Shown here piece after piece: positions 1 to 64,000 of a stretch of DNA of 64,000 bases. The stretch's first letter is position 1, and each line of letters starts with the position of its first letter. The stretch lies in IMG/VR virus record IMGVR_UViG_3300032236_001859, positions 152,044-216,043 of that record; one strand, given 5' to 3'. Under the pieces are notes generated by a model. It ran no database searches. It was not told where the DNA came from and worked only from the letters and a program-made list of their open reading frames with translations. The translations under genes and the position numbers were made by a program.

Positions 1-48
1 ACGGAGCCCCCACGGATGACACCTGGTGATCCTGGGTTGGAATCCATT

Positions 49-777
49 TCAGTACCTCATCGAGGGTTTGGAGGCATGACGCTTGGCAAGCACGGATGAC
101 AGAATCTTGTTGGTGTTCTGGGATCTCAGTTGATCCGCACGACGCTCCAGCAACCGCTTCTCCACCATGATGCGTTCAATGTCCTCATCGGTTTCGTCTT
201 CACCGAAGATATGACCCATGGTGGTCCCCGCGGTGCCGTAGACCCCAGAGGATACCCCGGCGACCCCCTTGATGGGTGCCGTGATTAAACCTGGATCAAC
301 AAGAAACGACGCGGCTTCTTTGACATGCCCGGTCTTACAGAACCCGGGGTGATCGATGAGCCCAGAGGCCCGGGCACCCTCGAGGTAGCCCAGCTGAACC
401 GCATTGCGGACATCCCGCTCAATTGCGAGTTTGATGAGTTCTGCCGGCGTCATTTTAGCGGCCTCCGTTCCAGTCTTCATGTTGAGGAGAGTACCCAATC
501 CGGCACCAAGAGTCTTCATCGTCGAAGCCGTGGAATCGCTGACCCCGAGCCACTTCGCTGCGATGGCGCCGATGCCGAGACCAACCCCGGCACCAATTGC
601 ACCCTGCATGACCTGAGTTGGAGTCACCCATGGTTTCGATGCCGGCTGCTGGGCAGCGGCGCGATCAATGATCTCAATGCTCTTGACCTTATCCCAAAGA
701 TTCAACGAGGGATCTGTGAACACCCTGTCCTTGGCGTCGCTCACCGCGATCATCGCTGCTGCGGATTCCATGGTCAT
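49..777 (-). CDS. Hypothetical virion protein with glycine-zipper segment and K-x-A motif
   Basis: 242-aa ORF directly downstream of the 1891-aa gene; GAIGAGVGLGIGAIA hydrophobic zipper; KEAA motif; C-terminal coiled coil. Confidence 0.6.
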   Translation of the reverse strand: MTMESAAAMIAVSDAKDRVFTDPSLNLWDKVKSIEIIDRAAAQQPASKPWVTPTQVMQGAIGAGVGLGIGAIAAKWLGVSDSTASTMKTLGAGLGTLLNMKTGTEAAKMTPAELIKLAIERDVRNAVQLGYLEGARASGLIDHPGFCKTGHVKEAASFLVDPGLITAPIKGVAGVSSGVYGTAGTTMGHIFGEDETDEDIERIMVEKRLLERRADQLRSQNTNKILSSVLAKRHASKPSMRY

Positions 778-779
778 GG

Positions 780-3700
780 CTACATCCCCATCTTTGAGCT
801 GGCCAGGTTTTTGGCGAGACCAATACTATCACCCCAGTTCGGCTCCGGTTTCCCGATGCGACCCCCCGTCATGCCTGAGATCATCATCTCGAATTGGTTG
901 TCGTTGAGATCCTTGAAAGCGGGATCCGCGGCTTGAACACGGGACTTCACGAAACTGGGGAGATAGTCATGTGCCATCTTGAGGTTGCCGAAGAACTTTG
1001 CGTTATCTGGGGCTTGCATCCACTGCTGCCATTTGCCTTCATTACTTGACGCGGCACGCATGGCTCCGAGTCTCTGGCTGACCACCTTGGCGCGGTAGTC
1101 ATCCATCTTCTTGGGATCCTTCTGGATCTCGGCGAGGAGGTTGGGGTCCTTCGGCGGCGGGATCTCGCCACCAGCGTTGTTCAGGGACTGATAGCGCTGG
1201 TAGGCGCCATAGGCACCACCACCGAGGACCAGGGCTCCCATGATGGCGCCGGCTTTGCCGCCCATGAGCATGAGCCCAAGCCCCACAGGGATCGCGGCGA
1301 GATCGAGGTTGTACTTCTGCGCCCAGTCCATGCCCTCTTGAGCCTTGGCCTTGGCTTGATCCCACACCGAGGGTTCTTCCTTCTTCACGGCATCAGGATT
1401 GTTTGGAGTCGTCTTCGCTGGTTCCGTGGTCTGTGCTGTCTGTGTGCGTTGCTTCGCCGCATTCGACTTCGCAACGGCGTCTGCCTTTTCCTGTTGAGTC
1501 AACGCAGGAGTCCCCGTGTTGCTCTCAGGGCCTGGAGGAGGGGTCTGTGGGGGTGTTTGTGGGGGTGTCTTAATGGAGTTCGTGTACGTCTTCGCCATGT
1601 CGCCTATGCCGGGGGTCTTCTGTGCCGGTGCTGGTGCTGGTGGCTGATCTGGATTCCCAATCAGATTATTAGCCCAATTCATGACACCTGTAACCGCAGG
1701 CTTGGCACCCTCTGTCAGGGCCTCGCCCATGGCAGCTGCGGCGAGTTTGCAGCCACGTGACCAAATGGCATCGGCACCGATCTTGTTCTGACCGGAAGCA
1801 GGGGGCATCGTCTTGGCAAGAGGTTTCACGGGCTGAATCTCCGTCGGCTTGACATTAGCGGGTTCTTTGGGAAGGGGAACCTCTGGAGTCTTCGCCGGGG
1901 TTGCACCTTTGGTCAGGTTTTTCTGATGGGCTTCATAGGCCTGCATGGCCTTGGCACGATCCCCGCCGGCCTGTGCCAGCCAATACTCGGGGTGGTAACT
2001 TTGTTGTGAGGGATCCCCTGGGGCCACCATGGGAGCCACGTTGCCTCGGAAAGTCTCAGGGAACAGGCCACGATACTTCGCGGGGTTACCCTGGATATGC
2101 GAGACGACATCCTCACGTGTCACCGGGCGTGCGGCATCGCCTTCCCCAATGAATCGAGTCGGGAGTCCGTTGTCGCCAATGATGTAATCCGGGGTGGGTT
2201 CAAATGGATTCGCTGGAGCCCCTGCCTTGGCTTGATGCTGACGCCAGTAAGCCTCCATGTTTTTATATGTGTCGGGGGACTTCGCTGCCCAGTGCTCGGG
2301 GTGCGCGGTTTGGTACCTCGAGATCCCGGAGAGATAGAGCCCTGGGTTGGTAAGTGGAGATTCGACTTGATACCCGCGACGTATGGCCTCTGGGCTCACC
2401 TGGGTGACCCGACCAGTGGTCTTATTGAAAGTCCACGCCGGGGTGTTGTCAGCACGAGGATCCCACTTCGAGGAATCAAACCCGTACTCCTGTGCCTTGA
2501 AGCCCTGAGGGGGCTCCTGGTCGCCGGCGAGATCATGGGCGTTACCCTTGGTGTCGACGTAATACCTTCCCTGTGCAGTCGGGGGTTCAACTTTGTCGAA
2601 CCCATACTTTTCACCCAGTTCCTGCAAGAGTTTCTGGGTCTGCGCGGGGTTCACGAAAGTGTTGTCTTTGAATCTCTCGATCATCCCGGGGCCACCACCG
2701 AGGTGATGACCACCCTGAGAACGCACGTCTTGGTTCAGCGTGTACAAGGAGGCATTGGCTCGTGTCAGCGGTGCCAGGATCTCTTTTGCAGCGTTCTCGG
2801 GGAGTCTTGATACCTTGGTGTTAAAGATGAGTTCAGCGTTGGGATCCTTGGGATCCACGTTGAGACGCTGATACGCCGCTGCCTTCGCGGCTTCTCGGCG
2901 ATCCTCGAGAACGATACGCTGATTCTTCAGGGAGTCGTTTCCAGTGGAATCGAAACCGTACCGAGAGTTCGTGGGATCCCCTGGACCCCCATAGGTCTTG
3001 CCGCCCCATGAATACTTTTCACTGGCGCGATCGCTTCCCCTGTACTCGATGAGGAGATCCCCGAGCCCATTCTTCTTGAGATCATCGATGATCTCCTGCT
3101 TCCGGATCTCGCCACGCTGAAGCATCTTTGGCTTCATGACATCCGTGTAATCCGTGGTCTTCACCCGAGCTTTCGCCATGATCTGTTCGGGGCTCAGCCC
3201 AGTGGTCTCCGTGACCATCTTCGTGATCTCCGGGGATCCCAGCTCCTGGGTGTCCTGGGGGCGCAACAGGGTGCCCAGGATGCCCTGGACCCCTTTGTGA
3301 ATCGCATGCGGGGAGTTCTGGGAGATATCGAAGCGCGGCTTCTCCCCGAACCCCATCCCAGTTGAGAACTCATTGATCTGTTGAGTCGCCGGGGCGAGAG
3401 TTGTTGATACCTGGGATAACGCTGATTTGAGTTCCTCGTGGGACTTCGCGGATTCCATCGAATTGACAATGGAGTCAGTTTGGGATTTCCAGTAATCCTG
3501 GGCTCTCTGAGAAAGCTGGTCCTTGTACTCCGAGGGGAGATGTTGGTACAGCGGGCTAGTATCCAGGGCATCACGAACCGTGGTCCCCACGCGTTCATGG
3601 GTCGCCGCCACAGAGGTCCTCGCGATATCCCTGAGATCGCGATCCCCGAGGACATTAAAGAGCCCCTTGAGCTGGCCTGCAGATTTGTTCTGGCGATCCC

Positions 3701-6455
3701 ATGTGGCGACATCGACTCCCGGAGGTGCATTGCCCTTTGGTTTCGATGTGCCGATTACCGTGGAGATCAGGGAATCAAATGGATTCCCCTCCCCCTTTTC
3801 CAAACTGTCGACATCGATGACACCTGCTTTGAAAGGTTCGGCTTTCTCCTTCATGATGTTAAACGCGCGATCACCAATTGTACTCGCCAACATCAATCTG
3901 AGGTCCGGTGGTAATCCGGCGAATATCGGGTTGTCTTTAACGGTACCATTCGCGAACTCGATTGCGCCCTGCATGAGCTTGGCGTCGACCAGCATCTCGG
4001 CACCTTTTTTGTAACCGGCACCAACTGCGTTCAGCTTGCTTTCATCGCCACCTTGGTTGATGTATGCCGCCTTGCCCTGCCGAACCGCGAAGGCCTGGAG
4101 GGGGCTCAGGGTGGTCCCCCAGAACCCCATACCTTTGCCACCATTAGCGAACGTGTTCTGGGCGACCTCGGCGATCTTGGAGTCATCGTATGACGAGGAC
4201 CCCGAAAGCATGCCGTAGCCCCATCTCCCGATATCCATCGTAGACGAGACGCCCTCCATGATGATCGCACCGGCTGCGGTGTTCACGCTCAGAGCACGAA
4301 CCCCCTTGAGGACTGAACCCAGTTTAACAGCTGCGGAGGCCCCTGTGGCCGCAGGCGCCCCGCCTGGGGTTGACGTGAGCACCCTGGCAGTGGACTTCAT
4401 GCGATCGAGAACACTACCATATGCCTTGGATGCCGCTGCACCGGGATCTGCTACTGTTTTGGCAACACTGCTGCCGGCACGGGCTAGGGCACCACCAGCG
4501 GCCTTTGTGGCCTCAACGGGGTGGGCTACCGAGCTATAGATTTTACTGACTACCTTCAGTGGACTCGCCCCAGGTGGGGTCTGGGCCTGGACAGCGTTCT
4601 GTGTCGCCTTGTCGAGCCCCCGCCACCAGAGTTGCTGGGCACCAAAGTGCGCGGAGGTATCAATGGTCTGCTCCCCGATCTGGAGAGCCGAGCTCTTTAT
4701 CCAATCAGCAACCGGGATGTCTTTGTTTGTGGGGTTGTTCCACCTGTTATAGCAGGCACCGCCGACGCCGGCCAAAGTGGCCATGATGGGGAGCCCGGCG
4801 ATGCTGCCATGCCGGGACATCAGCGCTGATGCCATGAGTCCCGTGTTCTGCGCCGTGTTTCCGAAGTTGTTGTGGTCCCTGAGTTCCCGGTAGAGGTCCG
4901 ACCCCGGTTGGATCTTCTGATCCAGAATGGAGTTCACCCTGGCCTGGGCGGCATCCACGGGTAACCCACGGACTTCTTGGAGTGCGTCTTGGATCTCTCG
5001 AAAATGGTTGTGATAGTTGATTACATTGGGATCACTCCCCACGATCTTCGCACCCTTTTTGTCGATGCGATTCGTGTTGAGATCCTGCGGCATAAAAGGA
5101 GCCGCCGCAGGAGTGCATGACCCAAGTTTCGGTAAGAACAATTCAACGGGGACGTCAAGCCAGTTCGATAGCGACGACGCGGTTTCCGCAGCAGGACGCG
5201 TCCCCGTGCTCACCATGTCGTAGTGGTCACGGACCCTTCGCAGGATATGATCGGCTTCGAGTCCCGCACGGATCCCGGATTCATTCTTAACACGGGTGAA
5301 AACGGATCTCGCGGCATCAACTGCTCGCTCCAGGAACTCTGGGCTCTTCTCGCTCCATTGCTTGATCTCAGCGGGGTTCTCAGGGATCCCCATCTTCAGG
5401 AACTCTGTGGCCATGGCATGCGCGGGATTCAAGGGATCCCCAGCAGCAGCCTTCATACCCGTGACGACATCCGCGATGAATCCAGCGCGAAGACTGGAAC
5501 CGAGCTCACGGGATTCCGGGGAGTCCGGGTTCTCGACAAACGCGGCTAAGGCGGCCTCAGGGTTGATACCCTTCTTCGCGGTATCGACTCGATACGCCTT
5601 CAGGGCCTCGGCGAGATTGGAGGGCTTCCCGGTCCTCTCGGATTCCAGGATCGCAGCATTCGCTGAGGTCAGGAGATCGGGTTTGCCATCCTCTGAGTTC
5701 AAGAGAACAGGGAGTCCAGTTTTCTTGTGGGCGTGGTAGCCCACGGCGAGATCGATGATGTCATGGGAAGCCTTATCCGCGGAGGCCTTGTTCCAGAGAT
5801 CCCCGGTGGCCCCGGTTTCGGCCTGCCATGATCTAATGATTTTATCCGTGGGGGCCCCTGCTGCCCTCCCATTTGCCCAGGCCTGTGCGGCGAAATAACG
5901 CTTGGCCATCCAGTCCTTGGCAGCGGCATCCGGGTTGGGTCCATCCAGTTTTGGGGGTGGTGCCCATCGGGAATCAAACTTGAAGTCGCCATCTTTGGCT
6001 TCGGCATCAGACGACAGCATGTCCACGTATTGATCTCGGACCCCTGGAGACAACGTCTTCGGGATCGAGGTGAGCTCAGGGGCCATCGTGGCGGCGCCAG
6101 CGTTGACCTGTTTGGTGAGCTCCTTCGAGGGAGTCTTTCCACCCGCAATGGTATCAACGAGATCGCTGACCCCAGGGATTCGCATGGCACCAATTGAGGT
6201 CAGGGCTTCGCGGGCCTTATCGGGGTAGTTCTTGATCCAGAGATACCCCGCGGCACCGAGACCACCGATGGCTGCCAACCAGATCCAGGAGTCAGACTTC
6301 TCGTCATCCTCGTCGTCATCAGGGGCCCGTGAATGCGCGGCGAGTTTGCGTGTCTTCCCATGCCCAAAGAAATTGGGGGTGTTGTTGCGGAGTTCCTCAA
6401 TGGGAAAATGAGCACGTCTGGCTTTGACGTGCTTGATTTCCTTCTTGGGCTTCAT
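780..6455 (-). CDS. Very large (1891 aa) putative virion internal/ejection or tape-measure-like protein
   Basis: Ala/Gly-rich helical ORF; ATGA overlap with the portal-like gene; TM-like segments near both ends (WIWLAAIGGLGAAGYLW; AIPVGLGLMLMGGKAGAIMGALVLGGGAYG); two KLAA motifs; Pro-rich linkers. Confidence 0.55.
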   Translation of the reverse strand: MKPKKEIKHVKARRAHFPIEELRNNTPNFFGHGKTRKLAAHSRAPDDDEDDEKSDSWIWLAAIGGLGAAGYLWIKNYPDKAREALTSIGAMRIPGVSDLVDTIAGGKTPSKELTKQVNAGAATMAPELTSIPKTLSPGVRDQYVDMLSSDAEAKDGDFKFDSRWAPPPKLDGPNPDAAAKDWMAKRYFAAQAWANGRAAGAPTDKIIRSWQAETGATGDLWNKASADKASHDIIDLAVGYHAHKKTGLPVLLNSEDGKPDLLTSANAAILESERTGKPSNLAEALKAYRVDTAKKGINPEAALAAFVENPDSPESRELGSSLRAGFIADVVTGMKAAAGDPLNPAHAMATEFLKMGIPENPAEIKQWSEKSPEFLERAVDAARSVFTRVKNESGIRAGLEADHILRRVRDHYDMVSTGTRPAAETASSLSNWLDVPVELFLPKLGSCTPAAAPFMPQDLNTNRIDKKGAKIVGSDPNVINYHNHFREIQDALQEVRGLPVDAAQARVNSILDQKIQPGSDLYRELRDHNNFGNTAQNTGLMASALMSRHGSIAGLPIMATLAGVGGACYNRWNNPTNKDIPVADWIKSSALQIGEQTIDTSAHFGAQQLWWRGLDKATQNAVQAQTPPGASPLKVVSKIYSSVAHPVEATKAAGGALARAGSSVAKTVADPGAAASKAYGSVLDRMKSTARVLTSTPGGAPAATGASAAVKLGSVLKGVRALSVNTAAGAIIMEGVSSTMDIGRWGYGMLSGSSSYDDSKIAEVAQNTFANGGKGMGFWGTTLSPLQAFAVRQGKAAYINQGGDESKLNAVGAGYKKGAEMLVDAKLMQGAIEFANGTVKDNPIFAGLPPDLRLMLASTIGDRAFNIMKEKAEPFKAGVIDVDSLEKGEGNPFDSLISTVIGTSKPKGNAPPGVDVATWDRQNKSAGQLKGLFNVLGDRDLRDIARTSVAATHERVGTTVRDALDTSPLYQHLPSEYKDQLSQRAQDYWKSQTDSIVNSMESAKSHEELKSALSQVSTTLAPATQQINEFSTGMGFGEKPRFDISQNSPHAIHKGVQGILGTLLRPQDTQELGSPEITKMVTETTGLSPEQIMAKARVKTTDYTDVMKPKMLQRGEIRKQEIIDDLKKNGLGDLLIEYRGSDRASEKYSWGGKTYGGPGDPTNSRYGFDSTGNDSLKNQRIVLEDRREAAKAAAYQRLNVDPKDPNAELIFNTKVSRLPENAAKEILAPLTRANASLYTLNQDVRSQGGHHLGGGPGMIERFKDNTFVNPAQTQKLLQELGEKYGFDKVEPPTAQGRYYVDTKGNAHDLAGDQEPPQGFKAQEYGFDSSKWDPRADNTPAWTFNKTTGRVTQVSPEAIRRGYQVESPLTNPGLYLSGISRYQTAHPEHWAAKSPDTYKNMEAYWRQHQAKAGAPANPFEPTPDYIIGDNGLPTRFIGEGDAARPVTREDVVSHIQGNPAKYRGLFPETFRGNVAPMVAPGDPSQQSYHPEYWLAQAGGDRAKAMQAYEAHQKNLTKGATPAKTPEVPLPKEPANVKPTEIQPVKPLAKTMPPASGQNKIGADAIWSRGCKLAAAAMGEALTEGAKPAVTGVMNWANNLIGNPDQPPAPAPAQKTPGIGDMAKTYTNSIKTPPQTPPQTPPPGPESNTGTPALTQQEKADAVAKSNAAKQRTQTAQTTEPAKTTPNNPDAVKKEEPSVWDQAKAKAQEGMDWAQKYNLDLAAIPVGLGLMLMGGKAGAIMGALVLGGGAYGAYQRYQSLNNAGGEIPPPKDPNLLAEIQKDPKKMDDYRAKVVSQRLGAMRAASSNEGKWQQWMQAPDNAKFFGNLKMAHDYLPSFVKSRVQAADPAFKDLNDNQFEMMISGMTGGRIGKPEPNWGDSIGLAKNLASSKMGM

Positions 6456-8332
6456 TGTGGGGCTCCGCCGCCACCGGGTGGCTGGCCTCCCTGACCACCT
6501 TGGAGAATCATCTGCTGGCCCTGTGATGACGCCTGCTGACGGACTTCATCCAGTTTGGCCTTGACGAGGCCGTGGAGATCTTTGTTGCCCTCGCGAAGAG
6601 CCTTGAGTTGTTGTTTGCGGTCGTACTCGGGCATCCCGGCGAGTTGCCCCGCGATCTGCTCGGCTTGGGCAGCCATGCCTCCAAGCGTGCTGGCATTGGC
6701 ACCGCCGCCTGCGGGGATCCCACCCATTGGAGCACCGCCCATTGGGGTTCCCGGTGGAGGTGGTGCACCGGCACCGCCGCCTTGCTGCTGGGCGGCCTGC
6801 TGTTGTTGCAGCATCCCCGACGGGCTCTGGGCTCCGGCGAGGGCGCTGACAGCACCCATCTCCTGATCCTTGGCTGCCTTGTCGTCCTGCTCTTTCTGGA
6901 GTTCCTGGATGAACTCTTGGTGCTTGAAGACCTTTCGGGCTTCATCACCGGCGAGGACCCCAAGGGGTTCCAGGGCAGTCTGGGGACTGATCTGATTAGC
7001 AGCCATGAGCTGCATGAGGATATTCTTGCGTTCCTGGTCATCCGCGATGGTACTGCGTTGGATGCGGACATCGGTTTCCTCGAGACCAAAGTTACGTGCC
7101 GCAACTTTAACGATCCATTGTAGGATCGAGGTGTACATCGCGGGTACCGCTGACCACGCGGATTCAAATAGCCGCAGGGCCATCGGAGCCGCCTGGGCAG
7201 TCAGAGTCATCTGGTGGTACTCAAGCGGAACATTGCACTGATTCAGGGATTCCTGTTGACGAAACTTTAACTTATCCGCGGGGAGGAGATCCTTGCCTTC
7301 ACCACCCAGGAACTGGTAGTTCACGGGGTATGGGGCGGTGTGATACGACATGGGTTCGGCACGATGGGCATTGATGATGCGATTCATGCCGCCAACAAAG
7401 TTATCCATGCCATGTTGGATCATGGGGTCGTTCTGGTTCGCCATCGCCGGCGAAATCAAACGGAGACCCAAGGTGTAATCGGAAGCAATGGCTTGGTCGG
7501 CACGGTTCAGGATCTGCTGCAACCAGAATGTCCGGAAGTTGGAGATCGAGGCGGGTACACCCCAGCCGCGAGTCCGCATCCCTGAGATCACGGGTTCGTC
7601 GACGTGATAGATCATGTCTTCGTCGAAGAGGAGACGCCCATTGACGGCAACGGCTTCGAGGACCTCGATGGGGGTGTCATCAATGAAGATGCGCGCCTTC
7701 GACATGATGTCTTGACGGAAATCGTTGGGGATCCGCCACCAGATATTCTTACGTTGCGACCAAAAGTTCTGGGCGATCTCGATCTCAAAGGGGGAGTAGC
7801 GGAGGACACGGATCCGAGAGATATCGGGGTCCTTGCGATCCCGGAGCACGAAGTCCTGAGTGTTCCCACACTGGGGGCATGGCTTCTTGCGAAGCCAGCG
7901 GACCCCTCGCTGAGAAGTCAAATCAATGGTGTAGTCGACATGCTTGATGGGCTGCTCGAAGTAACAATGCGGGCAGGACAGATTCCGTTTGAATGGTAAG
8001 TAGATCGATAGGAATACGTTGCCGTAGCACAGGAAGTCGGACCCCGCGGCTTTGAGTTCTCTCTGATAATTGAGGTGCTTCTGGAAGAGATCCTTGAACT
8101 CGGACTCCTCGTTCTCGGATAGCGCCGGGAATTGAACACTGGTGATGAAGTGGGCGATCACACGTCCAAAAGCGGAACGATAGTTGCCATCGGTGAGCCA
8201 GAGGTACTGGGCCCACCACATGATGAGCTCATGGTTGGTGGGCATCACCGTGGAGGCATAGTCGAGCCAGGGGACATGGAGCTGACGAACGGCTTGGCCG
8301 CGATCCCCACCATTGACATTGAGATTTGCCAT
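6452..8332 (-). CDS. Probable portal protein with Zn-ribbon insertion and Gln/Gly/Pro-rich tail
   Basis: 626 aa; N-terminus (PWLDYAS..WAQYLWLTDGNYRSAFGRVIAHFIT), GxP.G.P-like mid region and ISPQTAL segment resemble large-phage portals from memory; CPHC...CPQC insertion; lies in head-gene context. Confidence 0.55.
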   Translation of the reverse strand: MANLNVNGGDRGQAVRQLHVPWLDYASTVMPTNHELIMWWAQYLWLTDGNYRSAFGRVIAHFITSVQFPALSENEESEFKDLFQKHLNYQRELKAAGSDFLCYGNVFLSIYLPFKRNLSCPHCYFEQPIKHVDYTIDLTSQRGVRWLRKKPCPQCGNTQDFVLRDRKDPDISRIRVLRYSPFEIEIAQNFWSQRKNIWWRIPNDFRQDIMSKARIFIDDTPIEVLEAVAVNGRLLFDEDMIYHVDEPVISGMRTRGWGVPASISNFRTFWLQQILNRADQAIASDYTLGLRLISPAMANQNDPMIQHGMDNFVGGMNRIINAHRAEPMSYHTAPYPVNYQFLGGEGKDLLPADKLKFRQQESLNQCNVPLEYHQMTLTAQAAPMALRLFESAWSAVPAMYTSILQWIVKVAARNFGLEETDVRIQRSTIADDQERKNILMQLMAANQISPQTALEPLGVLAGDEARKVFKHQEFIQELQKEQDDKAAKDQEMGAVSALAGAQSPSGMLQQQQAAQQQGGGAGAPPPPGTPMGGAPMGGIPAGGGANASTLGGMAAQAEQIAGQLAGMPEYDRKQQLKALREGNKDLHGLVKAKLDEVRQQASSQGQQMILQGGQGGQPPGGGGAPQ

Positions 8333-8344
8333 GGAGTCAGAACC

Positions 8345-8554
8345 TTATCGTGGGCTCGGGTGATAATCGTGTAACAGTGTGGCCTGAGCACACAGGCGCT
8401 GGATGTTCTCGGCGGCGACCTCATCACTTATCCCGACAACGGCGAAAACACGGGAGTTCATGCGAATCGCGGTCTCGGCTCCGGCGTCTTCAGCGATCGC
8501 GGCGAGCACGGGCTCCGTAAAGGCGTCAGCGCAGTGTGGCATAGGAATCCCCAA
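8345..8554 (-). CDS. Small hypothetical protein
   Basis: Fills the gap between two minus-strand genes; weak RBS before the MPHC start. Confidence 0.3.
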   Translation of the reverse strand: MGIPMPHCADAFTEPVLAAIAEDAGAETAIRMNSRVFAVVGISDEVAAENIQRLCAQATLLHDYHPSPR

Positions 8555-8605
8555 TTCAGGTAGCAGCGGTGTCCCAGCGTACCCCGAGGGGCAAACCGGA
8601 CAAGA

Positions 8606-9487
8606 CTACTGGGCGTCAGGAACGATGACGAAAACAAAGTACAGCTTGTTGTCCTTCTCCGCTGACCACCCCCCGTAAATACACTGATACGAGTTCGCAT
8701 CGATCTGGAGCTGCAAGGGGGCCTTGGCCCCCGCGGGGTTGGGTTCGTAGATGGTCTCGGCGTCGGCATCATAGATCAAAATGATGATGCTGGGGCTCAG
8801 GATGATGTCGTCGACCTGGGAGCGCACCTTGCTGCCATCCGCGGGCATGAAGACGACACGACGACGTGGGGGCTTCGGTGGGGGGACGTGAACCGCTGGG
8901 GCCACGGGGGCCGCACGGGGAACCCGCTCAGCCATCACTGGGGCTTCTTCAGCTGTCTTAACCGTAGGAGGCTTGGCACGGACTTCAGCAGCACCATCTA
9001 CAGTCACTGACTTCATCGAGTTAATTCTCTGACCACCCGATGCGGTACCATCTGATGCGAATACCTTCGGCTTGAAACCTTCGGGATCAGCGGGGATCCC
9101 AAACTTATCAACATCAGCATTGGACTGAATCAGAATTGGTCGCTCGGAGAGCCCGAGGTCACGCGAGGACATCACTGCACCCTTGCCACGTTTCGCGGGG
9201 CCGTCCCCACGCTGGACTTCGACGGCACGGGGCTTCATGACCACGGTGGCCCCATCGGGGAGGCCATCCTGGTTAGCGGCGAGGAGAACCTCCTGTGCGG
9301 TGCCCTGGGGATTCGGGGACTGCAGGGTCACGATACCATCGGCATCAGCGCTCTCGGCCACCGATGGTGTCGAGGCCTGGCGATGATCGATGTGCTGGTC
9401 GAGATGGTACTCGACTCGCTCCAGGGGTTCTCGTGTGGTGGGTTGTGGGCTCAGGGAGTCCACGACACCGTCAAATTCTCCAGGCAT
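8606..9487 (-). CDS. Hypothetical protein (293 aa, Pro-rich linker, C-terminal beta domain)
   Basis: AAGGA RBS upstream; promoter-like motif at 9508-9535. Confidence 0.65.
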   Translation of the reverse strand: MPGEFDGVVDSLSPQPTTREPLERVEYHLDQHIDHRQASTPSVAESADADGIVTLQSPNPQGTAQEVLLAANQDGLPDGATVVMKPRAVEVQRGDGPAKRGKGAVMSSRDLGLSERPILIQSNADVDKFGIPADPEGFKPKVFASDGTASGGQRINSMKSVTVDGAAEVRAKPPTVKTAEEAPVMAERVPRAAPVAPAVHVPPPKPPRRRVVFMPADGSKVRSQVDDIILSPSIIILIYDADAETIYEPNPAGAKAPLQLQIDANSYQCIYGGWSAEKDNKLYFVFVIVPDAQ

Positions 9488-9507
9488 GAGTTATTCCTTA
9501 TGCTGGA

Positions 9508-9535
9508 AGTCTCGACGGGGTTCACTGAGCGTCAA
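9508..9535 (-). promoter_or_regulatory. Promoter TTGACG-N16-GAGACT with internal GTGAAC
   Basis: Overlaps the methyltransferase stop codon, upstream of the 293-aa gene. Confidence 0.45.
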
Positions 9536-10385
9536 GCCCTGCGACATAGGCGTCCAGCTCGGGACCTGAGATATCAGTTTGTAACACACGATCCCAGAGC
9601 ACACGTACTCCATGGAGATTCCGCTGCGCCGCCGGGGTTTCCCCCTCGATGTCGGCATGTGGGATAAGGGAGTCGAGGAGCTCTGGGTTTGTCTCCTGCG
9701 TCGAGACTATCCAGTTGTGATTTCCTGCAGTGTTGGTATCAAAGGGATGCAGCAAGGTGTAATCGGCGAAGAACAGACTGCGAGGTGCGACCCCCGCGGT
9801 GCCGAGATCCTGAAGCAAAGTCTTCATGGGATCAATGTTGGGGCGCCCAATGATGTTGATCCAAATGTTCGGGGTAATCGCTGCGCATGCCTTGAAGAAG
9901 TCGACTTGATCTCCGGTGATCAGTGATTTACCATCATAGGCATCGTGAAGAATAAAGTCGTAGTGGTACCTATCACGTGGGCACCTCGCGATAAGGGGAA
10001 TCAAGGCGAGGGCGTCCGCGGTGAAAACACGGAGCCGGCCGGATTCAATGGCGGCGTTGACCTCAGGGAACCCTTGCTTGCACAGGTGTACCGCGACAGG
10101 ATCGATCTCGATGACGTCGAGGCGAACCCCGGGGAAATTGGCGAGTACCGCGATGGCGCCGGCACCACTACCCAGGCCGACCATGAGCCCCCTGCCATTG
10201 TGGTTCATTACCGCTGCGGCCAGCCATCCCGCGGTGTACGGAGACGCCGAGACCACCCCAGGCCCCCCGTGTTCAGATGGGGGCTCCAGAAATGAGGCGC
10301 CCTGGACCTGCCCATTGATTCGGAGCTGCCGGGCACCATGGACGTCGACGACATCGACGACTCCGAACATGCCCTGAGCCATCAT
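9522..10385 (-). CDS. Spermidine-synthase-like SAM-dependent methyltransferase/aminopropyltransferase
   Basis: VGLGSGAG motif I, DVIEIDP motif II, VFTADA, YDFILHDAYDG; N-terminal LRINGQVQGA as in SpeE-like proteins. Confidence 0.75.
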   Translation of the reverse strand: MMAQGMFGVVDVVDVHGARQLRINGQVQGASFLEPPSEHGGPGVVSASPYTAGWLAAAVMNHNGRGLMVGLGSGAGAIAVLANFPGVRLDVIEIDPVAVHLCKQGFPEVNAAIESGRLRVFTADALALIPLIARCPRDRYHYDFILHDAYDGKSLITGDQVDFFKACAAITPNIWINIIGRPNIDPMKTLLQDLGTAGVAPRSLFFADYTLLHPFDTNTAGNHNWIVSTQETNPELLDSLIPHADIEGETPAAQRNLHGVRVLWDRVLQTDISGPELDAYVAGLDAQ

Positions 10386-11677
10386 GCCGGCTGGAGTTCG
10401 GGATGAGAGTGATCTGCAGGGGCATATCGTATGCGTGGCCCTGCACTGCGTGGTGCGCGTGGAGCCCGCGTAGGCGCTGGTGCTTCGTCTTCGTCAGACA
10501 TCGACTTGTACAACAAATAGCCAAGCCCGAGTACGGCGGCACCCCCCGCGCTGTACTTCAGAATCTTCACGGCCTCTGGGGATGTGACGAAATCAGTTAC
10601 CTTCTTGAAGGATTTGGAAATATCGTCGACCGACTTCGCAGTGTCTTTTACGCCGGAACCCAAGTTGGTTACCGCGTCGGATGCCTTGTCAGCAGAGCTG
10701 GTAACTTTAGACACTGAACTATCGATATTCTTCAAAGTGGACCCAGCGTCCTGAGTCAAACTCTGGACACCTCCGAGGGCACCAGTCAATGCCTTCATCG
10801 CCGGAGTGGTTTCATTGGCAGCATTAGCCACAGCACCCGCGCCCTGTTCAACTGACTTCGCAGCACCAGCAGCGGATTGCCCGACCTCGTCCACATTCTT
10901 ACGAAGAGACTTGACCCCCTCGGAGACATCCTGGCCGACCTGCTTAACTGTGCCAGTAGACGTATTGACTACATCCCGAACACCTTGATCAACTGCCGAA
11001 AGTAGACCTGGCTTTCCATCTTTGTCTTGTAGTTTCTCTTTTGTTGTCCCTGCGATGTCGTTCGCCTTGCCTAGTAAACCGGCACCATAACTTGCAGCCT
11101 CTACGCCTGCGGCAGCAGCACCTAACCCTAGTTTTTGCTTGACGACATCATTTATCCACGTGTCCTGGCGGGCACGTGATGCCAGAGGCGACAAGACTGC
11201 GTGGGCAAGCTCTGGGTCTGCAGAGGAAACAGTTTCAACCCTATTAGTGGTGGGGGAGTGAAAACTGAACTCATGTGCACCTGTCTGTGGGTTTAACTTC
11301 CACAGTGGAGATCTTGATAAATCCATTTTGCCCTCAGCGGCATCTCGGAGATGCCGTTGCGCCAACCCAAAATCCTTACCACTCATCCCATGGCGAGTTG
11401 ACTTGGTAGCCAGGGATCCCCCAAGGATCCCTGCTATTCCGGCTTCACTCCCGGCCCCGATTGGATCCTGCCCCGCAGCAGTAGCGCCTGCGTAGGTTGC
11501 ACCGGCTACAGGTAACCCCACTAACAGCGGCGCCGGGGTCCTCCCCACCAATGCACGTGCACCGGTAAGTGCAGGTGATACCCCTGATGACAGCGCATCC
11601 ATTGCTCCGATGAGCCCCCTGCGATCTGCGGCTACCTTTTTAGTCAGATAAAAAAGCATGATCTGAGCTGGACTCAT
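10382..11677 (-). CDS. Putative virion membrane-associated protein with amphipathic helical repeats
   Basis: 431 aa; KVAA at residue ~13-16; Gly/Ala zippers; ~130-aa 11-mer-like repeat region; C-terminal TM (AGGAAVLGLGYLLY). Confidence 0.6.
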   Translation of the reverse strand: MSPAQIMLFYLTKKVAADRRGLIGAMDALSSGVSPALTGARALVGRTPAPLLVGLPVAGATYAGATAAGQDPIGAGSEAGIAGILGGSLATKSTRHGMSGKDFGLAQRHLRDAAEGKMDLSRSPLWKLNPQTGAHEFSFHSPTTNRVETVSSADPELAHAVLSPLASRARQDTWINDVVKQKLGLGAAAAGVEAASYGAGLLGKANDIAGTTKEKLQDKDGKPGLLSAVDQGVRDVVNTSTGTVKQVGQDVSEGVKSLRKNVDEVGQSAAGAAKSVEQGAGAVANAANETTPAMKALTGALGGVQSLTQDAGSTLKNIDSSVSKVTSSADKASDAVTNLGSGVKDTAKSVDDISKSFKKVTDFVTSPEAVKILKYSAGGAAVLGLGYLLYKSMSDEDEAPAPTRAPRAPRSAGPRIRYAPADHSHPELQPA

Positions 11678-13761
11678 GACTGGGACTCCTGTGGAGGCAT
11701 CGGTGCAGTCTGTGCGACTTCTTCTGGGTTCTGGATCTCCGGGGTCTCAGGCTTCGCCGCCTTCGACTTCCGGATCGCACGATGGATCACACGTGCCCTG
11801 GCACGATCAAGATTACGGAATGGCTTATTGATGGCTAGACCCATGGATCCGTAGACCTGTTTGAGGACTTGGTCATGGGGGAGCCACTCACCGGGGAAAT
11901 CCGCGGGTGCCTCGCCTTCACCGAGATGAAAGGCGTAGTCGTAGCCGTGGTACCCAGGCTCCGCGACACCCTCATCAGGAAGAACGCGGACGTTGGATGA
12001 GTAAGGTGCAGGGGCCCCCTTACCCTCGGTGGGGAAATGAAACCGACGGTTGCTGTCACGTCGGACCAATACTTTACCTTCGGGATCCAAATAGACGTAC
12101 TCGGTCTTAGGAAGCAGCGCGGCAGCATCTGCCTGCTTCTTCAATGGCATCTCGGTGTGCGTGGCCAGTACGTCATCTCCGACCCCGCCTGTGAAAAACT
12201 CGGTCTCATCAAAGTAGGTGACCCCTGCGGCTTCAGCGGCACCCTCGTCATCGGGGGAGTTACCAACCATGCAGATCACGGGATCCAGAGAGAACGCTTC
12301 TTCGGCGTATTCGATCATCGCTGGAGACGGCTTCCGGCCGGCGTCGTCTTCATCGGTACAGAACACGATGTCGTCGATCTCGGGGAGGAGCTCAAGGGTT
12401 TCATCATTGAAGTCGAGGACATCGGGGAGCGTGTTCGTCCCCATGACACTGCGGTTGGTTACCCCAACGATGCGGACCCCTGCAGCCTTAAACTTCTTGA
12501 GGAGTTCTTTGACCCCTGGTTTGATCTTCTGGGTGGCCTCGAGGCCGGCGTCGTCATCCCATTCGGCGACAACGGTACCATCGAGGTCAACGAGGAGTCC
12601 TGGTGCCGACTCAGGCGTCTTGTCCTGGAACTTATGGGTTCTCATGGACCCCGAGATCTCCGCGGCATGCTTCTCGGCGAGATTGTTGGTGTGCTTGGCC
12701 ATCGTGAAGTCCCCGTTGGTTGGGGAATCCCCGCTGCGGAGGACAACCAGAACTCTGCCATCCGGGAATCTCCGGACTTCATCGAAGTAGTGGCCATGGG
12801 CGGCCTCGAGATCCTGGAGCGCCTTCACGAAGACCTTGGGGTCCTTGGGGGCATAGATGCGACGAAGACTGTTACGGTACAGTGCCCAGCCGTGATGCTG
12901 CCGGGGCACACTGGCGAGTTTCTTACCCTTGAGCTCGGGATCCTTCTTCGCCATGTCCCTGGCGGCCTCGACGAGTTCGAGGCGGACCTCGTTGGCTCTC
13001 TTGGCCCAGTCGTTCTTAGCAATGAGTTCTTTGAGCCTGGTAATCAGCGTAGCAAAGGGGATCACATCGAAATCCTCCCGATCCGGGTGTGTGGTCCCCA
13101 GTTTGCCGTCATGGACCCCAGTGAAGAAATATGTGCGTTCGCCATCGAATGCGGAGTCATCCCAGAAGTCGTTGACCCCACTTGGCCAAATCGATTCTAC
13201 GATCTCACGAGTCTCCGGAGAAATGATCTTGAGATCGGCTTCCTCGATGGCTTCCCGGATCGCGGCGAGTAACGGGGGTTCGCCGTCATCGATGCCGCCA
13301 CCGGGGAACAGGATGTAGTCGCCCTTGTCGATGCCGACGACGCCATCCTTATCGAAGGCGATGAGTTCGGATCTCGGTCGCAGGAGTTGCGATGGGGAAC
13401 CCTCGTGCTTATCGGGAGTGGGTTCGTTCTCAGCGGCTTTCTTGCCGAGACCCCTGGCGAAGCTGTGATCCCTGCGTTGTTTCGCCAAGGCGGCCTCATC
13501 AGGTTCGACATCCTTGGGTTTCGCCGGCAGCATCTTCTTCGCGTTGGTCCACACCTTCTCCGCAGGAGATGGGAGGTCGTGGTCCTCTGAGGTCCCCCTG
13601 CAGTCGCCACCACTGAACAGTTCAAGAAAGGTTTTGCCCTCGACCATGTGGGCATTGGTTGCCTTGACAGGATTCCCACCCGTTGGCGTCGCCACAGGTG
13701 TGTTGGTCACGGGGCGATCACTACCCCGCCCCGGAGATGGAATCTTGGTCTCCGCTCGCAT
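11674..13761 (-). CDS. Multidomain NUDIX hydrolase + HAD class IIIA (GmhB/HisB-like) phosphatase + degenerate NUDIX-like domain
   Basis: Nudix box GGIDDGEPPLLAAIREAIEEADL; HAD motifs DLDGT, VTNRS, RKPSP, VGNSPDD; C-terminal YLDPEGKVLVRR..FHFP lacks the Nudix box. Confidence 0.8.
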   Translation of the reverse strand: MRAETKIPSPGRGSDRPVTNTPVATPTGGNPVKATNAHMVEGKTFLELFSGGDCRGTSEDHDLPSPAEKVWTNAKKMLPAKPKDVEPDEAALAKQRRDHSFARGLGKKAAENEPTPDKHEGSPSQLLRPRSELIAFDKDGVVGIDKGDYILFPGGGIDDGEPPLLAAIREAIEEADLKIISPETREIVESIWPSGVNDFWDDSAFDGERTYFFTGVHDGKLGTTHPDREDFDVIPFATLITRLKELIAKNDWAKRANEVRLELVEAARDMAKKDPELKGKKLASVPRQHHGWALYRNSLRRIYAPKDPKVFVKALQDLEAAHGHYFDEVRRFPDGRVLVVLRSGDSPTNGDFTMAKHTNNLAEKHAAEISGSMRTHKFQDKTPESAPGLLVDLDGTVVAEWDDDAGLEATQKIKPGVKELLKKFKAAGVRIVGVTNRSVMGTNTLPDVLDFNDETLELLPEIDDIVFCTDEDDAGRKPSPAMIEYAEEAFSLDPVICMVGNSPDDEGAAEAAGVTYFDETEFFTGGVGDDVLATHTEMPLKKQADAAALLPKTEYVYLDPEGKVLVRRDSNRRFHFPTEGKGAPAPYSSNVRVLPDEGVAEPGYHGYDYAFHLGEGEAPADFPGEWLPHDQVLKQVYGSMGLAINKPFRNLDRARARVIHRAIRKSKAAKPETPEIQNPEEVAQTAPMPPQESQS

Positions 13762-14483
13762 CAGATACCTCCGAGATACCGGATCGCATAGGCTCCGAGT
13801 CTGCGGAGTTCAACTGCTGTCTTGGGAAGATTGGGGCCCATGCCATAGCTGGCACCAGTGGACTGGGTTGGCGGGCTACCGGGCTGACCACTGGCCGTGG
13901 ATGTCATGGGCTGCGCCTGGGCGACACCCCCGGTGCCCGTGCCGGGGTTGGATCCCGGGATGCCACCGACTTGACCACCAGGTGGGATAATGGTCTTTGA
14001 GCGATGCTGGGGGTCCACGGCGAGATCACCAGGGCCCTGGTTCTGTTGAACCCCTATGGCACCCGGTGCGGGTCGTGCGCTCACATTGGGAGTCGACGAG
14101 GCCCGGTTGGGGGGTTGTGGGACACCGCCAGCAACCGCCTTCTTCTCCAACTTCTCAGATTCCGTGTAATACCTGGGATTCTTGGCGAGATGATCGATCG
14201 AGAGTTCTTTCCGGGCCTCAAGATTGGGAGTGTGTTCACCCTCTTCCTTGATCCCCTTGGCGAGTTCCTTGACACTCAGCTTGCCATGCGGGGGTGTCGT
14301 GCCCCCAAGGATGGCAGCTGCATGCTTGCCGATGCCGAGCTCCCAGGACTCCTTCTTCCAGTTCTTGTGGTCACGCTTCTGCTTCGCGGCGGTTGCGTAA
14401 AACACGCGTTCGGCCTTTTCCTTACTGCCGTAGGTGTCTTCCATGGAGTTCAGAACTTTCTTGGCATCACCGACAATAGGCAT
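13761..14483 (-). CDS. Hypothetical virion protein with DUF5661-like domain and K-x-A motifs
   Basis: ELAKGIKEEGEHT...IDHLAKNPRYY resembles the DUF5661 pattern as recalled; N-terminal SMEDTYGSKEKAERVFYAT is a common small phage motif; KHAA, KKAV and KTAV motifs. Confidence 0.55.
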   Translation of the reverse strand: MPIVGDAKKVLNSMEDTYGSKEKAERVFYATAAKQKRDHKNWKKESWELGIGKHAAAILGGTTPPHGKLSVKELAKGIKEEGEHTPNLEARKELSIDHLAKNPRYYTESEKLEKKAVAGGVPQPPNRASSTPNVSARPAPGAIGVQQNQGPGDLAVDPQHRSKTIIPPGGQVGGIPGSNPGTGTGGVAQAQPMTSTASGQPGSPPTQSTGASYGMGPNLPKTAVELRRLGAYAIRYLGGI

Positions 14484-14514
14484 CTTGGGCTCCTGCGTGG
14501 ACCACGCGATGAGA

Positions 14515-14925
14515 TCACATCATAACGGACAAAATGCTGAGGACACTGCCGGGGATCGCATTGACGTCGAGTTTGAGATCCTCTTCAGTCAACTTGGTGA
14601 TCGCGACTTCAGTCTCGATGTCCAAGATGGTTTCACGTTCCGCGTTGTACTCAGCCACTTTTTCCTGGGGGATCATTTTGTCAGTGGTGCCCTCTTTGGG
14701 CACCGCGTACTGACGGATTACAGCATCGATAGACTTCTCGACGACTTCGGCGAGGGGGCGTAAGACACTCAGGTTCTTGCCAATCTTGAAACGAGTCGAA
14801 CCCGAGAACTCATAGTTCTTCAGGTAGACTTGAGTTTTACCCTCAACGGTAATAGGGGTCGGGACTCCATCGAGAGCAGTCAGGGCCTGACGGAGTTCGA
14901 CGACTGCACGGTTGGTAAGTTTCAT
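14515..14925 (-). CDS. Hypothetical protein, possible tail-fibre-associated chaperone
   Basis: 136 aa; GAGG RBS; sits downstream of the fibre genes. Confidence 0.55.
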   Translation of the reverse strand: MKLTNRAVVELRQALTALDGVPTPITVEGKTQVYLKNYEFSGSTRFKIGKNLSVLRPLAEVVEKSIDAVIRQYAVPKEGTTDKMIPQEKVAEYNAERETILDIETEVAITKLTEEDLKLDVNAIPGSVLSILSVMM

Positions 14926-14988
14926 ACCGGGATCCTCTTTTCACGCGAGTGAGCTCGCGATCTGGGTGGGTGTTTAAGGCGCAGCAGG

Positions 14989-15015
14989 ATTATGTCGCCG
15001 TGTTGATATGGGCAA
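14989..15015 (-). promoter_or_regulatory. Promoter TTGCCC-N15-CATAAT
   Basis: Intergenic upstream of 14515-14925. Confidence 0.5.
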
Positions 15016-15600
15016 CTAGCCCGTGGGGGCCATGAGGGCCATAAGAGCGTTGGCGAGCCTGTTGGCTTCGGTTTCGAGACGCGAGGCCTCTCCCTCGGCG
15101 ACACGTAGGGCCTCCTCGGCAGCGGCGTGCTCGGGGTCATCGGGTAGACTCTCGAAGACGCTGGTGAGTCGAACGACTTCCGCGGCAGCGGCACGGGAAG
15201 CCTCCGAAGCCGCCTTGAGGGCCTCCGCGGTATTCGCGAGGTCAGCCTTACGGGTCTCGCTGATATCACGGAGTTCCTGCATGTGGCGGGCCAGGCTGTA
15301 GATGTGGGTATGAATGGCCCCCACAGTTGTCATCCCAATGATTGAGTCATCGATCAGACTTCTCAACTTCACGGGCTCATTGGGATCCGTGGGGACATGC
15401 ACCAGTGGGGGGTAGTGGTTGCCAAGTGACTTCTCGACATACTCCCCTTTGACGAGGACCAAGGCGACTTCTTCTTCGTGCATCGTCGCACTAGGCACTC
15501 CATCAACTGGGTTGCTATTATTGTTATGCCAGACCCGTCGGCGTGGCACCCCGGGCTCAGTGTTCGGGGCATAGTTGGGTACCTGATATGATGCTGGCAT
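15016..15600 (-). CDS. Hypothetical protein with C-terminal coiled coil (tail-fibre associated)
   Basis: 194 aa directly after the 1800-aa adhesin; AGGAAG RBS. Confidence 0.6.
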   Translation of the reverse strand: MPASYQVPNYAPNTEPGVPRRRVWHNNNSNPVDGVPSATMHEEEVALVLVKGEYVEKSLGNHYPPLVHVPTDPNEPVKLRSLIDDSIIGMTTVGAIHTHIYSLARHMQELRDISETRKADLANTAEALKAASEASRAAAAEVVRLTSVFESLPDDPEHAAAEEALRVAEGEASRLETEANRLANALMALMAPTG

Positions 15601-15625
15601 GGTATGCTCACTTCCTGTGTTCGGC

Positions 15626-18600
15626 TCATTGTGCAGTCAGGGTGACGTCGTTGCCGTCGCCCCCAACATACGAAATCGTGAAGTTCCGTACAGTGCCTGT
15701 GCTGGCAACGGTGGCTCCTTCGGGGAGCCCGTTGAATACGCCAGTTACTGGTCCCGCGGATTGTCTGTCAATGATCGTGAAGACCTTTCCGACCGCAGGG
15801 GAGTACCCCAACCGAATCGAAAGTGTGGCATTGTTGAGAACAACGCCATCTCCGGTACTCGGGATCACGAGCTGATCATACTGGGTGCCCGCGGCATCCC
15901 CGTTGAGATCCAGGATCACCGTGGCGCCTGAGTTATTCAGATTCAAAGACTTCATGCTGAGTGCTGCAGTGGCCACGGGAGTCCCAGGACTCATGGTCCC
16001 AGAGGTCACGGTGACCACGGAGTTGAGGACCCCGGAACCCCCCAGCGTGGTCCCAGCACCAACATTGAATGCTGCGAAGTCTGGCCTCACGCCTTCATCG
16101 TTGTCATTGTGGTTATACAGTAGAGTGCCCTCGACAAGGCTCCACGTAAATGATCCCCTTGCGGAAGTCCCATCGGTATGCGTGTAATCGGCCTCCGCGA
16201 TGACCAGTGTACCCGCACCAACCTTGATCAGAGTCGTGGCTCCAGTTCTCTTGCGAACCATGGTCAGACAACTCTGACCACCTGAGTCTCCCCATGTCGG
16301 GCAGAAGATGACCTCACGGGTTTCCGTACTCCCCAACACCATGGTATCCCCGGCGTGGCGAACAAACATCTTGAGGACCTGATTGTCGGTGTCTGCATTG
16401 GCGTGGATGTTGATGTCACCACCAAACATTCCTGCCAGGGTTTGTCCCGCTGCGTATTTCGGTGACCCCAGGAGCGTGGCCAAGTTGCTGCCTGATCCGG
16501 CATCGCTGGATGCCCCGAGGACACCACCGATCTGCTTGTTCAATGTGGGGTCCGCGGTACCCAGTGATCCAATGAGGAAACTCTTGCCCTCTGGGATCTG
16601 ATACGTGGTCCCTGCCCCTGAAGTCGCCGTGAGCAGGAACCCAAAATGTGCGGTGTGGTCAACTGTATCCGTGGCACGATGGACTGCGGAGATATACCCG
16701 GGACCCACGGCACCGGGGAGGAAGCTGTTGACTCCTGAGAAACGGATGAACCCAAGGGCGCCTTGCGTGGCTGTACCCACTGGGAGCACTGTGGGGTAGA
16801 CGCCGAAAAGACCAAGGGTCAGACCCCCGTATCCATTGACCAGATTTTGCTTTAGACTGGAAGTCCCATAGTTCGACGCTGCTGTGCCTCCAAAAGGAGC
16901 AGTTGGAATCCCTGACATCGAGTACGTGCCAGATAACACGAGTTCTGTGATCGCGTTATCACCTGTGGCGTAGCCTTGAAATATCACACTACTGCTACCG
17001 ACAAACATGCCTGATAGCGTTGCGCGGGTTCCACCTGATGTACTAAGCCCAGGTCCGAGACTCCAAACCGTGAGACCAAGTGGCCCAAGCAGTGAGAAAT
17101 TATTGGGATACACGGAATCGGAAATCGACGCAGTATCCAGTAAGAGATTTCCCCCCTTACCTCCAGTGACAATGGGGCCGGTCCCCGCGGATGCCCCTTT
17201 TGCCAAGCGAAGATTGATAGCCCCAGCCTGTGCCCCAGACTCCTGTAGGGCGAATCCACCACTCCACGCAGAGTTATCCCCACTAAGAATCAACAGGCTG
17301 TAGTCACCACCTTGACCATAAGAATTGACGTGTCTTATGGAACCTGCTCCACTTATGGTACCAGATAGTTCCACTCTTCCAGTCATATTAACTGGATTAA
17401 CTGCTAAGGGGCCGTGGAGCGTTACGCTGCCCTGTATTACTGCACCGGTTCCCGCAGAGTTGGGTGTTCCGATATACCCCCCTGCAGCACCGACAACGAT
17501 ATTCGTATTGGAATAAATATCCAGTGCATGGCTGAAAAAGAGCACACCTCCCATTAGATAGATTGTGCGGGGGGCAGTGAGACCCCCAAGACTACCACTG
17601 GCGCCTGCCGTCAAGGTTCCAGCAAGAATGTAAATATCCCCTATGGCGTTATTCGCGTTACTTAGGGTAACCGTGTTAGCCAAAAACTTAGTAAATGCGT
17701 AGCCGCCCGTGATCTGTGACGCGATGATAAAACTGTTCTGATGACTCCCCACTATTAGATCCAGTCCGTTGCCTGTTGTAAGTGCTCCGCCCGTGATGGC
17801 TACAACCCCGTTAATCGTACTAGCGATCATGCCACTGGTCACTGTCAAAGTTTTTCCAGTAGCGATTGTTATAGTCCCACTGCCCAGTGTGACTCGAAGA
17901 GAATTGATGGCGACATCATTAGCGATAGTCCCAGTAAGTGTTCCTGCTTTGATGTTTTGGCCTGCGGCCCATAGCGAGCAATCGTTTTGAGACGTGTAGG
18001 CCGGGGGTCCGAAGGTGCCCGATGCCGCGGCGATATAATCACCACCATCAACTCCAGGTACGAAGCCTTGGGTGGCCCCTATCAATAGGGCATTACCTCC
18101 GGCGCCTGAAACACTGCTGCCACCTGCAGTAGTGGGTGCGTTCGTAAAAGAAGGGATAAACCCCGTATTCGTGAATTGGTTGACAACCCCACCAACTGCG
18201 CGAGTGTACCCAGCACCCCCTGCGGTTCCTGTAAATGCCAGATTGACTGATGATGCCTTTATGTTGCTTGAACTAATTGAACTAATCCCGGCCTGGATCG
18301 AAAGACTGTATAGGGTCTGGGAATGCGTGTATGCCCCGGCATCTGGGTAGGGGATGTTGAATGTGCCCCCGCCAGTGGTGCCCCCTAGAATCAGACGCGC
18401 CGATGGATTGATACGATTCGTGACGTTCCTATTGCTCGCCTCGTTATTGGGTATTGTCTCACCACAGTTCAGGGTGCCAGACCCCATGACCGTGATTGGA
18501 AGATTAGCGACTGTTATTCGCCCATAGTTAGCAGCTGTCCCAGGTAACCCTACAGTGGCCCCCAGGTTTATGAGTAGACTGGAAGTCCCTGTTAGGTCTC

Positions 18601-21028
18601 CTTGACTGGCGACACCATTGTTGGTTAAGAATAGGGTGGGGCCAGACACCGAACTGCCCATCAGTGAGTTCGTGGCGACACCTCGAACCACGGTGACCCC
18701 TGAGTAGTCCTGCGAGGCTGCGATGGCGAGAGCCCCAACTGCGGCCATAGCTGAAGTGGGTATCACTGCTCCAGTGGCGACATCTAACGGATTCGCCCCT
18801 GTGAGTGCGTTGACTCCTGAAAGCAACATCGCACCGCCGTTCAGGGAGAAAGGGGGTGCAAACTTGTAACCAACGGTGCTGTTATATGGCGTTATCGACC
18901 CCGCAAAGGTGATAGTGGTATTGTTCGCGGTCGCCATGAATCCAAGACGAACATCCTTATTGAGGCCGGCTGCACTGAGATCAATGTTACCTGTCTTGTT
19001 ATCCAGTGCTAGGATTGATTCAGTCTGTGTCGTGAATCTTGCCAGAACGGCAGCAGTGAATAAAGCATTGCTACCAAACCCGAAAACAATTCCAGCTGGA
19101 ACCGTAATTGGATTTGGGGTAGCCGTGTTCCCACCTGTATTGGAGCCATCTGAGCCCATCGCTGCCAGGGAGTCGAATCGAAAGGCACCCCGACTGGATG
19201 TATCCAGTATGAATCCAGCATCAAATGCGATGTTGGATCCCGCGAGTGCAAAGCGATTAAAATTAGCAGAAACCCCGACACGTAGGACCAGGGGTCCTGC
19301 ACCTCCGACATCCTTGGAGATCGCACCACTGAATATCGTTTCAGAGTTCTGAGATGTATAGCTGCCAAGGGCACCACCTTTGATGCCTATAACAAGTGGA
19401 TCAGTGATTGTAGCAGCACCACTCCGGCTGGCCTGATCGCGGATTCCACCCCCATTGATGAGAACACTGCCGCCTCCAAACATGCGGCCTGAAAGTGCAT
19501 TAGTTAATCCGGTTACCCCGAAAACACCTGAGCTCAGGGTAATCCCGCCTGTGTACCCCGTTGCCGTGTACGCTGCATGGACCTCAGCAGAGGGGGACAT
19601 CGCCACTGTGATGGCCTGTGCGGAGGCCCCTATGGTCCCCAGGTTACCCGCACCCCCACTTGGATACAGTCCGTTGAGCCCCCCATTACCGGATCCCGCG
19701 ATGACAAGATTGGCATTGAGAGTGAGCCCCCCTGTGTACGTGAATGCCCCACCACCGGTCTGATTAAATGCTAGGGTGCGTGGACTCCCATTGATGGAGC
19801 TCAGAGTTGTCGCACTTACGGTGGCGCTTACACCCTGACTACTGCTGCCACCAAACGCCATGGTGCCAGTTAGGGCTGGATACGGGCGCCCAAGTGCCAT
19901 CCCATTACCAGGACTAAAAAATAAGGCACCTGCACTTGGCAGTGACAGACTCGCGACTCCAATGAAATCACCACTTAGAGTGCTTGTTAGACCAGCTAGA
20001 CTGTTGAATGCCCAAGATGCCCCAGTCTGTGCACCGCGAATACCAATGGTCCCGCCCGCATTGATCGTGATACTATTGGTAAGTATTAACGATGGATTGC
20101 TGGCGTTCAGTGATCCCCCGTAATTGACAACATAAGCACCGCTACCCATCGCGGTCTGAGTGTTTGCAGCGAGGTTACCACCAACATTGTTACCCGAGAA
20201 CGTGATACCGTCACCTACGGTAATCGCGCCTGTGTTCGTTGCGGCGTCAACTGTGGAGCCCTGAGTAACGGTTCCGGGGCCACGGTATGTGATCACGTTA
20301 CTACCCCACTGCATCGTGGCATCAAAGGCGACGTTGCTGAGGGCTGTTATGATCACAGGGGCCACAATGGACTGACCGGCTGCGAATGCTAAGGAGCCCG
20401 CCGGGGAGATGTCACCAAGGGTGCATGAGCCTTCAATGCGAATTGTTGCCGTGAATGTACGACCGTTGTTATCCCCCATGCTGAGGCGGCCATTCTTAAT
20501 AGTGATAACCCCTGTACCAAATGAATTAGCATTCGTGGAGAACACCCAAGCAGTGTTCCCATCGATGATGAGTCCTCCGCTACCAACACTGGAGGCACTT
20601 GTGATCGACCATGGCCCCGATTTTACGGTGAGAGTGTTTGTAAAGCGTAGTGCGGTACCCATGGAAACCGCGCCTGCTGTGCTGTTGTCCCACTGTGCCC
20701 CTGGCGCGATTTGTAGATTACCTGATGCAAAGGTGAGTGTGCCATTGCGTACCAATAGATTACGGACTGTCTGGAGGCCATTCACGGTTACCGTATAGGA
20801 TCCAGTTGCATTGCTCCCCGCAGCGAACACGGCATCACTTCCCTGGATCCATGCCCGTGTGGCCAGGAGACCCGCGGGATCCGTGGTCCAATAACTATTG
20901 GTCCCCCATGTCCCCGTCGCAGTCGTCGAGTTCGTGGCGCCGACACTGGTACCATTGGCATCCCAATACAGCGTAATCGGTGCGTACCTGTAGGAGGGGT
21001 AACAGATATTACCGGAGCCGATTGACAT
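15626..21028 (-). CDS. 1800-aa autotransporter-passenger-like beta-helix adhesin / tail spike
   Basis: G/T/S/N-rich beta-helix repeats; YWDANGT..GTW start; passenger-associated repeats (LIKVGAGTLVI, GTTLGGSG); C-terminal DQL...FTIID...GVFNGLPEG...ISYVGGDGNDVTL typical of PVC-bacterial surface proteins; no signal peptide or beta-barrel seen. Confidence 0.75.
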   Translation of the reverse strand: MSIGSGNICYPSYRYAPITLYWDANGTSVGATNSTTATGTWGTNSYWTTDPAGLLATRAWIQGSDAVFAAGSNATGSYTVTVNGLQTVRNLLVRNGTLTFASGNLQIAPGAQWDNSTAGAVSMGTALRFTNTLTVKSGPWSITSASSVGSGGLIIDGNTAWVFSTNANSFGTGVITIKNGRLSMGDNNGRTFTATIRIEGSCTLGDISPAGSLAFAAGQSIVAPVIITALSNVAFDATMQWGSNVITYRGPGTVTQGSTVDAATNTGAITVGDGITFSGNNVGGNLAANTQTAMGSGAYVVNYGGSLNASNPSLILTNSITINAGGTIGIRGAQTGASWAFNSLAGLTSTLSGDFIGVASLSLPSAGALFFSPGNGMALGRPYPALTGTMAFGGSSSQGVSATVSATTLSSINGSPRTLAFNQTGGGAFTYTGGLTLNANLVIAGSGNGGLNGLYPSGGAGNLGTIGASAQAITVAMSPSAEVHAAYTATGYTGGITLSSGVFGVTGLTNALSGRMFGGGSVLINGGGIRDQASRSGAATITDPLVIGIKGGALGSYTSQNSETIFSGAISKDVGGAGPLVLRVGVSANFNRFALAGSNIAFDAGFILDTSSRGAFRFDSLAAMGSDGSNTGGNTATPNPITVPAGIVFGFGSNALFTAAVLARFTTQTESILALDNKTGNIDLSAAGLNKDVRLGFMATANNTTITFAGSITPYNSTVGYKFAPPFSLNGGAMLLSGVNALTGANPLDVATGAVIPTSAMAAVGALAIAASQDYSGVTVVRGVATNSLMGSSVSGPTLFLTNNGVASQGDLTGTSSLLINLGATVGLPGTAANYGRITVANLPITVMGSGTLNCGETIPNNEASNRNVTNRINPSARLILGGTTGGGTFNIPYPDAGAYTHSQTLYSLSIQAGISSISSSNIKASSVNLAFTGTAGGAGYTRAVGGVVNQFTNTGFIPSFTNAPTTAGGSSVSGAGGNALLIGATQGFVPGVDGGDYIAAASGTFGPPAYTSQNDCSLWAAGQNIKAGTLTGTIANDVAINSLRVTLGSGTITIATGKTLTVTSGMIASTINGVVAITGGALTTGNGLDLIVGSHQNSFIIASQITGGYAFTKFLANTVTLSNANNAIGDIYILAGTLTAGASGSLGGLTAPRTIYLMGGVLFFSHALDIYSNTNIVVGAAGGYIGTPNSAGTGAVIQGSVTLHGPLAVNPVNMTGRVELSGTISGAGSIRHVNSYGQGGDYSLLILSGDNSAWSGGFALQESGAQAGAINLRLAKGASAGTGPIVTGGKGGNLLLDTASISDSVYPNNFSLLGPLGLTVWSLGPGLSTSGGTRATLSGMFVGSSSVIFQGYATGDNAITELVLSGTYSMSGIPTAPFGGTAASNYGTSSLKQNLVNGYGGLTLGLFGVYPTVLPVGTATQGALGFIRFSGVNSFLPGAVGPGYISAVHRATDTVDHTAHFGFLLTATSGAGTTYQIPEGKSFLIGSLGTADPTLNKQIGGVLGASSDAGSGSNLATLLGSPKYAAGQTLAGMFGGDINIHANADTDNQVLKMFVRHAGDTMVLGSTETREVIFCPTWGDSGGQSCLTMVRKRTGATTLIKVGAGTLVIAEADYTHTDGTSARGSFTWSLVEGTLLYNHNDNDEGVRPDFAAFNVGAGTTLGGSGVLNSVVTVTSGTMSPGTPVATAALSMKSLNLNNSGATVILDLNGDAAGTQYDQLVIPSTGDGVVLNNATLSIRLGYSPAVGKVFTIIDRQSAGPVTGVFNGLPEGATVASTGTVRNFTISYVGGDGNDVTLTAQ

Positions 21029-21029
21029 A

Positions 21030-24000
21030 TCAGGGCACCTTGGCGTTCAGCGACATCGGGATGGCATCCCAGGTGACGCCGCCATCGAGGGTAGTCATCC
21101 CAATGATGTCGACCCCGGAAGCCGTGAGCACAGCGGCGATACCGCCGGACCAACGTGTATTCGCTGGGAAGTTGAAAGTCTGGGAACCCCCGTTGGTGAT
21201 GTGGAGGACAACCGTCTTGGAAACCCCCGATGCCGGGAGGTTCGAGAACGCCAGGGTCACCGCTCCGGTAACCGTCATGGTGATCCGCGTCGCGGTGAGA
21301 CAGTTAATCGTGATTGTCCCAGCACCCGTGTTACCAATTGCATTCACGGGTTCGTTTACGTTTTTGATAATGAGTGTGCCGCCAACGGAGACGTCTCCGC
21401 CGGCGTATATGGAGCCCAGGAGACCCATGCCACCCGCTGATGTAATGGACCCCGTCAATGTGCTCACCGATGCGGCCGCCGACGTGACTATTAAGGCGCC
21501 TGCCCCTGGGGACGCCGAAAACGCACCACCGATTTGAAGACCACCATCACCCCAGATACGAACCTTCTCAGTGGTCAAGATGGTGCCGGGGGTTGTTGTC
21601 CAGAGGCCGATGCGGGTGCCCTGTGCGGCGTCTGTCCAGTTCTCAGCAGTGAAGATCGAGACGAACCCACGCGCCGCAGATGAGTAACCCGTGGCCCCGT
21701 AACCCCACGCTGAGAGGTTGGTGATTTCATCGCCAGCCTGGAGTGCACTGGGTGCGGTCAGGGTACCCCGACATGCGCGTCCCGCGAATACCGCGTAACC
21801 GCCGCCGATGCCCATGGCGACATCGGCGAGAACACGGGTGACCCCTGCGTTACCATTACCATTGATGACCTGTGCGATTGTACCCGCAGGGGCCGCTGGT
21901 GCCGTGATCCCTGTAGCCAAGACTTTGAGGCCACCAAGGGTGCCCACACCCCCAGCAGTGAGTGCGCCACCGACGTTGAGAGCACCGCCGATGCCGACAC
22001 CACCGGTGACCACAAGGGCGCCATTGGCCGCAGTGGTCGATACCGTGGTATCCCCGAAGCGGACGAGACCCAGACCAGTCTGAATCGCGTAATTGGTTTG
22101 ACCGAAAGTGATGTCCTCGAGGAGGAGCCCATAGGCCGTGGTCAGGGTTCCCGCGGAACCCCCGAGGGATCCATAGAACAATGCCGCAGTGGTACAGGTA
22201 CCCCCCGCGGTGTCCATGTAGAACTCGGAGTCGATGCCATAGAACCCACTAAGGGTCCCCGCCGTCGTCGATACCGTGAGATCCGCACGATACCCGTAAA
22301 TGACTCCGAAGTTATATCCCCCGTACAGACGCTGGGAAACCGTGTCGCCCATGTATCGCCCATTACGGGATACCGTGGGGGTAATGTTGACTTCAAGGTA
22401 GCGTGCCGTGCGGTCCACGGTGGCATTAGGGGCATATGAGATGACTTGCTTGATGCCACCGACCATGTTGAGCGCGGAGACCCCAGTGGCCCCCACGGCA
22501 ACCGAGGTATCCCCAAGGGTGACCAAACCGGTACCCGTGTAGATCGCATAGTTCGTGGTGGCCCCAGTGATACTGGGGAGATAGAGCCCGTATCCTGTGG
22601 TGATGGTGCCCGCGGTGTACGACCAGTTGCCTCTGAACAACGATGCGGCACCAACTGTGGACCCCGCACAGTTGAATGATAACGAGGTCCGGTACCCAAT
22701 AATCGAGTTGACTGTGCCTGCTGTCTTCGTGTCAGTCAGCGTGGTGTTCTCACCCACTGCGATACTGAAGTCCTCGGCTCCCGTGAGTGCAATGGAGTGG
22801 TACTGACTATAGAACGCCCCAATCGAGGAACTCAAGGGGTTCAGGGTCACACTGTCATAGATACCGTAGACGGTCCCCGTGAGATGCCCCAGGGTGCCAT
22901 ACAGGGTACGAATGCTGCCAGTAAGATTCAGGGCACCTGGAGTCGTGCTATCCGTGGTCGCCGTGCTCGTCGAGTTCAGGGTGCCCGCAGCAAAGATGTC
23001 TCCACCGGCGCCGATACCCCCGGCGACCTTCAGCGCACCGGTGACCGCGCTAATTGACGCCGTCGTATTCGCAATGGTGAGACCACCAGTGGCCAGTGTG
23101 CTATTGTATGAGAAATTGGTGGATCCCGTGAGGATGCCGTCACCACCTCCAAACCCGACGAGACCTGTGGCCAGCGCTGCCGTGATCGTGCAACTGAGAA
23201 CCCCAAGTGCGGAGAGGTTGAGCCCAGTCCCGATCGAGATCTCTTCAATCGCACCGGGATCCGCGGAGAACCTGCCAAGGACTCGGGCTGTATTCATGGT
23301 GAGCCCAGAAGACCCCACGGCCCCATTGAGGGCACCATCAGTGATCCCATAACCACTCAGGGTGGTGGGGAGATCCGAACCAATGTGATTCCAGCTCAAC
23401 GAGGGAATATCGGTTTCGACTAGAGCTCGGAACGCAGGGACTGCAGAGGATCCCAGGGGATCACTGGGCCCCGCGAAGACAAGACCCGGGGACTGAACCG
23501 CCCATTCCGCGCTGAGATCCCCTAACGTGGTCACCGGGGAGAACGTGATGCTGAACTCAGGTGGCAACACGAGTCCAACGGAGGTCACCGTACCGGTACC
23601 CAGGATGGGCGCCCATGCCGAACCCGTGTAGTGGACATAGGAATGCGTGGCGCGGTTGAAGACAAAAACGCCTTCAGCTGCTGGGGTGAACACCCAGGCG
23701 CCGTCACGATATGCGGCTAAAGCATTGGGATGCCCGAACCAGGCCCCCGTGGGGAGTGTGCCCGTGATCCAGCGCTGTTCTGCACTCGGGGACCCTGGGG
23801 GTGTATTTGTGATGGCTTGAACGGGGCCACCCCAGAACCCATCAGCGATTCTGCGATCGACGACCTGACGTGTGGTCAAATGGGCATCTGCGGTAGCCGC
23901 GATACCCGCGATATTGGCTACGAAGGGGTGGAGACCGTCGGTGGTGACAACGTCAGTCTCCAGCGTGCTCGTCGCGATAGGATTTGTTGCGGAGACTCGA

Positions 24001-24050
24001 CGCAGCTGCCTGCCGTCAAAGAATACCGGCTTCTGAGGAGTGCTTGGCAT
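21030..24050 (-). CDS. Tail fibre protein (DUF2793-like N-terminal domain)
   Basis: RWITGTLPTGAWFGHPNALAAYRDGAWVFTP pattern; repeated GALxVxGGxGIGG fibre motifs; C-terminal beta-sandwich (LAFSNLP..VVLHITNGG..FPANTRW..VDII). Confidence 0.7.
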   Translation of the reverse strand: MPSTPQKPVFFDGRQLRRVSATNPIATSTLETDVVTTDGLHPFVANIAGIAATADAHLTTRQVVDRRIADGFWGGPVQAITNTPPGSPSAEQRWITGTLPTGAWFGHPNALAAYRDGAWVFTPAAEGVFVFNRATHSYVHYTGSAWAPILGTGTVTSVGLVLPPEFSITFSPVTTLGDLSAEWAVQSPGLVFAGPSDPLGSSAVPAFRALVETDIPSLSWNHIGSDLPTTLSGYGITDGALNGAVGSSGLTMNTARVLGRFSADPGAIEEISIGTGLNLSALGVLSCTITAALATGLVGFGGGDGILTGSTNFSYNSTLATGGLTIANTTASISAVTGALKVAGGIGAGGDIFAAGTLNSTSTATTDSTTPGALNLTGSIRTLYGTLGHLTGTVYGIYDSVTLNPLSSSIGAFYSQYHSIALTGAEDFSIAVGENTTLTDTKTAGTVNSIIGYRTSLSFNCAGSTVGAASLFRGNWSYTAGTITTGYGLYLPSITGATTNYAIYTGTGLVTLGDTSVAVGATGVSALNMVGGIKQVISYAPNATVDRTARYLEVNITPTVSRNGRYMGDTVSQRLYGGYNFGVIYGYRADLTVSTTAGTLSGFYGIDSEFYMDTAGGTCTTAALFYGSLGGSAGTLTTAYGLLLEDITFGQTNYAIQTGLGLVRFGDTTVSTTAANGALVVTGGVGIGGALNVGGALTAGGVGTLGGLKVLATGITAPAAPAGTIAQVINGNGNAGVTRVLADVAMGIGGGYAVFAGRACRGTLTAPSALQAGDEITNLSAWGYGATGYSSAARGFVSIFTAENWTDAAQGTRIGLWTTTPGTILTTEKVRIWGDGGLQIGGAFSASPGAGALIVTSAAASVSTLTGSITSAGGMGLLGSIYAGGDVSVGGTLIIKNVNEPVNAIGNTGAGTITINCLTATRITMTVTGAVTLAFSNLPASGVSKTVVLHITNGGSQTFNFPANTRWSGGIAAVLTASGVDIIGMTTLDGGVTWDAIPMSLNAKVP

Positions 24051-24520
24051 TATTCGTCCTCACTGCTGTCTCGGCTCAGGAACTTGTTAAGAAGATATGC
24101 GGAGCCCAGGCCAAGGCCGGCGCCAGCTGCGGTGCCCCCTGCGGCGATCCCAGTGGTCTCCATGGGGGTGCCTTCGCCATAACGAGCATGCCGTCTCGCG
24201 AGTTCACCACCGAGGCCGGCGCCGAGTTCAGTACCTGCACCACCGAGAACCCCCGTGATCGCACCCTTCATGGTATCCCGAAGTCTGTCACCCTTCTTCG
24301 CAGTCAGGTACTTGTAGGCACCGAGGCCGAGGCCACCGATGAGAGCACCCTTCCATGGCATCCCCATGCCCAGGGATTCCGCGAGACCGACACCTGGTGT
24401 CGGGTTGGGGGTCGGGAGATCATAAACTGGTACGGGTGGGCGAGGTGGTTGTGCCAGCAGTGGAGTCGCCTCTGCGGCGACTTTAACAAGACTGGTGGCC
24501 AGGAAGACGTCAAGTGTCAT
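24050..24520 (-). CDS. Small glycine-zipper virion protein with K-x-A motif
   Basis: 156 aa; VKVAA at residue 12-16; three GxxxG-rich hydrophobic segments. Confidence 0.6.
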   Translation of the reverse strand: MTLDVFLATSLVKVAAEATPLLAQPPRPPVPVYDLPTPNPTPGVGLAESLGMGMPWKGALIGGLGLGAYKYLTAKKGDRLRDTMKGAITGVLGGAGTELGAGLGGELARRHARYGEGTPMETTGIAAGGTAAGAGLGLGSAYLLNKFLSRDSSEDE

Positions 24521-25254
24521 AGTATGACCGCCATGCTGAAGTCGACGAGGGCACTGGTCTCAGTCAGCGCTCTGCACAGGGGAACCGCGACTTCCGCGGC
24601 GACCCCAACAGCATCTGGGTTGAGAACCCAACGCCCCGAGATATTGGAGAGATAGTAAACACGGTTCGGGATCAATGCGGAGACCCCGGTGAGATAACTG
24701 ACCTCGCCTGATGTCAACTCGATGACATGCCCAGGAAGGATAACACCGAAGTCATCTACTGGGGGATTCGGGGCTCCGGGGACCGTGGAACTCAGGAGCC
24801 CCAGGGGTTCATAGAGACCGCCGGCGATGGAACCCGCACCAGCGGTGGCTAACCCAACTTTACCTGTGCTTGATGTCCGCATCGCGGAACCCTTGCGCAG
24901 CGCGATTGAAGCCGGGATGCCAGTGAACTGGGATCCCGCACTACTTCCACTTCCACCGGTATAGTTGTAGGTGACACCCCCGGTGTGATACCGCAGGGAT
25001 ACCACACCACCGTTGTCCAGGATCCAGAAGTCGCCTTCTTGAGGAGACGCGGGATCACTGAGGAACCGTGGGATAACCATGCGGCCGTCACCACGAACCC
25101 CGTGCTTGACTATGCCTTGGTTTTCCCATTGATCCAACATGGAGGCATCGGGAACCACGGTCTCCGTGTTCACTGATGCCGCGGGGCCCACGCCGGGGCG
25201 CAGAATCCTGCGCTCCCCATTGCCGGGGTTATTGACTGAGCGAATGTTCCCCAT
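24517..25254 (-). CDS. Hypothetical virion/tail structural protein
   Basis: ATG at 25254 preferred over the TTG at 25275; P..G.FW motif then beta-rich domain with VYYLS..G. Confidence 0.55.
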   Translation of the reverse strand: MGNIRSVNNPGNGERRILRPGVGPAASVNTETVVPDASMLDQWENQGIVKHGVRGDGRMVIPRFLSDPASPQEGDFWILDNGGVVSLRYHTGGVTYNYTGGSGSSAGSQFTGIPASIALRKGSAMRTSSTGKVGLATAGAGSIAGGLYEPLGLLSSTVPGAPNPPVDDFGVILPGHVIELTSGEVSYLTGVSALIPNRVYYLSNISGRWVLNPDAVGVAAEVAVPLCRALTETSALVDFSMAVIL

Positions 25255-25309
25255 GTGCGCAGCGTAAGGCTTCAAGTCGACGAGGAAAGCCTATGCCCGC
25301 GCCCTGAAC

Positions 25310-25327
25310 AGTCTCGACGTCGAGACT
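25310..25327. repeat. Perfect 18-bp palindrome AGTCTCGACGTCGAGACT
   Basis: Read directly; abuts the XRE gene stop codon. Confidence 0.85.
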
Positions 25328-25571
25328 ATCCGGGGTCTTCAACTGAAATCGCTGACAGGGGATCCGGAGACAGGGCCTCCATCGACCATCCCGTGAGCCC
25401 CGACATCTTACGCAGTAAATCGATCGTGGGGGTCCGACGACTCGACTCGATGAGGCTGAGGTAGGAATCACTGACCCCAAGAGCGGCGGCCATGCGGTCC
25501 TGGGCCAGACCACATTCGAGGCGGGCCTGCTTCCAGGCCTCTCCGAGATTACGGGGCTGTGGCTTGTTCAT
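25326..25571 (-). CDS. XRE-family helix-turn-helix regulator
   Basis: LGEAWKQARLECGLAQDRMAAALGVSDSYLSLIESSRRTPTIDLLRKMS is a canonical HTH_3 pattern. Confidence 0.9.
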   Translation of the reverse strand: MNKPQPRNLGEAWKQARLECGLAQDRMAAALGVSDSYLSLIESSRRTPTIDLLRKMSGLTGWSMEALSPDPLSAISVEDPG

Positions 25572-26347
25572 TGGAGCTTTCCTGACGCGAAGTCACGAAT
25601 GACCTGCTTCGCCATGGGTAAGAAGTTCTGTACTGGGGTGCCCTCGGCGATGTCCACTATGGCCGCGGCGAGTTGAATCAGGCTGGGGGACTTCAGCACC
25701 TGTGGTTCCCATGGTGTCATCACCTGTGGGGCCGTGAACTCAGTGGGTGCCGGGGGGAGATGATCGCCGACCTGGGGGAACGCAGGGGTCTGTACCAGGG
25801 GTACCGCGCTCAGGGGTTGGTTGGTGTTGGCCTGCCCTGGGGTGAACGCAGCACTGGCCCTGCAGGGATCAGTCACGCTGGGGCCAGGTGAAGTCATACC
25901 GTGGGCCACGCCTTGACCACCATCGACACTGTGGGCTTGTTCCGGGGGATTCATGAAGCCATGCTTATTGGTCCCCGCGGCTTCAGCGGCTGCCAGGGTC
26001 TCCGCAACCGTGGGGGCCGCCATGGGCGGTTTCGCCACGTTCTGGTGTGCTGGGCTCACCTGGACCACGGACTCCCCTGCAGCGGCGTGTACCGCGGCCT
26101 GGATCTCGGCAACACGGTTGGGGTTGGCTTCCAGTGTGGTCTCAGGTGTGAAGTCAGGACCGTAGGCATTGGTGAGCATGCAGTCCCTGCGCTCCCCCAC
26201 GATGCCAGGGATCCAGCGCCTGGCCTGCCCAAACATTGGGATACCCTTGGTGCACTTCATGACCACCAGCATCCCAAAGGGATCAATGGCGGCATGTGTG
26301 CACCCCGGAAAGTATCGTTCGAGTTGTTCCCAGTTATAGGATGACAT
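25568..26347 (-). CDS. Hypothetical protein (259 aa, Pro/Ala-rich)
   Basis: ATGA overlap with the XRE gene; promoter-like motif upstream. Confidence 0.6.
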   Translation of the reverse strand: MSSYNWEQLERYFPGCTHAAIDPFGMLVVMKCTKGIPMFGQARRWIPGIVGERRDCMLTNAYGPDFTPETTLEANPNRVAEIQAAVHAAAGESVVQVSPAHQNVAKPPMAAPTVAETLAAAEAAGTNKHGFMNPPEQAHSVDGGQGVAHGMTSPGPSVTDPCRASAAFTPGQANTNQPLSAVPLVQTPAFPQVGDHLPPAPTEFTAPQVMTPWEPQVLKSPSLIQLAAAIVDIAEGTPVQNFLPMAKQVIRDFASGKLQ

Positions 26348-26367
26348 TGCATGCCCTCATGGCGTAC

Positions 26368-26394
26368 AGCCTATGAGGGTTGACTCTCTGTAAA
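26368..26394 (-). promoter_or_regulatory. Promoter TTTACA-N15-TAGGCT with internal GTCAAC
   Basis: Intergenic, upstream of the 259-aa/XRE operon. Confidence 0.55.
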
Positions 26395-26408
26395 GAGACG
26401 AAACGCAT

Positions 26409-26440
26409 CGAGGTCACGTCCCCTAGGAGACGTGACCTCG
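26409..26440 (-). terminator. Hairpin downstream of the 159-aa gene, likely terminator
   Basis: 12-bp inverted repeat CGAGGTCACGTC / GACGTGACCTCG with 8-nt loop; weak U-tract. Confidence 0.55.
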
Positions 26441-26460
26441 GTTCATGCACTCACCTGAGT

Positions 26461-26940
26461 TCAGGGAATGAAGGCGATGGCTTCGACGGCGACATCCCAA
26501 CCCACGGTTTCCGCGGCGGCGCCGGTAACCTTGAGCTTGAGGACGTTGGTGTCGTTGAGCAAGGCAACCACGTAGGCGGCTTCACCGATGTGGTCAACCG
26601 CAGTGGGGGAGCCGGATTCCAGCAGGGTAACAGTGGCGCCGACGACCTTGACGAGGTAACGACGGATCTCAGCGGCGACTTTGGCGCCGTCGGATTTACG
26701 GGCCACAGCTTTGACTTCGATCAAGCTGACGCTGCCATCGGCGAAGATGCCAACGGGGAGGCGTTGGTCACCGTTCTGGAAGAGCTCGGTGGCCGTGGCA
26801 TTGGTGGTGGTGCCGAGGAAGTTGAATTTCTCAACATTGCGGTTTTCCAGGGAGCGCTTGGTCTTGGCGCGGCCTGTACTGCGTTCGCGGGAATCCACGG
26901 GAAGGCGGAGAGCGCCGGCTTCATTGATACCTTTGGTCAT
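26461..26940 (-). CDS. Putative virion decoration/fibre-tip-like beta-sandwich protein
   Basis: 159 aa; AGGAG RBS; C-terminal LKLKVTGAAAETVGWDVAVE resembles fibre C-termini; flanked by hairpins. Confidence 0.55.
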   Translation of the reverse strand: MTKGINEAGALRLPVDSRERSTGRAKTKRSLENRNVEKFNFLGTTTNATATELFQNGDQRLPVGIFADGSVSLIEVKAVARKSDGAKVAAEIRRYLVKVVGATVTLLESGSPTAVDHIGEAAYVVALLNDTNVLKLKVTGAAAETVGWDVAVEAIAFIP

Positions 26941-27030
26941 GGGAAATCTCCTAGAAGAGTTGACGGGGACGTCGGTGAAGCCCCCAGCGTAAGCGAGATA
27001 TCAAGTTGTGGAAGAGGTCATGGTGTCGCC

Positions 27031-27063
27031 AATAAAAAGGGCTCCCAGGTTTCCCTGGGAGCC
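27031..27063 (-). terminator. Rho-independent terminator of nrdJ
   Basis: 10-bp stem GGCTCCCAGG/CCTGGGAGCC, GAAA loop on the minus strand, followed by CTTTTTATT. Confidence 0.85.
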
Positions 27064-27183
27064 ACCTCGGCACTGTTAAGCGCCACACCAATCATCTTCG
27101 TCGTCTGTTGAATCACCCACCCCTGAGGATTTCAGACGACTCTGAGAATCTACCAGGGGTTGGGAATCCGCCAAGGCCTCCGA

Positions 27184-30100
27184 TCAGGCGTGCTGTAAGG
27201 TGCAGGCTCCACCGGCACATGCCATCTCGGGTTGCGCCCCCTTGGTACCATCGGTTTCCTCAACCATCAGGGAGTAATCGACATCGCGCCAGTTCCGGGA
27301 TAGACGTTCCCAGAGATGGAGATTGTTGACTTCCTTGAGGCAATACGTCATCCGCTTCAGAGCAGCGACACGATCTGCATCGGGGGTAGATGTGGTCAGC
27401 AACGCTGGGTACTGGAAGTAATTTGTGGCGAACTGTACGGCCCTGCGGACCCAATCCTTCTTGAGTTCGTGGACATGCTCGTAGGCCTCACGGATGGCAT
27501 CGGGTAGCGCGTTGGGATCCGCGGGATACGGAACTCCGTTGGCAAGAATCGAGGCTTCACCGAGCCCCATCACGGTATCGCATGCCAACCAGAGGTTGTT
27601 ACCGAAGGCGTGGAGCCCATCGACGATGAGACCAGATGCAAAGAAGGCACCGCGGCCATAGCGCTCCAGGATTTCACTCTCGGTACGGACCTCACAGAAC
27701 GGGGCCTGGGGATAATCGAGATCCCCTGAGGTCCCCAGGATACTGACTCCCGTGAAGGACTCCCGGTGCTCGTAGATGTAACGTGCGGCGTCTTCCTCTT
27801 GGTTCTGACGAATCGTGATCGTGTTGGAGACATTGTGGTGCAGCCAGGGCTTCACAGCACGCTCGGGCACACTGCCAGCTGCAACCCAGTTGTCCTGGGT
27901 GAGCTTGACGTACTCGAGCTGCTTGAGCCCATTGACCTCACGCCGCGTCAGGGCTTCATCGGAGGCCTCGATGCAGAACGTGATCACCGCGGTGTTCCCG
28001 TTGGGTTCCCACACCGAGCGTTCAACGGCATCGGGGTTGTGAACCTTGAAGTATTGGAAGGGGGCCTCGTTGACGTTGGCCTGGGCTCTGCGGAAGTACC
28101 GCTTGGCGTGTTGAGCATGGATCCCACTCGATGTCCCGAGAAGGCATGACGTTGATCCCGCGGGTTTAACACAGGTCGCCCGTGCCGTGGGCCGGATACC
28201 CAGCCGGGGTGCCAGATCAGCGTTGACATCGAGGATGAGCTTGGCGAGGTCACGCTGCCGCTGGGGATCAAAGGACTGCGAGGGGTTGTCCATCATCCCA
28301 GTCATGGAGACCCCGAGGAGGGCCTCACGTTTCGCGATACACTCGCTGACATTACCGAGGTAGTCGAACTTGGTATAGCCGGCCTGGAGAGTGCCCAGGA
28401 TCGCCGCTGCGGTGCACGCACGTCCCCAGTCCTTATCGGTACGGCAGGCCTTGGCGTTGACTTCACAGAGATTACAAAAGCTCCACCCTGAGATCTCTAC
28501 GTTTGCATATTCAACGACTTCTACGGAATGTTCCCCGTTGATCTCATCGAGATCTTTGTAGGAAATCGCTGGGTACATCCCGGTCTCCACGCAGTTCGAG
28601 ACACTATGACCTCCTGTCCAGTAAGTGTGACTCTCATTGTCAACTGTGATATCATACACCTCCATATCACCAAGCGAAGTAACTGATCGAATAGCATAGG
28701 TATCCTGCGTGCGCCCTGAAATCCGTATGTCGCATGCAGCTGATAAGCGAGATACCTTGCTAGAGTGGATAAACCCTATCAGTTTTGCGAACTTACAACG
28801 GTCGACGCTGATATTGATGTCGTAGCTTTCTTTGCACTCATACACCCCATTACTAAACTCGACGTCGTGCGCCCTGTTAGTAGTGAAATAGCTGCGAATA
28901 CCGAGAGATGACAACGCAGTCTGTACATCATCTCGCAAACCAGGGCTACACGTCTTCAGCGTAACTCTATTAGCAACGACACTTCCATTTGCAGAGTACA
29001 GCCCACGTAAAACAGAACACAGGATATCCTGCCCAGATTGTAAAAACCGCTGTGGGATCCTACGCGATGGGATGGTTGGCATGTCTTCTTGGGTGAGCAA
29101 CGAGAAGTCTTGAACTTTGAACAGCCTGGTGCTCCCACCGTAACCCTCCCTGGATACCCATGGCATACAGTTGAAAATCTCCTGATCGCCCGCACCTATG
29201 TTGAGGAGTAGACCTCCCCCAGCCTTGTGCCACGTGCCATCGCCAAGCAACAACCCAACCATAATGTTTGCATCGTTATGCACAGGGGCTTCGCCGACAT
29301 CCGCTGTAAGCACGTCTATAGATTCTGCCAACCCAACCTCGACCTTCTCCCCATGCTGCTCCACCCGATGATTAGCCGTACCTACAAATACACCTGCAGA
29401 CGTGCGGTATTCCGATACCGGCTTTATTCCAGTGCTCCATTTCCTCAAAACACGAGTCCAGCCCTCGCGGCTCCAAATCACGCTACCTACATCGATATCT
29501 GCAAAAGTGCGCAAACCATCGGGGGTAAGAACAGTAGCACAGGCGGGTTGACAGGGGTTCACCATGAGCTCGGAGCTATCCGACCACACGAACCCGGGCT
29601 CCCCGTACTGGCGGCGTGCCAGCATGAAGATGTCATGGAAGGCTTCCCAAGTAGTCTCACCCCGGATCAACATCGCCGAGTTATTAGAACGCGCCCGCTG
29701 GGGGTTGTCCTGCATCCAGTTCCCAGTCTTCGCGTTCATCATTTCGGGGTCATCAACACTGAACAAGCAAATCGTGGCGCTACGACGAACCCCACCGGCG
29801 AGGACGGCATCCGAGGCGTGCATGATGATGTCGTAGACATCGATGGGGCGGAGGTGGCAGTCTTCACCATGGCACCGGGTCAACGCGGTATCAAGGACCC
29901 CACGAATCTTTTCCAGGGATGCCGAGAGAGGCCCAGGCCCTGGAGCCTTGCCTGCACCCGTGCTCAGACTCGAGCCCTGGTTACGGATGCGCGAGTAATC
30001 AAAGCTGACATGGCTGCCGACATAATCGGAGAAGAACCCGGGGTGCTGGAAGGACACCTTGGCATCATTGCCTGGTGCGGTTTCTTCGGCGAACTCTTGC

Positions 30101-30606
30101 ATCCCGACACCCAGGCATCCATAGGAGGCCAGGAGAACACCGAGGGCATCAGCCCAGCCTTCAACACTGTCGGCAACCGTGAACACCTTGATCTGGTGTT
30201 TATCCACCGCGATTAACTTGGGCAGCTTGGCGACGTGGTGGCGTTGCACCGAGAACCCGGTGCCGCAACCACAGAGCAGAAGATATAGGCATTCCTGGAA
30301 GAACCGGGGGCGATCCGCATAGGATCCCGAACAATTGAACGCTCTGGCCTCTTTCCTCAAGATAGGGGAACCACCGAATTGAAGTGCTCTCTGGGAGCCC
30401 AGGACCAGGCCATCTTTCATGGCTTCCAGACAGAAACTCAACTCGGCTTCGATATCAAACCCTTTATATTTCGTGCGGTGCATTTCGATGACGCGTTCAA
30501 AACTCTCACTTGGTATTTCGCGTCGATTCAGTTCAGGTAAAAATCGTCCATAAGACGCCGCGAACTTGTATGCTGCTAGTGATTGCGTGGTCATATAACA
30601 CTCCAT
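27184..30606 (-). CDS. nrdJ: Class II (adenosylcobalamin-dependent) ribonucleotide reductase, monomeric RTPR type, intein-containing
   Basis: SQRALQFGG, FNCS, LLCGCGTGFS, GGVRRSA, NP[intein]CVE, CNL, TCVKPAGSTS..SGIH and C-terminal CAGGAC. Confidence 0.92.
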   Translation of the reverse strand: MECYMTTQSLAAYKFAASYGRFLPELNRREIPSESFERVIEMHRTKYKGFDIEAELSFCLEAMKDGLVLGSQRALQFGGSPILRKEARAFNCSGSYADRPRFFQECLYLLLCGCGTGFSVQRHHVAKLPKLIAVDKHQIKVFTVADSVEGWADALGVLLASYGCLGVGMQEFAEETAPGNDAKVSFQHPGFFSDYVGSHVSFDYSRIRNQGSSLSTGAGKAPGPGPLSASLEKIRGVLDTALTRCHGEDCHLRPIDVYDIIMHASDAVLAGGVRRSATICLFSVDDPEMMNAKTGNWMQDNPQRARSNNSAMLIRGETTWEAFHDIFMLARRQYGEPGFVWSDSSELMVNPCQPACATVLTPDGLRTFADIDVGSVIWSREGWTRVLRKWSTGIKPVSEYRTSAGVFVGTANHRVEQHGEKVEVGLAESIDVLTADVGEAPVHNDANIMVGLLLGDGTWHKAGGGLLLNIGAGDQEIFNCMPWVSREGYGGSTRLFKVQDFSLLTQEDMPTIPSRRIPQRFLQSGQDILCSVLRGLYSANGSVVANRVTLKTCSPGLRDDVQTALSSLGIRSYFTTNRAHDVEFSNGVYECKESYDINISVDRCKFAKLIGFIHSSKVSRLSAACDIRISGRTQDTYAIRSVTSLGDMEVYDITVDNESHTYWTGGHSVSNCVETGMYPAISYKDLDEINGEHSVEVVEYANVEISGWSFCNLCEVNAKACRTDKDWGRACTAAAILGTLQAGYTKFDYLGNVSECIAKREALLGVSMTGMMDNPSQSFDPQRQRDLAKLILDVNADLAPRLGIRPTARATCVKPAGSTSCLLGTSSGIHAQHAKRYFRRAQANVNEAPFQYFKVHNPDAVERSVWEPNGNTAVITFCIEASDEALTRREVNGLKQLEYVKLTQDNWVAAGSVPERAVKPWLHHNVSNTITIRQNQEEDAARYIYEHRESFTGVSILGTSGDLDYPQAPFCEVRTESEILERYGRGAFFASGLIVDGLHAFGNNLWLACDTVMGLGEASILANGVPYPADPNALPDAIREAYEHVHELKKDWVRRAVQFATNYFQYPALLTTSTPDADRVAALKRMTYCLKEVNNLHLWERLSRNWRDVDYSLMVEETDGTKGAQPEMACAGGACTLQHA
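28594..29553 (-). mobile_element. 320-aa intein with LAGLIDADG homing endonuclease domain
   Basis: Begins CQPACATVLTPDG, ends YWTGGHSVSN followed by C+1; LLLGDG and GLYSANG motifs; YDITV block F; visibly more AT-rich than the flanks. Confidence 0.9.
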
Positions 30607-30638
30607 GTAGTCGTTGGTTTTTGTGTCACAGGGGTTAC

Positions 30639-30665
30639 ATCCTGTGGGGGTTTACTCTCAGTCAA
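30639..30665 (-). promoter_or_regulatory. Short-spacer promoter TTGACT-N15-CAGGAT with internal GTAAAC, upstream of nrdJ
   Basis: Read from sequence; same architecture at about ten intergenic sites. Confidence 0.6.
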
Positions 30666-30681
30666 GTCCGTTGGTGTCCGC

Positions 30682-30966
30682 CTAGGTGCGACGCCGGGTG
30701 GGTTGAGTTGCCGCGCGTTCTGTTTCCAGAATGGCTACGCGTGTTTTCAAGTCTTCCACTGAATTGAGCAGATCAACACAGAGATCAAGGAAGGGTGCAG
30801 TCTCCTTGAGTTTCTTTTTAATCGGAGTAGACGTCGACGGTGCACCCGGAGCCCGGGTTGCCGGAGTCTTCCTGGCACCGACGCCGCTACTGGCGACCAT
30901 GCGATCGGTGTGTGGTTTGTACTCCGTGGGCTTCCGCCGCGGAGTCTGACTAATCTTTTTTTTCAT
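30682..30966 (-). CDS. Small basic hypothetical protein
   Basis: 94 aa; ATG follows the previous gene's stop by one base; C-terminal coiled coil. Confidence 0.5.
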   Translation of the reverse strand: MKKKISQTPRRKPTEYKPHTDRMVASSGVGARKTPATRAPGAPSTSTPIKKKLKETAPFLDLCVDLLNSVEDLKTRVAILETERAATQPTRRRT

Positions 30967-30969
30967 TGA

Positions 30970-31164
30970 TCACCCGACGGCGGCCAGCGCAGCAGTAAAG
31001 GCTACTCGCGGGAATCTCACCGTGGCGGCATCGAGGCCTCGAAAGCGCACATTCACAAAGTTGGAATCGTCTGCGGGGGCGTACCAAGTGATCTTAGTTA
31101 GATCATAGGCGGGGCCGTTGGCCCCATTGGGATACCAGATTTGTGGGGATGTGACAAGCGCCAT
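30970..31164 (-). CDS. 64-aa stand-alone copy of the repeated beta module
   Basis: YDLTKITWY....VNVRF...VRFPRVAFTAAL matches the modules in 31237-31431 and the 1122-aa C-terminus. Confidence 0.6.
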   Translation of the reverse strand: MALVTSPQIWYPNGANGPAYDLTKITWYAPADDSNFVNVRFRGLDAATVRFPRVAFTAALAAVG

Positions 31165-31202
31165 ATAATTACCTTGATATTATCGGGGTCAAAGATGGCT
31201 GG

Positions 31203-31229
31203 ATTCTGGCAGGGCTTCCCGGGGTGCAA
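31203..31229 (-). promoter_or_regulatory. Promoter TTGCAC-N15-CAGAAT
   Basis: Intergenic between the two 64-aa genes. Confidence 0.55.
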
Positions 31230-31236
31230 GTCGGGC

Positions 31237-31431
31237 TCAGAACCCTGACCCCGCAGCGGCATCCCTTGCCGCTGCCCAGGCCACGGCATCAAAGGTGACC
31301 AGGACATTTGGTTGTGAGGCAAATCTGACTACGACTTTGTCGGTGCCATACGGCATCCACATAATGGCTTCTCGCACGTTATACGTGGAACCACCGACAA
31401 CAGGGGTAAAGAAATTATCTGTGAAAGCCAT
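31237..31431 (-). CDS. 64-aa stand-alone copy of the repeated beta module
   Basis: YNVREAIMW....VVVRF...VTFDAVAWAAA; start overlaps the stop of the 1122-aa gene. Confidence 0.6.
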   Translation of the reverse strand: MAFTDNFFTPVVGGSTYNVREAIMWMPYGTDKVVVRFASQPNVLVTFDAVAWAAARDAAAGSGF

Positions 31432-34400
31432 TATGACCTCGACTTCGACGCCTGCATGGCGGTCTCAAAGGCGTTGAGATCAAACCCGACGTTGACATCT
31501 GCGGCATCGGCGAAGCGAACCAGCGCAGGGGTACTCCGGTTCCATGTCGCCACCCAATCCAAGTTATAGTACACGCTACCACCACCGGGATTCCACCAGG
31601 GCATCCCAGATGGCAGCGCGGCCAGGAAAGTTGCACGCGCAATACGAATAGGCGGATTCACTGCACACTGGGGGTCTTCCGCCATCGCAGAGGACGCCAT
31701 CCAGACATCAACATAACCCAGGGCGGGGTAGTCGACATAGCGCTGAACAAAGATAACATTGAGTGTGGTCTGCCCCACGATTAGATCTGGCAACGCCGCA
31801 GCGATCGCTGGGCTTCCAAGTAAAGTAGGGCTACTTGATCTCGAGAAATCCCATTGGGTCAAGAAAGCGCTGCGACTCAGCGTTATAGGCGAATATGGGC
31901 TTCCGAAGAAAATCGCAGTAATGGTTTGTGTGTCATCTTTGAACGAGACAACCCAACGGAGATCATAGACGGCACCACCACTGGTCTGGAGTTCGTGTGG
32001 GCTCCCAAAGATCACGTTGTGGTTGTCGCCTTTGTCCTTGATGCCACTACGCGCATACACCGGGCTACCCGTGCTTGCATCACACCAGGCCACACCGAGT
32101 GAAGAATTACCCTTGATATAACTACTCGAGCTCGCACCAGACCTACTTACCAGATTCCACACACTCGCAGGCTGGAGATCTACACCTTCAATCTTGATCT
32201 GCCCGCCCCGCAAGGTGGCCCCTGCGAGATGCAGCAGTGCCGCCGATGTCAGGGTGAGCGCACCGTAGGCGTCGAGAACCCCGGCATTGAGGTCCACACT
32301 GGATCCCGCAAGCGCCGTGAAGGCCCCCGTGGTCAAGACGACATCATTGTATAGATCGAGAATCGTGCCGGCGCCAGAAACCAGAATGGAAGGGAATGCA
32401 GCGGGGAGCCCGCCGCTGACTTGAAACTGCTGGCGGACCCCACCAGTGAAATCAACTCTGGGGACCCCATTGGAGACCACGGTGACGTTAGCCCCAATTA
32501 CGAGCTTCCCAGTGAACTTTGCTAGGGATACGCCTACACCAGTGTTGGGTGCAGCCGCGATGCCCCAGCGAGTTGTGCCCCCGGTACGCCCCAGGGTGAC
32601 ATCGCCATAAGTGATATCGACGACATCCGCGTTTCCGACTGGGTAATCAAATAAGTAATCGCTACCAGCTCCGGCGACATACGTGTACGTGAAACTGGAG
32701 ATATTGGCGACGACTCCTCCACGTGCCTGGATCTGAATGACTTTGTTGCCTGATGTCCGCTTGGCAATGAGACCTGCGATATTCACGGTGCCGGGACCAA
32801 CGAACTGACAGTCAAGGTTCGCTGCGGAACCCGTGGATTCAACGGTGAGTCCACCTGCTAAGTTGACGCTCCCATTAAACGTGAGTCTGCATAGATTTGT
32901 CCATATACCCTTGAGAGTCATGGGCGCCGTGAAGACGTGGCCAGAAGGCACGGAATAAAGCGTGTTTCCGCTGGGCCCCTCTCGGAACTCAATTGGGCAC
33001 GTGAACACAACTGCAGTGGGTGCCGGCAACGGAGTCGACTTCAGGGTGTCAAGGATCAATGTGGATGCCCCGGCTATCGTACTCGAATCACCCGATATTA
33101 ACGTGGGATAGCTCGAGCCTCCACCGAGTAATCGTAGATTACCTGAGGCCAGCGTGAGTGTGACATTGGTACCCAAGGTAATACTAAGAAGATTCGTACC
33201 GGGGCCTGCCACTGTGATGGTCATCAGCTTCTCGGTACCGCCCATATTTAACACTGTGGAGTAGTTACATACCAACCGAGATGGGATCTTTTGAGAATCC
33301 GTAGCACTGAAGACTACTGTGGCCCCCACACAATCCACAGTCAGGATACCACCCCAGCTATTACTGACATCGGTCGCAGTAAACTTGGAAAGATCAAACG
33401 TGTAGTTGTCTCTGCGTAGTGTGACGTTCTGACTGGCGAGATTCAGGGTCAACCCAGTTTCAACAACCGTAAGTGTGAATGCCCAGACGAGCGCAGAATC
33501 AACGCGGAGACCGAGAACCTTGGAGCCCAGGGTGAGGTCTCCGGTACCGGTAGGGGAATCGCCGCCGATGGCGAAGTAGTGGTTTGTGTTCAGACCGCTG
33601 GCCGTGAGCCCACCAGCAAACGTGTTGGCCCCGGTGACATGGAATCCATTGGCGGTAGCCAATGTGTTCGCAGTGGGCTGGGATACGCAAGACAGCCCTG
33701 CGGAGTACCCGATCTCGCTGCCAATGATGCCCGACAAGTTGACCCGGCATCCCGCACTGATCGACATGATTCTGAACGTGCGAGTCCCCGCACCATTGAG
33801 CAGAGTTGTCGCACCGGTGAAATTCACCGTGCTCTGACCATTGACGTAGAGGTCAACTGTACCCCCGACTTCAATGGCACCACTGAACGTGAAATTCGTA
33901 TTGACCCCAGCCGGCATCGAGAGCGTGGAGGTCGTGTTCCCGATACCCAGGGCCATATTGGTGGCAAAGGTTCGAGTGGTCCCCGCAGTGATATACCAGT
34001 TGAAATAGGAGCCCTCGTAGAGGGACATCTTTCCGGTTCCAAATGAATGTGTGGTCGTCGCCCCGGAATAACTCAGAGAGAGCTGGACCCCTGCTGCGAC
34101 TATCGTGTTCCGGTGAGCCGGGAACGTCGTCGAGCTCGAATGGGTGTAGGTACCACCGTTGACATAGATGTCGTAGTTTCCAGTGACACTGCCTGTCGTG
34201 GTCAAGAACCCCGAACTCGTATTATCGATCGTAAAGTTTGTCTTGAGACGTAGCGGCGCCGAGATCGTAACAGTGTTTGAACCCGAGACCTGGTAGTAGC
34301 GTGAGATCGAGAGGTTACCCCCATTCGATGTCGCCAGGGTCTTCCCACCACTGGAGTCACTGGTGATAGTCAGGATCGTGGTATCCGCGTAAAACGTGAA

Positions 34401-34799
34401 TACCTTGGTACCCGAGTTGGTGATATGAAGAGTGGTAATGACTTGTTCTGCGAAATTATAGGTCGCCGTGGATTCGATGACCCAGCGCCCCGTGGCACCA
34501 TTTAAGGTCATCTCGTTGGAGAGCGCCAGCGCGGTGACCCCTGAAGCCATGACAGCGAAATCAAATGTGGCCAGACTGAGGGTGCCCGTGTAGCCCGTGA
34601 ACACAGCGGTATTCACGGTGAGGTTCGCACTCAACGTGCACGCCGCGTTGTGACCAGTACCACTGCCATCAAAACGGATGTCGTCGGCGGCTAGAGACCC
34701 CGCGGCAGCCGCAGTGGTCCCCCCGATGTCCGTGGTGTAGTTCTGACGCTTATTCGCGTCGGAGTCACCGACTTTGTTGTGCCAGTAAAGAGTGGCCAT
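31431..34799 (-). CDS. 1122-aa beta-helix virion/tail spike protein with three C-terminal repeat modules
   Basis: MATLYW start, T/G/S-rich parallel beta-helix composition, three ~55-aa modules at the end. Confidence 0.65.
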   Translation of the reverse strand: MATLYWHNKVGDSDANKRQNYTTDIGGTTAAAAGSLAADDIRFDGSGTGHNAACTLSANLTVNTAVFTGYTGTLSLATFDFAVMASGVTALALSNEMTLNGATGRWVIESTATYNFAEQVITTLHITNSGTKVFTFYADTTILTITSDSSGGKTLATSNGGNLSISRYYQVSGSNTVTISAPLRLKTNFTIDNTSSGFLTTTGSVTGNYDIYVNGGTYTHSSSTTFPAHRNTIVAAGVQLSLSYSGATTTHSFGTGKMSLYEGSYFNWYITAGTTRTFATNMALGIGNTTSTLSMPAGVNTNFTFSGAIEVGGTVDLYVNGQSTVNFTGATTLLNGAGTRTFRIMSISAGCRVNLSGIIGSEIGYSAGLSCVSQPTANTLATANGFHVTGANTFAGGLTASGLNTNHYFAIGGDSPTGTGDLTLGSKVLGLRVDSALVWAFTLTVVETGLTLNLASQNVTLRRDNYTFDLSKFTATDVSNSWGGILTVDCVGATVVFSATDSQKIPSRLVCNYSTVLNMGGTEKLMTITVAGPGTNLLSITLGTNVTLTLASGNLRLLGGGSSYPTLISGDSSTIAGASTLILDTLKSTPLPAPTAVVFTCPIEFREGPSGNTLYSVPSGHVFTAPMTLKGIWTNLCRLTFNGSVNLAGGLTVESTGSAANLDCQFVGPGTVNIAGLIAKRTSGNKVIQIQARGGVVANISSFTYTYVAGAGSDYLFDYPVGNADVVDITYGDVTLGRTGGTTRWGIAAAPNTGVGVSLAKFTGKLVIGANVTVVSNGVPRVDFTGGVRQQFQVSGGLPAAFPSILVSGAGTILDLYNDVVLTTGAFTALAGSSVDLNAGVLDAYGALTLTSAALLHLAGATLRGGQIKIEGVDLQPASVWNLVSRSGASSSSYIKGNSSLGVAWCDASTGSPVYARSGIKDKGDNHNVIFGSPHELQTSGGAVYDLRWVVSFKDDTQTITAIFFGSPYSPITLSRSAFLTQWDFSRSSSPTLLGSPAIAAALPDLIVGQTTLNVIFVQRYVDYPALGYVDVWMASSAMAEDPQCAVNPPIRIARATFLAALPSGMPWWNPGGGSVYYNLDWVATWNRSTPALVRFADAADVNVGFDLNAFETAMQASKSRS

Positions 34800-34809
34800 T
34801 GTGCTGGCC

Positions 34810-35436
34810 TCAGAACTTGATCAGACCGGTATGGTACCCGTAGGACTTCGAGGTGTAGTCTCCAAAGCAGCAGAGATGGAAGGCGGTGAGACTATCGAGG
34901 GCATCGGTCCAATCCGACTTCAGCCGCCCGGTTACATCCTCGGTGCCCCCAGATGGAATGCTTTGGATCCAGGACAACAACTTGATGTTGATCTCGGAGC
35001 TCAGGTAATAGGCGTCCTGGCTCAAGGTGACCACTGCGCGTGCAATGGAAAGGGCTTGGGAATTGATCTCATTGGCTGGTGTTGAATTACCGGCATCCAT
35101 CCAAACCGCGCATGTCGTGGCTACTGCTGACTTCGAGGTCTTGGGATCCACTGCTGCAATGGTGGGTGCGGAATCATTGTTGACGGAATAGAGACGCCAG
35201 AGATCGGTGCCCAACTTGTACCATTGATCCACGGTGCGGCCGTCGCCACGCCAGTTCTCATAACGCGCCGGGCGCACCCCAGGGGCGACACCAAGCGCGG
35301 GAGTCATGTCGGCAAGCCAGACATCACGGAATACTCGCCCGATCTGGGCAAGCTCTTTCTGCAAGCGTAGGATATTGCGCGTGGTGTCCTGAATGCGGGA
35401 TTCGGTTTCGCGTACCCGTGTTTCGATGATTGACAT
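34810..35436 (-). CDS. Hypothetical protein with N-terminal coiled coil
   Basis: 208 aa; AGGAG RBS; promoter-like motif at 35460-35486. Confidence 0.6.
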   Translation of the reverse strand: MSIIETRVRETESRIQDTTRNILRLQKELAQIGRVFRDVWLADMTPALGVAPGVRPARYENWRGDGRTVDQWYKLGTDLWRLYSVNNDSAPTIAAVDPKTSKSAVATTCAVWMDAGNSTPANEINSQALSIARAVVTLSQDAYYLSSEINIKLLSWIQSIPSGGTEDVTGRLKSDWTDALDSLTAFHLCCFGDYTSKSYGYHTGLIKF

Positions 35437-35459
35437 AATTGCGCTCCTATCGAGTCGAG

Positions 35460-35486
35460 AGCTTATGACCCCCTGGGCTTCAGCAA
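35460..35486 (-). promoter_or_regulatory. Promoter TTGCTG-N15-TAAGCT
   Basis: Intergenic upstream of 34810-35436. Confidence 0.45.
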
Positions 35487-35492
35487 GGCCGC

Positions 35493-35945
35493 CTACTTGG
35501 TCAGCGCGGTGTCCACGAGGGCATCCATCAGGGAATCCCAGTCGGGGTACTTGATCAGGCTGGGTTCAATGCTGGGGCCTCCAGCGGTCAATGAGGACGC
35601 GGGATCCAGGGAGGCCATGAGATCGAGGCGGACACCCCTGACGTACTCGGCGAGGAAATCGTATTTGTCGACGAGCTCGGCTTCGGCCTGGGCGAGTTCC
35701 CCGACGGCATACCAGGCGTGTCTGGCGTAACCCAGCCTGGCCTCGACGAGGAGGGCGCGTGCACTGCCGACGTGCTTGCGCGCACAGTCCAGGCATGTCG
35801 GCCTATTGGCGAGCTCAGACTTGATCTGCTCGATTCCAGCATCGAAGTCGACGGGGGCTGGCTTGACGCCGAACTCGACCTCCATGGTACGCGTGCGAAG
35901 CAGTGGGGTCGAGTCCTTGGTGGTGTCTGGATCGGTTTGCGACAT
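35493..35945 (-). CDS. Hypothetical CxxC protein
   Basis: TCLDCARKH...LGY..H...AVGELAQAE helical protein; AGGAG RBS. Confidence 0.6.
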   Translation of the reverse strand: MSQTDPDTTKDSTPLLRTRTMEVEFGVKPAPVDFDAGIEQIKSELANRPTCLDCARKHVGSARALLVEARLGYARHAWYAVGELAQAEAELVDKYDFLAEYVRGVRLDLMASLDPASSLTAGGPSIEPSLIKYPDWDSLMDALVDTALTK

Positions 35946-35955
35946 GGGTGGGCTC

Positions 35956-37455
35956 CTAGAATTGTTTCATGCGTGGATTCCTGGCGTGGCAAGCCTTGCA
36001 CACCAGCGGCAACCCTTGGAGGCCGATGGCATCGTAGCCCCCTCTGGCAACCCTCGTCTTATTCACTCGCCAATTCGACAGGATGTCTGCCGGGGTATCC
36101 CTAAGGACATTCCCGGCCTGTATGGTGTTCTTGAAGTCCGCACAGCAATGAATCACGGTGCCATCGTTTCGGACGATTAACTCGTGGTCCTGCCGATGAC
36201 AGATCCCGAAGTCACCTGGACCCACGTTATCGGGGAGATCCTTGTGCTCGCGCCTGAGATCCAACCCAGACTCCCGGATCACGATGTGCGAATAGGTTTT
36301 CCTTAACTCCCGTGCCGCAGCGGCGTCCTCATGTGAGTACGCGCTCCAAACGACCTCATCGAAGTCGGCTAGATAACTTGCCTTCTCTGGATCCCTGGGT
36401 ATCAGCTTACCATTGGTCCACAAGTTGAACTTAACTGGTAGCATGCGTTGCTTAATTTTACCAATGGTCTCCAGTACCTTGTCTAATTCTAACAGGGGTT
36501 CGTTATAGAAGTGAAAGGCGATGTGCCCCCGGAACCCCTGGGTGACCATGTAGGCAGCGAACTCCACAATGCTCTCAGGGGTCAACGCAGTGGCCTGGGG
36601 GTCACGTGGGATCTCATTGATGGGACACCGGGAATGAACCCCTGCGAGATTGCAAGTAGTCCCGACCTCAAAGCACAGGTATCTGATCTCCGCGGGGCTC
36701 CAGAGCTGCCAGCGCCGCCCATTGATCGGTGGCTCGATGACCACTGGTGGCGGAACAGGAAGGAGGTCAACACGGGGGTCATGTTTGATCAAGGGTTCCT
36801 GGGGATGCCACCACATGACCTCTGACCACGTACGCCCAATCGTGGATCTCAGGGTCCCCTGCGCCGCGATGTGCTTGCGGACCCCATAGAACCTATGGGT
36901 ACGGTGGAATCCCCTGAGAACTTGATCTGGACTCCTCGCATTCCGCGTCATCTCGATGTAGATCTCAGCCAACTTGGACACCTTGTAGAGGATGCAATGC
37001 GTTCTCACGGCACCACGGACCACGACGAGGTCGTCAGTGAGCGCTGCAGGTGGTACCTGGTGCTCACCACCACAGTAGAGCCCATAGGCGTCTGAGGGAA
37101 CCCTGGGGAGTACATCTGACAGTACGGTGAGGAAATCCGGGGAGAACACACAGTCATCCTCAATGAGCAGCGCCCACTTGGCATCAGACATCATCATGGA
37201 CTCATACGCCATGAGGTGGCTGACATAGCACCCGAAGTCCCCTGGGCGATTGAACCATTCAGGCGGCAACTTCGGCCGCATCAAGGATTGGTCAAAACCG
37301 TAGAAGGGGGGAAGCCAGTCAGATGGGATGACTGCCTTGTCGGCTTCACGACGGAAAACCTCGAGCCGATCTGGGGTACGCCGCAGCGTCAGGACGCCTC
37401 GCCAACCCACCGCTTGTGTCAAGTAATCCAGGGAACGCTCTGGTGCAGACATCAC
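35956..37455 (-). CDS. GT25-like glycosyltransferase fused to radical-SAM/SPASM-like domain
   Basis: FGCYVSHL and LIEDD (GT25); CNLAGVHSRCP, FYNEPLL, LWTNG (radical-SAM-like); C..LIVRNDG.VIHCC..GNV...CKAC (SPASM). Confidence 0.75.
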   Translation of the reverse strand: MMSAPERSLDYLTQAVGWRGVLTLRRTPDRLEVFRREADKAVIPSDWLPPFYGFDQSLMRPKLPPEWFNRPGDFGCYVSHLMAYESMMMSDAKWALLIEDDCVFSPDFLTVLSDVLPRVPSDAYGLYCGGEHQVPPAALTDDLVVVRGAVRTHCILYKVSKLAEIYIEMTRNARSPDQVLRGFHRTHRFYGVRKHIAAQGTLRSTIGRTWSEVMWWHPQEPLIKHDPRVDLLPVPPPVVIEPPINGRRWQLWSPAEIRYLCFEVGTTCNLAGVHSRCPINEIPRDPQATALTPESIVEFAAYMVTQGFRGHIAFHFYNEPLLELDKVLETIGKIKQRMLPVKFNLWTNGKLIPRDPEKASYLADFDEVVWSAYSHEDAAAARELRKTYSHIVIRESGLDLRREHKDLPDNVGPGDFGICHRQDHELIVRNDGTVIHCCADFKNTIQAGNVLRDTPADILSNWRVNKTRVARGGYDAIGLQGLPLVCKACHARNPRMKQF

Positions 37456-37459
37456 GGGG

Positions 37460-39889
37460 TTACCTCGTCATGAAAGTGTAGGGGCCGACACCATCCCGGA
37501 AGTCCCAGGCCGAGCCGACCAGTGTCATCGTTGGCGGTGTCTTGGGGTCTCCTGCCTCGCGAGCCTTCGCCGCGGGATCAAAGTACCACCAGGGGAGTTC
37601 GACGAAATCTTTGGCGCGGATGTTTCCTGAGAGCACGGAGTCCAGGGCTAGATCAACGGTCTCCTTGGCTTTGATCCTGGCCTTGCAGGAGTCAGCCCAG
37701 GCCTCGATGGTAACTGAGCCATAGGCTGCACCGACAACCCTGGATCGAACCTTACCATCGAAGTCCTTGAATCCAAAGGCACCAGCACCAATGGCGCAGA
37801 GTGCACTGGGGTCACGTATGACTTCGACGTCGGCATCGATGCAGAGGCCCCCGACGCCCATGCGGAGTGCTGCTGGCTTCGCGATCTCGTTGAGGACATC
37901 GTGTGGCAACTCGGCGACAGTGACGCCTAGATCGTCTTCATAAAAACTGGTGACCATCGTGGCGGTCTCCGGGGTGTCCTGCCACAGGTTGACATCCCAG
38001 CCCAGGGACTCCAGCAACTCGATGTTCTTGGCAACCGTGGCGGCGACTTCACCCTCGATCTTGGTGCCGATGGCCATGATGTGGATAATCTTGGGGATCG
38101 TGGCCTCATCTGCAGTCGGGGGATCCAGGGGCTCTAAATCGAAGCCCTCGAGATCGGAGAACCCCCCGGCCTGTTTGAGCAGCCTGAGGTACAAGCGTTC
38201 CTGTGGGGTATAGGTGCCCGTGGCGGGTTCCCCCCAGTACCGAATACGCTTGGGTTCAATCTTGGGTGCGATGTGGGTGTCGATGCCTGTGGTCACAATG
38301 GTATCAGCCCAAGTGCGAGCCCATCGAATGGCCTCGGCTCCAGTGGATAGCCCCCAGGTCTCGTGGACCACCGGGGGTTGCAGGCGACGCTTGGCGTAGG
38401 CGGGATCCCAGACATCTGGCTTGTTCGCACTGATGTGGCGCAGCCGTGAGAGCACCTCGGCGTAGCGGGCACCCTGCGCGGGGTTCTCGAGCACCCTGGG
38501 TTGGATGAGGACGACTCTCCAGGGCTTCAGCATGGCCAGACCGATCTCGAGGTCTTCCAGGGCGCGGGGATGCTGAGGGTTCAGTACCCAGTAGTCGGTG
38601 CGGTCCCCGACGGGGTAGCCATCGAGGCGTGGGAAGTTGATTCGGATGACGACGTCATCGGATCGCATGCCGTCATCCCGCCAGCCCTCACCTGCATTGG
38701 CAGTGGATCCATTGCCAACAATGAATGCACGTCGGCTACCATCATGCTTGTCGGTGTCTATCTTGAGGGGGCGTGTGGTCGCCGGGATATTCCAGGCCCC
38801 ATTACGAGGCGGGATCCCCGCGGCGGCCAGCGCTTTGTCCTCGAGTTCGACGAGGCGTTCAGTGGACTTCCCAGCGGGGGCGACTGCGAGCTCAGCGGTA
38901 TAGGCGTCCCAGGCCGCCTTGACCTCGGCGATACCGAGACCAGCGGAGTAGCCCCAGGCGAGATCCCGCAAAGAATCTGTTAGTATAGGGGGTGCTATTC
39001 GAGGTTGTGTGGGCTTCGCGGGCTCCTTGAAGTGGCCATCATAGAGCCCAGCCGAGGACTCCCTGGGGTTCACCTTGGAGTCATTGGTGGCCTGGGCCCG
39101 GGCATCGATGAAGGACTTATAGGGGAACGCGGTGAGCCCAGAGATCTGGGTGGTATTGAATACCTCGAATCCATGGTGAAGGAACTCGACCTGGAGCTGG
39201 GTGAACAATCCATTGAGGTACTCGAAGAGTGTGTTGTTCTTGTCGGCGACTGTGGCATCGACGACCTGATCATGGTTGTACGCCTTCTTGGGATCCATCT
39301 TGAAGTCAGCACCGATGAGGTAGACCCTCTTGAACCCCAGGATGTAGAGGATCCGCATCGCGGCGACCATGGTGCTCCGACCACCCCTGCGGTGATCATC
39401 GCCTTCCTGGCCCCAGTTGATGGTATCCTCATGTAACCAGGTCTTGGCATCAAACTTGTCATTGCGCCGGATGAACCAGGTGTTCGGGCAATCCTTGGGG
39501 GTCCGCACGGGGTGGTCCCGTAACGGCATGTCCTGATAGGCCAGAGGATAGAACTTCTGGATACCGGGATCCAGCCAGATCGAGTTCAGGAAGCGATGGG
39601 GTTCATCGAGGCCACACCAGAGCTGGGGACGCCAGCCCTGGGCAGCATTGTTGACCGCCATCGTGATGATCCCAGGCGTCGTTGAGAGCGCTTTGAGATC
39701 AATGGCACCTGCGCTGGGGCCGCCACAGACCAAGAATGCAGTGGCGCCAGCGTAGGCGTGTCCCAACCAGGCGTTCTCCATCTGTGATGTAAAGAACACG
39801 GCGGGCTGGGAACGCAGGATGCGCCCAGCCCGGGCTTCAGTTGCCGTGATGATGTTGAAGGCATCGTGACGCCCGGGGTGGGTGGTCAT
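37460..39889 (-). CDS. Triple-domain glycosyltransferase: DUF115/Maf-like + GT29 sialyltransferase-like + GT32 (DxD)
   Basis: FLVCGGPS..TMAVNNA..LGFKRVYLIGAD; AFIVGNG..DVVIRIN...VGDRTD (sialylmotif L-like) and LSTG..TTGID (sialylmotif S-like); IPKIIH..GGLCIDADV. Confidence 0.75.
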   Translation of the reverse strand: MTTHPGRHDAFNIITATEARAGRILRSQPAVFFTSQMENAWLGHAYAGATAFLVCGGPSAGAIDLKALSTTPGIITMAVNNAAQGWRPQLWCGLDEPHRFLNSIWLDPGIQKFYPLAYQDMPLRDHPVRTPKDCPNTWFIRRNDKFDAKTWLHEDTINWGQEGDDHRRGGRSTMVAAMRILYILGFKRVYLIGADFKMDPKKAYNHDQVVDATVADKNNTLFEYLNGLFTQLQVEFLHHGFEVFNTTQISGLTAFPYKSFIDARAQATNDSKVNPRESSAGLYDGHFKEPAKPTQPRIAPPILTDSLRDLAWGYSAGLGIAEVKAAWDAYTAELAVAPAGKSTERLVELEDKALAAAGIPPRNGAWNIPATTRPLKIDTDKHDGSRRAFIVGNGSTANAGEGWRDDGMRSDDVVIRINFPRLDGYPVGDRTDYWVLNPQHPRALEDLEIGLAMLKPWRVVLIQPRVLENPAQGARYAEVLSRLRHISANKPDVWDPAYAKRRLQPPVVHETWGLSTGAEAIRWARTWADTIVTTGIDTHIAPKIEPKRIRYWGEPATGTYTPQERLYLRLLKQAGGFSDLEGFDLEPLDPPTADEATIPKIIHIMAIGTKIEGEVAATVAKNIELLESLGWDVNLWQDTPETATMVTSFYEDDLGVTVAELPHDVLNEIAKPAALRMGVGGLCIDADVEVIRDPSALCAIGAGAFGFKDFDGKVRSRVVGAAYGSVTIEAWADSCKARIKAKETVDLALDSVLSGNIRAKDFVELPWWYFDPAAKAREAGDPKTPPTMTLVGSAWDFRDGVGPYTFMTR

Positions 39890-39891
39890 GC

Positions 39892-40203
39892 TTAACTCCT
39901 GCGAGTCTTTTTCTTCTTGGCGTGCTCACGACGAGCCCGCGCCTTGATGATACCGCTGCGCTCCCTGAGGAGCTTGAGCTGACGGTTCTGCTCAGCGGTA
40001 CGTGCGGCGACAATGCGTTGCCGGCGCAGTGCCCTGGCCTTCTCCAGGGCTTCATCGCGGCTGCCGGGGTGATCCCCTGTGGCCTTCTCATAGGCCATGC
40101 GTTCCTCGGGGGTCAGGATCCCAGGTGTGGCCTCGGGCTTCTCAGGGGTACCGACCACAGATGCCGTCGCGGCATCAATGACTGCTTTGAGATCAGTGCT
40201 CAT
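39892..40203 (-). CDS. Small hypothetical protein with basic C-terminus
   Basis: 103 aa, ATGA coupling. Confidence 0.55.
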   Translation of the reverse strand: MSTDLKAVIDAATASVVGTPEKPEATPGILTPEERMAYEKATGDHPGSRDEALEKARALRRQRIVAARTAEQNRQLKLLRERSGIIKARARREHAKKKKTRRS

Positions 40204-40799
40204 GCCTTCCCTTTCTTCTTCGCCTTGGACTTGGACTTGGACTTCACAGTCTCGACGCTGGAGACTGTCTTGACCTTGGCCTTCAAGGTGCCGCCAGGTG
40301 TGGCCTTTTTCTTCAACACCTTTTTACCCAACTCGGCCTCGCGTGCCTGGAGAGCTGCGATCAACTGGCGTGGGGCAGCAAGAAAGTTGGGGTCATTTAG
40401 ACTCGTAAATGTGTACCCAGCCTCTTTCAGCTTCTCAGATGCAACACGGAATACACGGAAATCCCCCACAACCGCAACATCGATGTCACGTGACAGGCCA
40501 TCACCTGCCTTAACGGTGCGCCACGCTGAAGCCGGGAGAGTACGCGCGCGACGAATGATGGGGTCCCCTTCTTTCACCTCGGGTGCACCGCGTGTACCAA
40601 CTACCACCGGACCCTCACCAGGGATCAGGTACAGAAGGCGAGACTTGGCCTTCTGGAAGACATCCCCAAGACTGTTGGGTGCATTCATATGGGTGATCTC
40701 AAGATTGGCTATCCCCATGACGATGCTGAATAGAGCGTCGATCTCTTTCAGGCGCTCGAAGTTGGCATTGGGGTTGCAGGATTTGGAACATTTCGACAT
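40200..40799 (-). CDS. Hypothetical protein with Lys-rich tail
   Basis: Start re-called at MSKCSK after an AGGAG RBS. Confidence 0.6.
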   Translation of the reverse strand: MSKCSKSCNPNANFERLKEIDALFSIVMGIANLEITHMNAPNSLGDVFQKAKSRLLYLIPGEGPVVVGTRGAPEVKEGDPIIRRARTLPASAWRTVKAGDGLSRDIDVAVVGDFRVFRVASEKLKEAGYTFTSLNDPNFLAAPRQLIAALQAREAELGKKVLKKKATPGGTLKAKVKTVSSVETVKSKSKSKAKKKGKA

Positions 40800-40867
40800 A
40801 TAGTCTCCTCTGGGCGTTAGCCCATGTGGGTGGGTTGACTCACAGTAAACCATGACTCTCAGCGGTG

Positions 40868-41131
40868 TCAAGTCGGATGGGTGTCTGGGATGTCAGCGAT
40901 GGAGGCCTGAGTCCGCGTGATACCGCCAGTGGCCACAACAAACAAGTTCTGGACATATTCAGTGGATGCGCGCTCCTTGAACTCCTGTGGGGTGATCCCT
41001 GAGGTCAACGCGATCTGCAAGATGGTGCTTCGCAATGCAGCGGCGGCCTGAAGCAGCTCAGTCGAGTTGTTGATCACGTTCTGAATCTCTACGGGGAGCT
41101 TGGGTGCCGCGGGTAGTGGTGTGTAATCCAT
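40868..41131 (-). CDS. Small hypothetical protein
   Basis: Start re-called at MDYTPL after an AAGGA RBS. Confidence 0.5.
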   Translation of the reverse strand: MDYTPLPAAPKLPVEIQNVINNSTELLQAAAALRSTILQIALTSGITPQEFKERASTEYVQNLFVVATGGITRTQASIADIPDTHPT

Positions 41132-41141
41132 GGTGGTATCC

Positions 41142-42881
41142 TTAATCGATGGGTTTGAGGTTGAAGCGCTGGAGGACACCCCCAATGCTTGTGGTACGTG
41201 GAACTCTAAGAGCCCAGTACCCGGCGAGAAGGCGCTCCCTGTACCGCAGGGGCTGCACGGCGAGTGGGCACCGCCCCAAGGCCACCACGGGCACCCCAAT
41301 CATGGCGGCTTCGACAAGGGAGGTCGAATTGATGCCGACGACGACTTCACTGATACGCGCGGCTTCATAGAAGTCTTTGATGGTGTCGCGGTTCTCGATG
41401 GTGGCCCGTGCGGACTTCCAGGGTCTCTGGGATCCCGACTTGGGGTGGGGGCGGACCACGATGTCATGGCTGGGATACATCGCGGAGACATGTTCAATAA
41501 ACTCGCCCATGTTGCGGTAAGGGCAATGATACAAGATCTGGGAGTCGTTCTCGATCTGGAGGGGTACGAGGACGCGTCCCTTCTTGGGTTCCAGAGGATA
41601 CTTGGTACGGAGTTCGACAACACCCTCACGGTACGCCTTGAGGTCGGCGTCACCAACCCAGCCCAGTGGTCGCATCAGCATGGAGTCCCCAGCGAAGCCA
41701 TCGAGGTCAACGAGGAATGTTGTCGCCTGGGGGGCCACACCCCACTCGAAGAAGGCATAGGGGATCTTCATGGCCTCACAGAGCGCCTTGGCGTTGCGAC
41801 CATTGTGCTGGGCCCCATTCCAGATGACCACAAACGAGGCCCGCTTGAGATCACCGGCGACCTTGAAGAACTCGGTGTCGATGCCGATGAAGGCGTAGGG
41901 GCGCCCCAGGGACTCCGCCCAGCGCTTCACGAAGCCCTGACACTCACTCCCATTCCACCCGATATAAACAATGGCGCCGTCGTCGGCACGCCTGCCGGGG
42001 GCCTCCTCGGGCTCACAGTCGCCCTGGGGGACCTCGTGGAGGGTTTCCTTGCCCGGCCAGGGATCCATGGGGGCCAAGACGGCATCGGAGGCGCGGACCT
42101 CGTAGCCCAGGGTGGCCCGGGCATACGCCGAGGTGAGTTCGCGCGCAATCCGCTCAGTCCACTTCGAGGCATCGACATCAGCCTGAGTATCCCGGGCATG
42201 GAGAACGGCGATCCCGGCGTGGTGGAGGTAGAACCGCTGCGGTGCCATCCATGGACTCAGGGGTTCCTCGGTGATCCCCGTGGTCTGCCTGCCGAGTTCC
42301 CTGTTGAGATGATTGACCTGGAAGGGGAACTCGGCGAGAACACGCTGGGCAAAGATGACATCATGGTTGCGCATGACGCCCTGGGGATACGTGATATTGG
42401 CATCGACGATGGGGGCCCTGCGGAAGAATGCGGCGTTATACCTGAGAGGAAACTTGCCCTCTAGGGATTGCCGGGTTACCGTGTAGTCACCCCAGGACAC
42501 CGCGTTGCGAGCCACGGCTTCATTAGCCTTGAGTTCATGAGTCCACAGCACGATGTCGGGGTTCTTCTCGGCCTCCTGTTCGAGGACGGCGACACGGACT
42601 TCTTCGGAGAAATCCCTGTCACCGTGCACCAAGATGAAGTCAGCACTTGAGCGTGCGATGAGGAAGTTGAGGGCGGCGCCGGCACCAATACGGTGAGAAC
42701 TCGTGAAGACTTCAATTCGGGAGTCGATCCCGCGCTCCTCCTCGATGAGCTCAGTGGTCTGCGCTGTGGCGGCATCACTGAACACCAAGACGCGGTTGAC
42801 CCCGCGAATCTTGAGTATGTTCTGGAGAGTGGCCTCGATGTGGGGGTTGTCATGTGTAACCAAGACGATGTCAGTGGTCAT
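41142..42881 (-). CDS. GT2-like domain fused to KpsS/KpsC-like (capsule synthesis) domain
   Basis: IVLVTHD..VLVFSDAAT..GAGAALNFLI..ADFILVHGD (GT2 fold); LVPLQIENDSQI, VVRPHP, INSTSLVEAAMIGVPVVALG (KpsS-like). Confidence 0.75.
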   Translation of the reverse strand: MTTDIVLVTHDNPHIEATLQNILKIRGVNRVLVFSDAATAQTTELIEEERGIDSRIEVFTSSHRIGAGAALNFLIARSSADFILVHGDRDFSEEVRVAVLEQEAEKNPDIVLWTHELKANEAVARNAVSWGDYTVTRQSLEGKFPLRYNAAFFRRAPIVDANITYPQGVMRNHDVIFAQRVLAEFPFQVNHLNRELGRQTTGITEEPLSPWMAPQRFYLHHAGIAVLHARDTQADVDASKWTERIARELTSAYARATLGYEVRASDAVLAPMDPWPGKETLHEVPQGDCEPEEAPGRRADDGAIVYIGWNGSECQGFVKRWAESLGRPYAFIGIDTEFFKVAGDLKRASFVVIWNGAQHNGRNAKALCEAMKIPYAFFEWGVAPQATTFLVDLDGFAGDSMLMRPLGWVGDADLKAYREGVVELRTKYPLEPKKGRVLVPLQIENDSQILYHCPYRNMGEFIEHVSAMYPSHDIVVRPHPKSGSQRPWKSARATIENRDTIKDFYEAARISEVVVGINSTSLVEAAMIGVPVVALGRCPLAVQPLRYRERLLAGYWALRVPRTTSIGGVLQRFNLKPID

Positions 42882-43723
42882 ACCAGACCTCCGACGCCGT
42901 AGTCGACCACAGCAAAGTTGATCTCTCCTCGTGGCGCCGTGGTATCGATGCCGACACCGTGCCAGATCTCAGTGGTGACCTCGAAGGTGCCCTTGTCACC
43001 CAAGGTGATCCGTGGCCACACCGCATCAGCGATGACGACGTGGTGGCCACAGGAGGCCCCACGAAGAATGCAGGTCTTATGTGGCAACGCGGAGGCCTTG
43101 GGAGCCCCGACGACAACCCTGACGCCGGCTTCACGTGCCAGTAAAGGATTCGCGGACAGCCGGGCCTTCACGGCAGCGCTGATCATCCAGGCCTCGGGGT
43201 ACACGATGAGATCACATGCCGACTTCATCACCGAGGTGACTTGCTCACCAGGCTTACTCGCATCGAGGAGCGTGGCGCGGGAGATCACGGATTCGAGGAC
43301 CCCGAGCACCCTGGTGTCCACTGCGAAGGCCAGGGGGGTCAAGCACTCCCGGGTGTACCAGTCCCAGAACGATTCCCCCGTTTTCAGGAGATCAGCGATC
43401 GATGACTTCGCGGTCACCGGGGTACGCAGGATCGCAAACTTTACATCTCCCTTTACACCTGGCTCGACAACATTGGCGACCAAGACATCCTTGGGGTTCG
43501 CACTGAAGTGGGCCCTAGCAGCGTCGACATTGGCTGCGGGGGCCTCGAGGGCGACCCCGAAGACCTCGGCGAGGCTGCGACGACTCGGCGGCCACCACTT
43601 CATCGTGGTCGCCACGTTCTCCAACCACTCCAGGGTCCACACCCCAAGGATGGCATTGAAGGCCACGGGATCCGAGTTCACGGAGTCGAGAAGACCAGCG
43701 GGGGCACCAGTGAATGGGGTCAT
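42878..43723 (-). CDS. Divergent HK97-fold major-capsid-like protein (putative)
   Basis: Spine-helix-like VTAKSSIADLLKTGESFWDWYTRECLTPLAFAVDTRVLGVL and C-terminal EIWHGVGI...PRG resemble large-phage major capsid proteins from memory. Confidence 0.5.
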   Translation of the reverse strand: MTPFTGAPAGLLDSVNSDPVAFNAILGVWTLEWLENVATTMKWWPPSRRSLAEVFGVALEAPAANVDAARAHFSANPKDVLVANVVEPGVKGDVKFAILRTPVTAKSSIADLLKTGESFWDWYTRECLTPLAFAVDTRVLGVLESVISRATLLDASKPGEQVTSVMKSACDLIVYPEAWMISAAVKARLSANPLLAREAGVRVVVGAPKASALPHKTCILRGASCGHHVVIADAVWPRITLGDKGTFEVTTEIWHGVGIDTTAPRGEINFAVVDYGVGGLV

Positions 43724-45087
43724 GCGTTCCTCGTCAAACGGAGGCCATGGAAGACGTCAGCGAAATCGATGACGCAGGTGTAACTCAGGGTGACCTCGAG
43801 GATCCCAGACTTCGCCAGCTTGGTCTTCTCAGCCTTGGCAGCCTTGAGTTCTTTTTCCTCGGCGCATGCCTTGAGCACGGCTTCATCGAGTTCCCGTGCC
43901 TTGGCGTCATGTGCCCTGGTGACCTCCTCGGCGAACTCGGGGAGCACGGGTTCCCGTGGGGCCTTCAGGTAATCCTCGAGGGCCTGCTTGGCTGCAGCCA
44001 CAGCTATCACTGCGGTGCCATGTGCCCTCGCGGCTTCATCGGCGGCAATCCTGCCGATGTCCTTGAGACGGATGCCATAGGCCCAATGGTCTTCCTTGAA
44101 GACGCCCCCAGGCTTCTTGAACACTGCGATACCATGCGGAAGTGGCGTAGGATCCTCAACGGCGACCTGGGCTGCCTTCAGGGATTCAATGATCTCCCCG
44201 TTGGCGAGCCCAATGGCCGCGTACATCTTGGAGTCAATGAGCACGGATTCATTGTCTTGAGTCATCGCGACGAGGACGTCATCTGCTGGCTTCACGGCAT
44301 CCTTGAAGGCAATGTGGCCATCCAATGCGATGTCGAGGTAATCCGCTATACCCCTGCAGAGATGGGTAGCAAACCAGTGCCGGAATGTGACACCTTGCTC
44401 CGCGATCTCGCCGAGGTCGACGACAGCCTTGACCACGAAGATCTTAGCGTTGCCTGATGTTTCAGCGATGCCCTCGTGACCATCAATAAAATCGTGTCGT
44501 AACTTAGAAAGTTCTGTAAGAATCTCCTCTTGGATCTCTGGTTTCCAGATACGTTGGAGGCAGGAGTTCTCAAGCATCCACCATGCCGCGAACTCTCTGC
44601 AGGTCTTGAACCCCATGAGGGCGTCTTCGAGAACACTGGCGTAGAATGCAGCATTGAGCTCCCGTGCCCTCTCGGGGCCAGGACTCGCGAGTTCTACTGG
44701 GGGCACATATCGTGGGGGCGCCGAGAGCGAGTCGATGTGGGCACCAATAGCCTTCCAATCCGGTTTGGCCACGATGCCATCGAGCTCGGGATCCTTGACG
44801 TAATCCACTGTGTTAAAGGAGATATGACCATTCGCATTCCGCTTTATCAGGATCTTGCCTGCACTGGCGCGTGCCGCTGCAATGGCCTGCCTGAGTTCCA
44901 TGGTCATCGGGAGACCATCGGGTAGCGAGGCGGGGTCAACGATCTGACCTTTATCGATGACGTGGAGCCCTTTGGCCGCGATATGATTCTGCCGCCACTG
45001 CCCCAGGATCTCATTCCGTTTGTGAGCAAACGAGGACCCTAAATTGATCTCGAATCCGCCTGAGACCATGTCGCCTTCACGCAGCAT
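43720..45087 (-). CDS. Hypothetical protein, paralog of the downstream capsid-like gene
   Basis: Ungapped 37-aa similarity to 42878-43723; C-terminal coiled coil; promoter-like motif upstream. Confidence 0.55.
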   Translation of the reverse strand: MLREGDMVSGGFEINLGSSFAHKRNEILGQWRQNHIAAKGLHVIDKGQIVDPASLPDGLPMTMELRQAIAAARASAGKILIKRNANGHISFNTVDYVKDPELDGIVAKPDWKAIGAHIDSLSAPPRYVPPVELASPGPERARELNAAFYASVLEDALMGFKTCREFAAWWMLENSCLQRIWKPEIQEEILTELSKLRHDFIDGHEGIAETSGNAKIFVVKAVVDLGEIAEQGVTFRHWFATHLCRGIADYLDIALDGHIAFKDAVKPADDVLVAMTQDNESVLIDSKMYAAIGLANGEIIESLKAAQVAVEDPTPLPHGIAVFKKPGGVFKEDHWAYGIRLKDIGRIAADEAARAHGTAVIAVAAAKQALEDYLKAPREPVLPEFAEEVTRAHDAKARELDEAVLKACAEEKELKAAKAEKTKLAKSGILEVTLSYTCVIDFADVFHGLRLTRNA

Positions 45088-45114
45088 AAACGCTCCTGGT
45101 TGGGGTGTGCCCTT

Positions 45115-45142
45115 ACTGTGACCAGGGTTTACTGTGCGTCAA
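45115..45142 (-). promoter_or_regulatory. Promoter TTGACG-N16-CACAGT with internal GTAAAC
   Basis: Intergenic, upstream of the capsid-like paralog pair. Confidence 0.55.
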
Positions 45143-45154
45143 GTCTGCTGGGGG

Positions 45155-45736
45155 TCAGCCTTCTTCGCTGTCGTCTTCCTCGGACTTATCACTCCCCATT
45201 GTCTTGTATAACAAGGCAGCGAGTAGGGCAGCGGCGCCGCCACCAAGGGCAATCTTGTCCCAGGGGAGGCCTTGGTCTGGCTTCGGCTTCCCGAGAACCC
45301 CGGAAGCCCCGGATAACGCGAGATCACGGACACCACGATAGGGGGCACCAGCCCAGGACTTGGCGTCGGGATCCTTGGGATCCCCTGATAACGCATCGGC
45401 GGTGGCCTGGGTGGCCTTGAGTGCTGGTGTCGCCGCGACACCAGCTGCGGTGCCGATGAGTGCATTCTTGGTCGCCGTGGTCTCTTTCGCAGGCGGGCTC
45501 ACCGGTGGTTTGGTGACTTGCCGGTTGGCATGCCAGCGCTTCGCTGCACTACCCAGGTTCAGGGCACCTTGGGTGCCCAGGGCAGTCATCGCCGCTGAAT
45601 TGGCTTCATCGTTGGAGGCCCCGCCGATTTGGTTGGCGGTGTAGGCGATACCCGCGGGAGCCACGGTACGCAGCGCGGTGTTACCCGTGCGCTGCAGGTC
45701 GGCTTGATTCCACCACTTCTTCACTGGGTTTTGCAT
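45155..45736 (-). CDS. Ala/Gly-rich protein with C-terminal TM and acidic tail
   Basis: AGGAG RBS before MQNPVKKWW; IALGGGAAALLAALLYK-acidic end resembles the C-terminus of 10382-11677. Confidence 0.55.
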   Translation of the reverse strand: MQNPVKKWWNQADLQRTGNTALRTVAPAGIAYTANQIGGASNDEANSAAMTALGTQGALNLGSAAKRWHANRQVTKPPVSPPAKETTATKNALIGTAAGVAATPALKATQATADALSGDPKDPDAKSWAGAPYRGVRDLALSGASGVLGKPKPDQGLPWDKIALGGGAAALLAALLYKTMGSDKSEEDDSEEG

Positions 45737-46370
45737 GCCGTGTTCTCCTGCTCCTGAGTCGACGACCATCTGGTCTGTAGAATCTCAGGATATGGTAGAC
45801 ACGCGCCGAGGATAGCCCCGAGGCCTGGGCGACCTTCCTGAGGCTCTTGAGATCCACGTAGAGGGTGTGGACCACCTTGATGTCATCGGCTTCACCGGGG
45901 AGCAGCGCCGGCCTCTTCAGCCCGAACTTCCGGGCGACATAGAAGATCGTTGAGGGTGCCTTGCCCAACTTATCAGCGATGTCCGACAAACGGTCTCCAG
46001 CGTCGAGACGTTCTTGGATCCACTTCAGGATGCCGGGGTCCATGGCACGCTTGGTGAACGCGTACTTGGCATGATACCCTGGGCCATGTTTGTAGTAGGC
46101 TGCACGAACACTGGTGAGCTTGTGCGCTGTTCTCACCGAGATGAGCTCGAGGTTCTGAGTCTTCGCGAACTCCGCAGCCCAGTCCTCTGGGGACATCGGC
46201 TGGGGTCTCGGCCGCTTCGGCTTCATAGGCTTCGATCTCTTGAGCTCACCAGGCAGGGGGCCTGGCTTCGAGAGATCGATGAAACCCTGGGGGAGCCCGG
46301 GGGCAGTGGTCACCGGGGCGTACAGGACCTTGTTGCCCTGTGGGCTCGGCTTACTGAGATCAATGGGCAT
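45681..46370 (-). CDS. DNA-binding protein with two HTH motifs
   Basis: RLSDIADKLGKAPSTIFYVARKFGL and SLRKVAQASGLSSARVYHIL. Confidence 0.65.
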   Translation of the reverse strand: MPIDLSKPSPQGNKVLYAPVTTAPGLPQGFIDLSKPGPLPGELKRSKPMKPKRPRPQPMSPEDWAAEFAKTQNLELISVRTAHKLTSVRAAYYKHGPGYHAKYAFTKRAMDPGILKWIQERLDAGDRLSDIADKLGKAPSTIFYVARKFGLKRPALLPGEADDIKVVHTLYVDLKSLRKVAQASGLSSARVYHILRFYRPDGRRLRSRRTRHAKPSEEVVESSRPAAHG

Positions 46371-46371
46371 C

Positions 46372-46668
46372 TCACCACTTCCCCAGGGGGCACTTGGATT
46401 CAGGGGGTGCTGTGATCTTGGAGACAAACCCATTTGCCTTGGCGCAGCGGCGGGCACGCACTGGGGCGGCAACCGGTGAGGATTCCACGCAGTCCGAACA
46501 TTTGGCGAGGCGGATCAAGATGGTGCCCTGATCGGAGTGACCAGGCCTGGGCGGCACCGGTGCCTGGGGCTGCGGTGCCGCCACCGAGCTCACCGCGATG
46601 ACAGCCTTGGTGATTGGACCGGGGCTAGATGTGCTCTGACCCCAAGGGGGCGGTGTTGTCGCTGGCAT
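46372..46668 (-). CDS. Small Cys-containing protein (RL..CxxC...C...CPLGKW)
   Basis: C-terminal KCPLGKW motif common in phage small Zn-binding proteins. Confidence 0.45.
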   Translation of the reverse strand: MPATTPPPWGQSTSSPGPITKAVIAVSSVAAPQPQAPVPPRPGHSDQGTILIRLAKCSDCVESSPVAAPVRARRCAKANGFVSKITAPPESKCPLGKW

Positions 46669-47002
46669 TGGATTGACCTCTGAGTGGGAGTTGAATCTTC
46701 TGAGCATGTACCTGGGCTGGGTCTGGCTTCAGTCCCTGTGCTAGGGCGGCACCAAATGCCTCATCCAGGGTTGGTAATGGTTTTGATTTCACAGCATTCT
46801 CAGATGCCTTCTCGAGATGCCGGGCGTAGTCCTCGGTGACCTCGATGGCCTTGAGCATGGGATACGTCGCACTGAGATCTCGACCAGCCTTGATGCCGTC
46901 CCCAATGGCCTGCCTGGCCAGGATCAGGAGCATCTGGAACTCCTTGTAGGTCGGAGCACGTGGCGTGGGCATATTGAGGATAGCGGGAGGAGGTGGGATC
47001 AT
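46625..47002 (-). CDS. Hypothetical protein, probably leaderless
   Basis: 125 aa; ATG 7 nt after a -10-like CATCCT; no RBS. Confidence 0.55.
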   Translation of the reverse strand: MIPPPPAILNMPTPRAPTYKEFQMLLILARQAIGDGIKAGRDLSATYPMLKAIEVTEDYARHLEKASENAVKSKPLPTLDEAFGAALAQGLKPDPAQVHAQKIQLPLRGQSNASDNTAPLGSEHI

Positions 47003-47009
47003 GGGCGTA

Positions 47010-47036
47010 AGGATGTCAGGGTTTACTGGGGGTCAA
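47010..47036 (-). promoter_or_regulatory. Short-spacer promoter TTGACC-N15-CATCCT with internal GTAAAC
   Basis: ATG 7 nt downstream. Confidence 0.6.
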
Positions 47037-47049
47037 GTCGGACCACCGC

Positions 47050-48048
47050 CTACAGCGGGGTTATCGAACCCGTGAGACCATCTGCGCTGACAATACACCT
47101 GTATTGGCGTGAGACGCTGCCAGATGGTGGATTCGGAACATTGTAAACCGCTAGGATGTTGCCCTGCGATCCCACCATGACGTCAGCTGAGTACGCAGGT
47201 GGACTGCGCCCACTAATGTGGCTTGTCGCCACCGTTATCGTGACATCTATGGCTATGCCGGGGCGTGTCACTGTATAGCCCACATAACCGTAATGCCGGG
47301 CCAGCGGGCCATTGGCAGCGCTTGGGCACGAGGACCCCACGACATCAAGACCAGTGATCACCTTAGTCGCGGAGTCACAACTAACACTGGACTGGACAGC
47401 GGGGACACGCCCACATCCAGACTCCAGAATCCATGGGGTACCATTGCCGATGTCGTACCTGATCTGCACGGTACCTGGGGTAACCACAAACCTCGTGAAA
47501 AACCTACCATCAACTGTGCGAGTAGTCGATACAGTTAAAGGTGCACCACCATATCCCCACACGCTAAGCGCAGCAGTGGATATCGCCCAGACTTCAACAT
47601 TGTCGCCGGGGCTGGCGTAGAAATTCTGTTCCCATGACGTCCCTGACTTAGTGAACGCCAGAGTACAGGCCTCAATACATTGTGTCGTGAAATCCCACGC
47701 AGTACCCGAGCCGCCCTCACAATTGGGGATCACGATGACACGAATCACTGTGGATCCCCCGGGGACATAGGCGTCCTTGACGAGACCGGTGACCCCAACA
47801 CATCCAGTATCAAAGAGCACGGTTCCCGAGATACCAGATACATCCGGAGAGCATGGCCCCACCGGGTTAGAGGTGACAACCACCCGGTCCTTCTGGGTGT
47901 ACGTGTTAATTGTAAACCGAATGATAGTTCCCGCTGGTGGTGCTGGATAATCCTGGCAGAACCCGGCGTCACCCCCTGACGAGTCCAAGAGGAGATCACA
48001 GATGTTCCCCCCTTTGCAACACGTACATGTCGAGGGCCACTTGATCAT
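47050..48048 (-). CDS. Cys-rich-N-terminus beta-sheet virion/tail protein
   Basis: MIKWPSTCTCCKGG start; ATGA coupling to the 682-aa gene. Confidence 0.55.
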   Translation of the reverse strand: MIKWPSTCTCCKGGNICDLLLDSSGGDAGFCQDYPAPPAGTIIRFTINTYTQKDRVVVTSNPVGPCSPDVSGISGTVLFDTGCVGVTGLVKDAYVPGGSTVIRVIVIPNCEGGSGTAWDFTTQCIEACTLAFTKSGTSWEQNFYASPGDNVEVWAISTAALSVWGYGGAPLTVSTTRTVDGRFFTRFVVTPGTVQIRYDIGNGTPWILESGCGRVPAVQSSVSCDSATKVITGLDVVGSSCPSAANGPLARHYGYVGYTVTRPGIAIDVTITVATSHISGRSPPAYSADVMVGSQGNILAVYNVPNPPSGSVSRQYRCIVSADGLTGSITPL

Positions 48049-50093
48049 GCGTACATCTCCGAGCACAGCACGATGATCTTCTTCACGGAGTCATCGCTGG
48101 AGTCGCAGATCTCGATCTCGCGGAACTTCAGGGGGAGCGAGGCCTCAGCATTGGCGTTGGCATTCAAGATGGCGGTGAGGTCATCGTGATTCAGGATCAG
48201 GGCGTCATCAAAGCTGGCCCCGGAGTCCGTGGTGTATCTCCAGGCCCAGTCATGTGCCTGGTACTCCTGGGCGATATCCCAGACCACCTTGCGGTATCGT
48301 TTGTCGTAGTCTCCGACCCCAGCGGGAGAATGCGATCCAAACTCGGGGCACGTGTACCACTTCATCACTGTGGTGTAGCCGTCCTGGACATTGACGAGGC
48401 CACCAATCATGGTGTTCCCGGGACCGAAATCGTTGCCCTTACTCACCGGGGTCCACGACAAACAGAAGTCCTGGAGTTCAGCGAAGTCGTAGGCATCCCC
48501 GATGCGGGCGTCGTCATCGTAATCCATGTAGAATACGAGCTGCCCAGGCCGGGTCGGCGCCGTGAAGTCGAGTTCAGGGATCGTGGTCTGATCAGGGTTC
48601 CCCGCGATGACGAGGTCGAGGCGCTTCATCACGAAGGCACGGCGTTCATAAAGCTCAGAGGTAAACCAGGCCATGACATCCCAGGCCTCGGGGGCCTGCC
48701 CAAGTGGGGCCTCAGGTGCGGTGCCCTGTTCCCCCGTGGGGAGATCCGCGGGATCCGGCATCACCGAGGGGCGATCACGGAATCTGAGTAATGCGGTGGC
48801 ATTGGTGGGGTCATTGTAGTAGAACCAATCGAATGCGATCTCGGCGAGATTGAAGGCTTCAGGGGATACCCCGGAGTCGACACCGTACCGCCAGGCCATG
48901 GCGTGCTCCACGGTGGGCTCCACCATCGCGCACCACCCCTTGGTGTAGTGGCGGAAGATGGGGCGTGTCATCACGGCGTTACCGGGTTGCTCCGAGGTCC
49001 ACATCCCTGGGCTGTGATCATCGGTGGGACCAGCCTCATAGTTCGCCGCGGGGTCCACGAAGTAAGTGGTGTGATCCTTGAGGGGGTGTGATGCCGGGTT
49101 GATCCAGAAGCGACCAGAGACCACCACGGCGACGTTGCCATCGGCTTCCTGGTCCGACCACAGGGCAACCCCGACTTCCTGCTGGGGATCCCTGACATTG
49201 ACGTTGGCAAACGTGGAGGCATCACAGCTCGCGAGTTCCCATATCGCGGGGACCACATCGGTCCTCCGCGTCATAATCGAGGGTTGCACGATATGGGCTG
49301 GGTTCTCCACATTGTTCACTGAACCCGGCTTCAACCTCAGGATCTTGGCATCAGGAGAACCCGAGGGTTTGATCGCCCAGACCGCGGTGTGATTCGTGGA
49401 TCCCGAGTCGACGTGGTGAATCATGGCGACCACTGGACTCCAGACCTGGAGGGGCGGCGCATGGTAATCATTCCAGCCATCGACGATAACGGGGTCACCC
49501 TCTGGGAAGTCAGTACCATCAGGAGTGAAGGCATCGGGGTAATAGCCCAGGGGCACCCGGGTCCCATCGGTTTCCTCACCCTTGTCGCCATACATGGAAC
49601 CATCGGGGGCAATGAAGGCGAGGCGTGCGTATCGCCCAGGGAAGACAACCCCAGGGCCAGCCTTGTTGGCCACCGCGAAGCTCTGATCGGGGACCACGGC
49701 TCCCGCACCACCACCGCCTAAGCCTAGGACAACTGCGTTAAATGTCGCCGAGGTGGGGATCTCCACACAGGTCACCCCAGTGTAATCCCTGTATAACCTG
49801 ATAACCAGAGAACCGGGTTCCCGGGCATGCGTGGGATCGATCTCATAGGTGCGCCGGCCTTCACCATCGACGCCTACGACGACATCCAGGGTTCCAAAGA
49901 AATAGATCGCGGCGGCATACCAGGGCATCGGGGAGCCCGTGGAGGACGTCACATGTGCGGGGATCCGGGTTGCCGTGAACTCCCCGCTGAGGACCTCGAG
50001 CTCGACCTCACATGGGGGATCGATGCCCACAGGGCTGGGGGCCACGGAATCACGAATCTTACCGGTGAGCCGGCCCAGGTAGACATCAGCCAT
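48045..50093 (-). CDS. Putative tail/baseplate-associated protein (682 aa)
   Basis: Internal duplication (AWRYGVDSG / AWRYTTDSG); C-terminal REIEICD..KKIIVLCS. Confidence 0.5.
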   Translation of the reverse strand: MADVYLGRLTGKIRDSVAPSPVGIDPPCEVELEVLSGEFTATRIPAHVTSSTGSPMPWYAAAIYFFGTLDVVVGVDGEGRRTYEIDPTHAREPGSLVIRLYRDYTGVTCVEIPTSATFNAVVLGLGGGGAGAVVPDQSFAVANKAGPGVVFPGRYARLAFIAPDGSMYGDKGEETDGTRVPLGYYPDAFTPDGTDFPEGDPVIVDGWNDYHAPPLQVWSPVVAMIHHVDSGSTNHTAVWAIKPSGSPDAKILRLKPGSVNNVENPAHIVQPSIMTRRTDVVPAIWELASCDASTFANVNVRDPQQEVGVALWSDQEADGNVAVVVSGRFWINPASHPLKDHTTYFVDPAANYEAGPTDDHSPGMWTSEQPGNAVMTRPIFRHYTKGWCAMVEPTVEHAMAWRYGVDSGVSPEAFNLAEIAFDWFYYNDPTNATALLRFRDRPSVMPDPADLPTGEQGTAPEAPLGQAPEAWDVMAWFTSELYERRAFVMKRLDLVIAGNPDQTTIPELDFTAPTRPGQLVFYMDYDDDARIGDAYDFAELQDFCLSWTPVSKGNDFGPGNTMIGGLVNVQDGYTTVMKWYTCPEFGSHSPAGVGDYDKRYRKVVWDIAQEYQAHDWAWRYTTDSGASFDDALILNHDDLTAILNANANAEASLPLKFREIEICDSSDDSVKKIIVLCSEMYA

Positions 50094-50111
50094 GTGAACC
50101 TCGTGGGGGCA

Positions 50112-51005
50112 TCATGGCGTTGTCTGCGTTGGGGACAACTCGGCGAGGGCAGCGCGGACCTCATCGCCATCCAGTGTAATCTTAATCGTGATGAGATCCT
50201 GGATCCCCGCGATGACATGGTAATCCCCGGTATCGGGGTCAGCCTGAATCCCCATTGGGAATACAACCTGTGCCAACTTCCGGTTCGGAAACGACTCTGG
50301 AGTCAGCTTTGTATTCTCAAATATCGCGGAGTTGTCGATGAACATGGGGGCATGGACCCCACCTGCGTTGTCCACAAACCCTAACCAGGCCTCGTAGACG
50401 AACCCACGGTAGTCAACCATGGTTGTGGTATGAAACGCGGCCAGAGACCAGTGCTCATTGAGCCTAACAGGTACGGAGCCCCCGCGAAGATCGATCTCCA
50501 GGGGTTCAGCGAGACGCACGATGAGATCGGGGTGCTCCCATGTCATGACCTCACGCCTCCCCGGGTGGTAGATGATAACCCTCTCATGAGGTATCAAGTT
50601 CTTGTGGCTGACACCTTCGGGGCGTGGGATCTCCTGAATCCTGCCTATACGTGCCCCCAAGAGATCCAGGGGGGCATAGCGCTGCCCCCAGATCACGTTG
50701 CCACGGGGACCCCGGCGAGTCGCATACGCCCAGATCACGGAGAGGCCATGCTCAGGGTGAATGAATGGTCTGAAGTCATGGGGGCCCATGCCGCCGGCTT
50801 CACCGAGATCGATGACCTTGGGGATCTCGTAGGGTCCGAGGTGACGAGGATGCACCCTGGCGAGGACGAACCCACGAGGTCCGAGCTCGGGGCGCACACG
50901 TGCGGTGACAACACCGGTGCATTCGCCGACCTCGAGGAATCCCATGTTGTACTCGCAGACCCCAGAACGAATCCGCGTCCACCGAGTAGGATTGATGATC
51001 TTCAT
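50112..51005 (-). CDS. GH130-like five-bladed beta-propeller glycosidase/phosphorylase
   Basis: HKN..P, LRGGS.P, LAAFH, VVFPMGI, YHVIAGIQD pattern. Confidence 0.55.
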   Translation of the reverse strand: MKIINPTRWTRIRSGVCEYNMGFLEVGECTGVVTARVRPELGPRGFVLARVHPRHLGPYEIPKVIDLGEAGGMGPHDFRPFIHPEHGLSVIWAYATRRGPRGNVIWGQRYAPLDLLGARIGRIQEIPRPEGVSHKNLIPHERVIIYHPGRREVMTWEHPDLIVRLAEPLEIDLRGGSVPVRLNEHWSLAAFHTTTMVDYRGFVYEAWLGFVDNAGGVHAPMFIDNSAIFENTKLTPESFPNRKLAQVVFPMGIQADPDTGDYHVIAGIQDLITIKITLDGDEVRAALAELSPTQTTP

Positions 51006-51011
51006 GGCGGC

Positions 51012-51200
51012 CTACAGCGGGGTGCCATCAGCGTTGAGGATCTCCATGGCGACGACCACGTAGGAGACGCCATCATGGAACCTGGTGGTGAGTAGGCAAT
51101 CATTGACCACGTAGTCCTCTATGACCGTTATCTTCACTGGTAAGGGGACATGGGTGCTGAAGTCCTGCTGGGTGGACAGGAGAGTGAGCTTGGTCTTCAT
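51012..51200 (-). CDS. Small hypothetical protein
   Basis: 62 aa; AAGGA RBS. Confidence 0.5.
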   Translation of the reverse strand: MKTKLTLLSTQQDFSTHVPLPVKITVIEDYVVNDCLLTTRFHDGVSYVVVAMEILNADGTPL

Positions 51201-51258
51201 GGGTCATCCTTGGGTGGCACGTAAGTCATCCAGTCCCGGTACTTGTCACAGCAGGACT

Positions 51259-51579
51259 TCAGGGCATCTCGCAGTTTGTAGGCGAGGTCGCGGAAGTAGG
51301 CGAGGGCGTCGCAGATGTTGAACATGATTTCTCCTTGGCGTATTTCTTATGGAGGCAGACAAGAGAGATAGCGAGTGCTGCCAGCGCCAGGGACAGGCTG
51401 GCAAGGGCGAGCCCCCTGGCGATCTCAGCGTTCGTATTGAACCAGTGCCCCTTGATCCCCTCGATCTCGAACCAGTGATCGCGACGCCCACAGCGCTGGC
51501 ACTCCCTGTACTTGAGGCGGCATGTCGTGGGTTGGAAGACAACCCAGTCATGACGGCCGAAGAAGCATTTGAGATTCAT
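51259..51579 (-). CDS. Zn-ribbon (C..GxHxW...CxRCG) plus TM protein
   Basis: CFFGRHDW..RECQRCG (DUF1660-like as recalled); hydrophobic C-terminal helix. Confidence 0.6.
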   Translation of the reverse strand: MNLKCFFGRHDWVVFQPTTCRLKYRECQRCGRRDHWFEIEGIKGHWFNTNAEIARGLALASLSLALAALAISLVCLHKKYAKEKSCSTSATPSPTSATSPTNCEMP

Positions 51580-51722
51580 TTTGGCACCTCATCAGTGACC
51601 ACATAACCGATGTGCAGGCGTCCCGTGAGCACCCATCGGGGGACACAGATCAAGGCCTGGTACAGGCGCACCCACAAGGGGCGGTTATCCACCAGGAAGA
51701 ATGGGAAGGTTTTAATTGGCAT
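51576..51722 (-). CDS. Very small hypothetical protein
   Basis: 48 aa from MPIKTF; ATGA coupling downstream. Confidence 0.4.
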   Translation of the reverse strand: MPIKTFPFFLVDNRPLWVRLYQALICVPRWVLTGRLHIGYVVTDEVPK

Positions 51723-51724
51723 GG

Positions 51725-52024
51725 TTACCCCACGAGGTATTCGATGGCGTCCCTGGCGGCTTGTGGCCCCCAGAGGACGAGGTGAAAGAATCCGAAGCCC
51801 AGGGCTCCAGTGCAGGCCAGTGCGGCGCCGAGGTGCCACAGCGGCGCCAGGATGATCTCAGCGGTGGTCGTCGTATTGATGTAGTCCTCGTGGCAAGGTG
51901 GCCCCGTGAAGATCATGAGGCTACGACCACAGGCCACGGCGAAGAAGGCGAGGACAAGCATGGGCCACATCAGGGCGCCCAATATGAACCGTGTGATCCC
52001 CAGGATGAGTTGGTGAGTCGTCAT
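51725..52024 (-). CDS. Small membrane protein
   Basis: Two hydrophobic segments; ATGA coupling at MTTHQL. Confidence 0.55.
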   Translation of the reverse strand: MTTHQLILGITRFILGALMWPMLVLAFFAVACGRSLMIFTGPPCHEDYINTTTTAEIILAPLWHLGAALACTGALGFGFFHLVLWGPQAARDAIEYLVG

Positions 52025-52341
52025 GGCTTCTCTGCCTGCACTGGTTGAGGTTTCGGGGTACTCAAGCACAGGATAGGGGCGATGCAGAGGAAGGCGAAGA
52101 AGGCCAACACGAACACCAGGATCATGATGACCTTCCAGGTCGGGGTCTCATAGCCGACATCACGCCAGCAGCCCAGCTCGGAGCCCCCGTACCCTGGTAA
52201 CCAGGACTGGACACGACCACAGCGCGTGCACACCCGGATAGGGGGATCATATGGCGCCCCGTGGAAGGGAAAACTATCCGCTGCGGTGCGTGGGCGTGAC
52301 TGCTCCCATTTGTGGATGCCGAGGCAACAGAGTAGGCTCAT
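52021..52341 (-). CDS. Zn-ribbon (C..GxHxW...CxRCG) plus TM protein, paralog of 51259-51579
   Basis: CCLGIHKW..RVCTRCG; VIMILVFVLAFFAFLCIAPILC TM. Confidence 0.6.
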   Translation of the reverse strand: MSLLCCLGIHKWEQSRPRTAADSFPFHGAPYDPPIRVCTRCGRVQSWLPGYGGSELGCWRDVGYETPTWKVIMILVFVLAFFAFLCIAPILCLSTPKPQPVQAEKP

Positions 52342-52988
52342 CCCTGGACTCCTTCTGAGGCTTCACGATTCACGAGTTCGGCATTGGAGACCATGGGGAA
52401 CCCTGGGATCACGCTACGACGGCGGGTCACCGCGATGACTTGCCAGGCCACGTTTTCCTCGTTGTTGTAGTCCACCATGATGTAGAGGTGATCTACGGCG
52501 AGGCAGCACCCGATCTCTCTCCAGAACGCATCGATATCTGGAAACATGTCATCAAGTGGAAGCATGTAGGCTTGGGCACGGTTGTTTTCGGTGAGCTGAC
52601 AAAACTCGGATCGTGCCTTTAGGTAGACATTGCTGAAGAAGACCTGCTTGTCCTTGAGGTCGCCTACCAGGAATGGCAACACGACATTCCGGATGTGCTC
52701 GGCGAAACATTGACCGGGGTCCCTGCGCACCTGAATCATGGATGTCGCCGGCGTGAACGCGAATCGCTCCCTCTCCAATAGCAGCGCTTTGTTACGCATG
52801 GCCACCCAGGTGTCCACCAAGGTCTTCTTGTCAGGCGCATGCCGAGTAAATGCCATCTCGAGGGCGTGAAGTTTATGGCAGGAATTGATCGCACCCTCGA
52901 AGCCGAGGTAGCCGCCTCCGCCGTGCCCGGGGTCTGGTCTGTGATCATCGAGGACATTCTTGATGGCAATGTAGAGGTCTGGGGTCAT
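52338..52988 (-). CDS. Hypothetical protein, paralog family A
   Basis: AGGAG RBS at MTPDLY; shared N-terminal module. Confidence 0.6.
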   Translation of the reverse strand: MTPDLYIAIKNVLDDHRPDPGHGGGGYLGFEGAINSCHKLHALEMAFTRHAPDKKTLVDTWVAMRNKALLLERERFAFTPATSMIQVRRDPGQCFAEHIRNVVLPFLVGDLKDKQVFFSNVYLKARSEFCQLTENNRAQAYMLPLDDMFPDIDAFWREIGCCLAVDHLYIMVDYNNEENVAWQVIAVTRRRSVIPGFPMVSNAELVNREASEGVQG

Positions 52989-53761
52989 TTGATATCTCCT
53001 TGGGTGGGGTTGGTGTGTGTCTCGGCGTCTGGGCGTATCCATGAGGAAACCCGACGCACGGTTTCAGGGCTGAAGTTGACCTCGACTTCCGCGGGGGCTT
53101 CACCGTTGATGGTTTGGCAACTCACGTGCACGGGGCGGGTGACAACGGGCACATCCCCGTTAGGGCTAGGGTTTCCGAGATCAGGGGCGACAACGATGCG
53201 CTGAGTGTTCTCAATGACGAGAACGAGGCACCACTGCAGCATCATGGGATTCCTGGGGTCCACAAAGAGAACAGCTTGACGAAGCCTGGTCGGGTACCCA
53301 AGCCTTCCCACCGCAGCGGCGATCTCGGGGGCACACATGGCTACCATCCGGCGTGACATCTCACTGGGGTCATTGGAATCCCAGGGATCCCTGGTGTTCC
53401 AGGTGTCCTTGGCGTAGACCTCAGAGCGCAGTGCACGCGTGAATGGTCTCCCGAGCCCAGAGTAATCCATGCAGAAGGCGTCTACACATGTCCTGATATT
53501 GTGGGGGTTATCGAATGCGGCCTGAGGCATCTCAACAGTGAAATCCTGGAGATCCATGCCAGTATCCTTGAACTCCTTGACGATCCACGCCGACAGGGCC
53601 TCACGGGAAGACCCCAGGTGGTGCCGGTAGGCGTCATGGAGATCGACGAGGAGCCCAACCATGTTGGCGGCCCTGAGCTCTGGGGCCGGGTACACATAGT
53701 TGCCGTGGCTCTTGTGGGCGTTGAGGATGGCTTCGATGGAATCACGGAGGCGGGTACTCAT
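52985..53761 (-). CDS. Hypothetical protein, paralog family A
   Basis: ATGA coupling on both sides; shared N-terminal module. Confidence 0.6.
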   Translation of the reverse strand: MSTRLRDSIEAILNAHKSHGNYVYPAPELRAANMVGLLVDLHDAYRHHLGSSREALSAWIVKEFKDTGMDLQDFTVEMPQAAFDNPHNIRTCVDAFCMDYSGLGRPFTRALRSEVYAKDTWNTRDPWDSNDPSEMSRRMVAMCAPEIAAAVGRLGYPTRLRQAVLFVDPRNPMMLQWCLVLVIENTQRIVVAPDLGNPSPNGDVPVVTRPVHVSCQTINGEAPAEVEVNFSPETVRRVSSWIRPDAETHTNPTQGDIK

Positions 53762-54165
53762 GACTTCGCCTTCCTTTGCTCACGTAGCGCAAAAATAATG
53801 GAATCAAAGTAACCCTTGTTGTTGGCGATGTCCTCGGCCTCAGCCTCTGCGGCTTCCTCGAGACGTGCGAGTAGAACGCGGGTGTCTTCACCACATAGGA
53901 CCTGCTGGGGGCCATGCGAGGTGTCGTTGACCACGAAGCCGGCCAATAAGGCGCTTGACGCCGAGATTAGCGCCTGAAATGTAGGCGTGGTATCTGCGAG
54001 AAGGATGGCTAAATTTACGGCGGTATCCAGGCCATGCAGCCTCGCACATGACTCCGAACCATCCAAGACTTGACCCGGGGCGTCATAGGGCTCCGGGGGC
54101 ATCGTATAGTTCGAGATGACTAAGCTAACTGCCTTGAGCAGGGTTAGGCGGGTATCTAAACTCAT
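53758..54165 (-). CDS. Hypothetical protein, paralog family A (short)
   Basis: Start re-called at MSLDTRL (ATGA overlap). Confidence 0.55.
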   Translation of the reverse strand: MSLDTRLTLLKAVSLVISNYTMPPEPYDAPGQVLDGSESCARLHGLDTAVNLAILLADTTPTFQALISASSALLAGFVVNDTSHGPQQVLCGEDTRVLLARLEEAAEAEAEDIANNKGYFDSIIFALREQRKAKS

Positions 54166-54848
54166 GACTTCTCCTTCAGCTCTGGTTTGCTGCGTTGTTT
54201 CCTCTTGGATTTCGACTTCACCCACTTCGCGGTGACCATGACTACCATGTTCTTCTTGGGATCCCTGAGCAACATGATCTCATTGAGCACGGGGCGGAAC
54301 CCAGGGGCATGGAGTTCACTGAAATACTTGGCGAACCCGGGGAGTGCATAGCTGAGTAAGGCCTGATCCACGTTGGTCTGCGTGAACACGTGATTCGGGG
54401 ATGCCACTAGGTGTCGGGACTCGTAGAGCGGGGAACGCCACACCGTGCAGTCGACATCAACTAGCTCGGTCTGCAGAGCCTTGGCGTCGGCGAGGACATC
54501 CTTGACGACGATGTCAGACCACACCGTGTTCTTATAGGCCAGGCAGCTGATGTGCTGGGCAAGCAAGTATTTCCCGTAGTCGACGACCTCCTTGGAGGTC
54601 AGCGTCTTCGTGGGCTTCCTGGCCTCCCACTTCGCCCTCATGGCATCATGGAGATCTCGGAGATCACGCATGACCCCCATGGATTCCGCCCCTGACAGCA
54701 TCTGCTGGGGGGCCAAGCAGCCCCCGGGAGTCGGGTAGGCCTGGAGTACCGCGGCGACGGCATCGAGGAGATCCCCGGTACACCCCAGGATGTCGTCATC
54801 ACCGGGGGTCAAGGGCGGAGTCGTCGTCATCTTCGGTGAGGAGGTCAT
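54162..54848 (-). CDS. Hypothetical protein, paralog family A
   Basis: DLLDAVAAVLQAYP..LSGAES..LRDLHDA module. Confidence 0.6.
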   Translation of the reverse strand: MTSSPKMTTTPPLTPGDDDILGCTGDLLDAVAAVLQAYPTPGGCLAPQQMLSGAESMGVMRDLRDLHDAMRAKWEARKPTKTLTSKEVVDYGKYLLAQHISCLAYKNTVWSDIVVKDVLADAKALQTELVDVDCTVWRSPLYESRHLVASPNHVFTQTNVDQALLSYALPGFAKYFSELHAPGFRPVLNEIMLLRDPKKNMVVMVTAKWVKSKSKRKQRSKPELKEKS

Positions 54849-55137
54849 CGGGATCCCACTGTCTCGACGCTGGAGACTGTTGATGAGTTGAAGGCCTCAG
54901 AGGGGTCACCGTCTTGGGATCCCCCTTGGGCTCGGGGACATAGGCCTTGTGATGCCCCGAGGATATGATGAGTTTTCCGCTCTTGGTCCGCGCATCGTGC
55001 ACTGTAACCTGCGCTGGTAAAGGTTCGCCTACCCAGTCGTCGAAGAGCCAGTTGAAAGCCTTGGTGTCCTCTAACCCCAACTTGATCGGGGGAGGCAACG
55101 GGGTCTTGCGCTTGCGGACCACGTACCGTATCGCCAT
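54799..55137 (-). CDS. Hypothetical protein, probably leaderless
   Basis: MAIRYVV start 7 nt after a -10-like CATAGT; frame choice uncertain versus 54845-55261. Confidence 0.4.
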   Translation of the reverse strand: MAIRYVVRKRKTPLPPPIKLGLEDTKAFNWLFDDWVGEPLPAQVTVHDARTKSGKLIISSGHHKAYVPEPKGDPKTVTPLRPSTHQQSPASRQWDPDDLLTEDDDDSALDPR

Positions 55138-55144
55138 GGCCGCA

Positions 55145-55171
55145 ACTATGGCTGCACGGGAGCACCAACAA
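55145..55171 (-). promoter_or_regulatory. Promoter TTGTTG-N15-CATAGT
   Basis: ATG 7 nt downstream. Confidence 0.4.
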
Positions 55172-55257
55172 GGCCTCGCCTGGATTACTTGAGGTGAACC
55201 CACGCGGAAAACGCTGGGCATTCTGTATTCGTGAATTTAGAATGGCAAACTTGATTC

Positions 55258-56073
55258 TCACGATTTAGTCTCCACGGGGAGGAAGGTATCGGGCTTGGAG
55301 CCCGGGATCACCTTGGAGTAATCCACTGGGGAATGCCCGGCTTCCTTGCTCCCCCATGCCGCCTTCACCGTCCAGGTATCCGTGGCGACATCGTACTGGA
55401 TCGCAGAGAACACAGCCTTCTTCGCGTACTCCCGGATCGTGCGACCATCAGGACGCCACTTAAAGCTCATCCCTGGGTTATCCTTGAGGTAGGCGCGCTC
55501 CATGGCCACGATGTCCAGGGTACACACGGGGACTCCCATGCGCACCAAGTGCTTGTAGATCACGAGTTCCCTGAACCGGAACTCGGTAAACGTGCGAGGA
55601 GAACTTCGACCTGGAGTCGTATGCACCCTGGCTTCCTCGACCATGAGATGCTTCATGGCCTCCCGCTTCTTGAGACGGTGGACATGGAGGCGCTTCCCTG
55701 GGATGACGTCCACACAGGGGATCTCGACGTGACGGAGGTTGGTATCAATGTTCTCATATCTCTCATAGGTCAGGATAACGCCGACACCACGGAGCCCAGC
55801 GAGATCCTTGACGGCGACATGAGTCCATCCCCTCTTGGGGAAGGCGACATAGACGAGATCATAGACACCCATGCGGACATGCTTCTCGGCCTGGGCGAGT
55901 ACGCCGAGATTCGCGGTGGCCTTGACCTCGATACCGATGAGATCCCCCTGAGGGTTCACCGCGGTGATATCACAGAGCCCACCGAGCTCGGGGTACACGG
56001 TCCAACCCTGGGCGACGAGCTCCCGGGAAACTGTAACAGCGACGCGTTCCTCAGGTGGTATCTTGGTGATCAT
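55258..56073 (-). CDS. PD-(D/E)xK nuclease-family protein
   Basis: YPE...CDITAV...IGIEVKAT..LAQAE..YDLVYVAFP..GVGVI. Confidence 0.75.
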   Translation of the reverse strand: MITKIPPEERVAVTVSRELVAQGWTVYPELGGLCDITAVNPQGDLIGIEVKATANLGVLAQAEKHVRMGVYDLVYVAFPKRGWTHVAVKDLAGLRGVGVILTYERYENIDTNLRHVEIPCVDVIPGKRLHVHRLKKREAMKHLMVEEARVHTTPGRSSPRTFTEFRFRELVIYKHLVRMGVPVCTLDIVAMERAYLKDNPGMSFKWRPDGRTIREYAKKAVFSAIQYDVATDTWTVKAAWGSKEAGHSPVDYSKVIPGSKPDTFLPVETKS

Positions 56074-56202
56074 GTCATCTCTTTCGATTCAAGATTCGTA
56101 GGTCTGTGTGACCCCACTCCAAATAGGGGGTCTTCCGCGTTGTCAGAAATCACTGTAAAACATATAGGAATACACCCGATCCATAAAATCATTTTGGCGA
56201 GT

Positions 56203-56229
56203 ATTATGCTGTGGTTTACTCAGAGTAAT
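56203..56229 (-). promoter_or_regulatory. Promoter ATTACT-N15-CATAAT with internal GTAAAC
   Basis: Immediately after the terminator, upstream of the nuclease gene. Confidence 0.5.
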
Positions 56230-56270
56230 CCCCGTCTACGGAATGCAAGGGGCCTGGATGACCCATAGCT

Positions 56271-56315
56271 AAAGAAAAAGAACAGCCCCGATCCCCTCGC
56301 GGAGACCAGGGCTGT
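56271..56315 (-). terminator. Rho-independent terminator of the GNAT operon
   Basis: 15-bp stem with G-U pairs, GCGA tetraloop, followed by TCTTTTTCTTT on the minus strand. Confidence 0.85.
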
Positions 56316-56346
56316 CCTGTATTGTCCTATGCTGTCATACCGAACA

Positions 56347-57279
56347 CTAAGTCTTGAGACCTTGAACCCCTGATGACTCCTGCCCTGCCAGGGGGACCTC
56401 CTTGCAATCCCCCTCGGCCTGGGACTTCTTGAGGGTGTCCACGATGACATTGATACGTGCCGCCTTCAGCTTCTGAATAGTGCCCTTGGGGAGATCAAGC
56501 CGAGCCTCGACGTTCTCAGAGAGCGTGATCCCGGGGTCTTCGCCCTCAAAGACCTTTAAGAGTACTTCACTGATCATTCGGAAATCGGGTTCAGATCTGC
56601 ACGTGCTCACCGCGAGAGTCCTGACATCCTTGTCCCAGGGATGCAGACGTGGTGGCTTCACGGGATCCAGGTGGCCTGGAGACTTACCTCCAAACATGGC
56701 GCCTGAGGTATACCTGGGGGTCAGGGACATCATGCAGGATGCCACATGGAATCTGCGGAATCCAAAGTCTTCATAGAACTCGTACATGCGGTCCCTGGCG
56801 AGATCTGTGGTCTCCAATGGATTCGAGCATAACCATACCCAGTTGGGACCTATCTGGTTCAGAACAAAACCCAGCAGCTTCCTGCCGATACCATTGTGGC
56901 GAACCCCAGTTTCCACGTAGAGGACATGGACGTAGTGGAAGGCCTCGTTGCATGCCACGGCGAGGTGCGCGGACAAACAGCGGTGAACCCCGTCACCAAG
57001 TGGGCACCCCGCGGACTTCTCGACGTCACCTAGATTCGGCCTATTGAGCCGGATGATATCGCAGATCGCGAGGTCCCCATAGCAGTACCGCTTGACCTCA
57101 TGGGTATCCGTGGTGGACAAGACATCGATCCTAAACCCCGGTGGCTTCTCCTTGGGACCCCCGGATACCCCAAGCCTGGGCTTCTCATGCAAGACATCGA
57201 CGACATCAACGGGGATATCAAATAGAGTCAAGACTCTATTTGATGCGTCTTTCGTGCAAACAACGGTGTCATCTCTCAT
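56347..57279 (-). CDS. GNAT-family acetyltransferase
   Basis: VHVLYVETGVRHNGIGRKLL (motif A) and YEFYEDFGF. Confidence 0.8.
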   Translation of the reverse strand: MRDDTVVCTKDASNRVLTLFDIPVDVVDVLHEKPRLGVSGGPKEKPPGFRIDVLSTTDTHEVKRYCYGDLAICDIIRLNRPNLGDVEKSAGCPLGDGVHRCLSAHLAVACNEAFHYVHVLYVETGVRHNGIGRKLLGFVLNQIGPNWVWLCSNPLETTDLARDRMYEFYEDFGFRRFHVASCMMSLTPRYTSGAMFGGKSPGHLDPVKPPRLHPWDKDVRTLAVSTCRSEPDFRMISEVLLKVFEGEDPGITLSENVEARLDLPKGTIQKLKAARINVIVDTLKKSQAEGDCKEVPLAGQESSGVQGLKT

Positions 57280-57761
57280 GTGTTCTCCTTACTGTTATCC
57301 TGGTTGGTGCGTGGAAACTCCCAGCGCCCGTTCTTAATGGCATCCTTGACGAACTCTTTGGCAGATCGCTTGGGGGGCCCCTCACTATCCGGTGGTAAGA
57401 TTATAGGGAACTCGCTTGGGATAGAGAGCTCCCTCAGCAGAGGTTTGAGATCGGCGTGATTAATCGCGGTCTGGAATGCCTCACGCGCCATGTCGTCGTC
57501 AAATGATTCCTGGAATGGGATATCAAGGCGACCCCCGGGGGGATCGCAGGGCACCCCGGTAACCTTGATGGTGCCGCCATCAACGCGCTCCGCGGGTGCC
57601 CAGTGCTCCATGGGCTTCACTGGACTGGGTCCAGTGTGGACCACGGCGATGTTCACCCAGAGCTGGATGTGCCCGCATCTCGAGCACTGCGTTGTCATGG
57701 TATCAGAGTCCTCCCCGGTTTTGAGGAAGATGGAGTTCTCGCATTTCGTGCAGAGGTTCAT
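57276..57761 (-). CDS. Zn-ribbon protein
   Basis: Start MNLCTKC; second pair CSRC; ATGA coupling. Confidence 0.55.
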   Translation of the reverse strand: MNLCTKCENSIFLKTGEDSDTMTTQCSRCGHIQLWVNIAVVHTGPSPVKPMEHWAPAERVDGGTIKVTGVPCDPPGGRLDIPFQESFDDDMAREAFQTAINHADLKPLLRELSIPSEFPIILPPDSEGPPKRSAKEFVKDAIKNGRWEFPRTNQDNSKENT

Positions 57762-58054
57762 CCTGTGGTCCCCCCATCGATGCGTTCGAGGACCTGGGTG
57801 CGATGCCATCCACTGGGCATATTGTCGGCAAGCCATTGGAGATCTTCGGGCATCATTTCATCCAAGGAGTACACGATGACCCTGAAGGGTTCGTGGTTGT
57901 ATATCTTGGCCATGAGAGCCCTGAACTCAGGCATCGCCCTGAGGGCCTCGAGCATGGGGTTCCTGAAGACTGTCCGGCTCACATAGCTCAGGAAGTAGTC
58001 TTGATCGTATTGGACCTTGTTGGCCTTGTAGGCCTCAACTAATGGGTGACTCAT
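57758..58054 (-). CDS. Hypothetical protein, paralog pair B
   Basis: HPLVEAYKANKVQYD..PEF.ALM..PF..IV..DLQWL. Confidence 0.65.
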   Translation of the reverse strand: MSHPLVEAYKANKVQYDQDYFLSYVSRTVFRNPMLEALRAMPEFRALMAKIYNHEPFRVIVYSLDEMMPEDLQWLADNMPSGWHRTQVLERIDGGTTG

Positions 58055-58159
58055 CTGGGGTCTCCTGACTTGTGATCCTCGGGGTACACCCCCAGGGGTG
58101 TGTGTGGGATGTGGTCATAGGGTTGCTTTCCTTGTATGGGGAACTTGAATCCATAGGCT

Positions 58160-58525
58160 TCACTTTGCCTCGGCACCGGGTTGGCATGCCATCTCCACCA
58201 GCCCCCCGTAAGCACTCCAGATCTCCTTGTTACGGAGAATCACAGGTGAGTACGCCGGCGATGTAATCGGGAGATGCTTCTCCAACCACTGGAGATCGTA
58301 GAGATCGAGATCGGGGACCGCGTCTACAATGGCCTTGAAAGGATCCGGGTTCACCTGGGTCTTCATGAGAGCCACGAACTCAGGGGTATCGAGGACCCCG
58401 AGGAGATCCCCACACTGGGATTCCACCGAAGTGGAGCCCCGGATGAAGTTCAGGTAGTTGTCGATGTCGTATTGTGCCTTGTTCGCCTTGTAGGCGGCAA
58501 CCGCGGGGTGATCAGTGACACTCAT
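58160..58525 (-). CDS. Hypothetical protein, paralog pair B
   Basis: HPAVAAYKANKAQYD..PEFVALM..PFKAIV..DLQWL. Confidence 0.65.
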   Translation of the reverse strand: MSVTDHPAVAAYKANKAQYDIDNYLNFIRGSTSVESQCGDLLGVLDTPEFVALMKTQVNPDPFKAIVDAVPDLDLYDLQWLEKHLPITSPAYSPVILRNKEIWSAYGGLVEMACQPGAEAK

Positions 58526-58526
58526 A

Positions 58527-58781
58527 TCAGCCCTCCTCATCATCATCTCGGAACTGGCTCACAAAAGCCTCGACCTTCTGGGATAACTCGGCGTGCGCCT
58601 TCTCAAACCGCGCACACCGCTCCAAGGCGATGTCCAGGGCCTCGACTAAGGCATCCTGGGCGGTCTTCGCCTTCATGGACAAGTTTTGTTTACCATTGTC
58701 ATCCCAGAGCCAGAAGCCATCTGTGCATTCCGCGAGAGATAGTGTTGGGGTGAGTTTGGTGTTGGAGATAACTTTGCTCAT
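58527..58781 (-). CDS. Small conserved-looking phage protein
   Basis: LTPTLSLAECTDGFWLWD...NLSMKAKT.QDALVEAL resembles small proteins in lytic phages as recalled. Confidence 0.6.
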   Translation of the reverse strand: MSKVISNTKLTPTLSLAECTDGFWLWDDNGKQNLSMKAKTAQDALVEALDIALERCARFEKAHAELSQKVEAFVSQFRDDDEEG

Positions 58782-59308
58782 GTCGGCTCCTTGGGCATCA
58801 AGTGATCAGGTAACTGTTCGTAGTCAGGCCGAAATGCGCTGACGTAACAACGGAGCCCCGCACGGATCAGGGTATCCCCTGAGTACCTGCAGCGCCGTCT
58901 GAGGACCTCATAGGATCGGTAACCATATCGCTTACCACCCACGCAGGTGTACTCGTGCCAGTCGACCCTGCTGCAGTCCCCGGAATCACTGGAAAGCATG
59001 GCGTACCATGTATTCCTGACCACGCGAAAGCCTATCCCGGCTCCCTGTATCAGCTCCAGGGCATACCCGGTATCTCGGCTGGGACGTCTGCTCTCTCCAC
59101 CACGTAAAGCAGTCTTGGCACGCCCACGTTCCGCAGGAGACGCCTGGGATGCCAGGTGGACCTCAATGGCAACATCGAGTTCGTCATCGGTCATCGAGTT
59201 CGTGGGGTGCCCCTGGGTGGGGATCCCCACGGGCTGAAGAGGCCTCGGCTTGGGTTTCACGACTTCTTCCCTACTAAGTCGCCCATGGCCCCCAGTGAAC
59301 CCTTCCAT
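58778..59308 (-). CDS. Hypothetical protein (true start may be 59194)
   Basis: ATGA coupling downstream; protein-like composition from MTDDELD. Confidence 0.5.
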   Translation of the reverse strand: MEGFTGGHGRLSREEVVKPKPRPLQPVGIPTQGHPTNSMTDDELDVAIEVHLASQASPAERGRAKTALRGGESRRPSRDTGYALELIQGAGIGFRVVRNTWYAMLSSDSGDCSRVDWHEYTCVGGKRYGYRSYEVLRRRCRYSGDTLIRAGLRCYVSAFRPDYEQLPDHLMPKEPT

Positions 59309-59778
59309 TTCGACTCAGCGAGGCTAACCGGAAGTGAGGCTACAACCGCGGCTTCCGGTGGTGGTTTCGGGGAAGGTGGTGTAAACGCCGGGGTCCCCAG
59401 CGACACCAAGGTCTCCGCATCGAGTTCGTGGAGGCTGCACCCATAGTAGGTGATCCCGCTATCTAGGAAGACTCCTGGATACGTGAAGGAGACCGCGTCA
59501 CATCTGGCATTCAAAGGGATCAGGTGGTAGCGCTCCGCAGAATACGCGCATAGATAGAGGGTCCCCTTGAGATCAATCCAGAGCTGGCCATGATGGGGCT
59601 GGGGTTGCTCGGCCGCCAAGTCTTTGCAATAGGCGTCATGGGACTCCCGGATTTGTTCGAGATGATACTTCGAGGTCGCCACGCGGTCCCGGAGGGCTTT
59701 GAGATGTGCGACGCGTTCAGCTGGGGTGCCCTGGAATCCACGGTGGACCCCAGGTGATTGGGTAATGGGTTCAGACAT
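59257..59778 (-). CDS. Hypothetical protein with GQxW module
   Basis: AAGGA RBS; coiled coil followed by GQLWID..GTLY. Confidence 0.55.
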   Translation of the reverse strand: MSEPITQSPGVHRGFQGTPAERVAHLKALRDRVATSKYHLEQIRESHDAYCKDLAAEQPQPHHGQLWIDLKGTLYLCAYSAERYHLIPLNARCDAVSFTYPGVFLDSGITYYGCSLHELDAETLVSLGTPAFTPPSPKPPPEAAVVASLPVSLAESKWKGSLGAMGDLVGKKS

Positions 59779-59798
59779 AGAATTTCCTTGTTGTTCGG

Positions 59799-61067
59799 TT
59801 ATCTGATGAATCCTTTTTTCACGGCATCGGCAACACTGCCGACCCAGGCGAACTTCTTCCGAATCGATTCGAGAGGTATGACCATCCCCTCGGCTTTTCC
59901 GTGGATGGCGAGATCTGTGGGCTCCAAGGCATGGAGGCCCACCTTGCGGTCCACTATCGAGGTCACCAAGTAGCAGACCCCTCGGGATCTCCAGACCTGG
60001 GAGATCTCGACGTTATCGGGGCCCTGGTTCTCCATACAGGTCTGCATTCGCAACGAAATCTTCTCGAGGGCATCCAAGGTCTCCTCGGCGGCCACCGGGG
60101 AGGGTAGCAGAACCCCGACACGTCTTGCTATCATCTCGATGAGTTCGAGATCACTGGGCAGCTTGGGGAATGGCTTCTCGGGGCCTGGGGTTACCTGGTC
60201 CTCAAGGGTTACCTTGGCTACGCAGTTGGGGTTGCCGACACCAAGACCACGGGTGACCACTACGCCCTCCCATGGTCTCGGGGTTTCATCGACTTGGACA
60301 AATACAGTGCGGACTACCTTGTTACCCTGGGATGGCCATCCCATGGCATCGAAGATACCATCGAAGATGACCCCCGCTGAACTCGTGATCATGATTTCGC
60401 GAGAGTGCTCAAAGTCAGCACCATCAATGCCTGCAGGGGAATCCGTGACCAACCTGAGCTCGAATCTCTTGATTTCCAAATGATACCTGGACTCCCCGAC
60501 CTTCACGGGATACGGGGTACCATCGGCGGCCACCAAGACCAACTTGTATTCCTTGCCCAGCTCCTTGGGGAGCCCTGGTAACGGAACATCTGGCGTCACC
60601 TGAGCAGGGCGTGGCAGTGCTCCGAGTTCAGCGGGCTTCGCGATCTCAGGGAACACCCGCTCCATTAGGGTTTCATTCATGTGCAGTGGTGTCGGTGTAT
60701 GGAGTAACCCGGGGAACAACTTCTCGAGTAGCGCGGCCCCCGGGGTCTCCCCAGGGAAAATGCGACGTACCACGAGTACATTCGAGATAGGGGAATCTGC
60801 GATGATCTCCATACCATACGCCAACTTTTTGTCGGAGTCATCACGTACCACGATGACATCCCCTAATTCAGGTGCACGTGGCCACTTCTTGAGATCTTCG
60901 ATGTAGACCTCAAAAGTATAGTTTTCCGCTAAATCGTCCCATCTGGGATTCCGGAGTGTGGCGTAGGAGACCACATCAGGTACCAGCCAAGCCGAGACTA
61001 CTAAACCGATTTTGCCTTGCTCGAAGAGCACACTGGCCTTGCAAGGCTTGTTTTCATTTTCTGACAT
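59799..61067 (-). CDS. Hypothetical multidomain protein with QVW module
   Basis: AAGGA RBS before MSENENK. Confidence 0.6.
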   Translation of the reverse strand: MSENENKPCKASVLFEQGKIGLVVSAWLVPDVVSYATLRNPRWDDLAENYTFEVYIEDLKKWPRAPELGDVIVVRDDSDKKLAYGMEIIADSPISNVLVVRRIFPGETPGAALLEKLFPGLLHTPTPLHMNETLMERVFPEIAKPAELGALPRPAQVTPDVPLPGLPKELGKEYKLVLVAADGTPYPVKVGESRYHLEIKRFELRLVTDSPAGIDGADFEHSREIMITSSAGVIFDGIFDAMGWPSQGNKVVRTVFVQVDETPRPWEGVVVTRGLGVGNPNCVAKVTLEDQVTPGPEKPFPKLPSDLELIEMIARRVGVLLPSPVAAEETLDALEKISLRMQTCMENQGPDNVEISQVWRSRGVCYLVTSIVDRKVGLHALEPTDLAIHGKAEGMVIPLESIRKKFAWVGSVADAVKKGFIR

Positions 61068-61192
61068 CGCATGTTCCTTGTGCAAATACGGGCTTACGCC
61101 CTAAGTGATATCACCTTGGTAGATGACTTTGATGTTGTCTTTGAGCCACTTCGCGAATACAGGCGCCAGCGGGGTGCCATTTACTGATCTCC

Positions 61193-61495
61193 TCATCGCC
61201 TGTAGTTGGAAAGGCGTTTCCACCCGATCTGAGCGGTGCCCCATCCCTTGGTGCCGCCACCCATTTCAGCGGGGCAGCGCCCGCCGTCGATGATGAGCTC
61301 CTCTTTGAGGTGCTCCTCGGAGATGAACTTGTAGAGCCAGTACCCGGCGTCCCATCGGCGACCCGCGGAACGAATAGCGATGAGATCCCGGACATCTGCG
61401 GGGAGCTCTTTGTAGATATCTTCGAGGCGCCCGTTGGGCACCTCGGCACGCCCGAAGATGGGCGCCTTGATTTTACGTGGTGGTGGGAATGGCAT
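61193..61495 (-). CDS. Hypothetical protein
   Basis: 100 aa; GAAGG RBS. Confidence 0.5.
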   Translation of the reverse strand: MPFPPPRKIKAPIFGRAEVPNGRLEDIYKELPADVRDLIAIRSAGRRWDAGYWLYKFISEEHLKEELIIDGGRCPAEMGGGTKGWGTAQIGWKRLSNYRR

Positions 61496-61524
61496 ATTTA
61501 GCCTTCTTTCAAATAGGTTGACTT

Positions 61525-62385
61525 TTATTGGGGGTTGATCCCAAGAGCGAGGATACCTGCGTTCACGATTTCATCCAAGTTGCCAAGTCGCTTGTAACAT
61601 GATTCAAGAGTACGCGAGCCCTGAGGACCGACTACTCGACAAAGCATACCAGTTGCGGTGTCGCGCAGTTGGGAGGATTTTCGGACCCCCTGAGCAGATG
61701 GTAGGCGGACGCAATACACCCCTGTTTTAGTGTCAACCCATATTTCCTTAAAGCCTGCTTTTCGCGACGGCTCCGTTGTGGGGGTGTGCGGTGGCGTCCC
61801 ATCTAGGGGGCGGAGTGAAATAAAACCGGCGTGCAGCGCGGCATGCCGACATATCAGTGTACAGCTTAACAGTTTCTTGTCCTGCAAATGGTGCACCTCC
61901 CTGAATGCGTTGTGCCAATCCCCGCTTTTCAGGTCTTTCTGTGATGCCTGGATTAGATCAGCATCTACTGCTGGGCTGAACTCAGGACCTAAACCTATGC
62001 AGAACTCATAAAGCGCTTTCGCCCCACGTGGGATGAATTTTGACTTCGGCAGTGCGGGGTACACGCGCTCAAGCGCTGTGGTGAAATCGTGGCCTGCCTC
62101 AATCTCCCGCTGAATAGCTGGAATAATTGTGCGCATAACCACGGATCCACAGTGGGGGCGGGAGTACACTGGAAGTATGCGCGGGAACTTTTTGTGAACC
62201 TCCTCAATCTCGCGCTTGCACTCCGCGATTCTTTCGGCTTGTTTTGTGTCCAAGTCCCCCCATTTTCGCATCCTTTCGGGGTGATCCCATGACACACTAC
62301 TAAGTGCTTTTTCTCGCCGGGCACCACGCTTCGTCGCATGTGCCTCTGCGATTTCTTTAATAACTTCCAGTGTAGTTTTTAGCAT
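61525..62385 (-). CDS. Hypothetical protein, lower GC
   Basis: 286 aa; strong AAGGAGG RBS; visibly AT-richer codons. Confidence 0.6.
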   Translation of the reverse strand: MLKTTLEVIKEIAEAHATKRGARREKALSSVSWDHPERMRKWGDLDTKQAERIAECKREIEEVHKKFPRILPVYSRPHCGSVVMRTIIPAIQREIEAGHDFTTALERVYPALPKSKFIPRGAKALYEFCIGLGPEFSPAVDADLIQASQKDLKSGDWHNAFREVHHLQDKKLLSCTLICRHAALHAGFISLRPLDGTPPHTPTTEPSRKAGFKEIWVDTKTGVYCVRLPSAQGVRKSSQLRDTATGMLCRVVGPQGSRTLESCYKRLGNLDEIVNAGILALGINPQ

Positions 62386-62423
62386 AGTTTTTCGTTTGCC
62401 TCCTTGGGCACGCTGTGATCGGG

Positions 62424-62633
62424 TTAATCGTCGTCGTCAGGTGGGAACTCGGCGTTGAAGAGCTCAATGGCTTCTTTGGGTTCGTAACCGAAATAGAGCT
62501 TGCTCTCCCGGTGACCCCCACGCATCGCAGAGATCCGCAGGGCTCCAGAGTGTGCAATGGTTTCAACGGAGAGGTCGTCCACTACAGTGGACGCGTTCTC
62601 GGGGTTCTTGAGGTAGGGGCCATCCTCTGTCAT
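62424..62633 (-). CDS. Small hypothetical protein
   Basis: 69 aa; ATGA coupling. Confidence 0.45.
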   Translation of the reverse strand: MTEDGPYLKNPENASTVVDDLSVETIAHSGALRISAMRGGHRESKLYFGYEPKEAIELFNAEFPPDDDD

Positions 62634-63994
62634 ACCGCCGCCTTCTTCAGACCAGGTGCGATCTGATCCAGCATTCCCATGAATAAGTGTTCACGTGCCC
62701 AGTCCTTGGGGATCACACGGAAAACGTATGGCGGCTGCAGGCTCAGGAGGTACAGCATGGACATGTCGTCGATGTGCTTGCAGACCACCCAGCGTTCACC
62801 AAAGACTCCCTCCCAGACCTGCCCAACTGCGGGTTCACCGTTTAGCTCGGACAACTTGTTACCGCAGGCGACCACGGTCCCATTTGACTCAAAAATCTTG
62901 GACACGAGTTCGCGACCATACTTCAGTCGTGCATCCAGTTCTTCGGTGAGATCCTTGGTGGCCTGGTCAACCATGGCACCGACGAGATCAACCCCTGCCA
63001 TCGACTTCTCGAGGTCGACCTCAGGGGGTTGCTTGCCATTGGTGAATTTGATGGGTGGTGGGTTCTCGGTTTCATCGATGACCACCATCGAGGAATCATG
63101 ACCACGAAGAACGCCATCCTCGGGGAAGTCGACTCTTACGGGGTCGTACTTTACAAGACACCGCTCTGATACCTGAACAATATGATTCTGGTTCTTGGTG
63201 AGATCCCCCCATATAACGGTCTCGGGGTCCACGGTAGGGGCAACGAAGACGCACCCAATAGAATTGAGATGACTGCCTTCCCGAGCCAGCTTAATGCTCA
63301 TGACTTTTCCAAAGAAGTCATACAGCGGTGATCTATTATCGGAATGCACGACGAGATCACCGAGTTTGAACTTGGACCCCTGGATGTTGGACCACCCCGA
63401 TACCTCGGGGGGTTGTGGATTAGCTGCCTGGAGTCCGGCGGCCTCACCGGGGGTGAGTGCACACTCGAGATTGGATCCAGCCTGTGACATCCGGCTTTCT
63501 TCCTTAGCAGCCGCGGCGTCCTCCATCACCGATATCGCAGGTGCCGGCGTGGTATCCTTGGGCTTCTTGACCACCGCGGTACCCGCCTTGGGGCCGAGGC
63601 GGCGTGACATCGCCATGAGTTCCTTGACCTGGGCGAGATCCTGGATGTCGATCCCAGGACGATCCGCCTTGCGGGTATCCAAGGTGATCTTTAGGCCCTC
63701 AATGGTGGGTGCCCGGGTGCGCTCACCTGACTTACTGAACTTGGTCTTGAACTCTTCAATTACCGCTGGGATCCGAACATTCTCCAGTGAACGCTGAAGG
63801 AGGTATCTCGCCCCCGAGGCGTTCATCACCGAGGTATCCATCATGCGATGTGCAGTGTACGAGAGGGCCTGGATCGTCAGTCTGGTGGTCTTGCTGCCCA
63901 TGGCTTTGACTGCAGCGGGGACATCAATGATGGCCTTGACGGCGTTACCAACGGCACGTGAGCTGCGCTCAGAGTTGCGGTCGTAGTGACGCAC
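62630..63994 (-). CDS. Hypothetical multidomain protein (SH3/KOW-like FKLGDLV and GQVW modules); start may lie outside the window
   Basis: Long ORF running to the window edge. Confidence 0.55.
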   Translation of the reverse strand: MRHYDRNSERSSRAVGNAVKAIIDVPAAVKAMGSKTTRLTIQALSYTAHRMMDTSVMNASGARYLLQRSLENVRIPAVIEEFKTKFSKSGERTRAPTIEGLKITLDTRKADRPGIDIQDLAQVKELMAMSRRLGPKAGTAVVKKPKDTTPAPAISVMEDAAAAKEESRMSQAGSNLECALTPGEAAGLQAANPQPPEVSGWSNIQGSKFKLGDLVVHSDNRSPLYDFFGKVMSIKLAREGSHLNSIGCVFVAPTVDPETVIWGDLTKNQNHIVQVSERCLVKYDPVRVDFPEDGVLRGHDSSMVVIDETENPPPIKFTNGKQPPEVDLEKSMAGVDLVGAMVDQATKDLTEELDARLKYGRELVSKIFESNGTVVACGNKLSELNGEPAVGQVWEGVFGERWVVCKHIDDMSMLYLLSLQPPYVFRVIPKDWAREHLFMGMLDQIAPGLKKAAV

Positions 63995-64000
63995 GATCTC

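What the first reader, a model, noticed from the sequence alone, without database searches (positions are those of the whole stretch)
310..24484. Recurring K-x-A(A) motif at domain boundaries of many virion-module proteins: candidate Lys-specific head maturation/polyprotein code
Seen: K-x-A-[A/S/D/V] occurs in six otherwise unrelated head-module proteins at informative positions. These are KEAA (310-321), KLAA twice in the 1891-aa protein (6336-6347, after a ~40-aa basic leader; 1731-1748), KVAA near the N-terminus of two proteins (11627-11641; 24473-24484), four sites in the NUDIX-HAD protein, and three in the 240-aa protein (14313-14327, ~14131-14150, 13812-13823). It is not obviously placed this way in the RNR, glycosyltransferase or tail-fibre proteins. 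Established: T4 gp21 cleaves after I/L-x-E and phiKZ gp175 after S/A/G-x-E to mature head proteins and release internal proteins. Inference: this phage uses an analogous K-x-A signal, not one I know to be characterised, to process and possibly target internal head proteins.
Basis: partly seen in the sequence, partly recalled or inferred. Interest (0 to 1): 0.85.

Follow-up and report, generated by a model that had tools for sequence, protein, structure and literature searches.

The report
New phage head-protease cleavage code K-x-A
A short Lys-x-Ala signal recurs at protein starts, domain junctions and scaffold proteins across a poorly known group of large phages. It most likely tells their head-maturation protease where to cut, so the packaged protein cargo could be predicted from sequence alone.

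Summary
Within the window alone the motif is not beyond chance: K.AA occurs 12 times against about 5 expected and ranks 83rd of 24,000 comparable motifs. One claim is wrong, because the RNR also has KFAA at residue 14.

Relatives show the signal is real.
- K-x-A-[AQSGDE] occurs 55 times in residues 2-25 of 317 non-redundant neighbourhood proteins, against 16.7 expected. These sites fall in 35 unrelated families.
- The motif separates the modules of the NUDIX-HAD cargo polyprotein family.
- The motif precedes that family's C-terminal domain as K-x-A-D in 68 of 70 diverse members.

About 18 kb outside the window, the same contig encodes a prohead-serine-protease homologue, flanked by scaffold-like proteins. 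In those proteins K.A is the top-ranked of 1,600 motifs. The major capsid protein there has a 24-residue leader ending in KAAA.

The cultured Salmonella phage Arash shows the same pattern. The same counting method recovers L/I-x-E in T4.

Cleavage itself and the bond that is cut are untested.

The parts
11674..13761 (-). 695-aa NUDIX-HAD cargo polyprotein. Module order: TGGNP module, NUDIX, middle domain, HAD/PNK3P-like phosphatase, C-terminal degenerate NUDIX-fold domain. Predicted protease substrate.
   Evidence: Pfam NUDIX 2.6e-8 and HAD 3.4e-11. Members of this family fill the top 7 places, and 8 of the top 9, when all neighbourhood proteins are ranked by K.A[ADGS] excess. 77 diverse relatives were found, with variable architectures.
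13432..13443 (-). KKAA, residues 107-110. Junction before the NUDIX module.
   Evidence: Aligned relatives have KLAG, KTAG or KEAG followed by a conserved E..EP. BLAST HSPs of relatives start at residues 97-106.
12910..12921 (-). KLAS, residues 281-284. Junction after the NUDIX module.
   Evidence: Relatives have KQAA, KQAG, KRAS or KLAA at the aligned position. HSPs end at 283-288.
12661..12672 (-). KHAA, residues 364-367. Junction before the HAD module.
   Evidence: Not kept at the aligned position in the divergent locus homologues. Representatives P0003, P0004 and P0005 have AKTAG in the corresponding stretch (after the Pterin_4a-like match, before the HAD match), and P0002 starts LAEKHAAD. 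These equivalences were read off the sequences, not aligned.
12127..12138 (-). KQAD, residues 542-545. Start of the C-terminal domain.
   Evidence: 68 of 70 representatives at <=50% identity have K-x-A-D here and 2 have K-x-G-D. The 10 preceding residues are not conserved. In the AF2 model (pLDDT 91.7) the motif lies in an unstructured 7-residue tail before strand 1 of a NUDIX fold.
13761..14483 (-). 240-aa protein with a DUF5661 module. Sites: KHAA 53 (14316-14327), KKAV 114 (14133-14144) and KTAV 221 (13812-13823).
   Evidence: K-x-A is kept at site 53 in most relatives. KKAV closes the DUF5661 module, and the same module is fused into polyproteins of L011 and L012, where it is followed by K-x-A.
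11627..11638 (-). KVAA, residues 14-17 of the 431-aa coiled-coil protein (10382-11677). Predicted end of an N-terminal leader.
   Evidence: The leader MSPAQIMLFYLTK-KVAA is kept in L002. L001 has KVAM followed by KEAA. It is one of 52 such leaders.
24473..24484 (-). KVAA, residues 13-16 of the 156-aa protein (24050-24520). Predicted end of an N-terminal leader.
   Evidence: It fits the leader consensus, with hydrophobic L at -2 and E at +4. No homologue was found in the fetched loci, so conservation is untested.
6336..6347 (-). KLAA, residues 37-40 of the 1891-aa post-portal protein (780-6455). End of a basic leader of about 36 residues.
   Evidence: It is identical in L001 and L002 although the body falls to 33% identity. 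Non-homologous post-portal giants in L004, L006, L009, L012 and L015 have related basic leaders ending in K-[QLF]-A-[QAI].
1737..1748 (-). KLAA, residues 1570-1573 of the 1891-aa protein. Possible internal junction.
   Evidence: It is kept as KLAA or KLAV in L001 and L002. The C-terminal part is a separate gene with its own K-x-A leader in relatives. The alignment of the junction itself is not convincing.
310..321 (-). KEAA, residues 153-156 of the 242-aa Gly-zipper protein (49-777). Probably not a real site.
   Evidence: It is not conserved outside close relatives. A nearly invariant K-x-[AGS] column lies 5 residues upstream (K148, window 325-336, KTGH here).
6452..8332 (-). Portal protein, which anchors the module.
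   Evidence: PF05133 at 9e-4 and phrog_64 at 1.4e-4. 27% identity to the annotated portal of phage Arash, E 8e-52. Its KVAA at residue 409 lies in a conserved helix and is not kept in most relatives.
30556..30567 (-). KFAA, residues 14-17 of the RNR.
   Evidence: The Arash RNR alpha subunit starts without any leader. From my own knowledge, the following residues resemble the conserved RNR N-terminus; this was not tested here.

Best explanation
K-x-A followed by a small or polar residue (A, Q, S, G, E or D), usually with a hydrophobic residue two positions before the Lys, is the recognition motif of this phage clade's prohead (capsid-maturation) serine protease.

The protease gene lies on the same contig, about 18 kb beyond the window's start (L050:13443-14837).

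Proposed sequence of events, all inferred from sequence and by analogy with T4 gp21 and phiKZ gp175:
1. Proteins destined for the head interior carry a short N-terminal leader (median 12 residues) or are strung together as polyproteins.
2. They are co-assembled into the prohead with scaffold-like proteins.
3. The protease removes the leaders.
4. It chops the scaffold-like proteins at 6-11 sites each.
5. It trims 24-27 residues from the major capsid protein.
6. It trims itself.
7. It releases the separate enzyme modules (NUDIX, HAD phosphatase and, in relatives, DNA ligase/LigD-PE and C39 peptidase) of the portal-adjacent cargo polyprotein.

The scissile bond is most likely after the Ala, giving P3 = Lys and P1 = Ala. 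This matches the P3/P1 geometry of T4 and phiKZ motifs and the Ala-Ser specificity of the homologous herpesvirus assemblin.
For: N-terminal leaders:
- K.A[AQSGDE] occurs 55 times in residues 2-25 of 317 non-redundant proteins, against 16.7 in shuffles of the same N-termini (0 of 1000 shuffles reach it). Reverse and substituted control motifs are not enriched.
- Site density is 0.82 per 100 aa in the first 20 residues and about 0.33 elsewhere.
- 35 unrelated families are involved.
- The residue at -2 from the Lys is L, F or M in 33 of 50 leaders. Codon usage at the sites resembles background, with no single codon preferred, so the signal is at protein level.

Polyprotein junctions:
- K-x-A-D precedes the C-terminal domain in 68 of 70 representatives.
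- K.AA occurs 92 times against 29 expected and ranks 18 of 24,000 motifs. Those I recognise among the higher-ranked ones are NUDIX-core or Q-rich.
- In relatives an internal K-x-A lies about as far upstream of the shared TGGNP module as Met1 does in the window protein and L004.

Protease:
- PHROG 'head maturation protease' hit at 5.5e-7.
- A conserved family of 59 homologues of roughly 420-450 aa with invariant H101 and S152.
- AF2 model with pLDDT 82.7.
- 34 BFVD matches at E<=1e-3. Nearly all those that carry a functional name are prohead or head-maturation proteases (one is a ferritin/DPS protein).

Context of the protease:
- K.A ranks 1 of 1,600 motifs in flanking scaffold-like proteins in L053 (40 against 13, p 1.4e-9) and L050 (34 against 14.6).
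- The same holds in cultured phage Arash (32 against 14.2).
- The capsid protein (homologue of the Arash MCP, E 9e-19) has a leader ending KAAA, KEAQ or KEAG at residues 25-27.
- The protease family has conserved K33-x-A35, KPAD 210-213, K221-x-A223, K247-x-A249 and a K-x-A before its C-terminal tail.
- Arash tail genes lack N-terminal sites.

Method control: the same enumeration on T4 gp67, gp68 and gp22 returns L.E at rank 1 and I.E at rank 3, with K.A at rank 115.
Against: - No experimental cleavage data exist for any member.
- Within the window alone the motif is not significantly enriched.
- Matches to solved protease structures are weak: HSV-1 protease E 0.37; T4 gp21 TM 0.51 (normalised to gp21) but E 1.6.
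- The catalytic assignment of H101 and S152 rests on invariance and spacing, not on superposition.
- Some motif instances are clearly not sites (RNR KFAA, portal KVAA), so the tripeptide alone is not sufficient.
- The orthologous families retained after my redundancy filter are not fully independent counts.
- That the window's portal-adjacent proteins are head-internal is inferred from synteny and from Arash virion proteomics, which lists 116 proteins and may include contaminants (PMC10585845).
Confidence: 0.74

Rival explanations
1. Chance or compositional by-product. The virion-module proteins are rich in Ala and Lys, and a loosely defined four-residue pattern chosen after the fact will always be found at 'informative' places.
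For: In the window K.AA ranks 83rd of 24,000 motifs. KAA and AAK are also over-represented, less strongly. K.A overall gives 44 against 41. RNR and portal carry the motif too.
Against: There is positional enrichment at N-termini against shuffles of the same residues. K-x-A-D is near-invariant next to unconserved flanks in 70 diverse proteins. K.A ranks 1 of 1,600 motifs in three lineages of scaffold-like proteins, but not in T4.
Confidence: 0.04
2. K-x-A is a non-cleaved docking or targeting motif. It would be a short linear peptide that binds scaffold, portal or capsid interior for packaging, or a site of another lysine modification, rather than a protease site.
For: The motif marks leaders and the unstructured tail before the C-terminal domain. 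T4 capsid-targeting sequences act by binding before they are cut. No cleavage has been observed.
Against: Six to eleven copies per scaffold-like protein, and conserved copies flanking the protease's own catalytic domain, are the signature of protease substrates. The counting method gives the true cleavage motif for T4 scaffolds. Targeting alone does not explain sites at every module junction of the polyproteins.
Confidence: 0.12
3. The sites are cut, but by a different enzyme. Candidates are a peptidase embedded in the cargo proteins (as proposed for polyvalent proteins), a host protease, or another phage protease not yet found.
For: One relative's polyprotein (P0006) carries a Peptidase_C39 module at E 1.2e-14. 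Polyvalent proteins are proposed to self-process through embedded peptidases (PMC5512222).
Against: The C39 module is present in only 1 of 9 polyproteins scanned and is absent from the window protein. The conserved C-terminal domain is a NUDIX fold, not a peptidase. The motif is densest in proteins adjacent to the prohead-protease homologue and in that protease itself.
Confidence: 0.08

Closest known systems
Phage T4 gp21 prohead protease with its substrates (gp23, gp24, scaffold gp22/gp67/gp68, internal proteins IPI-III and Alt with their ~10-residue capsid-targeting leaders)
   Same: - Gene cluster of protease, scaffold-like proteins and capsid protein.
- Multiple sites per scaffold protein.
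- A capsid-protein propeptide.
- Short N-terminal leaders on unrelated packaged proteins.
- A motif defined at two positions spaced i and i+2.
- Self-trimming sites in the protease.
   Different: - The motif is K-x-A, not L/I-x-E.
- The protease is about 440 aa with a long helical C-terminal half, and has no Pfam match or sequence-level PDB match.
- The cluster is separated from the portal by RNA polymerase genes.
- Substrates include multi-enzyme polyproteins.
phiKZ gp175 / SPN3US gp245 prohead proteases of giant phages (S/A/G-x-E, AXE motif; PMC5694885, PMC10052503)
   Same: - A large phage with virion-associated multisubunit RNA polymerase.
- Many packaged or ejected proteins processed to remove N-terminal propeptides.
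- Several motif copies inside propeptides.
- Protease auto-cleavage.
   Different: - P1 would be Ala (or Lys) rather than Glu.
- The clade is unrelated at sequence level. Its portal is SPP1-like (a weak match, below Pfam's gathering score), and its RNAP is a beta/beta' fusion.
- There are no proteomic data on cleavage.
Herpesvirus assemblin (cleaves V/L-x-A|S), structural homologue of phage prohead proteases (Cheng et al. 2004, cited in PMC10052503)
   Same: - If cleavage is after Ala, the P1 Ala with a small P1' residue matches assemblin specificity.
- HSV-1 protease is the top, though weak, PDB Foldseek match.
   Different: - P3 is Lys, with a hydrophobic residue at P5 rather than P3.
- Fold similarity to solved structures is not significant by E-value.
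Polyvalent proteins of phages and conjugative elements (Iyer et al. 2017, PMC5512222)
   Same: - The NUDIX-HAD family is a set of variable multi-enzyme polypeptides encoded next to the portal.
- They are presumably packaged and delivered with the DNA.
   Different: - Processing is predicted to be in trans by the head protease at a linear K-x-A code.
- It is not predicted to occur through an embedded metallo- or papain-like peptidase. Most members have no peptidase module.

Membership tests
Prohead serine protease system (HK97 gp4 / T4 gp21 / assemblin superfamily) | A protease gene with the prohead-protease fold in the same genome | tested here: met
   L050:13380-14837 hits phrog_18299 'head maturation protease' at 5.5e-7. 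The AF2 model gives 34 BFVD matches at E<=1e-3, and nearly all those that carry a functional name are prohead or head-maturation proteases. PDB matches are weak: T4 gp21 TM 0.51 with E 1.6.
Prohead serine protease system (HK97 gp4 / T4 gp21 / assemblin superfamily) | Conserved catalytic His and Ser | tested here: inconclusive
   H101 and S152 are invariant in 32 sequences at 36-59% identity, and lie 51 residues apart. Equivalence to the catalytic residues of solved proteases was not checked by superposition.
Prohead serine protease system (HK97 gp4 / T4 gp21 / assemblin superfamily) | Protease encoded beside scaffold and major capsid protein genes | tested here: met
   The order is the same in L050, L053 and phage Arash: scaffold-like proteins, protease, scaffold-like proteins, then the capsid protein. 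The L050 capsid protein matches the annotated Arash MCP at E 9e-19.
Prohead serine protease system (HK97 gp4 / T4 gp21 / assemblin superfamily) | Substrates carry a shared short cleavage motif, with many copies in scaffold proteins and one after the capsid-protein leader | tested here: met
   K.A ranks 1 of 1,600 motifs in three lineages. Capsid leaders end in K-x-A at residues 25-27. The T4 control recovers L.E and I.E.
Prohead serine protease system (HK97 gp4 / T4 gp21 / assemblin superfamily) | Demonstrated proteolysis at the motif | not testable with these tools
   This needs N-terminomics or in vitro cleavage. The Arash paper's supplement holds no peptide-level data.
T4 L/I-x-E or phiKZ S/A/G-x-E specificity class | Glu at P1 | tested here: not met
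   The enriched motif is K.A. No x.E motif is among the eight top-ranked motifs listed for the clade's scaffold-like proteins; their exact ranks were not printed.
T4-type capsid-targeting-sequence cargo proteins | A short N-terminal leader ending in the protease motif on otherwise unrelated proteins | tested here: met
   52 leaders with a median of 12 residues, in 35 families.
T4-type capsid-targeting-sequence cargo proteins | Proteins are packaged in the head and the leader is necessary and sufficient for packaging | not testable with these tools
   There is only indirect support. In Arash virion MS the portal-adjacent RNAP subunit and gp220-225 are detected (PMC10585845).
Polyvalent proteins (Iyer et al. 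2017) | Two or more unrelated enzymatic domains in one polypeptide, with variable architecture among relatives, encoded beside portal or virion genes | tested here: met
   NUDIX + HAD in the window protein. Relatives carry LigD_N + ligase + NUDIX + DUF5661, NUDIX + C39, or a second NUDIX. In the eight portal loci where it was found, the gene lies within about 9 kb upstream of the portal.
Polyvalent proteins (Iyer et al. 2017) | An embedded peptidase (MPTase or papain-like) proposed to self-process the protein | tested here: not met
   There is no peptidase domain in the window protein. C39 occurs in 1 of 9 scanned relatives. The conserved C-terminal domain has a NUDIX fold.

The most novel reading that the evidence does not exclude
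The K-x-A code is a general, modular 'address and release' system. Any enzyme given a ~12-residue hydrophobic leader, or spliced between K-x-A junctions of the portal-adjacent polyprotein, would be packaged, freed inside the capsid by the head protease, and injected.

Under this reading the clade delivers a ready-made nucleic-acid toolkit with its DNA: an RppH-like NUDIX, a PNK-like phosphatase, LigD-phosphoesterase plus ligase, and multisubunit RNAP. The packaged proteome of uncultured members could then be read directly from sequence.
Probability: 0.35. Interest if true: 0.78.

Novelty: new variant of a known kind. Interest (0 to 1): 0.62.

Why it matters
Head-maturation proteases are known for only a few specificities. 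These are Glu at P1 in T4 and phiKZ-like phages and Ala-Ser in herpesviruses; my limited literature searches found no K-x-A specificity.

A new, sequence-readable code would have three uses.
- It would let one predict mature N-termini, scaffold turnover and, above all, the injected protein cargo from genomes alone. This applies to a deep and almost entirely uncultured clade of 150-216 kb phages, for which most proteins match no Pfam or PHROG family.
- It gives a concrete mechanism for how polyvalent cargo proteins without an embedded peptidase could be resolved into separate enzymes.
- It is directly testable, because the cultured phage Arash shows the same pattern.

Tried and rejected
- **242-aa protein (49-777) as the protease.** Rejected. 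It has no invariant Ser, His or Cys, and it is Gly-zipper and coiled-coil like. The PDB profile search found nothing.
- **293-aa and 256-aa families as the protease.** There are no catalytic-type invariants and no PDB hits.
- **C-terminal K-x-A-D domain as the protease.** Rejected. The confident AF2 model has a NUDIX fold, with E. coli RppH the best match, and the Ser of the SMG motif is not invariant.
- **Pfam and PHROG scans.** Most window proteins over 200 aa, and the proteins downstream of the RNAP, gave no protease or capsid hit inside the window.
- **Megablast of the window against GenBank phages.** No match.
- **tblastn of the C-terminal domain against GenBank phages.** No match.
- **Global motif enumeration over all neighbourhood proteins.** It was confounded by repeated orthologues and showed no general K.A excess. 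This is what showed that the signal is confined to particular protein classes.
- **Fusion/fission argument for KLAA at residue 1570 of the 1891-aa protein.** The alignment of the junction was not convincing.
- **RNR KFAA as a real leader.** Judged unlikely.
- **Arash supplementary tables.** They contain no peptide-level data.
- **DNA-level explanation of the motif.** Rejected, because no single Lys or Ala codon is preferred at the sites.

Full report
**The window**

All credible genes lie on the minus strand. The window is the last 64 kb of a 216-kb IMG/VR contig, with window position = contig position - 152043.

In transcription order the left part encodes:
- a tail-fibre protein (21030-24050);
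- an 1800-aa protein;
- small proteins;
- a 240-aa DUF5661 protein;
- a 695-aa NUDIX-HAD protein;
- a 431-aa coiled-coil protein;
- a methyltransferase-like protein;
- a 293-aa protein;
- the portal (6452-8332);
- an 1891-aa protein;
- a 242-aa Gly-zipper protein.

Most proteins match no Pfam or PHROG family.

**Checking the observation**

A complete list of K.A[ASDV] sites is.

Within the window the case is weak.
- K.AA occurs 12 times against about 5 expected in the proteins of 49-25275. The nominal p is 0.003-0.009.
- KAA and AAK are also over-represented, less strongly.
- K.AA ranks only 83rd among 24,000 three-residue motifs, which is no more than chance allows for a motif chosen after looking.

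**Relatives change the picture**

The portal finds 15 loci in viral contigs, at 51-100% identity. Across the divergent ones, K.A[ADGS] sites of the window proteins are retained at the aligned position in 32% of comparisons. Nineteen control motifs give 0-25%, with a median of about 8%.

The conserved sites are those of the NUDIX-HAD protein and the 240-aa protein. BLAST alignment boundaries between family members fall on these sites.

This family is a set of polyproteins of 176 to about 1,500 residues with shuffled modules: LigD phosphoesterase, ATP-dependent ligase, a TGGNP module, a Cys-rich module, NUDIX, HAD/PNK3P, DUF5661 and, in one case, Peptidase_C39. Members of this family fill the top 7 places, and 8 of the top 9, when all neighbourhood proteins are ranked by motif excess.

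In relatives, an internal K-x-A-[AG] lies about as far upstream of the shared TGGNP module as Met1 does in the window protein and L004.

An exhaustive HMMER search with the C-terminal 154 residues found 77 representatives at <=50% mutual identity.
- In 68 of 70 the domain begins K-x-A-D, after ten unconserved residues.
- In their N-terminal parts K.AA occurs 92 times against 29 expected and ranks 18 of 24,000. Those I recognise among the higher-ranked motifs are NUDIX-core or Q-rich.
- The extended logo is [ML]-x-K-[TLQ]-A-[AQSEG]-[DE].

**N-terminal leaders**

The post-portal proteins of relatives, although unrelated to each other, nearly all start with a short leader ending in K-x-A-[AQSG].

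I tested this over 317 non-redundant proteins from 35 of the fetched loci.
- The motif density is 0.82 per 100 residues in the first 20 residues and about 0.33 elsewhere.
- In residues 2-25 there are 55 sites against 16.7 in shuffles of the same N-termini (0 of 1000 shuffles reach 55).
- Reverse, R.A, E.A, K.G, K.L and KA. controls are flat.
- 35 BLAST-unrelated families carry such a leader.
- The median leader is 12 residues.
- The residue two before the Lys is L, F or M in 33 of 50 leaders.
- No single Lys or Ala codon is preferred at the sites, so the signal is in the protein and not in the DNA.
- The ~36-residue basic leader of the 1891-aa protein ends in KLAA. Related leaders of non-homologous giants in five relatives end in K-[QLF]-A-[QAI].

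**The protease**

Nothing in the window looks like a protease. I excluded three candidates:
- the 242-aa, 256-aa and 293-aa conserved families;
- the polyprotein's C-terminal domain, whose AF2 model (pLDDT 91.7) is a degenerate NUDIX fold closest to RppH. In that model the K-x-A-D lies in an unstructured tail before the first strand.

Walking along the contig beyond the window passes a beta/beta' fusion RNA polymerase and a beta' C-terminal subunit. It then reaches L050:13380-14837. The evidence that this is the protease is as follows.
- It hits the PHROG family 'head maturation protease' at 5.5e-7.
- It belongs to a conserved family of 59 homologues, most of about 420-450 residues, several interrupted by inteins. 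At least two of these homologues lie on contigs of the same lengths as contigs that carry portal and polyprotein relatives.
- H101 and S152 are invariant, 51 residues apart.
- The AF2 model (pLDDT 82.7) gives 34 BFVD matches at E<=1e-3. Nearly all those that carry a functional name are prohead or head-maturation proteases (one is a ferritin/DPS protein). Unnamed matches include phage G gp19 and proteins of phiRSL1 and PaBG.
- Matches to solved structures are weak. HSV-1 protease is top at E 0.37. T4 gp21 has TM 0.51 (normalised to gp21) but E 1.6.

**Context of the protease**

| Protein in L050 | K.A[AQSGDE] sites |
|---|---|
| 499-aa protein | 8 |
| 333-aa protein | leader ending KQAA at residue 12 |
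| 508-aa acidic protein, just after the protease | 11 |
| small protein of about 145 aa | 6 |
| 312-aa protein (the major capsid protein) | 24-residue leader ending KAAA |

The 312-aa protein is identified as the capsid protein because it shares 26% identity with the annotated MCP of phage Arash, at E 9e-19 and 96% coverage.

A relative whose protease is only 42% identical (L053) has the same gene order. There the site counts are 10, 11 and 9 against 2.2, 3.3 and 1.6 expected, and the capsid leader ends KEAQ before the same conserved DMVTDFTR.

An enumeration of all 1,600 two-residue motifs, with no prior choice, puts K.A first in both lineages (p 1.4e-9 and 1e-5).

The protease family itself has conserved K-x-A at residues ~33-35, 210-213 (KPAD), 221-223, 247-249 and before its C-terminal tail. 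This is where self-trimming sites would be expected.

**A cultured member**

Salmonella phage Arash shares 27% portal identity and the same portal-to-RNAP synteny. It shows the same pattern.
- gp222 is the protease homologue, at 33% identity and E 3e-30.
- The MCP gp226 has KEAG at residue 27.
- In gp219-221 and gp223-225 (the protease gp222 left out) K.A is again rank 1 of 1,600, with 32 against 14.2.
- Its tail genes have no N-terminal sites.
- Published virion proteomics detect gp220-225, and the portal-adjacent RNAP subunit is the most abundant species (PMC10585845). No peptide-level data are available.

**Method control**

The same enumeration on T4 gp67, gp68 and gp22 returns L.E first and I.E third. 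That is the known gp21 motif. K.A is at rank 115.

**Interpretation**

The best explanation is a prohead-protease maturation system of the T4/phiKZ type with a new recognition motif: Φ-x-K-x-A followed by a small or polar residue.

What is shown:
- the motif's positional enrichment and conservation;
- the existence and genomic context of a prohead-protease homologue;
- the parallel with T4 under the same test.

What is inferred:
- that the motif is cut;
- that the cut is made by this protease;
- that cleavage is after Ala, making P3 Lys and P1 Ala, in line with the P3/P1 geometry of known phage motifs and with assemblin's Ala-Ser specificity;
- that the window's portal-adjacent proteins are packaged cargo.

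- Well supported by conservation: NUDIX-HAD sites 107, 281 and 542; site 53 of the 240-aa protein; KLAA at residue 37 of the 1891-aa protein; KVAA in the 431-aa protein.
- Supported more weakly: NUDIX-HAD site 364, which is not kept at the aligned position in the divergent locus homologues and rests on unaligned inspection of four representatives; site 114 of the 240-aa protein, which is kept only in the two close relatives and L011.
- Fits the consensus, but no homologue was available: KVAA in the 156-aa protein.
- Plausible but unproven: KLAA at residue 1570 and KTAV at residue 221.
- Probably spurious: KEAA at 310-321.
- Likely chance: RNR KFAA and portal KVAA.

**Comparison with known systems**

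The system works like T4 gp21 and phiKZ gp175 / SPN3US gp245 (PMC5694885, PMC10052503). It is not a member of their specificity class, because Glu at P1 is not met.

The NUDIX-HAD family fits the definition of polyvalent proteins (PMC5512222). It lacks the embedded peptidase that was proposed to process them, and the K-x-A code offers an in-trans alternative.

My limited literature searches did not surface a K-x-A motif or this clade's maturation. That is not proof of absence.

Noticed in passing
L018:6278-12205 and L018:15195-17099 (same contig, outside the window); L015:17284-21690: A multisubunit RNA polymerase lies a few genes downstream of the portal. It is encoded as a beta + beta'-N-terminal fusion of 1,460-1,975 aa, with a separate beta' C-terminal subunit. 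In phage Arash the homologous subunit is the most abundant protein in virion MS, which suggests a virion-packaged RNAP.
   Followed up: partly
window 27184-30606: The ribonucleotide reductase gene is interrupted by a LAGLIDADG-type intein (PF14528 at residues 531-611; phrog_367 at 5.8e-84 in three stretches).
   Followed up: no
L002:8717-11572, L011:4746-7640, L012:9905-12775; P0097, P0121, P0124, P0127; L053:1-2031: Inteins recur in this clade. Portal proteins of 951-964 aa against 626 aa look intein-interrupted (inferred from length and a split alignment only). The prohead-protease homologues and an RNAP beta' subunit carry intein or homing-endonuclease Pfam domains.
   Followed up: no
window 11677-12138: The polyprotein's invariant C-terminal domain is a second, degenerate NUDIX fold (closest to RppH and Dcp2). 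I saw no Nudix box in it. It ends in a conserved LDRARAR basic helix. Its role is unknown; it could be an RNA 5'-end or nucleic-acid binder, or a packaging anchor.
   Followed up: partly
window 780-6455: The 1891-aa protein after the portal is hypervariable. Identity is 73% in a phage whose portal is 97% identical and 33% where the portal is 95% identical. In more distant relatives it is replaced by unrelated proteins. Only its leader and extreme C-terminus are shared.
   Followed up: partly
P0006 residues 613-740; P0006, P0012 and P0016 N-terminal regions: Some relatives' polyproteins carry a Peptidase_C39 module. They also carry a conserved module with an H-E-x-x-E signature and a GGGHH motif that matches no Pfam family.
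   Followed up: no
window 35956-42881: There is a cluster of glycosyltransferase-like genes: a GT2 domain, a capsule-synthesis domain, and a weak sialyltransferase-like match. This suggests modification of virion, DNA or host surface.
   Followed up: no
window 9522-10385: A methyltransferase-fold protein (weak spermine-synthase match, below Pfam's gathering score) lies a few genes upstream of the portal in most of the relatives examined.
   Followed up: no
L050:18599-20448: Endonuclease VII-like and HNH homing-endonuclease genes sit immediately downstream of the major capsid protein gene.
   Followed up: no
L003:19490 onward; L001:19505; L002:19240: The RNAP fusion proteins of the window's subclade begin M-x(4)-K-G-A-F, and Arash gp206 begins MPKSAS. 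This could be a very short leader with an atypical residue after the Ala.
   Followed up: no

What the first reader, a model, noticed from the sequence alone, without database searches (positions are those of the whole stretch)
9508..56229. Genome-wide promoter class with a 15-16 bp spacer and an embedded palindrome TTKAC-N5-GTMAA
Seen: eight intergenic minus-strand sites have a TTG/TTT/ATT-type hexamer exactly 15 bp from a (C/T)A-n3-T hexamer (14989, 26368, 30639, 31203, 35460, 47010, 55145, 56203), and two have 16 bp (9508, 45115). A weaker one is at ~40813-40851. Several contain the imperfect inverted repeat (C/G)TT(G/T)AC-N5-GT(A/C/G)AAC overlapping the -35. Established: sigma70 prefers 17+/-1 bp, and MerR-type activators remodel non-optimal spacers. 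Inference: a phage- or host-lineage-specific sigma, or a dimeric activator/repressor, reads these sites.
Basis: partly seen in the sequence, partly recalled or inferred. Interest (0 to 1): 0.7.

Follow-up and report, generated by a model that had tools for sequence, protein, structure and literature searches.

The report
Jumbo-phage promoters with an embedded operator
An uncultured 216-kb phage drives about a dozen of its non-structural operons from unusually short-spaced bacterial-type promoters that share a 16-base near-palindrome, most likely the docking site of one phage regulator that switches the whole set together.

Summary
All eleven listed sites sit at the stated coordinates on the coding (minus) strand.

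The core element is gaC-TTGAC-N4-AGT(A/C/G)AAC-cc. It occurs 7 times in the window against 0.01 expected, and at 12 strong sites in the whole 216-kb phage genome. Eleven of the 12 are non-coding. Ten of the 12 have an xAxxxT hexamer 15 or 16 bp after the TTGAC hexamer. It is the top de novo motif of all upstream regions. In relatives its flanks and its central bases drift while the element itself is kept.

I read these sites as sigma70-type promoters with a short spacer of 15-16 bp. The transcription start is predicted about 7 nt after the -10, and some genes appear leaderless. A lineage-specific operator is laid over the -35 and spacer. At two or three sites the same dyad instead overlaps a -10/+1, which fits a DNA-binding regulator better than a sigma.

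The candidate readers are the genome's only XRE protein and a tandem-HTH protein. Neither was tested for binding.

The phage also encodes a bacterial-type RNA polymerase and a sigma. The sigma's DNA-reading helix is conserved in relatives that lack the motif.

No transcript data were listed, so start sites and the reader of the motif remain inferred.

The parts
30639..30665 (-). Best example of the class. It reads TTGACT, then a 15-bp spacer, then CAGGAT. The dyad TTGACTGAGAGTAAAC lies at 30650-30665. It sits upstream of the intein-bearing ribonucleotide reductase gene (27184-30606).
   Evidence: It has the highest PWM score in the genome, 32.3. In four relatives the motif and the -10 are invariant while the centre changes from GAG to GAC.
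47010..47036 (-). Dyad promoter reading TTGACC-15-CATCCT. Seven nt later comes the ATG of the 125-aa gene (46625-47002), so the mRNA is predicted to be leaderless.
   Evidence: In four relatives conservation starts abruptly at CTTGAC. The -10, the 7-nt gap and the ATG are all kept, and a 3-nt indel follows the ATG.
45115..45142 (-). Dyad promoter reading TTGACG-16-CACAGT, upstream of the 455-aa gene (43720-45087).
   Evidence: It is fully conserved in relatives.
26368..26394 (-). Dyad promoter reading TTTACA-15-TAGGCT. Its half-sites are swapped (TTTAC...GTCAA). It heads the operon that contains the XRE gene.
   Evidence: The motif and TAGGCT are kept in G002.
9508..9535 (-). Dyad promoter reading TTGACG-16-GAGACT. 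It overlaps the 3' end of the upstream gene. It heads the long operon that runs into the phage RNA polymerase genes.
   Evidence: In G002 the hexamer is TAGCCT at the same spacing. The orthologous gene in G003 is preceded by TTGCGA-17-TACGAT with no dyad.
40834..40871 (-). Composite site. An upstream TTGACA (40866-40871) is followed by an 18-bp spacer and then TACTGT. That TACTGT lies inside the left half of the dyad TTTACTGTGAGTCAAC (40834-40849). The dyad is therefore in a -10/+1 register here.
   Evidence: TTGACACC, the dyad and the constant 18-bp distance are all conserved in four relatives, while the 8 nt between them vary.
56203..56248 (-). Two overlapping promoter readings. P1 is TTGCAT-15-TACTCT (56222-56248). 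P2 is ATTACT-15-CATAAT (56203-56229). The dyad ATTACTCTGAGTAAAC (56214-56229) overlaps the -10 of P1.
   Evidence: In G002, P1 and the dyad are conserved but the P2 -10 is not.
55145..55171 (-). Promoter without a dyad, reading TTGTTG-15-CATAGT. Seven nt later comes an ATG at 55137, so this is a leaderless candidate.
35460..35486 (-). Promoter without a dyad, reading TTGCTG-15-TAAGCT.
   Evidence: It resembles the TTGCGG-16-TAAGCT promoters of relatives G003 and G004.
31203..31229 (-). Promoter reading GACTTGCAC-15-CAGAAT. It has the upstream GAC flank of the class, but only a partial right half (GGAAGCC).
14989..15015 (-). Promoter without a dyad, reading TTGCCC-15-CATAAT.
25261..25288 (-). 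It reads TTTCCT-16-TACGCT, and 6 nt later comes the ATG at 25254 (leaderless candidate).
8576..8603 (-). It reads TTGTCC-16-TACGCT and lies 33 nt before the start at 8542.
25326..25571 (-). XRE-family HTH protein of 81 aa, a candidate reader of the dyad. It is the only HTH_3 gene in the genome.
   Evidence: Pfam HTH_3, E 4.7e-11. It is the only hit in 216 kb. It is SinR-like in the PDB. It is present at 88-90% identity in G001 and G002, which carry the motif, and absent from eight relatives that lack it.
45681..46370 (-). Tandem-HTH protein of 229 aa, a second candidate reader. A bipartite monomer would fit the asymmetry of the motif.
   Evidence: It gives weak HTH_38/HTH_23 hits (aa 118-145) and a weak HTH_28 hit (aa 170-210). 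Only close homologues exist. It is present in G002 and absent from motif-less relatives. The atlas look-alikes are leads only.

Best explanation
The sites are promoters of the bacterial sigma70 type. They have a -35-like hexamer (TTGACn or TTGnnn) and a weak -10 (YAnnnT, with only A at position 2 and T at position 6 kept). The spacer is 15-16 bp instead of 17 bp. Transcription is predicted to start at a purine about 7 nt after the -10, which gives short leaders or leaderless mRNAs.

On twelve of these promoters, seven of them in the window, a lineage-specific 16-bp element is laid over the promoter. The element is TT(G/T)ACT-N3-AGT(A/C/G)AAC. It consists of two inverted half-sites one helical turn apart. 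In most sites the left half is the -35 itself. In two or three sites it is the -10 of an upstream promoter.

I infer that one phage-encoded DNA-binding protein docks on this element and so controls the whole set of non-structural operons together. Occluding the -35/spacer or the -10/+1 would make it a shut-off repressor, which I think most likely. The candidates are the XRE dimer and the tandem-HTH protein.

What is shown: the motif, its position, its strand, its spacing, its conservation and its distribution. What is inferred: the transcription starts, which polymerase or sigma initiates, which protein binds, and the sign of the regulation.
For: Promoter identity.
- Sense-strand, upstream-only enrichment, with a spacer peak at 15-16 bp.
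- 10 of 12 dyad sites have xAxxxT at 15 or 16 bp (p 2e-9), and 11 of 12 are non-coding (p 4e-13).
- Three or four sites put the -10 exactly 6-7 nt before an ATG with no Shine-Dalgarno sequence. The same leaderless layout, TTGCGG-16-TAAGCT-7-ATG, occurs in relatives G003 and G004.
- In relatives, conservation begins sharply at the -35 and covers the -10 with no indels in the spacer.

The dyad as a separate protein site.
- It is the top de novo motif of all upstream regions.
- The half-sites are conserved while the central 3-4 nt vary, both between sites and between relatives.
- At 40834-40871 and 56214-56248 the conserved dyad overlaps the -10/+1 of an upstream TTGxxx promoter instead of forming the -35.
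- The promoter at the position orthologous to 9508-9535 in G003 is TTGCGA-17-TACGAT, with no dyad.
- The motif is present only in close relatives, as are the XRE and tandem-HTH genes.

Regulon. All 12 sites lie in the non-structural arc (p 5e-5).
Against: - No transcript 5' ends and no binding data exist.
- The motif is only partly symmetric, and its flanks (GAC on the 5' side, CC on the 3' side) are directional. A plain homodimer does not need that.
- The co-occurrence of XRE and tandem-HTH with the motif is shared by about 170 other lineage-specific genes, so it is weak evidence.
- The -10 hexamers are poor, and the 15-bp spacer is unfavourable for known primary sigmas. An activator or a special holoenzyme may therefore be needed rather than a repressor.
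- The host is unknown, so its normal promoter spacing could not be compared.
Confidence: 0.5

Rival explanations
1. The whole 20-bp block, together with the -10-like hexamer, is one composite promoter. It is read by a dedicated holoenzyme: either the phage's own beta-beta' RNA polymerase with the phage sigma, or host polymerase re-targeted by a phage factor. In this reading AGTAAAC is a specificity element, in the way the MotA box works in T4 middle promoters. The short spacer would then reflect the geometry of that holoenzyme.
For: - The phage encodes a bacterial-type polymerase and a sigma70-family protein.
- The register between the motif and the -10 is fixed in 10 of 12 sites.
- The flanks are directional.
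- The -10 is weak and the 15-bp spacer is non-canonical. Canonical 16-18-bp sigma70 promoters are not enriched.
Against: - The sigma's region-4.2 helix (AVSQR..RIQ) is invariant in G000, G003 and G004, yet G003 and G004 lack the motif. They use TTGCGn-16/17-TAnnnT promoters instead.
- The polymerase genes lie downstream of a dyad promoter. That creates a start-up problem unless the enzyme is packaged in the virion.
- The dyad occurs in a second register, over a -10, at two or three conserved sites.
- Promoters without the dyad share the same short spacer.
Confidence: 0.22
2. The dyad binds an activator. A dimer centred near -27 compensates for the bad spacer and the weak -10, which would make these middle-class promoters that fire only after an early phage protein has been made.
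For: The -10 hexamers are poor and the spacer is short. The element is fixed in position relative to the -10 in most sites.
Against: - The known spacer-bound activators (MerR family) act on over-long 19-20-bp spacers (my own knowledge), and no MerR gene was found.
- At 40834-40871 and 56214-56248 the dyad covers a -10/+1, which is a repressor position.
- Promoters without the dyad have the same spacing and similar -10 quality.
Confidence: 0.15
3. The motif is the core promoter itself, ending at about +1, in the style of the contiguous promoters of single-subunit phage polymerases. Transcripts would then start right after AAACC and carry a 5' hairpin.
For: The conserved block is contiguous and about 20 bp long. 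Strong inverted repeats start just after AAC at 26394 and 30665, and their 3' arms are conserved in relatives.
Against: - No T7-like polymerase domain appeared in the large proteins that were scanned. The genome-wide search had a silent control, however.
- Inverted repeats over the -10 are not more frequent than in random windows.
- This reading leaves the fixed-distance xAxxxT hexamers (p 2e-9) and the leaderless ATG geometry unexplained.
- The start would fall on C rather than on a purine.
Confidence: 0.08
4. The repeats are copies of a mobile promoter cassette, spread by recombination as with the promoter-stem-loop cassettes of T4-type phages. There is no dedicated binding protein.
For: The same roughly 20-bp block heads many unrelated, lineage-specific genes.
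Against: Only specific positions are conserved. The centre and the flanks differ between copies. Every copy is kept in relatives that differ by 10-25% around it. That is position-wise selection, not recent copying.
Confidence: 0.05

Closest known systems
Operators and 'stoperators' of cluster A mycobacteriophages (L5, Bxb1, TipsytheTRex)
   Same: In both cases a short sequence is repeated many times across a phage genome. It lies in promoters and in short intergenic spaces, and its orientation follows the direction of transcription. In L5 the sites are read by a phage repressor, a monomer with two DNA-binding domains (PMC9283540). The tandem-HTH protein here could play that part.
   Different: The L5 sites are 13-mers without dyad symmetry, and there are more than 20 of them. 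Many act on elongation away from promoters, and they belong to temperate phages. Here the element is a near-palindrome of 16 bp with 12 strong copies, almost always on a promoter. No integrase was found. The proteins show no detected similarity.
Lambdoid operators (Cro/CI) and other XRE-family operator sites overlapping -35 or -10
   Same: Both have inverted half-sites one helical turn apart. The sites overlap core promoter hexamers, and a small HTH_3 protein is encoded nearby.
   Different: Lambdoid operators are clustered at two control regions. Here single sites are spread over about 95 kb, one per operon, in a probably lytic jumbo phage.
MerR-type promoters
   Same: Both have a dyad lying between or over the -35 and the spacer of a promoter with non-optimal spacing.
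   Different: MerR promoters have 19-20-bp spacers, and the activator shortens them (my own knowledge). Here the spacer is 15-16 bp, and no MerR gene is present.
T4 middle promoters (MotA box plus sigma70 -10)
   Same: Both have a phage-specific element upstream of a sigma70-type -10, at a distance shorter than a normal -35. Both define a temporal class.
   Different: The MotA box replaces the -35 and is not a dyad. Here a good TTGAC is kept. MotA and AsiA homologues were not searched for.
Multisubunit RNA polymerases of phiKZ/AR9-type jumbo phages
   Same: Both are jumbo phages with their own beta/beta'-like polymerase.
   Different: Those enzymes are very divergent and split into several subunits. 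Those phages have no sigma, and their promoters are short AT-rich motifs at the start site (PMC7824862; PMC5449584, listed). Here the polymerase matches bacterial models strongly, a sigma70-family gene is present, and the promoters look like -35/-10 promoters.

Membership tests
sigma70-type (-35/-10) promoter | A -35 hexamer resembling TTGACA on the transcribed strand, upstream of a gene | tested here: met
   TTGAC is present in 9 of 12 dyad sites; the others read TTTAC (2) and ATTAC (1). The sites without a dyad read TTGnnn. Enrichment is on the sense strand and in upstream regions only.
sigma70-type (-35/-10) promoter | A -10 hexamer with A at position 2 and T at position 6 | tested here: met
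   10 of 12 dyad sites have it at 15 or 16 bp, p 2e-9. The hexamers are kept in relatives.
sigma70-type (-35/-10) promoter | A spacer of 17 +/- 1 bp | tested here: not met
   Dyad sites have spacers of 15 bp (6 sites), 16 bp (4) and 17 bp (1). Over all upstream sites the counts are 15, 9 and 5 for 15, 16 and 17 bp. A canonical 16-18-bp scan gives 6 hits against 8.3 expected.
sigma70-type (-35/-10) promoter | A transcription start 5-9 nt downstream of the -10 | not testable with these tools
   No RNA run was listed. There is indirect support only: an ATG lies 6-7 nt after the -10 at 47010, 55145 and 25261.
MerR-type activated promoter | An over-long spacer of 19-20 bp | tested here: not met
   The spacers are 15-16 bp.
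MerR-type activated promoter | A MerR-family regulator is encoded | tested here: not met
   PF13411 gave no match in the 216-kb genome, and the control genomes responded. A host MerR cannot be excluded.
Operator of a dimeric HTH regulator | Inverted half-sites about 10 bp apart centre to centre, with a free central segment | tested here: met
   The element is TT(G/T)AC-N5-GT(A/C/G)AA. The centre varies between sites and between relatives, while the halves are kept.
Operator of a dimeric HTH regulator | The same site is used in different registers relative to promoter hexamers | tested here: met
   It lies over the -35 in about 10 sites. It lies over a -10/+1 at 40834-40871 and 56214-56248, and before terL at genome position 63404.
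Operator of a dimeric HTH regulator | A cognate protein binds it | not testable with these tools
   Complex prediction did not fold the protein-DNA job. Only co-occurrence of XRE and tandem-HTH with the motif is available.
Cluster A mycobacteriophage stoperators | Asymmetric sites, many per genome, oriented with transcription | tested here: inconclusive
   Orientation follows transcription in 11 of 12 sites and the flanks are asymmetric. But the core is a dyad, and nearly all copies lie on promoters.
Cluster A mycobacteriophage stoperators | A temperate phage with an immunity repressor | tested here: not met
   No tyrosine integrase was found. The genome looks like that of a lytic jumbo phage with its own polymerase.
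Contiguous promoter of a single-subunit phage polymerase | A T7-like polymerase gene is present | tested here: inconclusive
   PF00940 was not found, but the control genomes were silent too. Pfam and PHROG scans of the large window proteins showed none.

The most novel reading that the evidence does not exclude
The short-spacer promoters, with or without the dyad, are read by a phage-built holoenzyme made of the fused beta-beta' polymerase and the minimal 214-aa sigma. Its -35 to -10 geometry would be 1-2 bp tighter than that of any characterised primary sigma. The dyad-binding protein would then time the hand-over between host and phage transcription. This would be the first phage known to carry a complete bacterial-style promoter-recognition system of its own.
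Probability: 0.15. Interest if true: 0.8.

Novelty: new variant of a known kind. Interest (0 to 1): 0.45.

Why it matters
The finding gives a sequence-level map of how an uncultured jumbo phage organises its early and middle transcription. There are about a dozen operons, each with the same promoter-plus-operator module, and the module can be lifted directly into reporter and binding assays.

The consistent 15-16-bp spacer is unusual for -35/-10 promoters. The phage also encodes a bacterial-type polymerase and a sigma. Together these raise a testable question: whether a phage can bring its own promoter geometry.

If the dyad is simply a repressor site on host-type promoters, the case is a tidy but ordinary example of phage gene control.

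Tried and rejected
1. An exact-pattern scan of viral contigs for CTTGAC-N4-AGTAAACC returned scattered single chance hits and was uninformative.
2. MerR analogy: no MerR gene was found, and the spacer is wrong in the opposite direction.
3. ECF-type reading, with GTAAAC as the -35 and CGCC as the -10. It was rejected because the implied starts fall inside Shine-Dalgarno sequences or after start codons at genome position 3520 and at window 26394 and 47036 (reasoned from the sequences). The CGCC is also not conserved in relatives.
4. RNA or DNA hairpin reading of the dyad. It was rejected because the halves are never fully complementary: they read TTGAC with GTAAA, or TTTAC with GTCAA.
5. Inverted repeats over the -10 as a class feature are not above chance.
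6. Host inference failed. There is no WhiB. Homologues of a glycosyltransferase are only phage relatives. No close cultured phage exists.
7. Transcript evidence: no RNA run was listed.
8. A protein-DNA complex prediction for the XRE dimer on the 30642-30671 site was not folded by the tool. It is not evidence either way.
9. A shared 'late' promoter motif for the phage sigma was looked for and none was convincing.
10. Rfam gave no hit in the window.


Full report
**Context**

The window is bases 152,044-216,043 of a 216,043-bp IMG/VR virus record with direct terminal repeats. My own codon-usage gene caller finds 233 genes, 220 of them on the minus strand, and 94% of the record is coding. The DNA occurs in soil, wetland and lake metagenomes. 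No close cultured phage exists, and the host is unknown.

The genome has two parts.
- A non-structural arc runs from about 161 kb through the record's ends to about 40 kb. It holds the ribonucleotide reductase with an intein, a RecD/PIF1-like helicase, glycosyltransferases and many small genes of unknown function.
- The rest holds the DNA polymerase and replication helicases (40-50 kb), terminase (63-65 kb), baseplate, collagen-like tail fibres, head protease and RNA polymerase genes.

The strongest signal is the embedded element.
- TTKAC-N4-AGTNAAC has 7 exact matches in the window against 0.01 expected.
- A matrix built from the sites finds 12 strong sites in the whole genome. The fuller consensus is gaC-TTGAC-N4-AGT(A/C/G)AAC-cc, worth about 22 bits.
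- 11 of the 12 are non-coding, although only 6% of the genome is non-coding (p 4e-13).
- 10 of the 12 have a hexamer with A at position 2 and T at position 6 at 15 bp (6 sites) or 16 bp (4 sites) after the first hexamer (p 2e-9).
- GACTTGAC (7 of 7 copies) and AGTAAACC (6 of 6 copies) are the most upstream-enriched words in the genome.
- A de novo expectation-maximisation search of all 72 upstream regions returns only pieces of this motif.

The loose pattern TTG-N18-YANNNT is not enriched in the window as a whole. In sense-strand upstream zones, however, the spacer histogram peaks at 15 bp (15 sites) and 16 bp (9 sites). It gives 5 sites at 17 bp, and the antisense strand is flat. A canonical 16-18-bp sigma70 scan finds nothing above chance.

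I add two more sites without a dyad, at 25261-25288 and 8576-8603.

**Why these are promoters**

The elements are directional. The C before TTGAC, the CC after AAC and the -10-like hexamer are all on the coding strand in 11 of 12 sites.

At 47010, 55145 and 25261 the second hexamer ends 6-7 nt before an ATG that has no Shine-Dalgarno sequence. This is the geometry of a leaderless mRNA starting at the A of the ATG. The same layout, TTGCGG-16-TAAGCT-7-ATG, is found in two distant relatives. At the other sites the predicted start leaves a 13-17-nt leader that contains the Shine-Dalgarno sequence (sequences).

Phylogenetic footprints agree. Four relatives differ by 10-25% around these sites. In them, conservation at 47036 begins abruptly at CTTGAC. 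It then runs through the -10 hexamer and the ATG with no indel in the spacer, while everything upstream is scrambled. At 30665 and 45142 the motif and the -10 are invariant.

**Why the dyad looks like a separate protein site**

- The halves TT(G/T)AC and GT(A/C/G)AA are one helical turn apart. The 3-5 central bases vary freely, both between sites and between relatives (GAG to GAC at 30665, GAG to GGG at 26394, GTG to GTC at 40849).
- The halves are never perfectly complementary, so a hairpin is unlikely.
- At 40834-40871 a conserved TTGACA lies a constant 18 bp upstream of TACTGT, which is part of the dyad's left half.
- At 56214-56248 a conserved TTGCAT lies 15 bp upstream of TACTCT, again inside the left half. 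The alternative downstream -10 at that site is not conserved in the relative.
- A third copy sits directly before the plus-strand terminase gene, with TACCAT in its left half.
- The same element therefore appears over a -35 in most sites and over a -10/+1 in a few. That is how an operator behaves, not a sigma-specific promoter element.
- In G003 the gene orthologous to the one served by 9508-9535 has a plain TTGCGA-17-TACGAT promoter without a dyad. The dyad is thus an overlay on an older promoter type.

**Distribution among relatives**

Nineteen related loci, most on contigs of 100-200 kb, share the polymerase.
- The motif is present only in the closest relatives: G001 and G002 at 95-97% polymerase identity, and two contigs whose glycosyltransferase is 80-89% identical.
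- It is absent from relatives at 36-54% polymerase identity.
- G004 instead has about 25 copies of a different palindrome, aGTGTTC(A/G)CGCGAACACt. These are mostly intergenic and lie 15-40 nt before start codons.
- G003 has no dominant dyad.
- In G003 the spacer peak is at 16-17 bp. In G004 it is at 17 bp, with a secondary peak at 15 bp. The preference for short spacers is therefore strongest in this lineage.

**Who reads the sites**

The phage encodes a bacterial-type RNA polymerase.
- Beta is fused to the N-terminal half of beta' in a 1951-aa protein that contains a LAGLIDADG intein.
- The C-terminal half of beta' is a separate 634-aa protein.
- A 214-aa sigma70-family protein is also present. 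Apart from a few marginal hits (E > 0.2), a three-sequence profile of it hits only sigma factors in the PDB, with RpoS best at E 1.6e-5, covering regions 2.3 to 4.2.

This sigma is a core gene of the family, at 42-46% identity. Its region-4.2 helix, AVSQR..RIQ, is invariant in G000, G003 and G004, although the motif is not shared. It also lacks the arginine and glutamate that primary sigmas use on TTGACA (compared with E. coli sigma70 from my own knowledge). So the phage sigma is unlikely to read the lineage-specific part.

The polymerase genes lie at the far end of an operon headed by the 9508-9535 and 8576-8603 promoters. This favours host polymerase for at least the first round, unless the phage enzyme is packaged in the virion.

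The genome has a single HTH_3 (XRE) gene, at 25326-25571, in an operon headed by a dyad promoter. It has no MerR gene and no integrase. A tandem-HTH protein at 45681-46370 lies between two dyad promoters. Both proteins are present in relatives that carry the motif and absent from those that do not. However, about 170 other genes share that pattern. No binding test was possible.

**Mechanism I commit to**

These are short-spacer -35/-10 promoters, probably started by the host primary-sigma holoenzyme. They fire in the non-structural arc. One phage protein binds the dyad and occludes either the -35 and spacer or the -10 and +1, so that about a dozen operons are shut off (or, less likely, switched on) together. 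The protein is either the XRE dimer or the tandem-HTH protein acting as a bipartite monomer. My confidence is about 0.5. The rivals are a dedicated holoenzyme (0.22), an activator (0.15), a contiguous promoter ending at +1 (0.08) and a passive mobile cassette (0.05).

**Comparison with known systems**

The nearest analogues are the operators and stoperators of cluster A mycobacteriophages, which are many oriented copies read by a two-domain monomer (PMC9283540), and lambdoid or XRE operators that overlap promoter hexamers.

The MerR comparison fails on both features that were tested.

Against the phiKZ/AR9 type of jumbo phage, this phage differs in three ways. Its polymerase is clearly bacterial-like, it has a sigma, and its promoters are of the -35/-10 type. 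A survey of cultured jumbo phages reports polymerase-bearing groups without sigma and sigma-bearing groups without polymerase (PMC7824862).

**Limits**

Gene starts come from my own simple caller. Transcription starts, the initiating enzyme, the binding protein and the sign of control are all inferred. The host, and therefore its normal spacer length, is unknown.

Noticed in passing
L156:5031-10886 (-), L156:137-2041 (-) and L157:4546-5190 (-). These correspond to genome positions 145031-150886, 140137-142041 and 88546-89190, just left of the window.: The phage encodes a bacterial-type RNA polymerase. Beta is fused to the N-terminal half of beta' (1951 aa, with an intein), and the C-terminal half of beta' is a separate 634-aa protein. 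It also encodes a minimal 214-aa sigma70-family protein. All three are core genes of a family of 160-200-kb metagenomic phages. A survey of cultured jumbo phages describes polymerase and sigma as occurring in separate groups. This combination may deserve its own study.
   Followed up: partly
Window 54860-54878, 40248-40266, 25310-25327 and 9690-9708, plus about 12 more copies in the genome.: A second repeat family is present: the 18-19-bp near-palindrome AGTCTC-GACGCTG-GAGACT. It occurs in both orientations. Half of the copies are inside genes and half are intergenic. It is not part of the promoter motif, and its function is unknown.
   Followed up: partly
Window 27184-30606, at aa 531-611 of the product. 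The same feature occurs at L156:5031-10886, at aa ~573-1010.: Both the ribonucleotide reductase and the polymerase beta subunit carry LAGLIDADG inteins.
   Followed up: no
Window 780-6455 and 15626-21028.: Two giant minus-strand ORFs, of 1891 and 1800 aa, have no Pfam, PHROG or NCBIfam match at all.
   Followed up: no
Relative G004 (loci L168-L176), for example G004 positions 94555, 124983 and 130352.: About 25 copies of a different, perfect palindrome are present: aGTGTTC(A/G)CGCGAACACt. They are mostly intergenic and lie 15-40 nt before start codons. Its flank forms TAGTGT, a -10-like hexamer. It may be a lineage-specific counterpart of the dyad studied here.
   Followed up: partly
Window 26347-26378 and 30617-30645.: Strong inverted repeats are present: CCCTCAT...ATGAGGG and CACAGG...CCTGTG. 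Their 5' arms overlap the predicted -10, and their 3' arms are conserved in relatives while the loops change. As a class feature such repeats are not above chance. These two remain unexplained.
   Followed up: partly
Genome positions 109480-110547 and 115239-118502 (loci L195 and L196).: Large 'intergenic' gaps next to the collagen-like tail-fibre genes are full of Gly-X-Y-type repeats. They are probably coding sequence that my gene caller missed.
   Followed up: no
Relative G003, positions 127100-127800 (locus L164).: A tRNA-rich array is present, with a repeated GTTACTTC word about every 70-130 bp. No tRNA gene was found in the window.
   Followed up: no
Genome positions 63404-63421 (locus L193).: A copy of the dyad abuts the ATG of the plus-strand large terminase gene. 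This is one of the few genes on that strand.
   Followed up: partly

Follow-up and report, generated by a model that had tools for sequence, protein, structure and literature searches.

A GT25 glycosyltransferase gene of a jumbo phage is fused to a predicted BtrN-like radical-SAM domain with histidine in place of the middle cluster cysteine

A gene of a 216-kb phage (IMG/VR record IMGVR_UViG_3300032236_001859) was found to join a family 25 glycosyltransferase (GT25) to a predicted BtrN-like radical-SAM/twitch domain, in which the central cysteine of the expected CX3CX2C cluster motif is replaced by a histidine. The same replacement is present in all of the 187 unique homologues identified, and it therefore marks an uncharacterised family of putative enzymes rather than a decayed gene. 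BtrN-type radical-SAM domains and GT25 enzymes are both already known; what distinguishes this lineage is the strictly conserved Cys-His-Cys site, and no literature or curated model describing the family was found.

Structure of the fusion gene

The analyzed window comprises 64,000 nucleotides (positions 152,044 to 216,043 of the record). Positions 35956-37455 constitute a single ORF on the minus strand, a strand that had not been stated in the original prediction. Features of the encoded protein are summarized in Table 1. Translation starts at GTG 37455 or ATG 37452, with a GAGG Shine-Dalgarno sequence about 10 nt upstream, and the start lies only 5 nt after the stop of the upstream gene. The sequence TCNLAGVHSRCP corresponds to residues 267-278 (window 36622-36657, previously given as ~36620-36657), while FYNEPLL corresponds to residues 316-322 (window 36490-36510).

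Table 1. Coordinates of the distinguished features within the analyzed window
Coordinates	Strand	Residues	Feature
35956..37455	-	1-499	Whole gene, GT25/His-variant radical-SAM-like fusion protein of 499 aa; TAG stop at 35956-35958
36805..37443	-	~5-217	GT25 (GT-A fold) glycosyltransferase domain
37153..37161	-	99-101	E99-D100-D101, DXD-type motif inside L-I-E-D-D-C-V-F
36721..36801	-	219-245	Pro-rich, disordered interdomain linker
35959..36708	-	250-499	BtrN-like radical-SAM/twitch-fold domain ("CHC" domain)
36667..36669	-	263	E263 on the predicted first strand, invariant in both the His-variant and the canonical clade
36622..36654	-	268-278	C268-N-L-A-G-V-H274-S-R-C277-P278, C-x5-H-x2-C-P motif in place of CX3CX2C; H274 codon cat at 36634-36636
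36496..36513	-	315-320	H315-F-Y-N-E-P320, at the position of the "GGE" SAM-binding motif (BtrN H-F-Y-G-E-P)
36409..36417	-	347-349	T347-N348-G349, conserved in both clades and in BtrN (Y-T-N-G)
36253..36261	-	399-401	D399-L-R401; R401 invariant in both clades and aligned with an Arg of BtrN (S-N-R); D399 specific to the His-variant clade
36199..36201	-	419	C419, aligned with the first of the four C-terminal Cys of BtrN (its auxiliary-cluster ligands)
36142..36147	-	437-438	C437, aligned with the second auxiliary-cluster Cys of BtrN, and C438, an extra Cys (148/151 in the His-variant clade, 10/41 in the canonical clade)
35989..36000	-	486-489	C486-K-A-C489, CxxC pair completing the four-Cys auxiliary-cluster set
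37460..39889	-		Upstream gene in the same strand run (context): 809-aa putative glycosyltransferase with weak MptE-like and sialyltransferase-like matches, all below curated cut-offs
41142..42881	-		579-aa GT2 + Capsule_synth protein, part of the same glycan-gene island (context)

The N-terminal domain matched the Pfam GT25 model (PF01755) with 34.1 bits against a cut-off of 24 (E 3.1e-8), although only residues 72-118 were covered; in a search of the whole genome the score was 35.7 bits. Two close homologues, P0002 and P0003, share 43-49% identity with this domain and also hit GT25. The AF2 model of the domain has a pLDDT mostly above 90, and a Foldseek search with it retrieved mimivirus R655 (E 1.7e-9), human COLGALT1 (E 4.9e-9) and bacterial β-1,4-galactosyltransferases (the bacterial LOS enzymes of this family), in agreement with a GT-A fold, although identity to the solved members is only about 15-17%. 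The E-D-D motif aligns with that of R655 and with that of a GT25 encoded on the related viral contig L002. In the full-length model the linker has a pLDDT below 50 (model residues 218-244) and the pTM is 0.59, so no fixed orientation between the domains is given.

The C-terminal domain was modelled by AF2 with a pLDDT of 92.2 and a pTM of 0.89. Its predicted partial (β/α) TIM barrel was most similar to BtrN in a Foldseek search of PDB (4m7t, E 1.2e-11, TM 0.63/0.67), followed by CteB, SkfB, anSME, EpeE, MoaA, DesII and SpeY. BtrN was also the top hit by sequence and among Swiss-Prot models, and it was the only PDB sequence retrieved with the family profile (E 1.8e-22, full length, over profile positions 5-235). 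In contrast, no PF04055 hit was obtained at E ≤ 1, and the best NCBIfam hit was TIGR04317 at E 0.024 (13.8 bits against a cut-off of 380). The Pfam SPASM model (PF13186) matched residues 419-489 above its gathering score (26.0 bits against 21.5, E 1.1e-5). However, only five cysteines (C419, C437, C438, C486 and C489) lie in residues 400-499, so the set is not the seven-Cys SPASM set able to bind two auxiliary clusters, and the earlier description of an intact SPASM-type Cys set has to be corrected. C419, C437, C486 and C489 are invariant and align with the four C-terminal cysteines of BtrN, whose single auxiliary cluster is ligated by four Cys (PMC9012708), i.e. they form a twitch-type set.

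The possibility that the fusion or the motif results from an assembly or frameshift error, or from chance, was also considered. It could be suggested by the public gene call for this protein (P0001, 418 aa), which starts at M82 and truncates the GT25 domain. However, the reading frame is continuous, homology covers both halves (P0002 and P0003 match residues 5-235, while the standalone homologue P0004 matches residues 255-495), and an independent fusion of GT25 with the CHC domain exists in P0072, the only other representative in which this combination was seen. The genome is a complete record with terminal repeats, and the motif is shared by 187 sequences. This explanation is thus refuted.

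Conservation of the Cys-His-Cys site

A word-indexed protein search with the whole protein found only the protein itself, and the homologues were recovered by an exhaustive search. A tblastn search of deposited phage genomes with the protein, and with P0013, a typical family member, found no relatives of the C-terminal domain. The family is therefore absent from that collection at this sensitivity, although it is common in IMG/VR.

Conservation of C-N-L-x3-H-x2-C among homologues, named in advance as the test of the original prediction, came out strongly positive, and the random decay of the motif that would have argued against it was not observed. C268, H274, C277 and P278 are invariant in 151 of 151 aligned homologues sharing about 30% identity, and E-x4-C-(x5, rarely x3)-H-(x2/x3)-C-P is present in 187 of 187 unique sequences, which is far beyond chance. 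The observation underlying the original prediction is thus confirmed. H-x2-C has the same spacing as the canonical C-x2-C, and two members read C-x3-H-x2-C, i.e. the full canonical spacing with His at the middle-Cys position. The three-Cys motif that defines the radical-SAM superfamily is absent from the domain. C261 was considered as a third Cys ligand, but it is not conserved (S or I in most members), and no third conserved Cys is nearby. C438 was rejected by inference as a ligand of the N-terminal cluster, since it is adjacent to an auxiliary-cluster ligand, the two clusters are about 16 Å apart in BtrN, and 10 of 41 canonical relatives also have Cys at this position.

The nearest sequence relatives outside the family (E 1e-30 to 1e-18 against the family profile) form a sister clade from Bdellovibrionota, Streptomyces, Polyangiaceae, Nitrospina and others (loci L047-L084), which keeps CX3CX2C within E-I-E-I-N-x-x-C-N-x-x-C-x-Y-C-P-N-S. 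The two clades separate cleanly on a tree (support 1.0, branch length 1.65), which indicates a single origin of the variant. H315, Y317, N318, E319, P320, T347, N348, G349, R401 and all four auxiliary Cys are conserved equally in both clades. The segments Y-N-E-P, T-N-G, T-x-Y (T-x-Y/H) and L-D-x-R, which lie at the regions equated with the SAM-binding motifs of radical-SAM enzymes, match the sister clade and BtrN, but the aromatic residue before the third Cys, which packs on the SAM adenine in radical-SAM enzymes, is Y or F in 41/41 sister sequences and is lost in the His-variant clade, where it is mostly K, R, A or E. The Y-N-E-P segment, previously regarded as an anomaly in place of GGEPLL, is not tied to the histidine: the sister sequences recovered also read F-Y-N-E-P, although the pattern used to find them required N or C at that position, and BtrN itself has F-Y-G-E-P. 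Several polar residues (D399, R421, E425, D429 and H435) are invariant only in the His-variant clade, which indicates that the pocket is remodelled. The analyzed protein and its two nearest relatives differ from the family consensus at D429 (R) and P422 (Q).

BtrN (2-deoxy-scyllo-inosamine dehydrogenase of Niallia circulans; PDB 4M7T/4M7S) shares with the family a compact size of about 250 aa, E on the first strand, C-N at the first Cys, C-P at the last Cys, H-F/Y-Y-x-E-P-L-L, T-N-G, an Arg at the S-N-R position and four auxiliary-cluster Cys with similar spacing. It differs in having C16-x3-C20-x2-C23 (PMC9012708), whereas the His-variant domain has two residues inserted before the histidine, lacks the aromatic residue before the last Cys, and carries C438 and other clade-specific residues. 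Identity is only about 20%, and BtrN belongs to an aminoglycoside cluster, while the His-variant domain occurs with glycosyltransferases in phages. The longer loop has a precedent in HcgA/HmdB of [Fe]-hydrogenase cofactor biosynthesis, whose CX5CX2C motif binds a [4Fe-4S] cluster and supports SAM cleavage (PMC10100467; PMC4389238). However, HcgA has Cys at the middle position and belongs to the HydE/BioB-like branch rather than the twitch/SPASM branch, and no homology beyond the superfamily was found.

Association with glycosyltransferases

Most family members are standalone proteins of 230-260 aa. There are roughly 1500 representatives, and a member from a cultured host is the 603-aa protein of Anaerotruncus sp. 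G3(2012) (locus L035). Among 51 long homologues the domain is fused to GT2, GT7C, GT25, GT92, DUF5672 and a sulfotransferase, i.e. repeatedly and in both orders to at least five glycosyltransferase families (about 35 with the domain N-terminal and 15 with it C-terminal or internal). In two related viral contigs, L001 and L002, it lies next to a separate GT25 gene. MptE-like proteins also flank the homologue in L002, while the upstream protein in L001 is unrelated to the 809-aa neighbour in the analyzed phage. Neighbours of the sister clade include DegT-type sugar aminotransferases (7/65) and GT1 enzymes (8/65), which corresponds to the BtrN logic of ketone then amine, and not GT2, GT25 or GT92. 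Ten of 126 ORFs neighbouring the His-variant genes encode canonical radical-SAM enzymes, so true radical chemistry in these clusters could be supplied by other proteins. A role of these enzymes as obligate partners was nevertheless rejected, since they belong to unrelated subfamilies (maturase-like SPASM, B12-binding and MiaB-like) and the analyzed phage encodes none.

Possible function of the His-variant domain

The original prediction proposed either a His-ligated [4Fe-4S] radical enzyme modifying the transferred sugar or a rewired Fe-S module, and this interpretation is supported in part: conservation of the motif and the link to sugar chemistry, including the relationship to BtrN, which oxidises an aminocyclitol, both speak for it. 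We tentatively favour a two-domain glycan-tailoring enzyme, in which the GT25 domain would transfer a hexose from a nucleotide sugar and the C-terminal domain descends from BtrN-type radical-SAM twitch dehydrogenases. A site-differentiated [4Fe-4S] cluster held by C268, H274 and C277 would bind and reductively cleave SAM, and the 5′-deoxyadenosyl radical would abstract a hydrogen from a carbinol carbon of the sugar handled by the fused or neighbouring transferase. The substrate radical would then either pass an electron to the auxiliary cluster (C419, C437, C486 and C489), giving a keto sugar as in BtrN, or be quenched from the opposite face by C438, giving an epimer as in NeoN and YydG/EpeE. 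The latter radical-SAM epimerases have a SPASM/twitch architecture with a catalytic Cys whose thiyl radical is thought to be quenched by the nearby auxiliary cluster (PMC5682303); they carry canonical CX3CX2C motifs, and the equivalence of C438 to their donor Cys is suggested only by its position next to C437. The analysis established the domain architecture, the predicted fold, homology to BtrN, invariance of the C/H/C/P and auxiliary-Cys positions, the single origin of the variant and its repeated coupling to glycosyltransferases. Transferase activity, SAM binding and cleavage, ligation of Fe by His, the substrate and the reaction outcome are inferred, the ligation from sequence conservation alone.

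A rewired Fe-S or metal module that no longer uses SAM remains a serious, though somewhat less favoured, possibility. In this view the auxiliary cluster is kept, while the C268/H274/C277 site binds either a fully ligated cluster, with D399 or E263 as the fourth ligand (D399 could in this way block SAM), or a mononuclear Fe or Zn, and the former SAM pocket binds something else, e.g. the nucleotide of a sugar nucleotide. The domain would then carry out non-radical redox or Lewis-acid chemistry, or electron transfer, on the glycan substrate. The absence of the three-Cys motif, the lost aromatic residue, the new invariant residues and the lack of radical-SAM profile hits above noise are consistent with this view. 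Radical-SAM-like proteins without the motif do exist, as NCBIfam curates a "pseudo-SAM/SPASM" family, TIGR04347, but the analyzed protein does not hit this model at E ≤ 1 and represents a different lineage. A radical-SAM enzyme with a His ligand on the SAM-binding cluster has not, to our knowledge, been described and did not turn up in the literature searches, and searches on CX5HX2C motifs, His-ligated radical-SAM or SPASM proteins in phages, BtrN with phages and glycosyltransferases, and pseudo-radical-SAM proteins found nothing on this family. On the other hand, conservation of the residues at the SAM-motif positions as strong as in the sister clade is hard to explain if SAM and radical chemistry had been abandoned, His sits exactly at the middle-Cys spacing, and this phage has no canonical radical-SAM gene that could act as a partner.

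It seems unlikely that the domain is a catalytically dead pseudoenzyme, kept only as a structural, carbohydrate-binding or regulatory appendage of glycosyltransferases. The canonical motif is lost and the domain is always found together with other enzymes, but about 30 positions, including the C/H/C triad and many polar residues of the pocket, are invariant or nearly so at about 30% identity, a level of constraint typical of catalytic sites, and most members are standalone proteins.

It is possible, though less likely than not, that the family is the first natural class of radical-SAM-type enzymes whose SAM-activating [4Fe-4S] cluster is held by two cysteines and one histidine. Such a class would have hundreds of members, be enriched in phages, be missed by PF04055-based mining and be dedicated to radical tailoring of sugars alongside glycosyltransferases. 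If it does not cleave SAM, it would be a radical-SAM scaffold caught after a complete, stably selected change of cofactor chemistry that kept its auxiliary cluster.

The radical-SAM superfamily is defined and mined by its three-Cys motif, and current annotations ("SPASM domain-containing protein" or "hypothetical") as well as Pfam, NCBIfam and PHROGs models do not capture this family, whose standalone members are small (about 240 aa) and have a solved, well-studied relative in BtrN. A large, strictly conserved lineage with Cys-His-Cys at that site either widens the coordination chemistry that can support SAM-based radical generation, or documents how a radical-SAM barrel is converted to another metallo-chemistry. 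A His ligand would change the potential of the cluster, its proton coupling and possibly its oxygen sensitivity. The family also points to unexplored radical sugar tailoring in phage glycan islands; in the analyzed phage, whose virion proteins include a Thr/Ser-rich 1122-aa protein encoded at 31431-34799, the island (35956-42881) holds three putative glycosyltransferase genes among the structural genes, which bears on virion or host-surface glycosylation.

A two-domain protein encoded among phage structural genes

Sequence analysis revealed a single 499-aa open reading frame on the minus strand, which starts 5 nt after the stop codon of the gene encoding the upstream 809-aa protein and is preceded by a GAGG ribosome-binding site. 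The window is the last 64 kb of a complete 216,043-bp virus record with direct terminal repeats. It carries a portal-like gene, tail-fibre-like genes and a ribonucleotide reductase gene, and every long, homology-supported ORF lies on the minus strand. A Pfam search of the protein identified GT25 and SPASM domains, both above the cut-off, but no Radical_SAM hit. Features of the gene and of other genes of the window are summarized in the table. The original prediction, that the CxxxCxxC motif is here replaced by a C-x5-H-x2-C motif in a GT25 fusion protein, was correct as an observation.

Features of the GT25/His-variant fusion gene and of other genes of the window
Feature	Window position	Strand	Residues	Details
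Whole gene	35956-37455	-	499 aa	start GTG 37455 or ATG 37452
Stop codon	35956-35958	-		TAG
GT25 (Pfam)			72-118	E 3.1e-8, above cut-off
DXD-position motif			99-101	E99-D100-D101
Start of the public gene call (P0001)	37212	-	M82	418 aa, inside the GT25 domain
Disordered Pro-rich linker			218-244 (model residues)	
T-C-N-L-A-G-V-H-S-R-C-P peptide	36622-36657	-	267-278	contains C268, H274 and C277
F-Y-N-E-P-L-L			316-322	
SPASM (Pfam)			419-489	E 1.1e-5, above cut-off
Upstream protein	37460-39889	-	809 aa	sub-threshold matches only: MptE-like (res 157-197), GT29 sialyltransferase (res 379-439), phage alpha-2,3-sialyltransferase PHROG
GT2 + Capsule_synth (KpsC/KpsS-like) protein	41142-42881	-	579 aa	
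Thr/Ser/Gly/Ala-rich protein	31431-34799	-	1122 aa	no Pfam or PHROG hit
Ribonucleotide reductase	27184-30606	-	1140 aa	phrog_367, E 5.8e-84, three matched stretches; LAGLIDADG domain at res 531-611
NUDIX + HAD / PNK-3'-phosphatase-like protein	11674-13761	-	695 aa	

An AF2 model of the whole protein (pLDDT 87.9) shows two well-folded domains separated by the linker, but with a pTM of 0.59 it gives no fixed orientation between them. The N-terminal domain matches mimivirus R655 (E 1.7e-9), human collagen galactosyltransferase COLGALT1 (E 4.9e-9) and bacterial beta-1,4-galactosyltransferases. The public gene call for this protein cuts this domain. However, homologues P0002 and P0003 align from residues 5-9 onward, so the long ORF is the real gene.

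The 809-aa protein may be a multi-domain glycosyltransferase, although all its matches are weak. The GT2 + Capsule_synth protein is encoded 3.7 kb from the fusion gene, and together the three genes form a glycan-gene island among the structural genes of a jumbo phage. The Thr/Ser/Gly/Ala-rich protein, encoded downstream of the glycosyltransferase genes, may be a fibre and a candidate target of glycosylation, but this is speculation. Elsewhere in the window, the LAGLIDADG domain within the ribonucleotide reductase looks like an intein with a homing endonuclease.

Relationship of the C-terminal domain to BtrN and conservation of the His motif

The C-terminal domain, modelled alone with 108 homologues, reached a pLDDT of 92.2 and a pTM of 0.89. 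BtrN was its best solved match in a single-sequence search (E 0.0015), the only match of the family profile (E 1.8e-22, full length), and the top Foldseek hit both against the PDB (E 1.2e-11, TM 0.63/0.67) and against Swiss-Prot models. The next fold hits are the SPASM/twitch radical-SAM enzymes CteB, SkfB, anSME, EpeE, MoaA, DesII and SpeY. In the alignments, C268 and C277 are placed on the first and third cluster Cys of BtrN, whose radical-SAM cluster is bound by C16/C20/C23 (PMC9012708), while C419, C437, C486 and C489 fall on the four C-terminal Cys that ligate its auxiliary cluster. The roles of other residues of the BtrN active site rest on alignment. The original prediction had described an intact SPASM-type Cys set, but only five C-terminal Cys are present, so this is a one-cluster twitch domain and not a seven-Cys SPASM domain.

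An exhaustive HMMER search of 1.84 billion representatives gave 1509 hits at E <= 1e-3 and 310 at E <= 1e-10. Of the best 150 of the 1509, which were those inspected, 134 match the C-terminal domain, and all full-length ones read F-E-[IVL]-x3-C-N-L-x3-H-x2-C-P. Across 151 aligned sequences sharing about 30% identity, E263, C268, H274, C277, P278, F308, P320, R401, C419, C437 and C486 are invariant, E319, D399 and C489 are invariant but for one sequence each, and about 20 more positions are nearly invariant. C261 of the query is not conserved. The motif is also carried by all 36 further members recovered in a second search. A catalytically dead pseudoenzyme, which we consider unlikely, fits poorly with this depth of conservation, and an artefact is excluded.

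Over 187 unique sequences, the spacing is C-x5-H-x2-C in about 161, C-x5-H-x3-C in about 24 and C-x3-H-x2-C in two (family members P0093 and P0096), and none lacks the motif. The last form is the canonical spacing with His at the middle-Cys position, and H-x2-C equals the canonical C-x2-C throughout. His is therefore the positional replacement of the middle Cys, and the two extra residues lie between the first Cys and the His.

Scans of IMG/VR and of one genome per prokaryotic species recovered 45 His-variant loci, originating from viral contigs and from Clostridia, Planctomycetota, Acidobacteriota, Dehalococcoidia, Synergistaceae and Parcubacteria. One of them (L035, NZ_KE159680.1, locus ORF 5977-7785) encodes a 603-aa member in a cultured isolate, Anaerotruncus sp. 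G3(2012). The same scans recovered 41 more distant loci, from Bdellovibrionota, Streptomyces, Polyangiaceae, Nitrospina and others, that read E-I-E-I-N-x-x-C-N-x-x-C-x-Y-C-P-N-S. This canonical sister clade sets the polarity. In a FastTree phylogeny the two sets split cleanly (support 1.0, branch length 1.65 against a median of 0.29).

Both clades share E263, C-N, C-P, H315, Y317, N318, E319, P320, T347, N348, G349, R401, G432, D440, G448, N449 and all four auxiliary Cys. Y-N-E-P, which the original prediction had listed as a departure from GGEP, is therefore not linked to the His change, with the caveat that the scan pattern required N or C at that position. Features specific to the His-variant clade are H274, loss of the Y/F before the last Cys (now mostly K, R, A or E), D399, R421, E425, D429, H435, C438 (148/151), W346 and W441. 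The query and its two closest relatives (homologue P0004 and the gene of viral contig L002) have R at position 429 and Q at 422.

Several of these features favour the main rival reading, a rewired Fe-S or metal module that does not use SAM, which remains possible though less favoured than a radical enzyme. They are the missing third Cys, the lost aromatic residue and the new invariant polar residues, of which D399 could cap the fourth Fe. The existence of curated "pseudo-SAM/SPASM" proteins (TIGR04347) points the same way.

Association with glycosyltransferase genes

Of 51 long homologues, 43 hit SPASM and only one hits PF04055. The extra domains are Glyco_transf_7C (11), GT2 families (10+7+3), GT25 (2), GT92, DUF5672, a sulfotransferase and TPR. 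The His-variant domain is N-terminal in about 35 and C-terminal or internal in about 15, and the fusions therefore arose repeatedly. The best homologue of the C-terminal domain, the standalone P0004 (46% identity), is followed by a separate GT25 gene and a methyltransferase gene. In L002, a related 220-kb viral contig, the standalone gene abuts a GT25 gene, and MptE-like proteins are encoded nearby.

Among 126 mechanically called ORFs neighbouring His-variant genes, the commonest families are Radical_SAM (10), terminase large subunit (7), GT2 and GT92, SPASM, portal, carbamoyltransferase, methyltransferases and sulfotransferases. The canonical radical-SAM neighbours are heterogeneous, and this phage has none; they are co-tailoring enzymes, not obligate partners. 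In small viral contigs (IMG/VR loci L003-L032) the His-variant genes often sit beside the packaging and head module, the 126 ORFs including, besides the large terminase genes, those for portal (3), small terminase (3) and prohead protease (2).

Neighbours of the canonical sister clade, likewise called mechanically, include DegT/DnrJ/EryC1 aminotransferases (7/65) and GT1 enzymes (8/65). This is the logic of BtrN, in which a radical dehydrogenase makes a ketone that is then transaminated. The clade (genome loci L047-L084) is common in predatory Bdellovibrionota/Bacteriovoracaceae, where it is sometimes present in tandem copies (L061, L067) and also lies next to further radical-SAM/SPASM genes, and it may represent an uncharacterised amino-sugar pathway.

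Inferred mechanism and relation to the radical-SAM superfamily

The analysis establishes a BtrN-derived fold (as modelled), an intact four-Cys auxiliary site, a strictly conserved C/H/C triad at the radical-SAM cluster position, retention of residues at the positions of the SAM motifs and recurrent coupling to glycosyltransferases. What follows from these is inferred, including ligation by His, SAM cleavage and the reaction itself. As the favoured though tentative reading, we hypothesize that a [4Fe-4S] cluster held by C268, H274 and C277 would leave a free Fe for SAM, and that the 5'-deoxyadenosyl radical would abstract a hydrogen from a sugar carbinol carbon. The resulting radical would then be either oxidised through the auxiliary cluster to a keto sugar or quenched by C438 to give an epimer. 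Cys hydrogen donors next to an auxiliary cluster are known in YydG/EpeE and NeoN (PMC5682303), and the five-then-two spacing has a precedent in HcgA/HmdB, whose CX5CX2C motif binds a [4Fe-4S] cluster and cleaves SAM (PMC10100467; PMC4389238). The original interpretation, that the protein is either a His-ligated radical enzyme modifying the transferred sugar or a rewired Fe-S module, is supported in part.

NCBIfam and PHROGs contain no model for this domain, and the only name given by a source is "SPASM domain-containing protein". Full-text literature searches found nothing on a C-x5-H-x2-C motif or on this family, although the open-access collection searched is incomplete and prior notice elsewhere cannot be excluded. 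The domain descends from BtrN-type twitch radical-SAM enzymes and is inferred to work like them, but it differs in having His in place of the middle cluster Cys. It lacks two defining features of the superfamily as currently drawn, i.e. the three-Cys motif and the PF04055 match.
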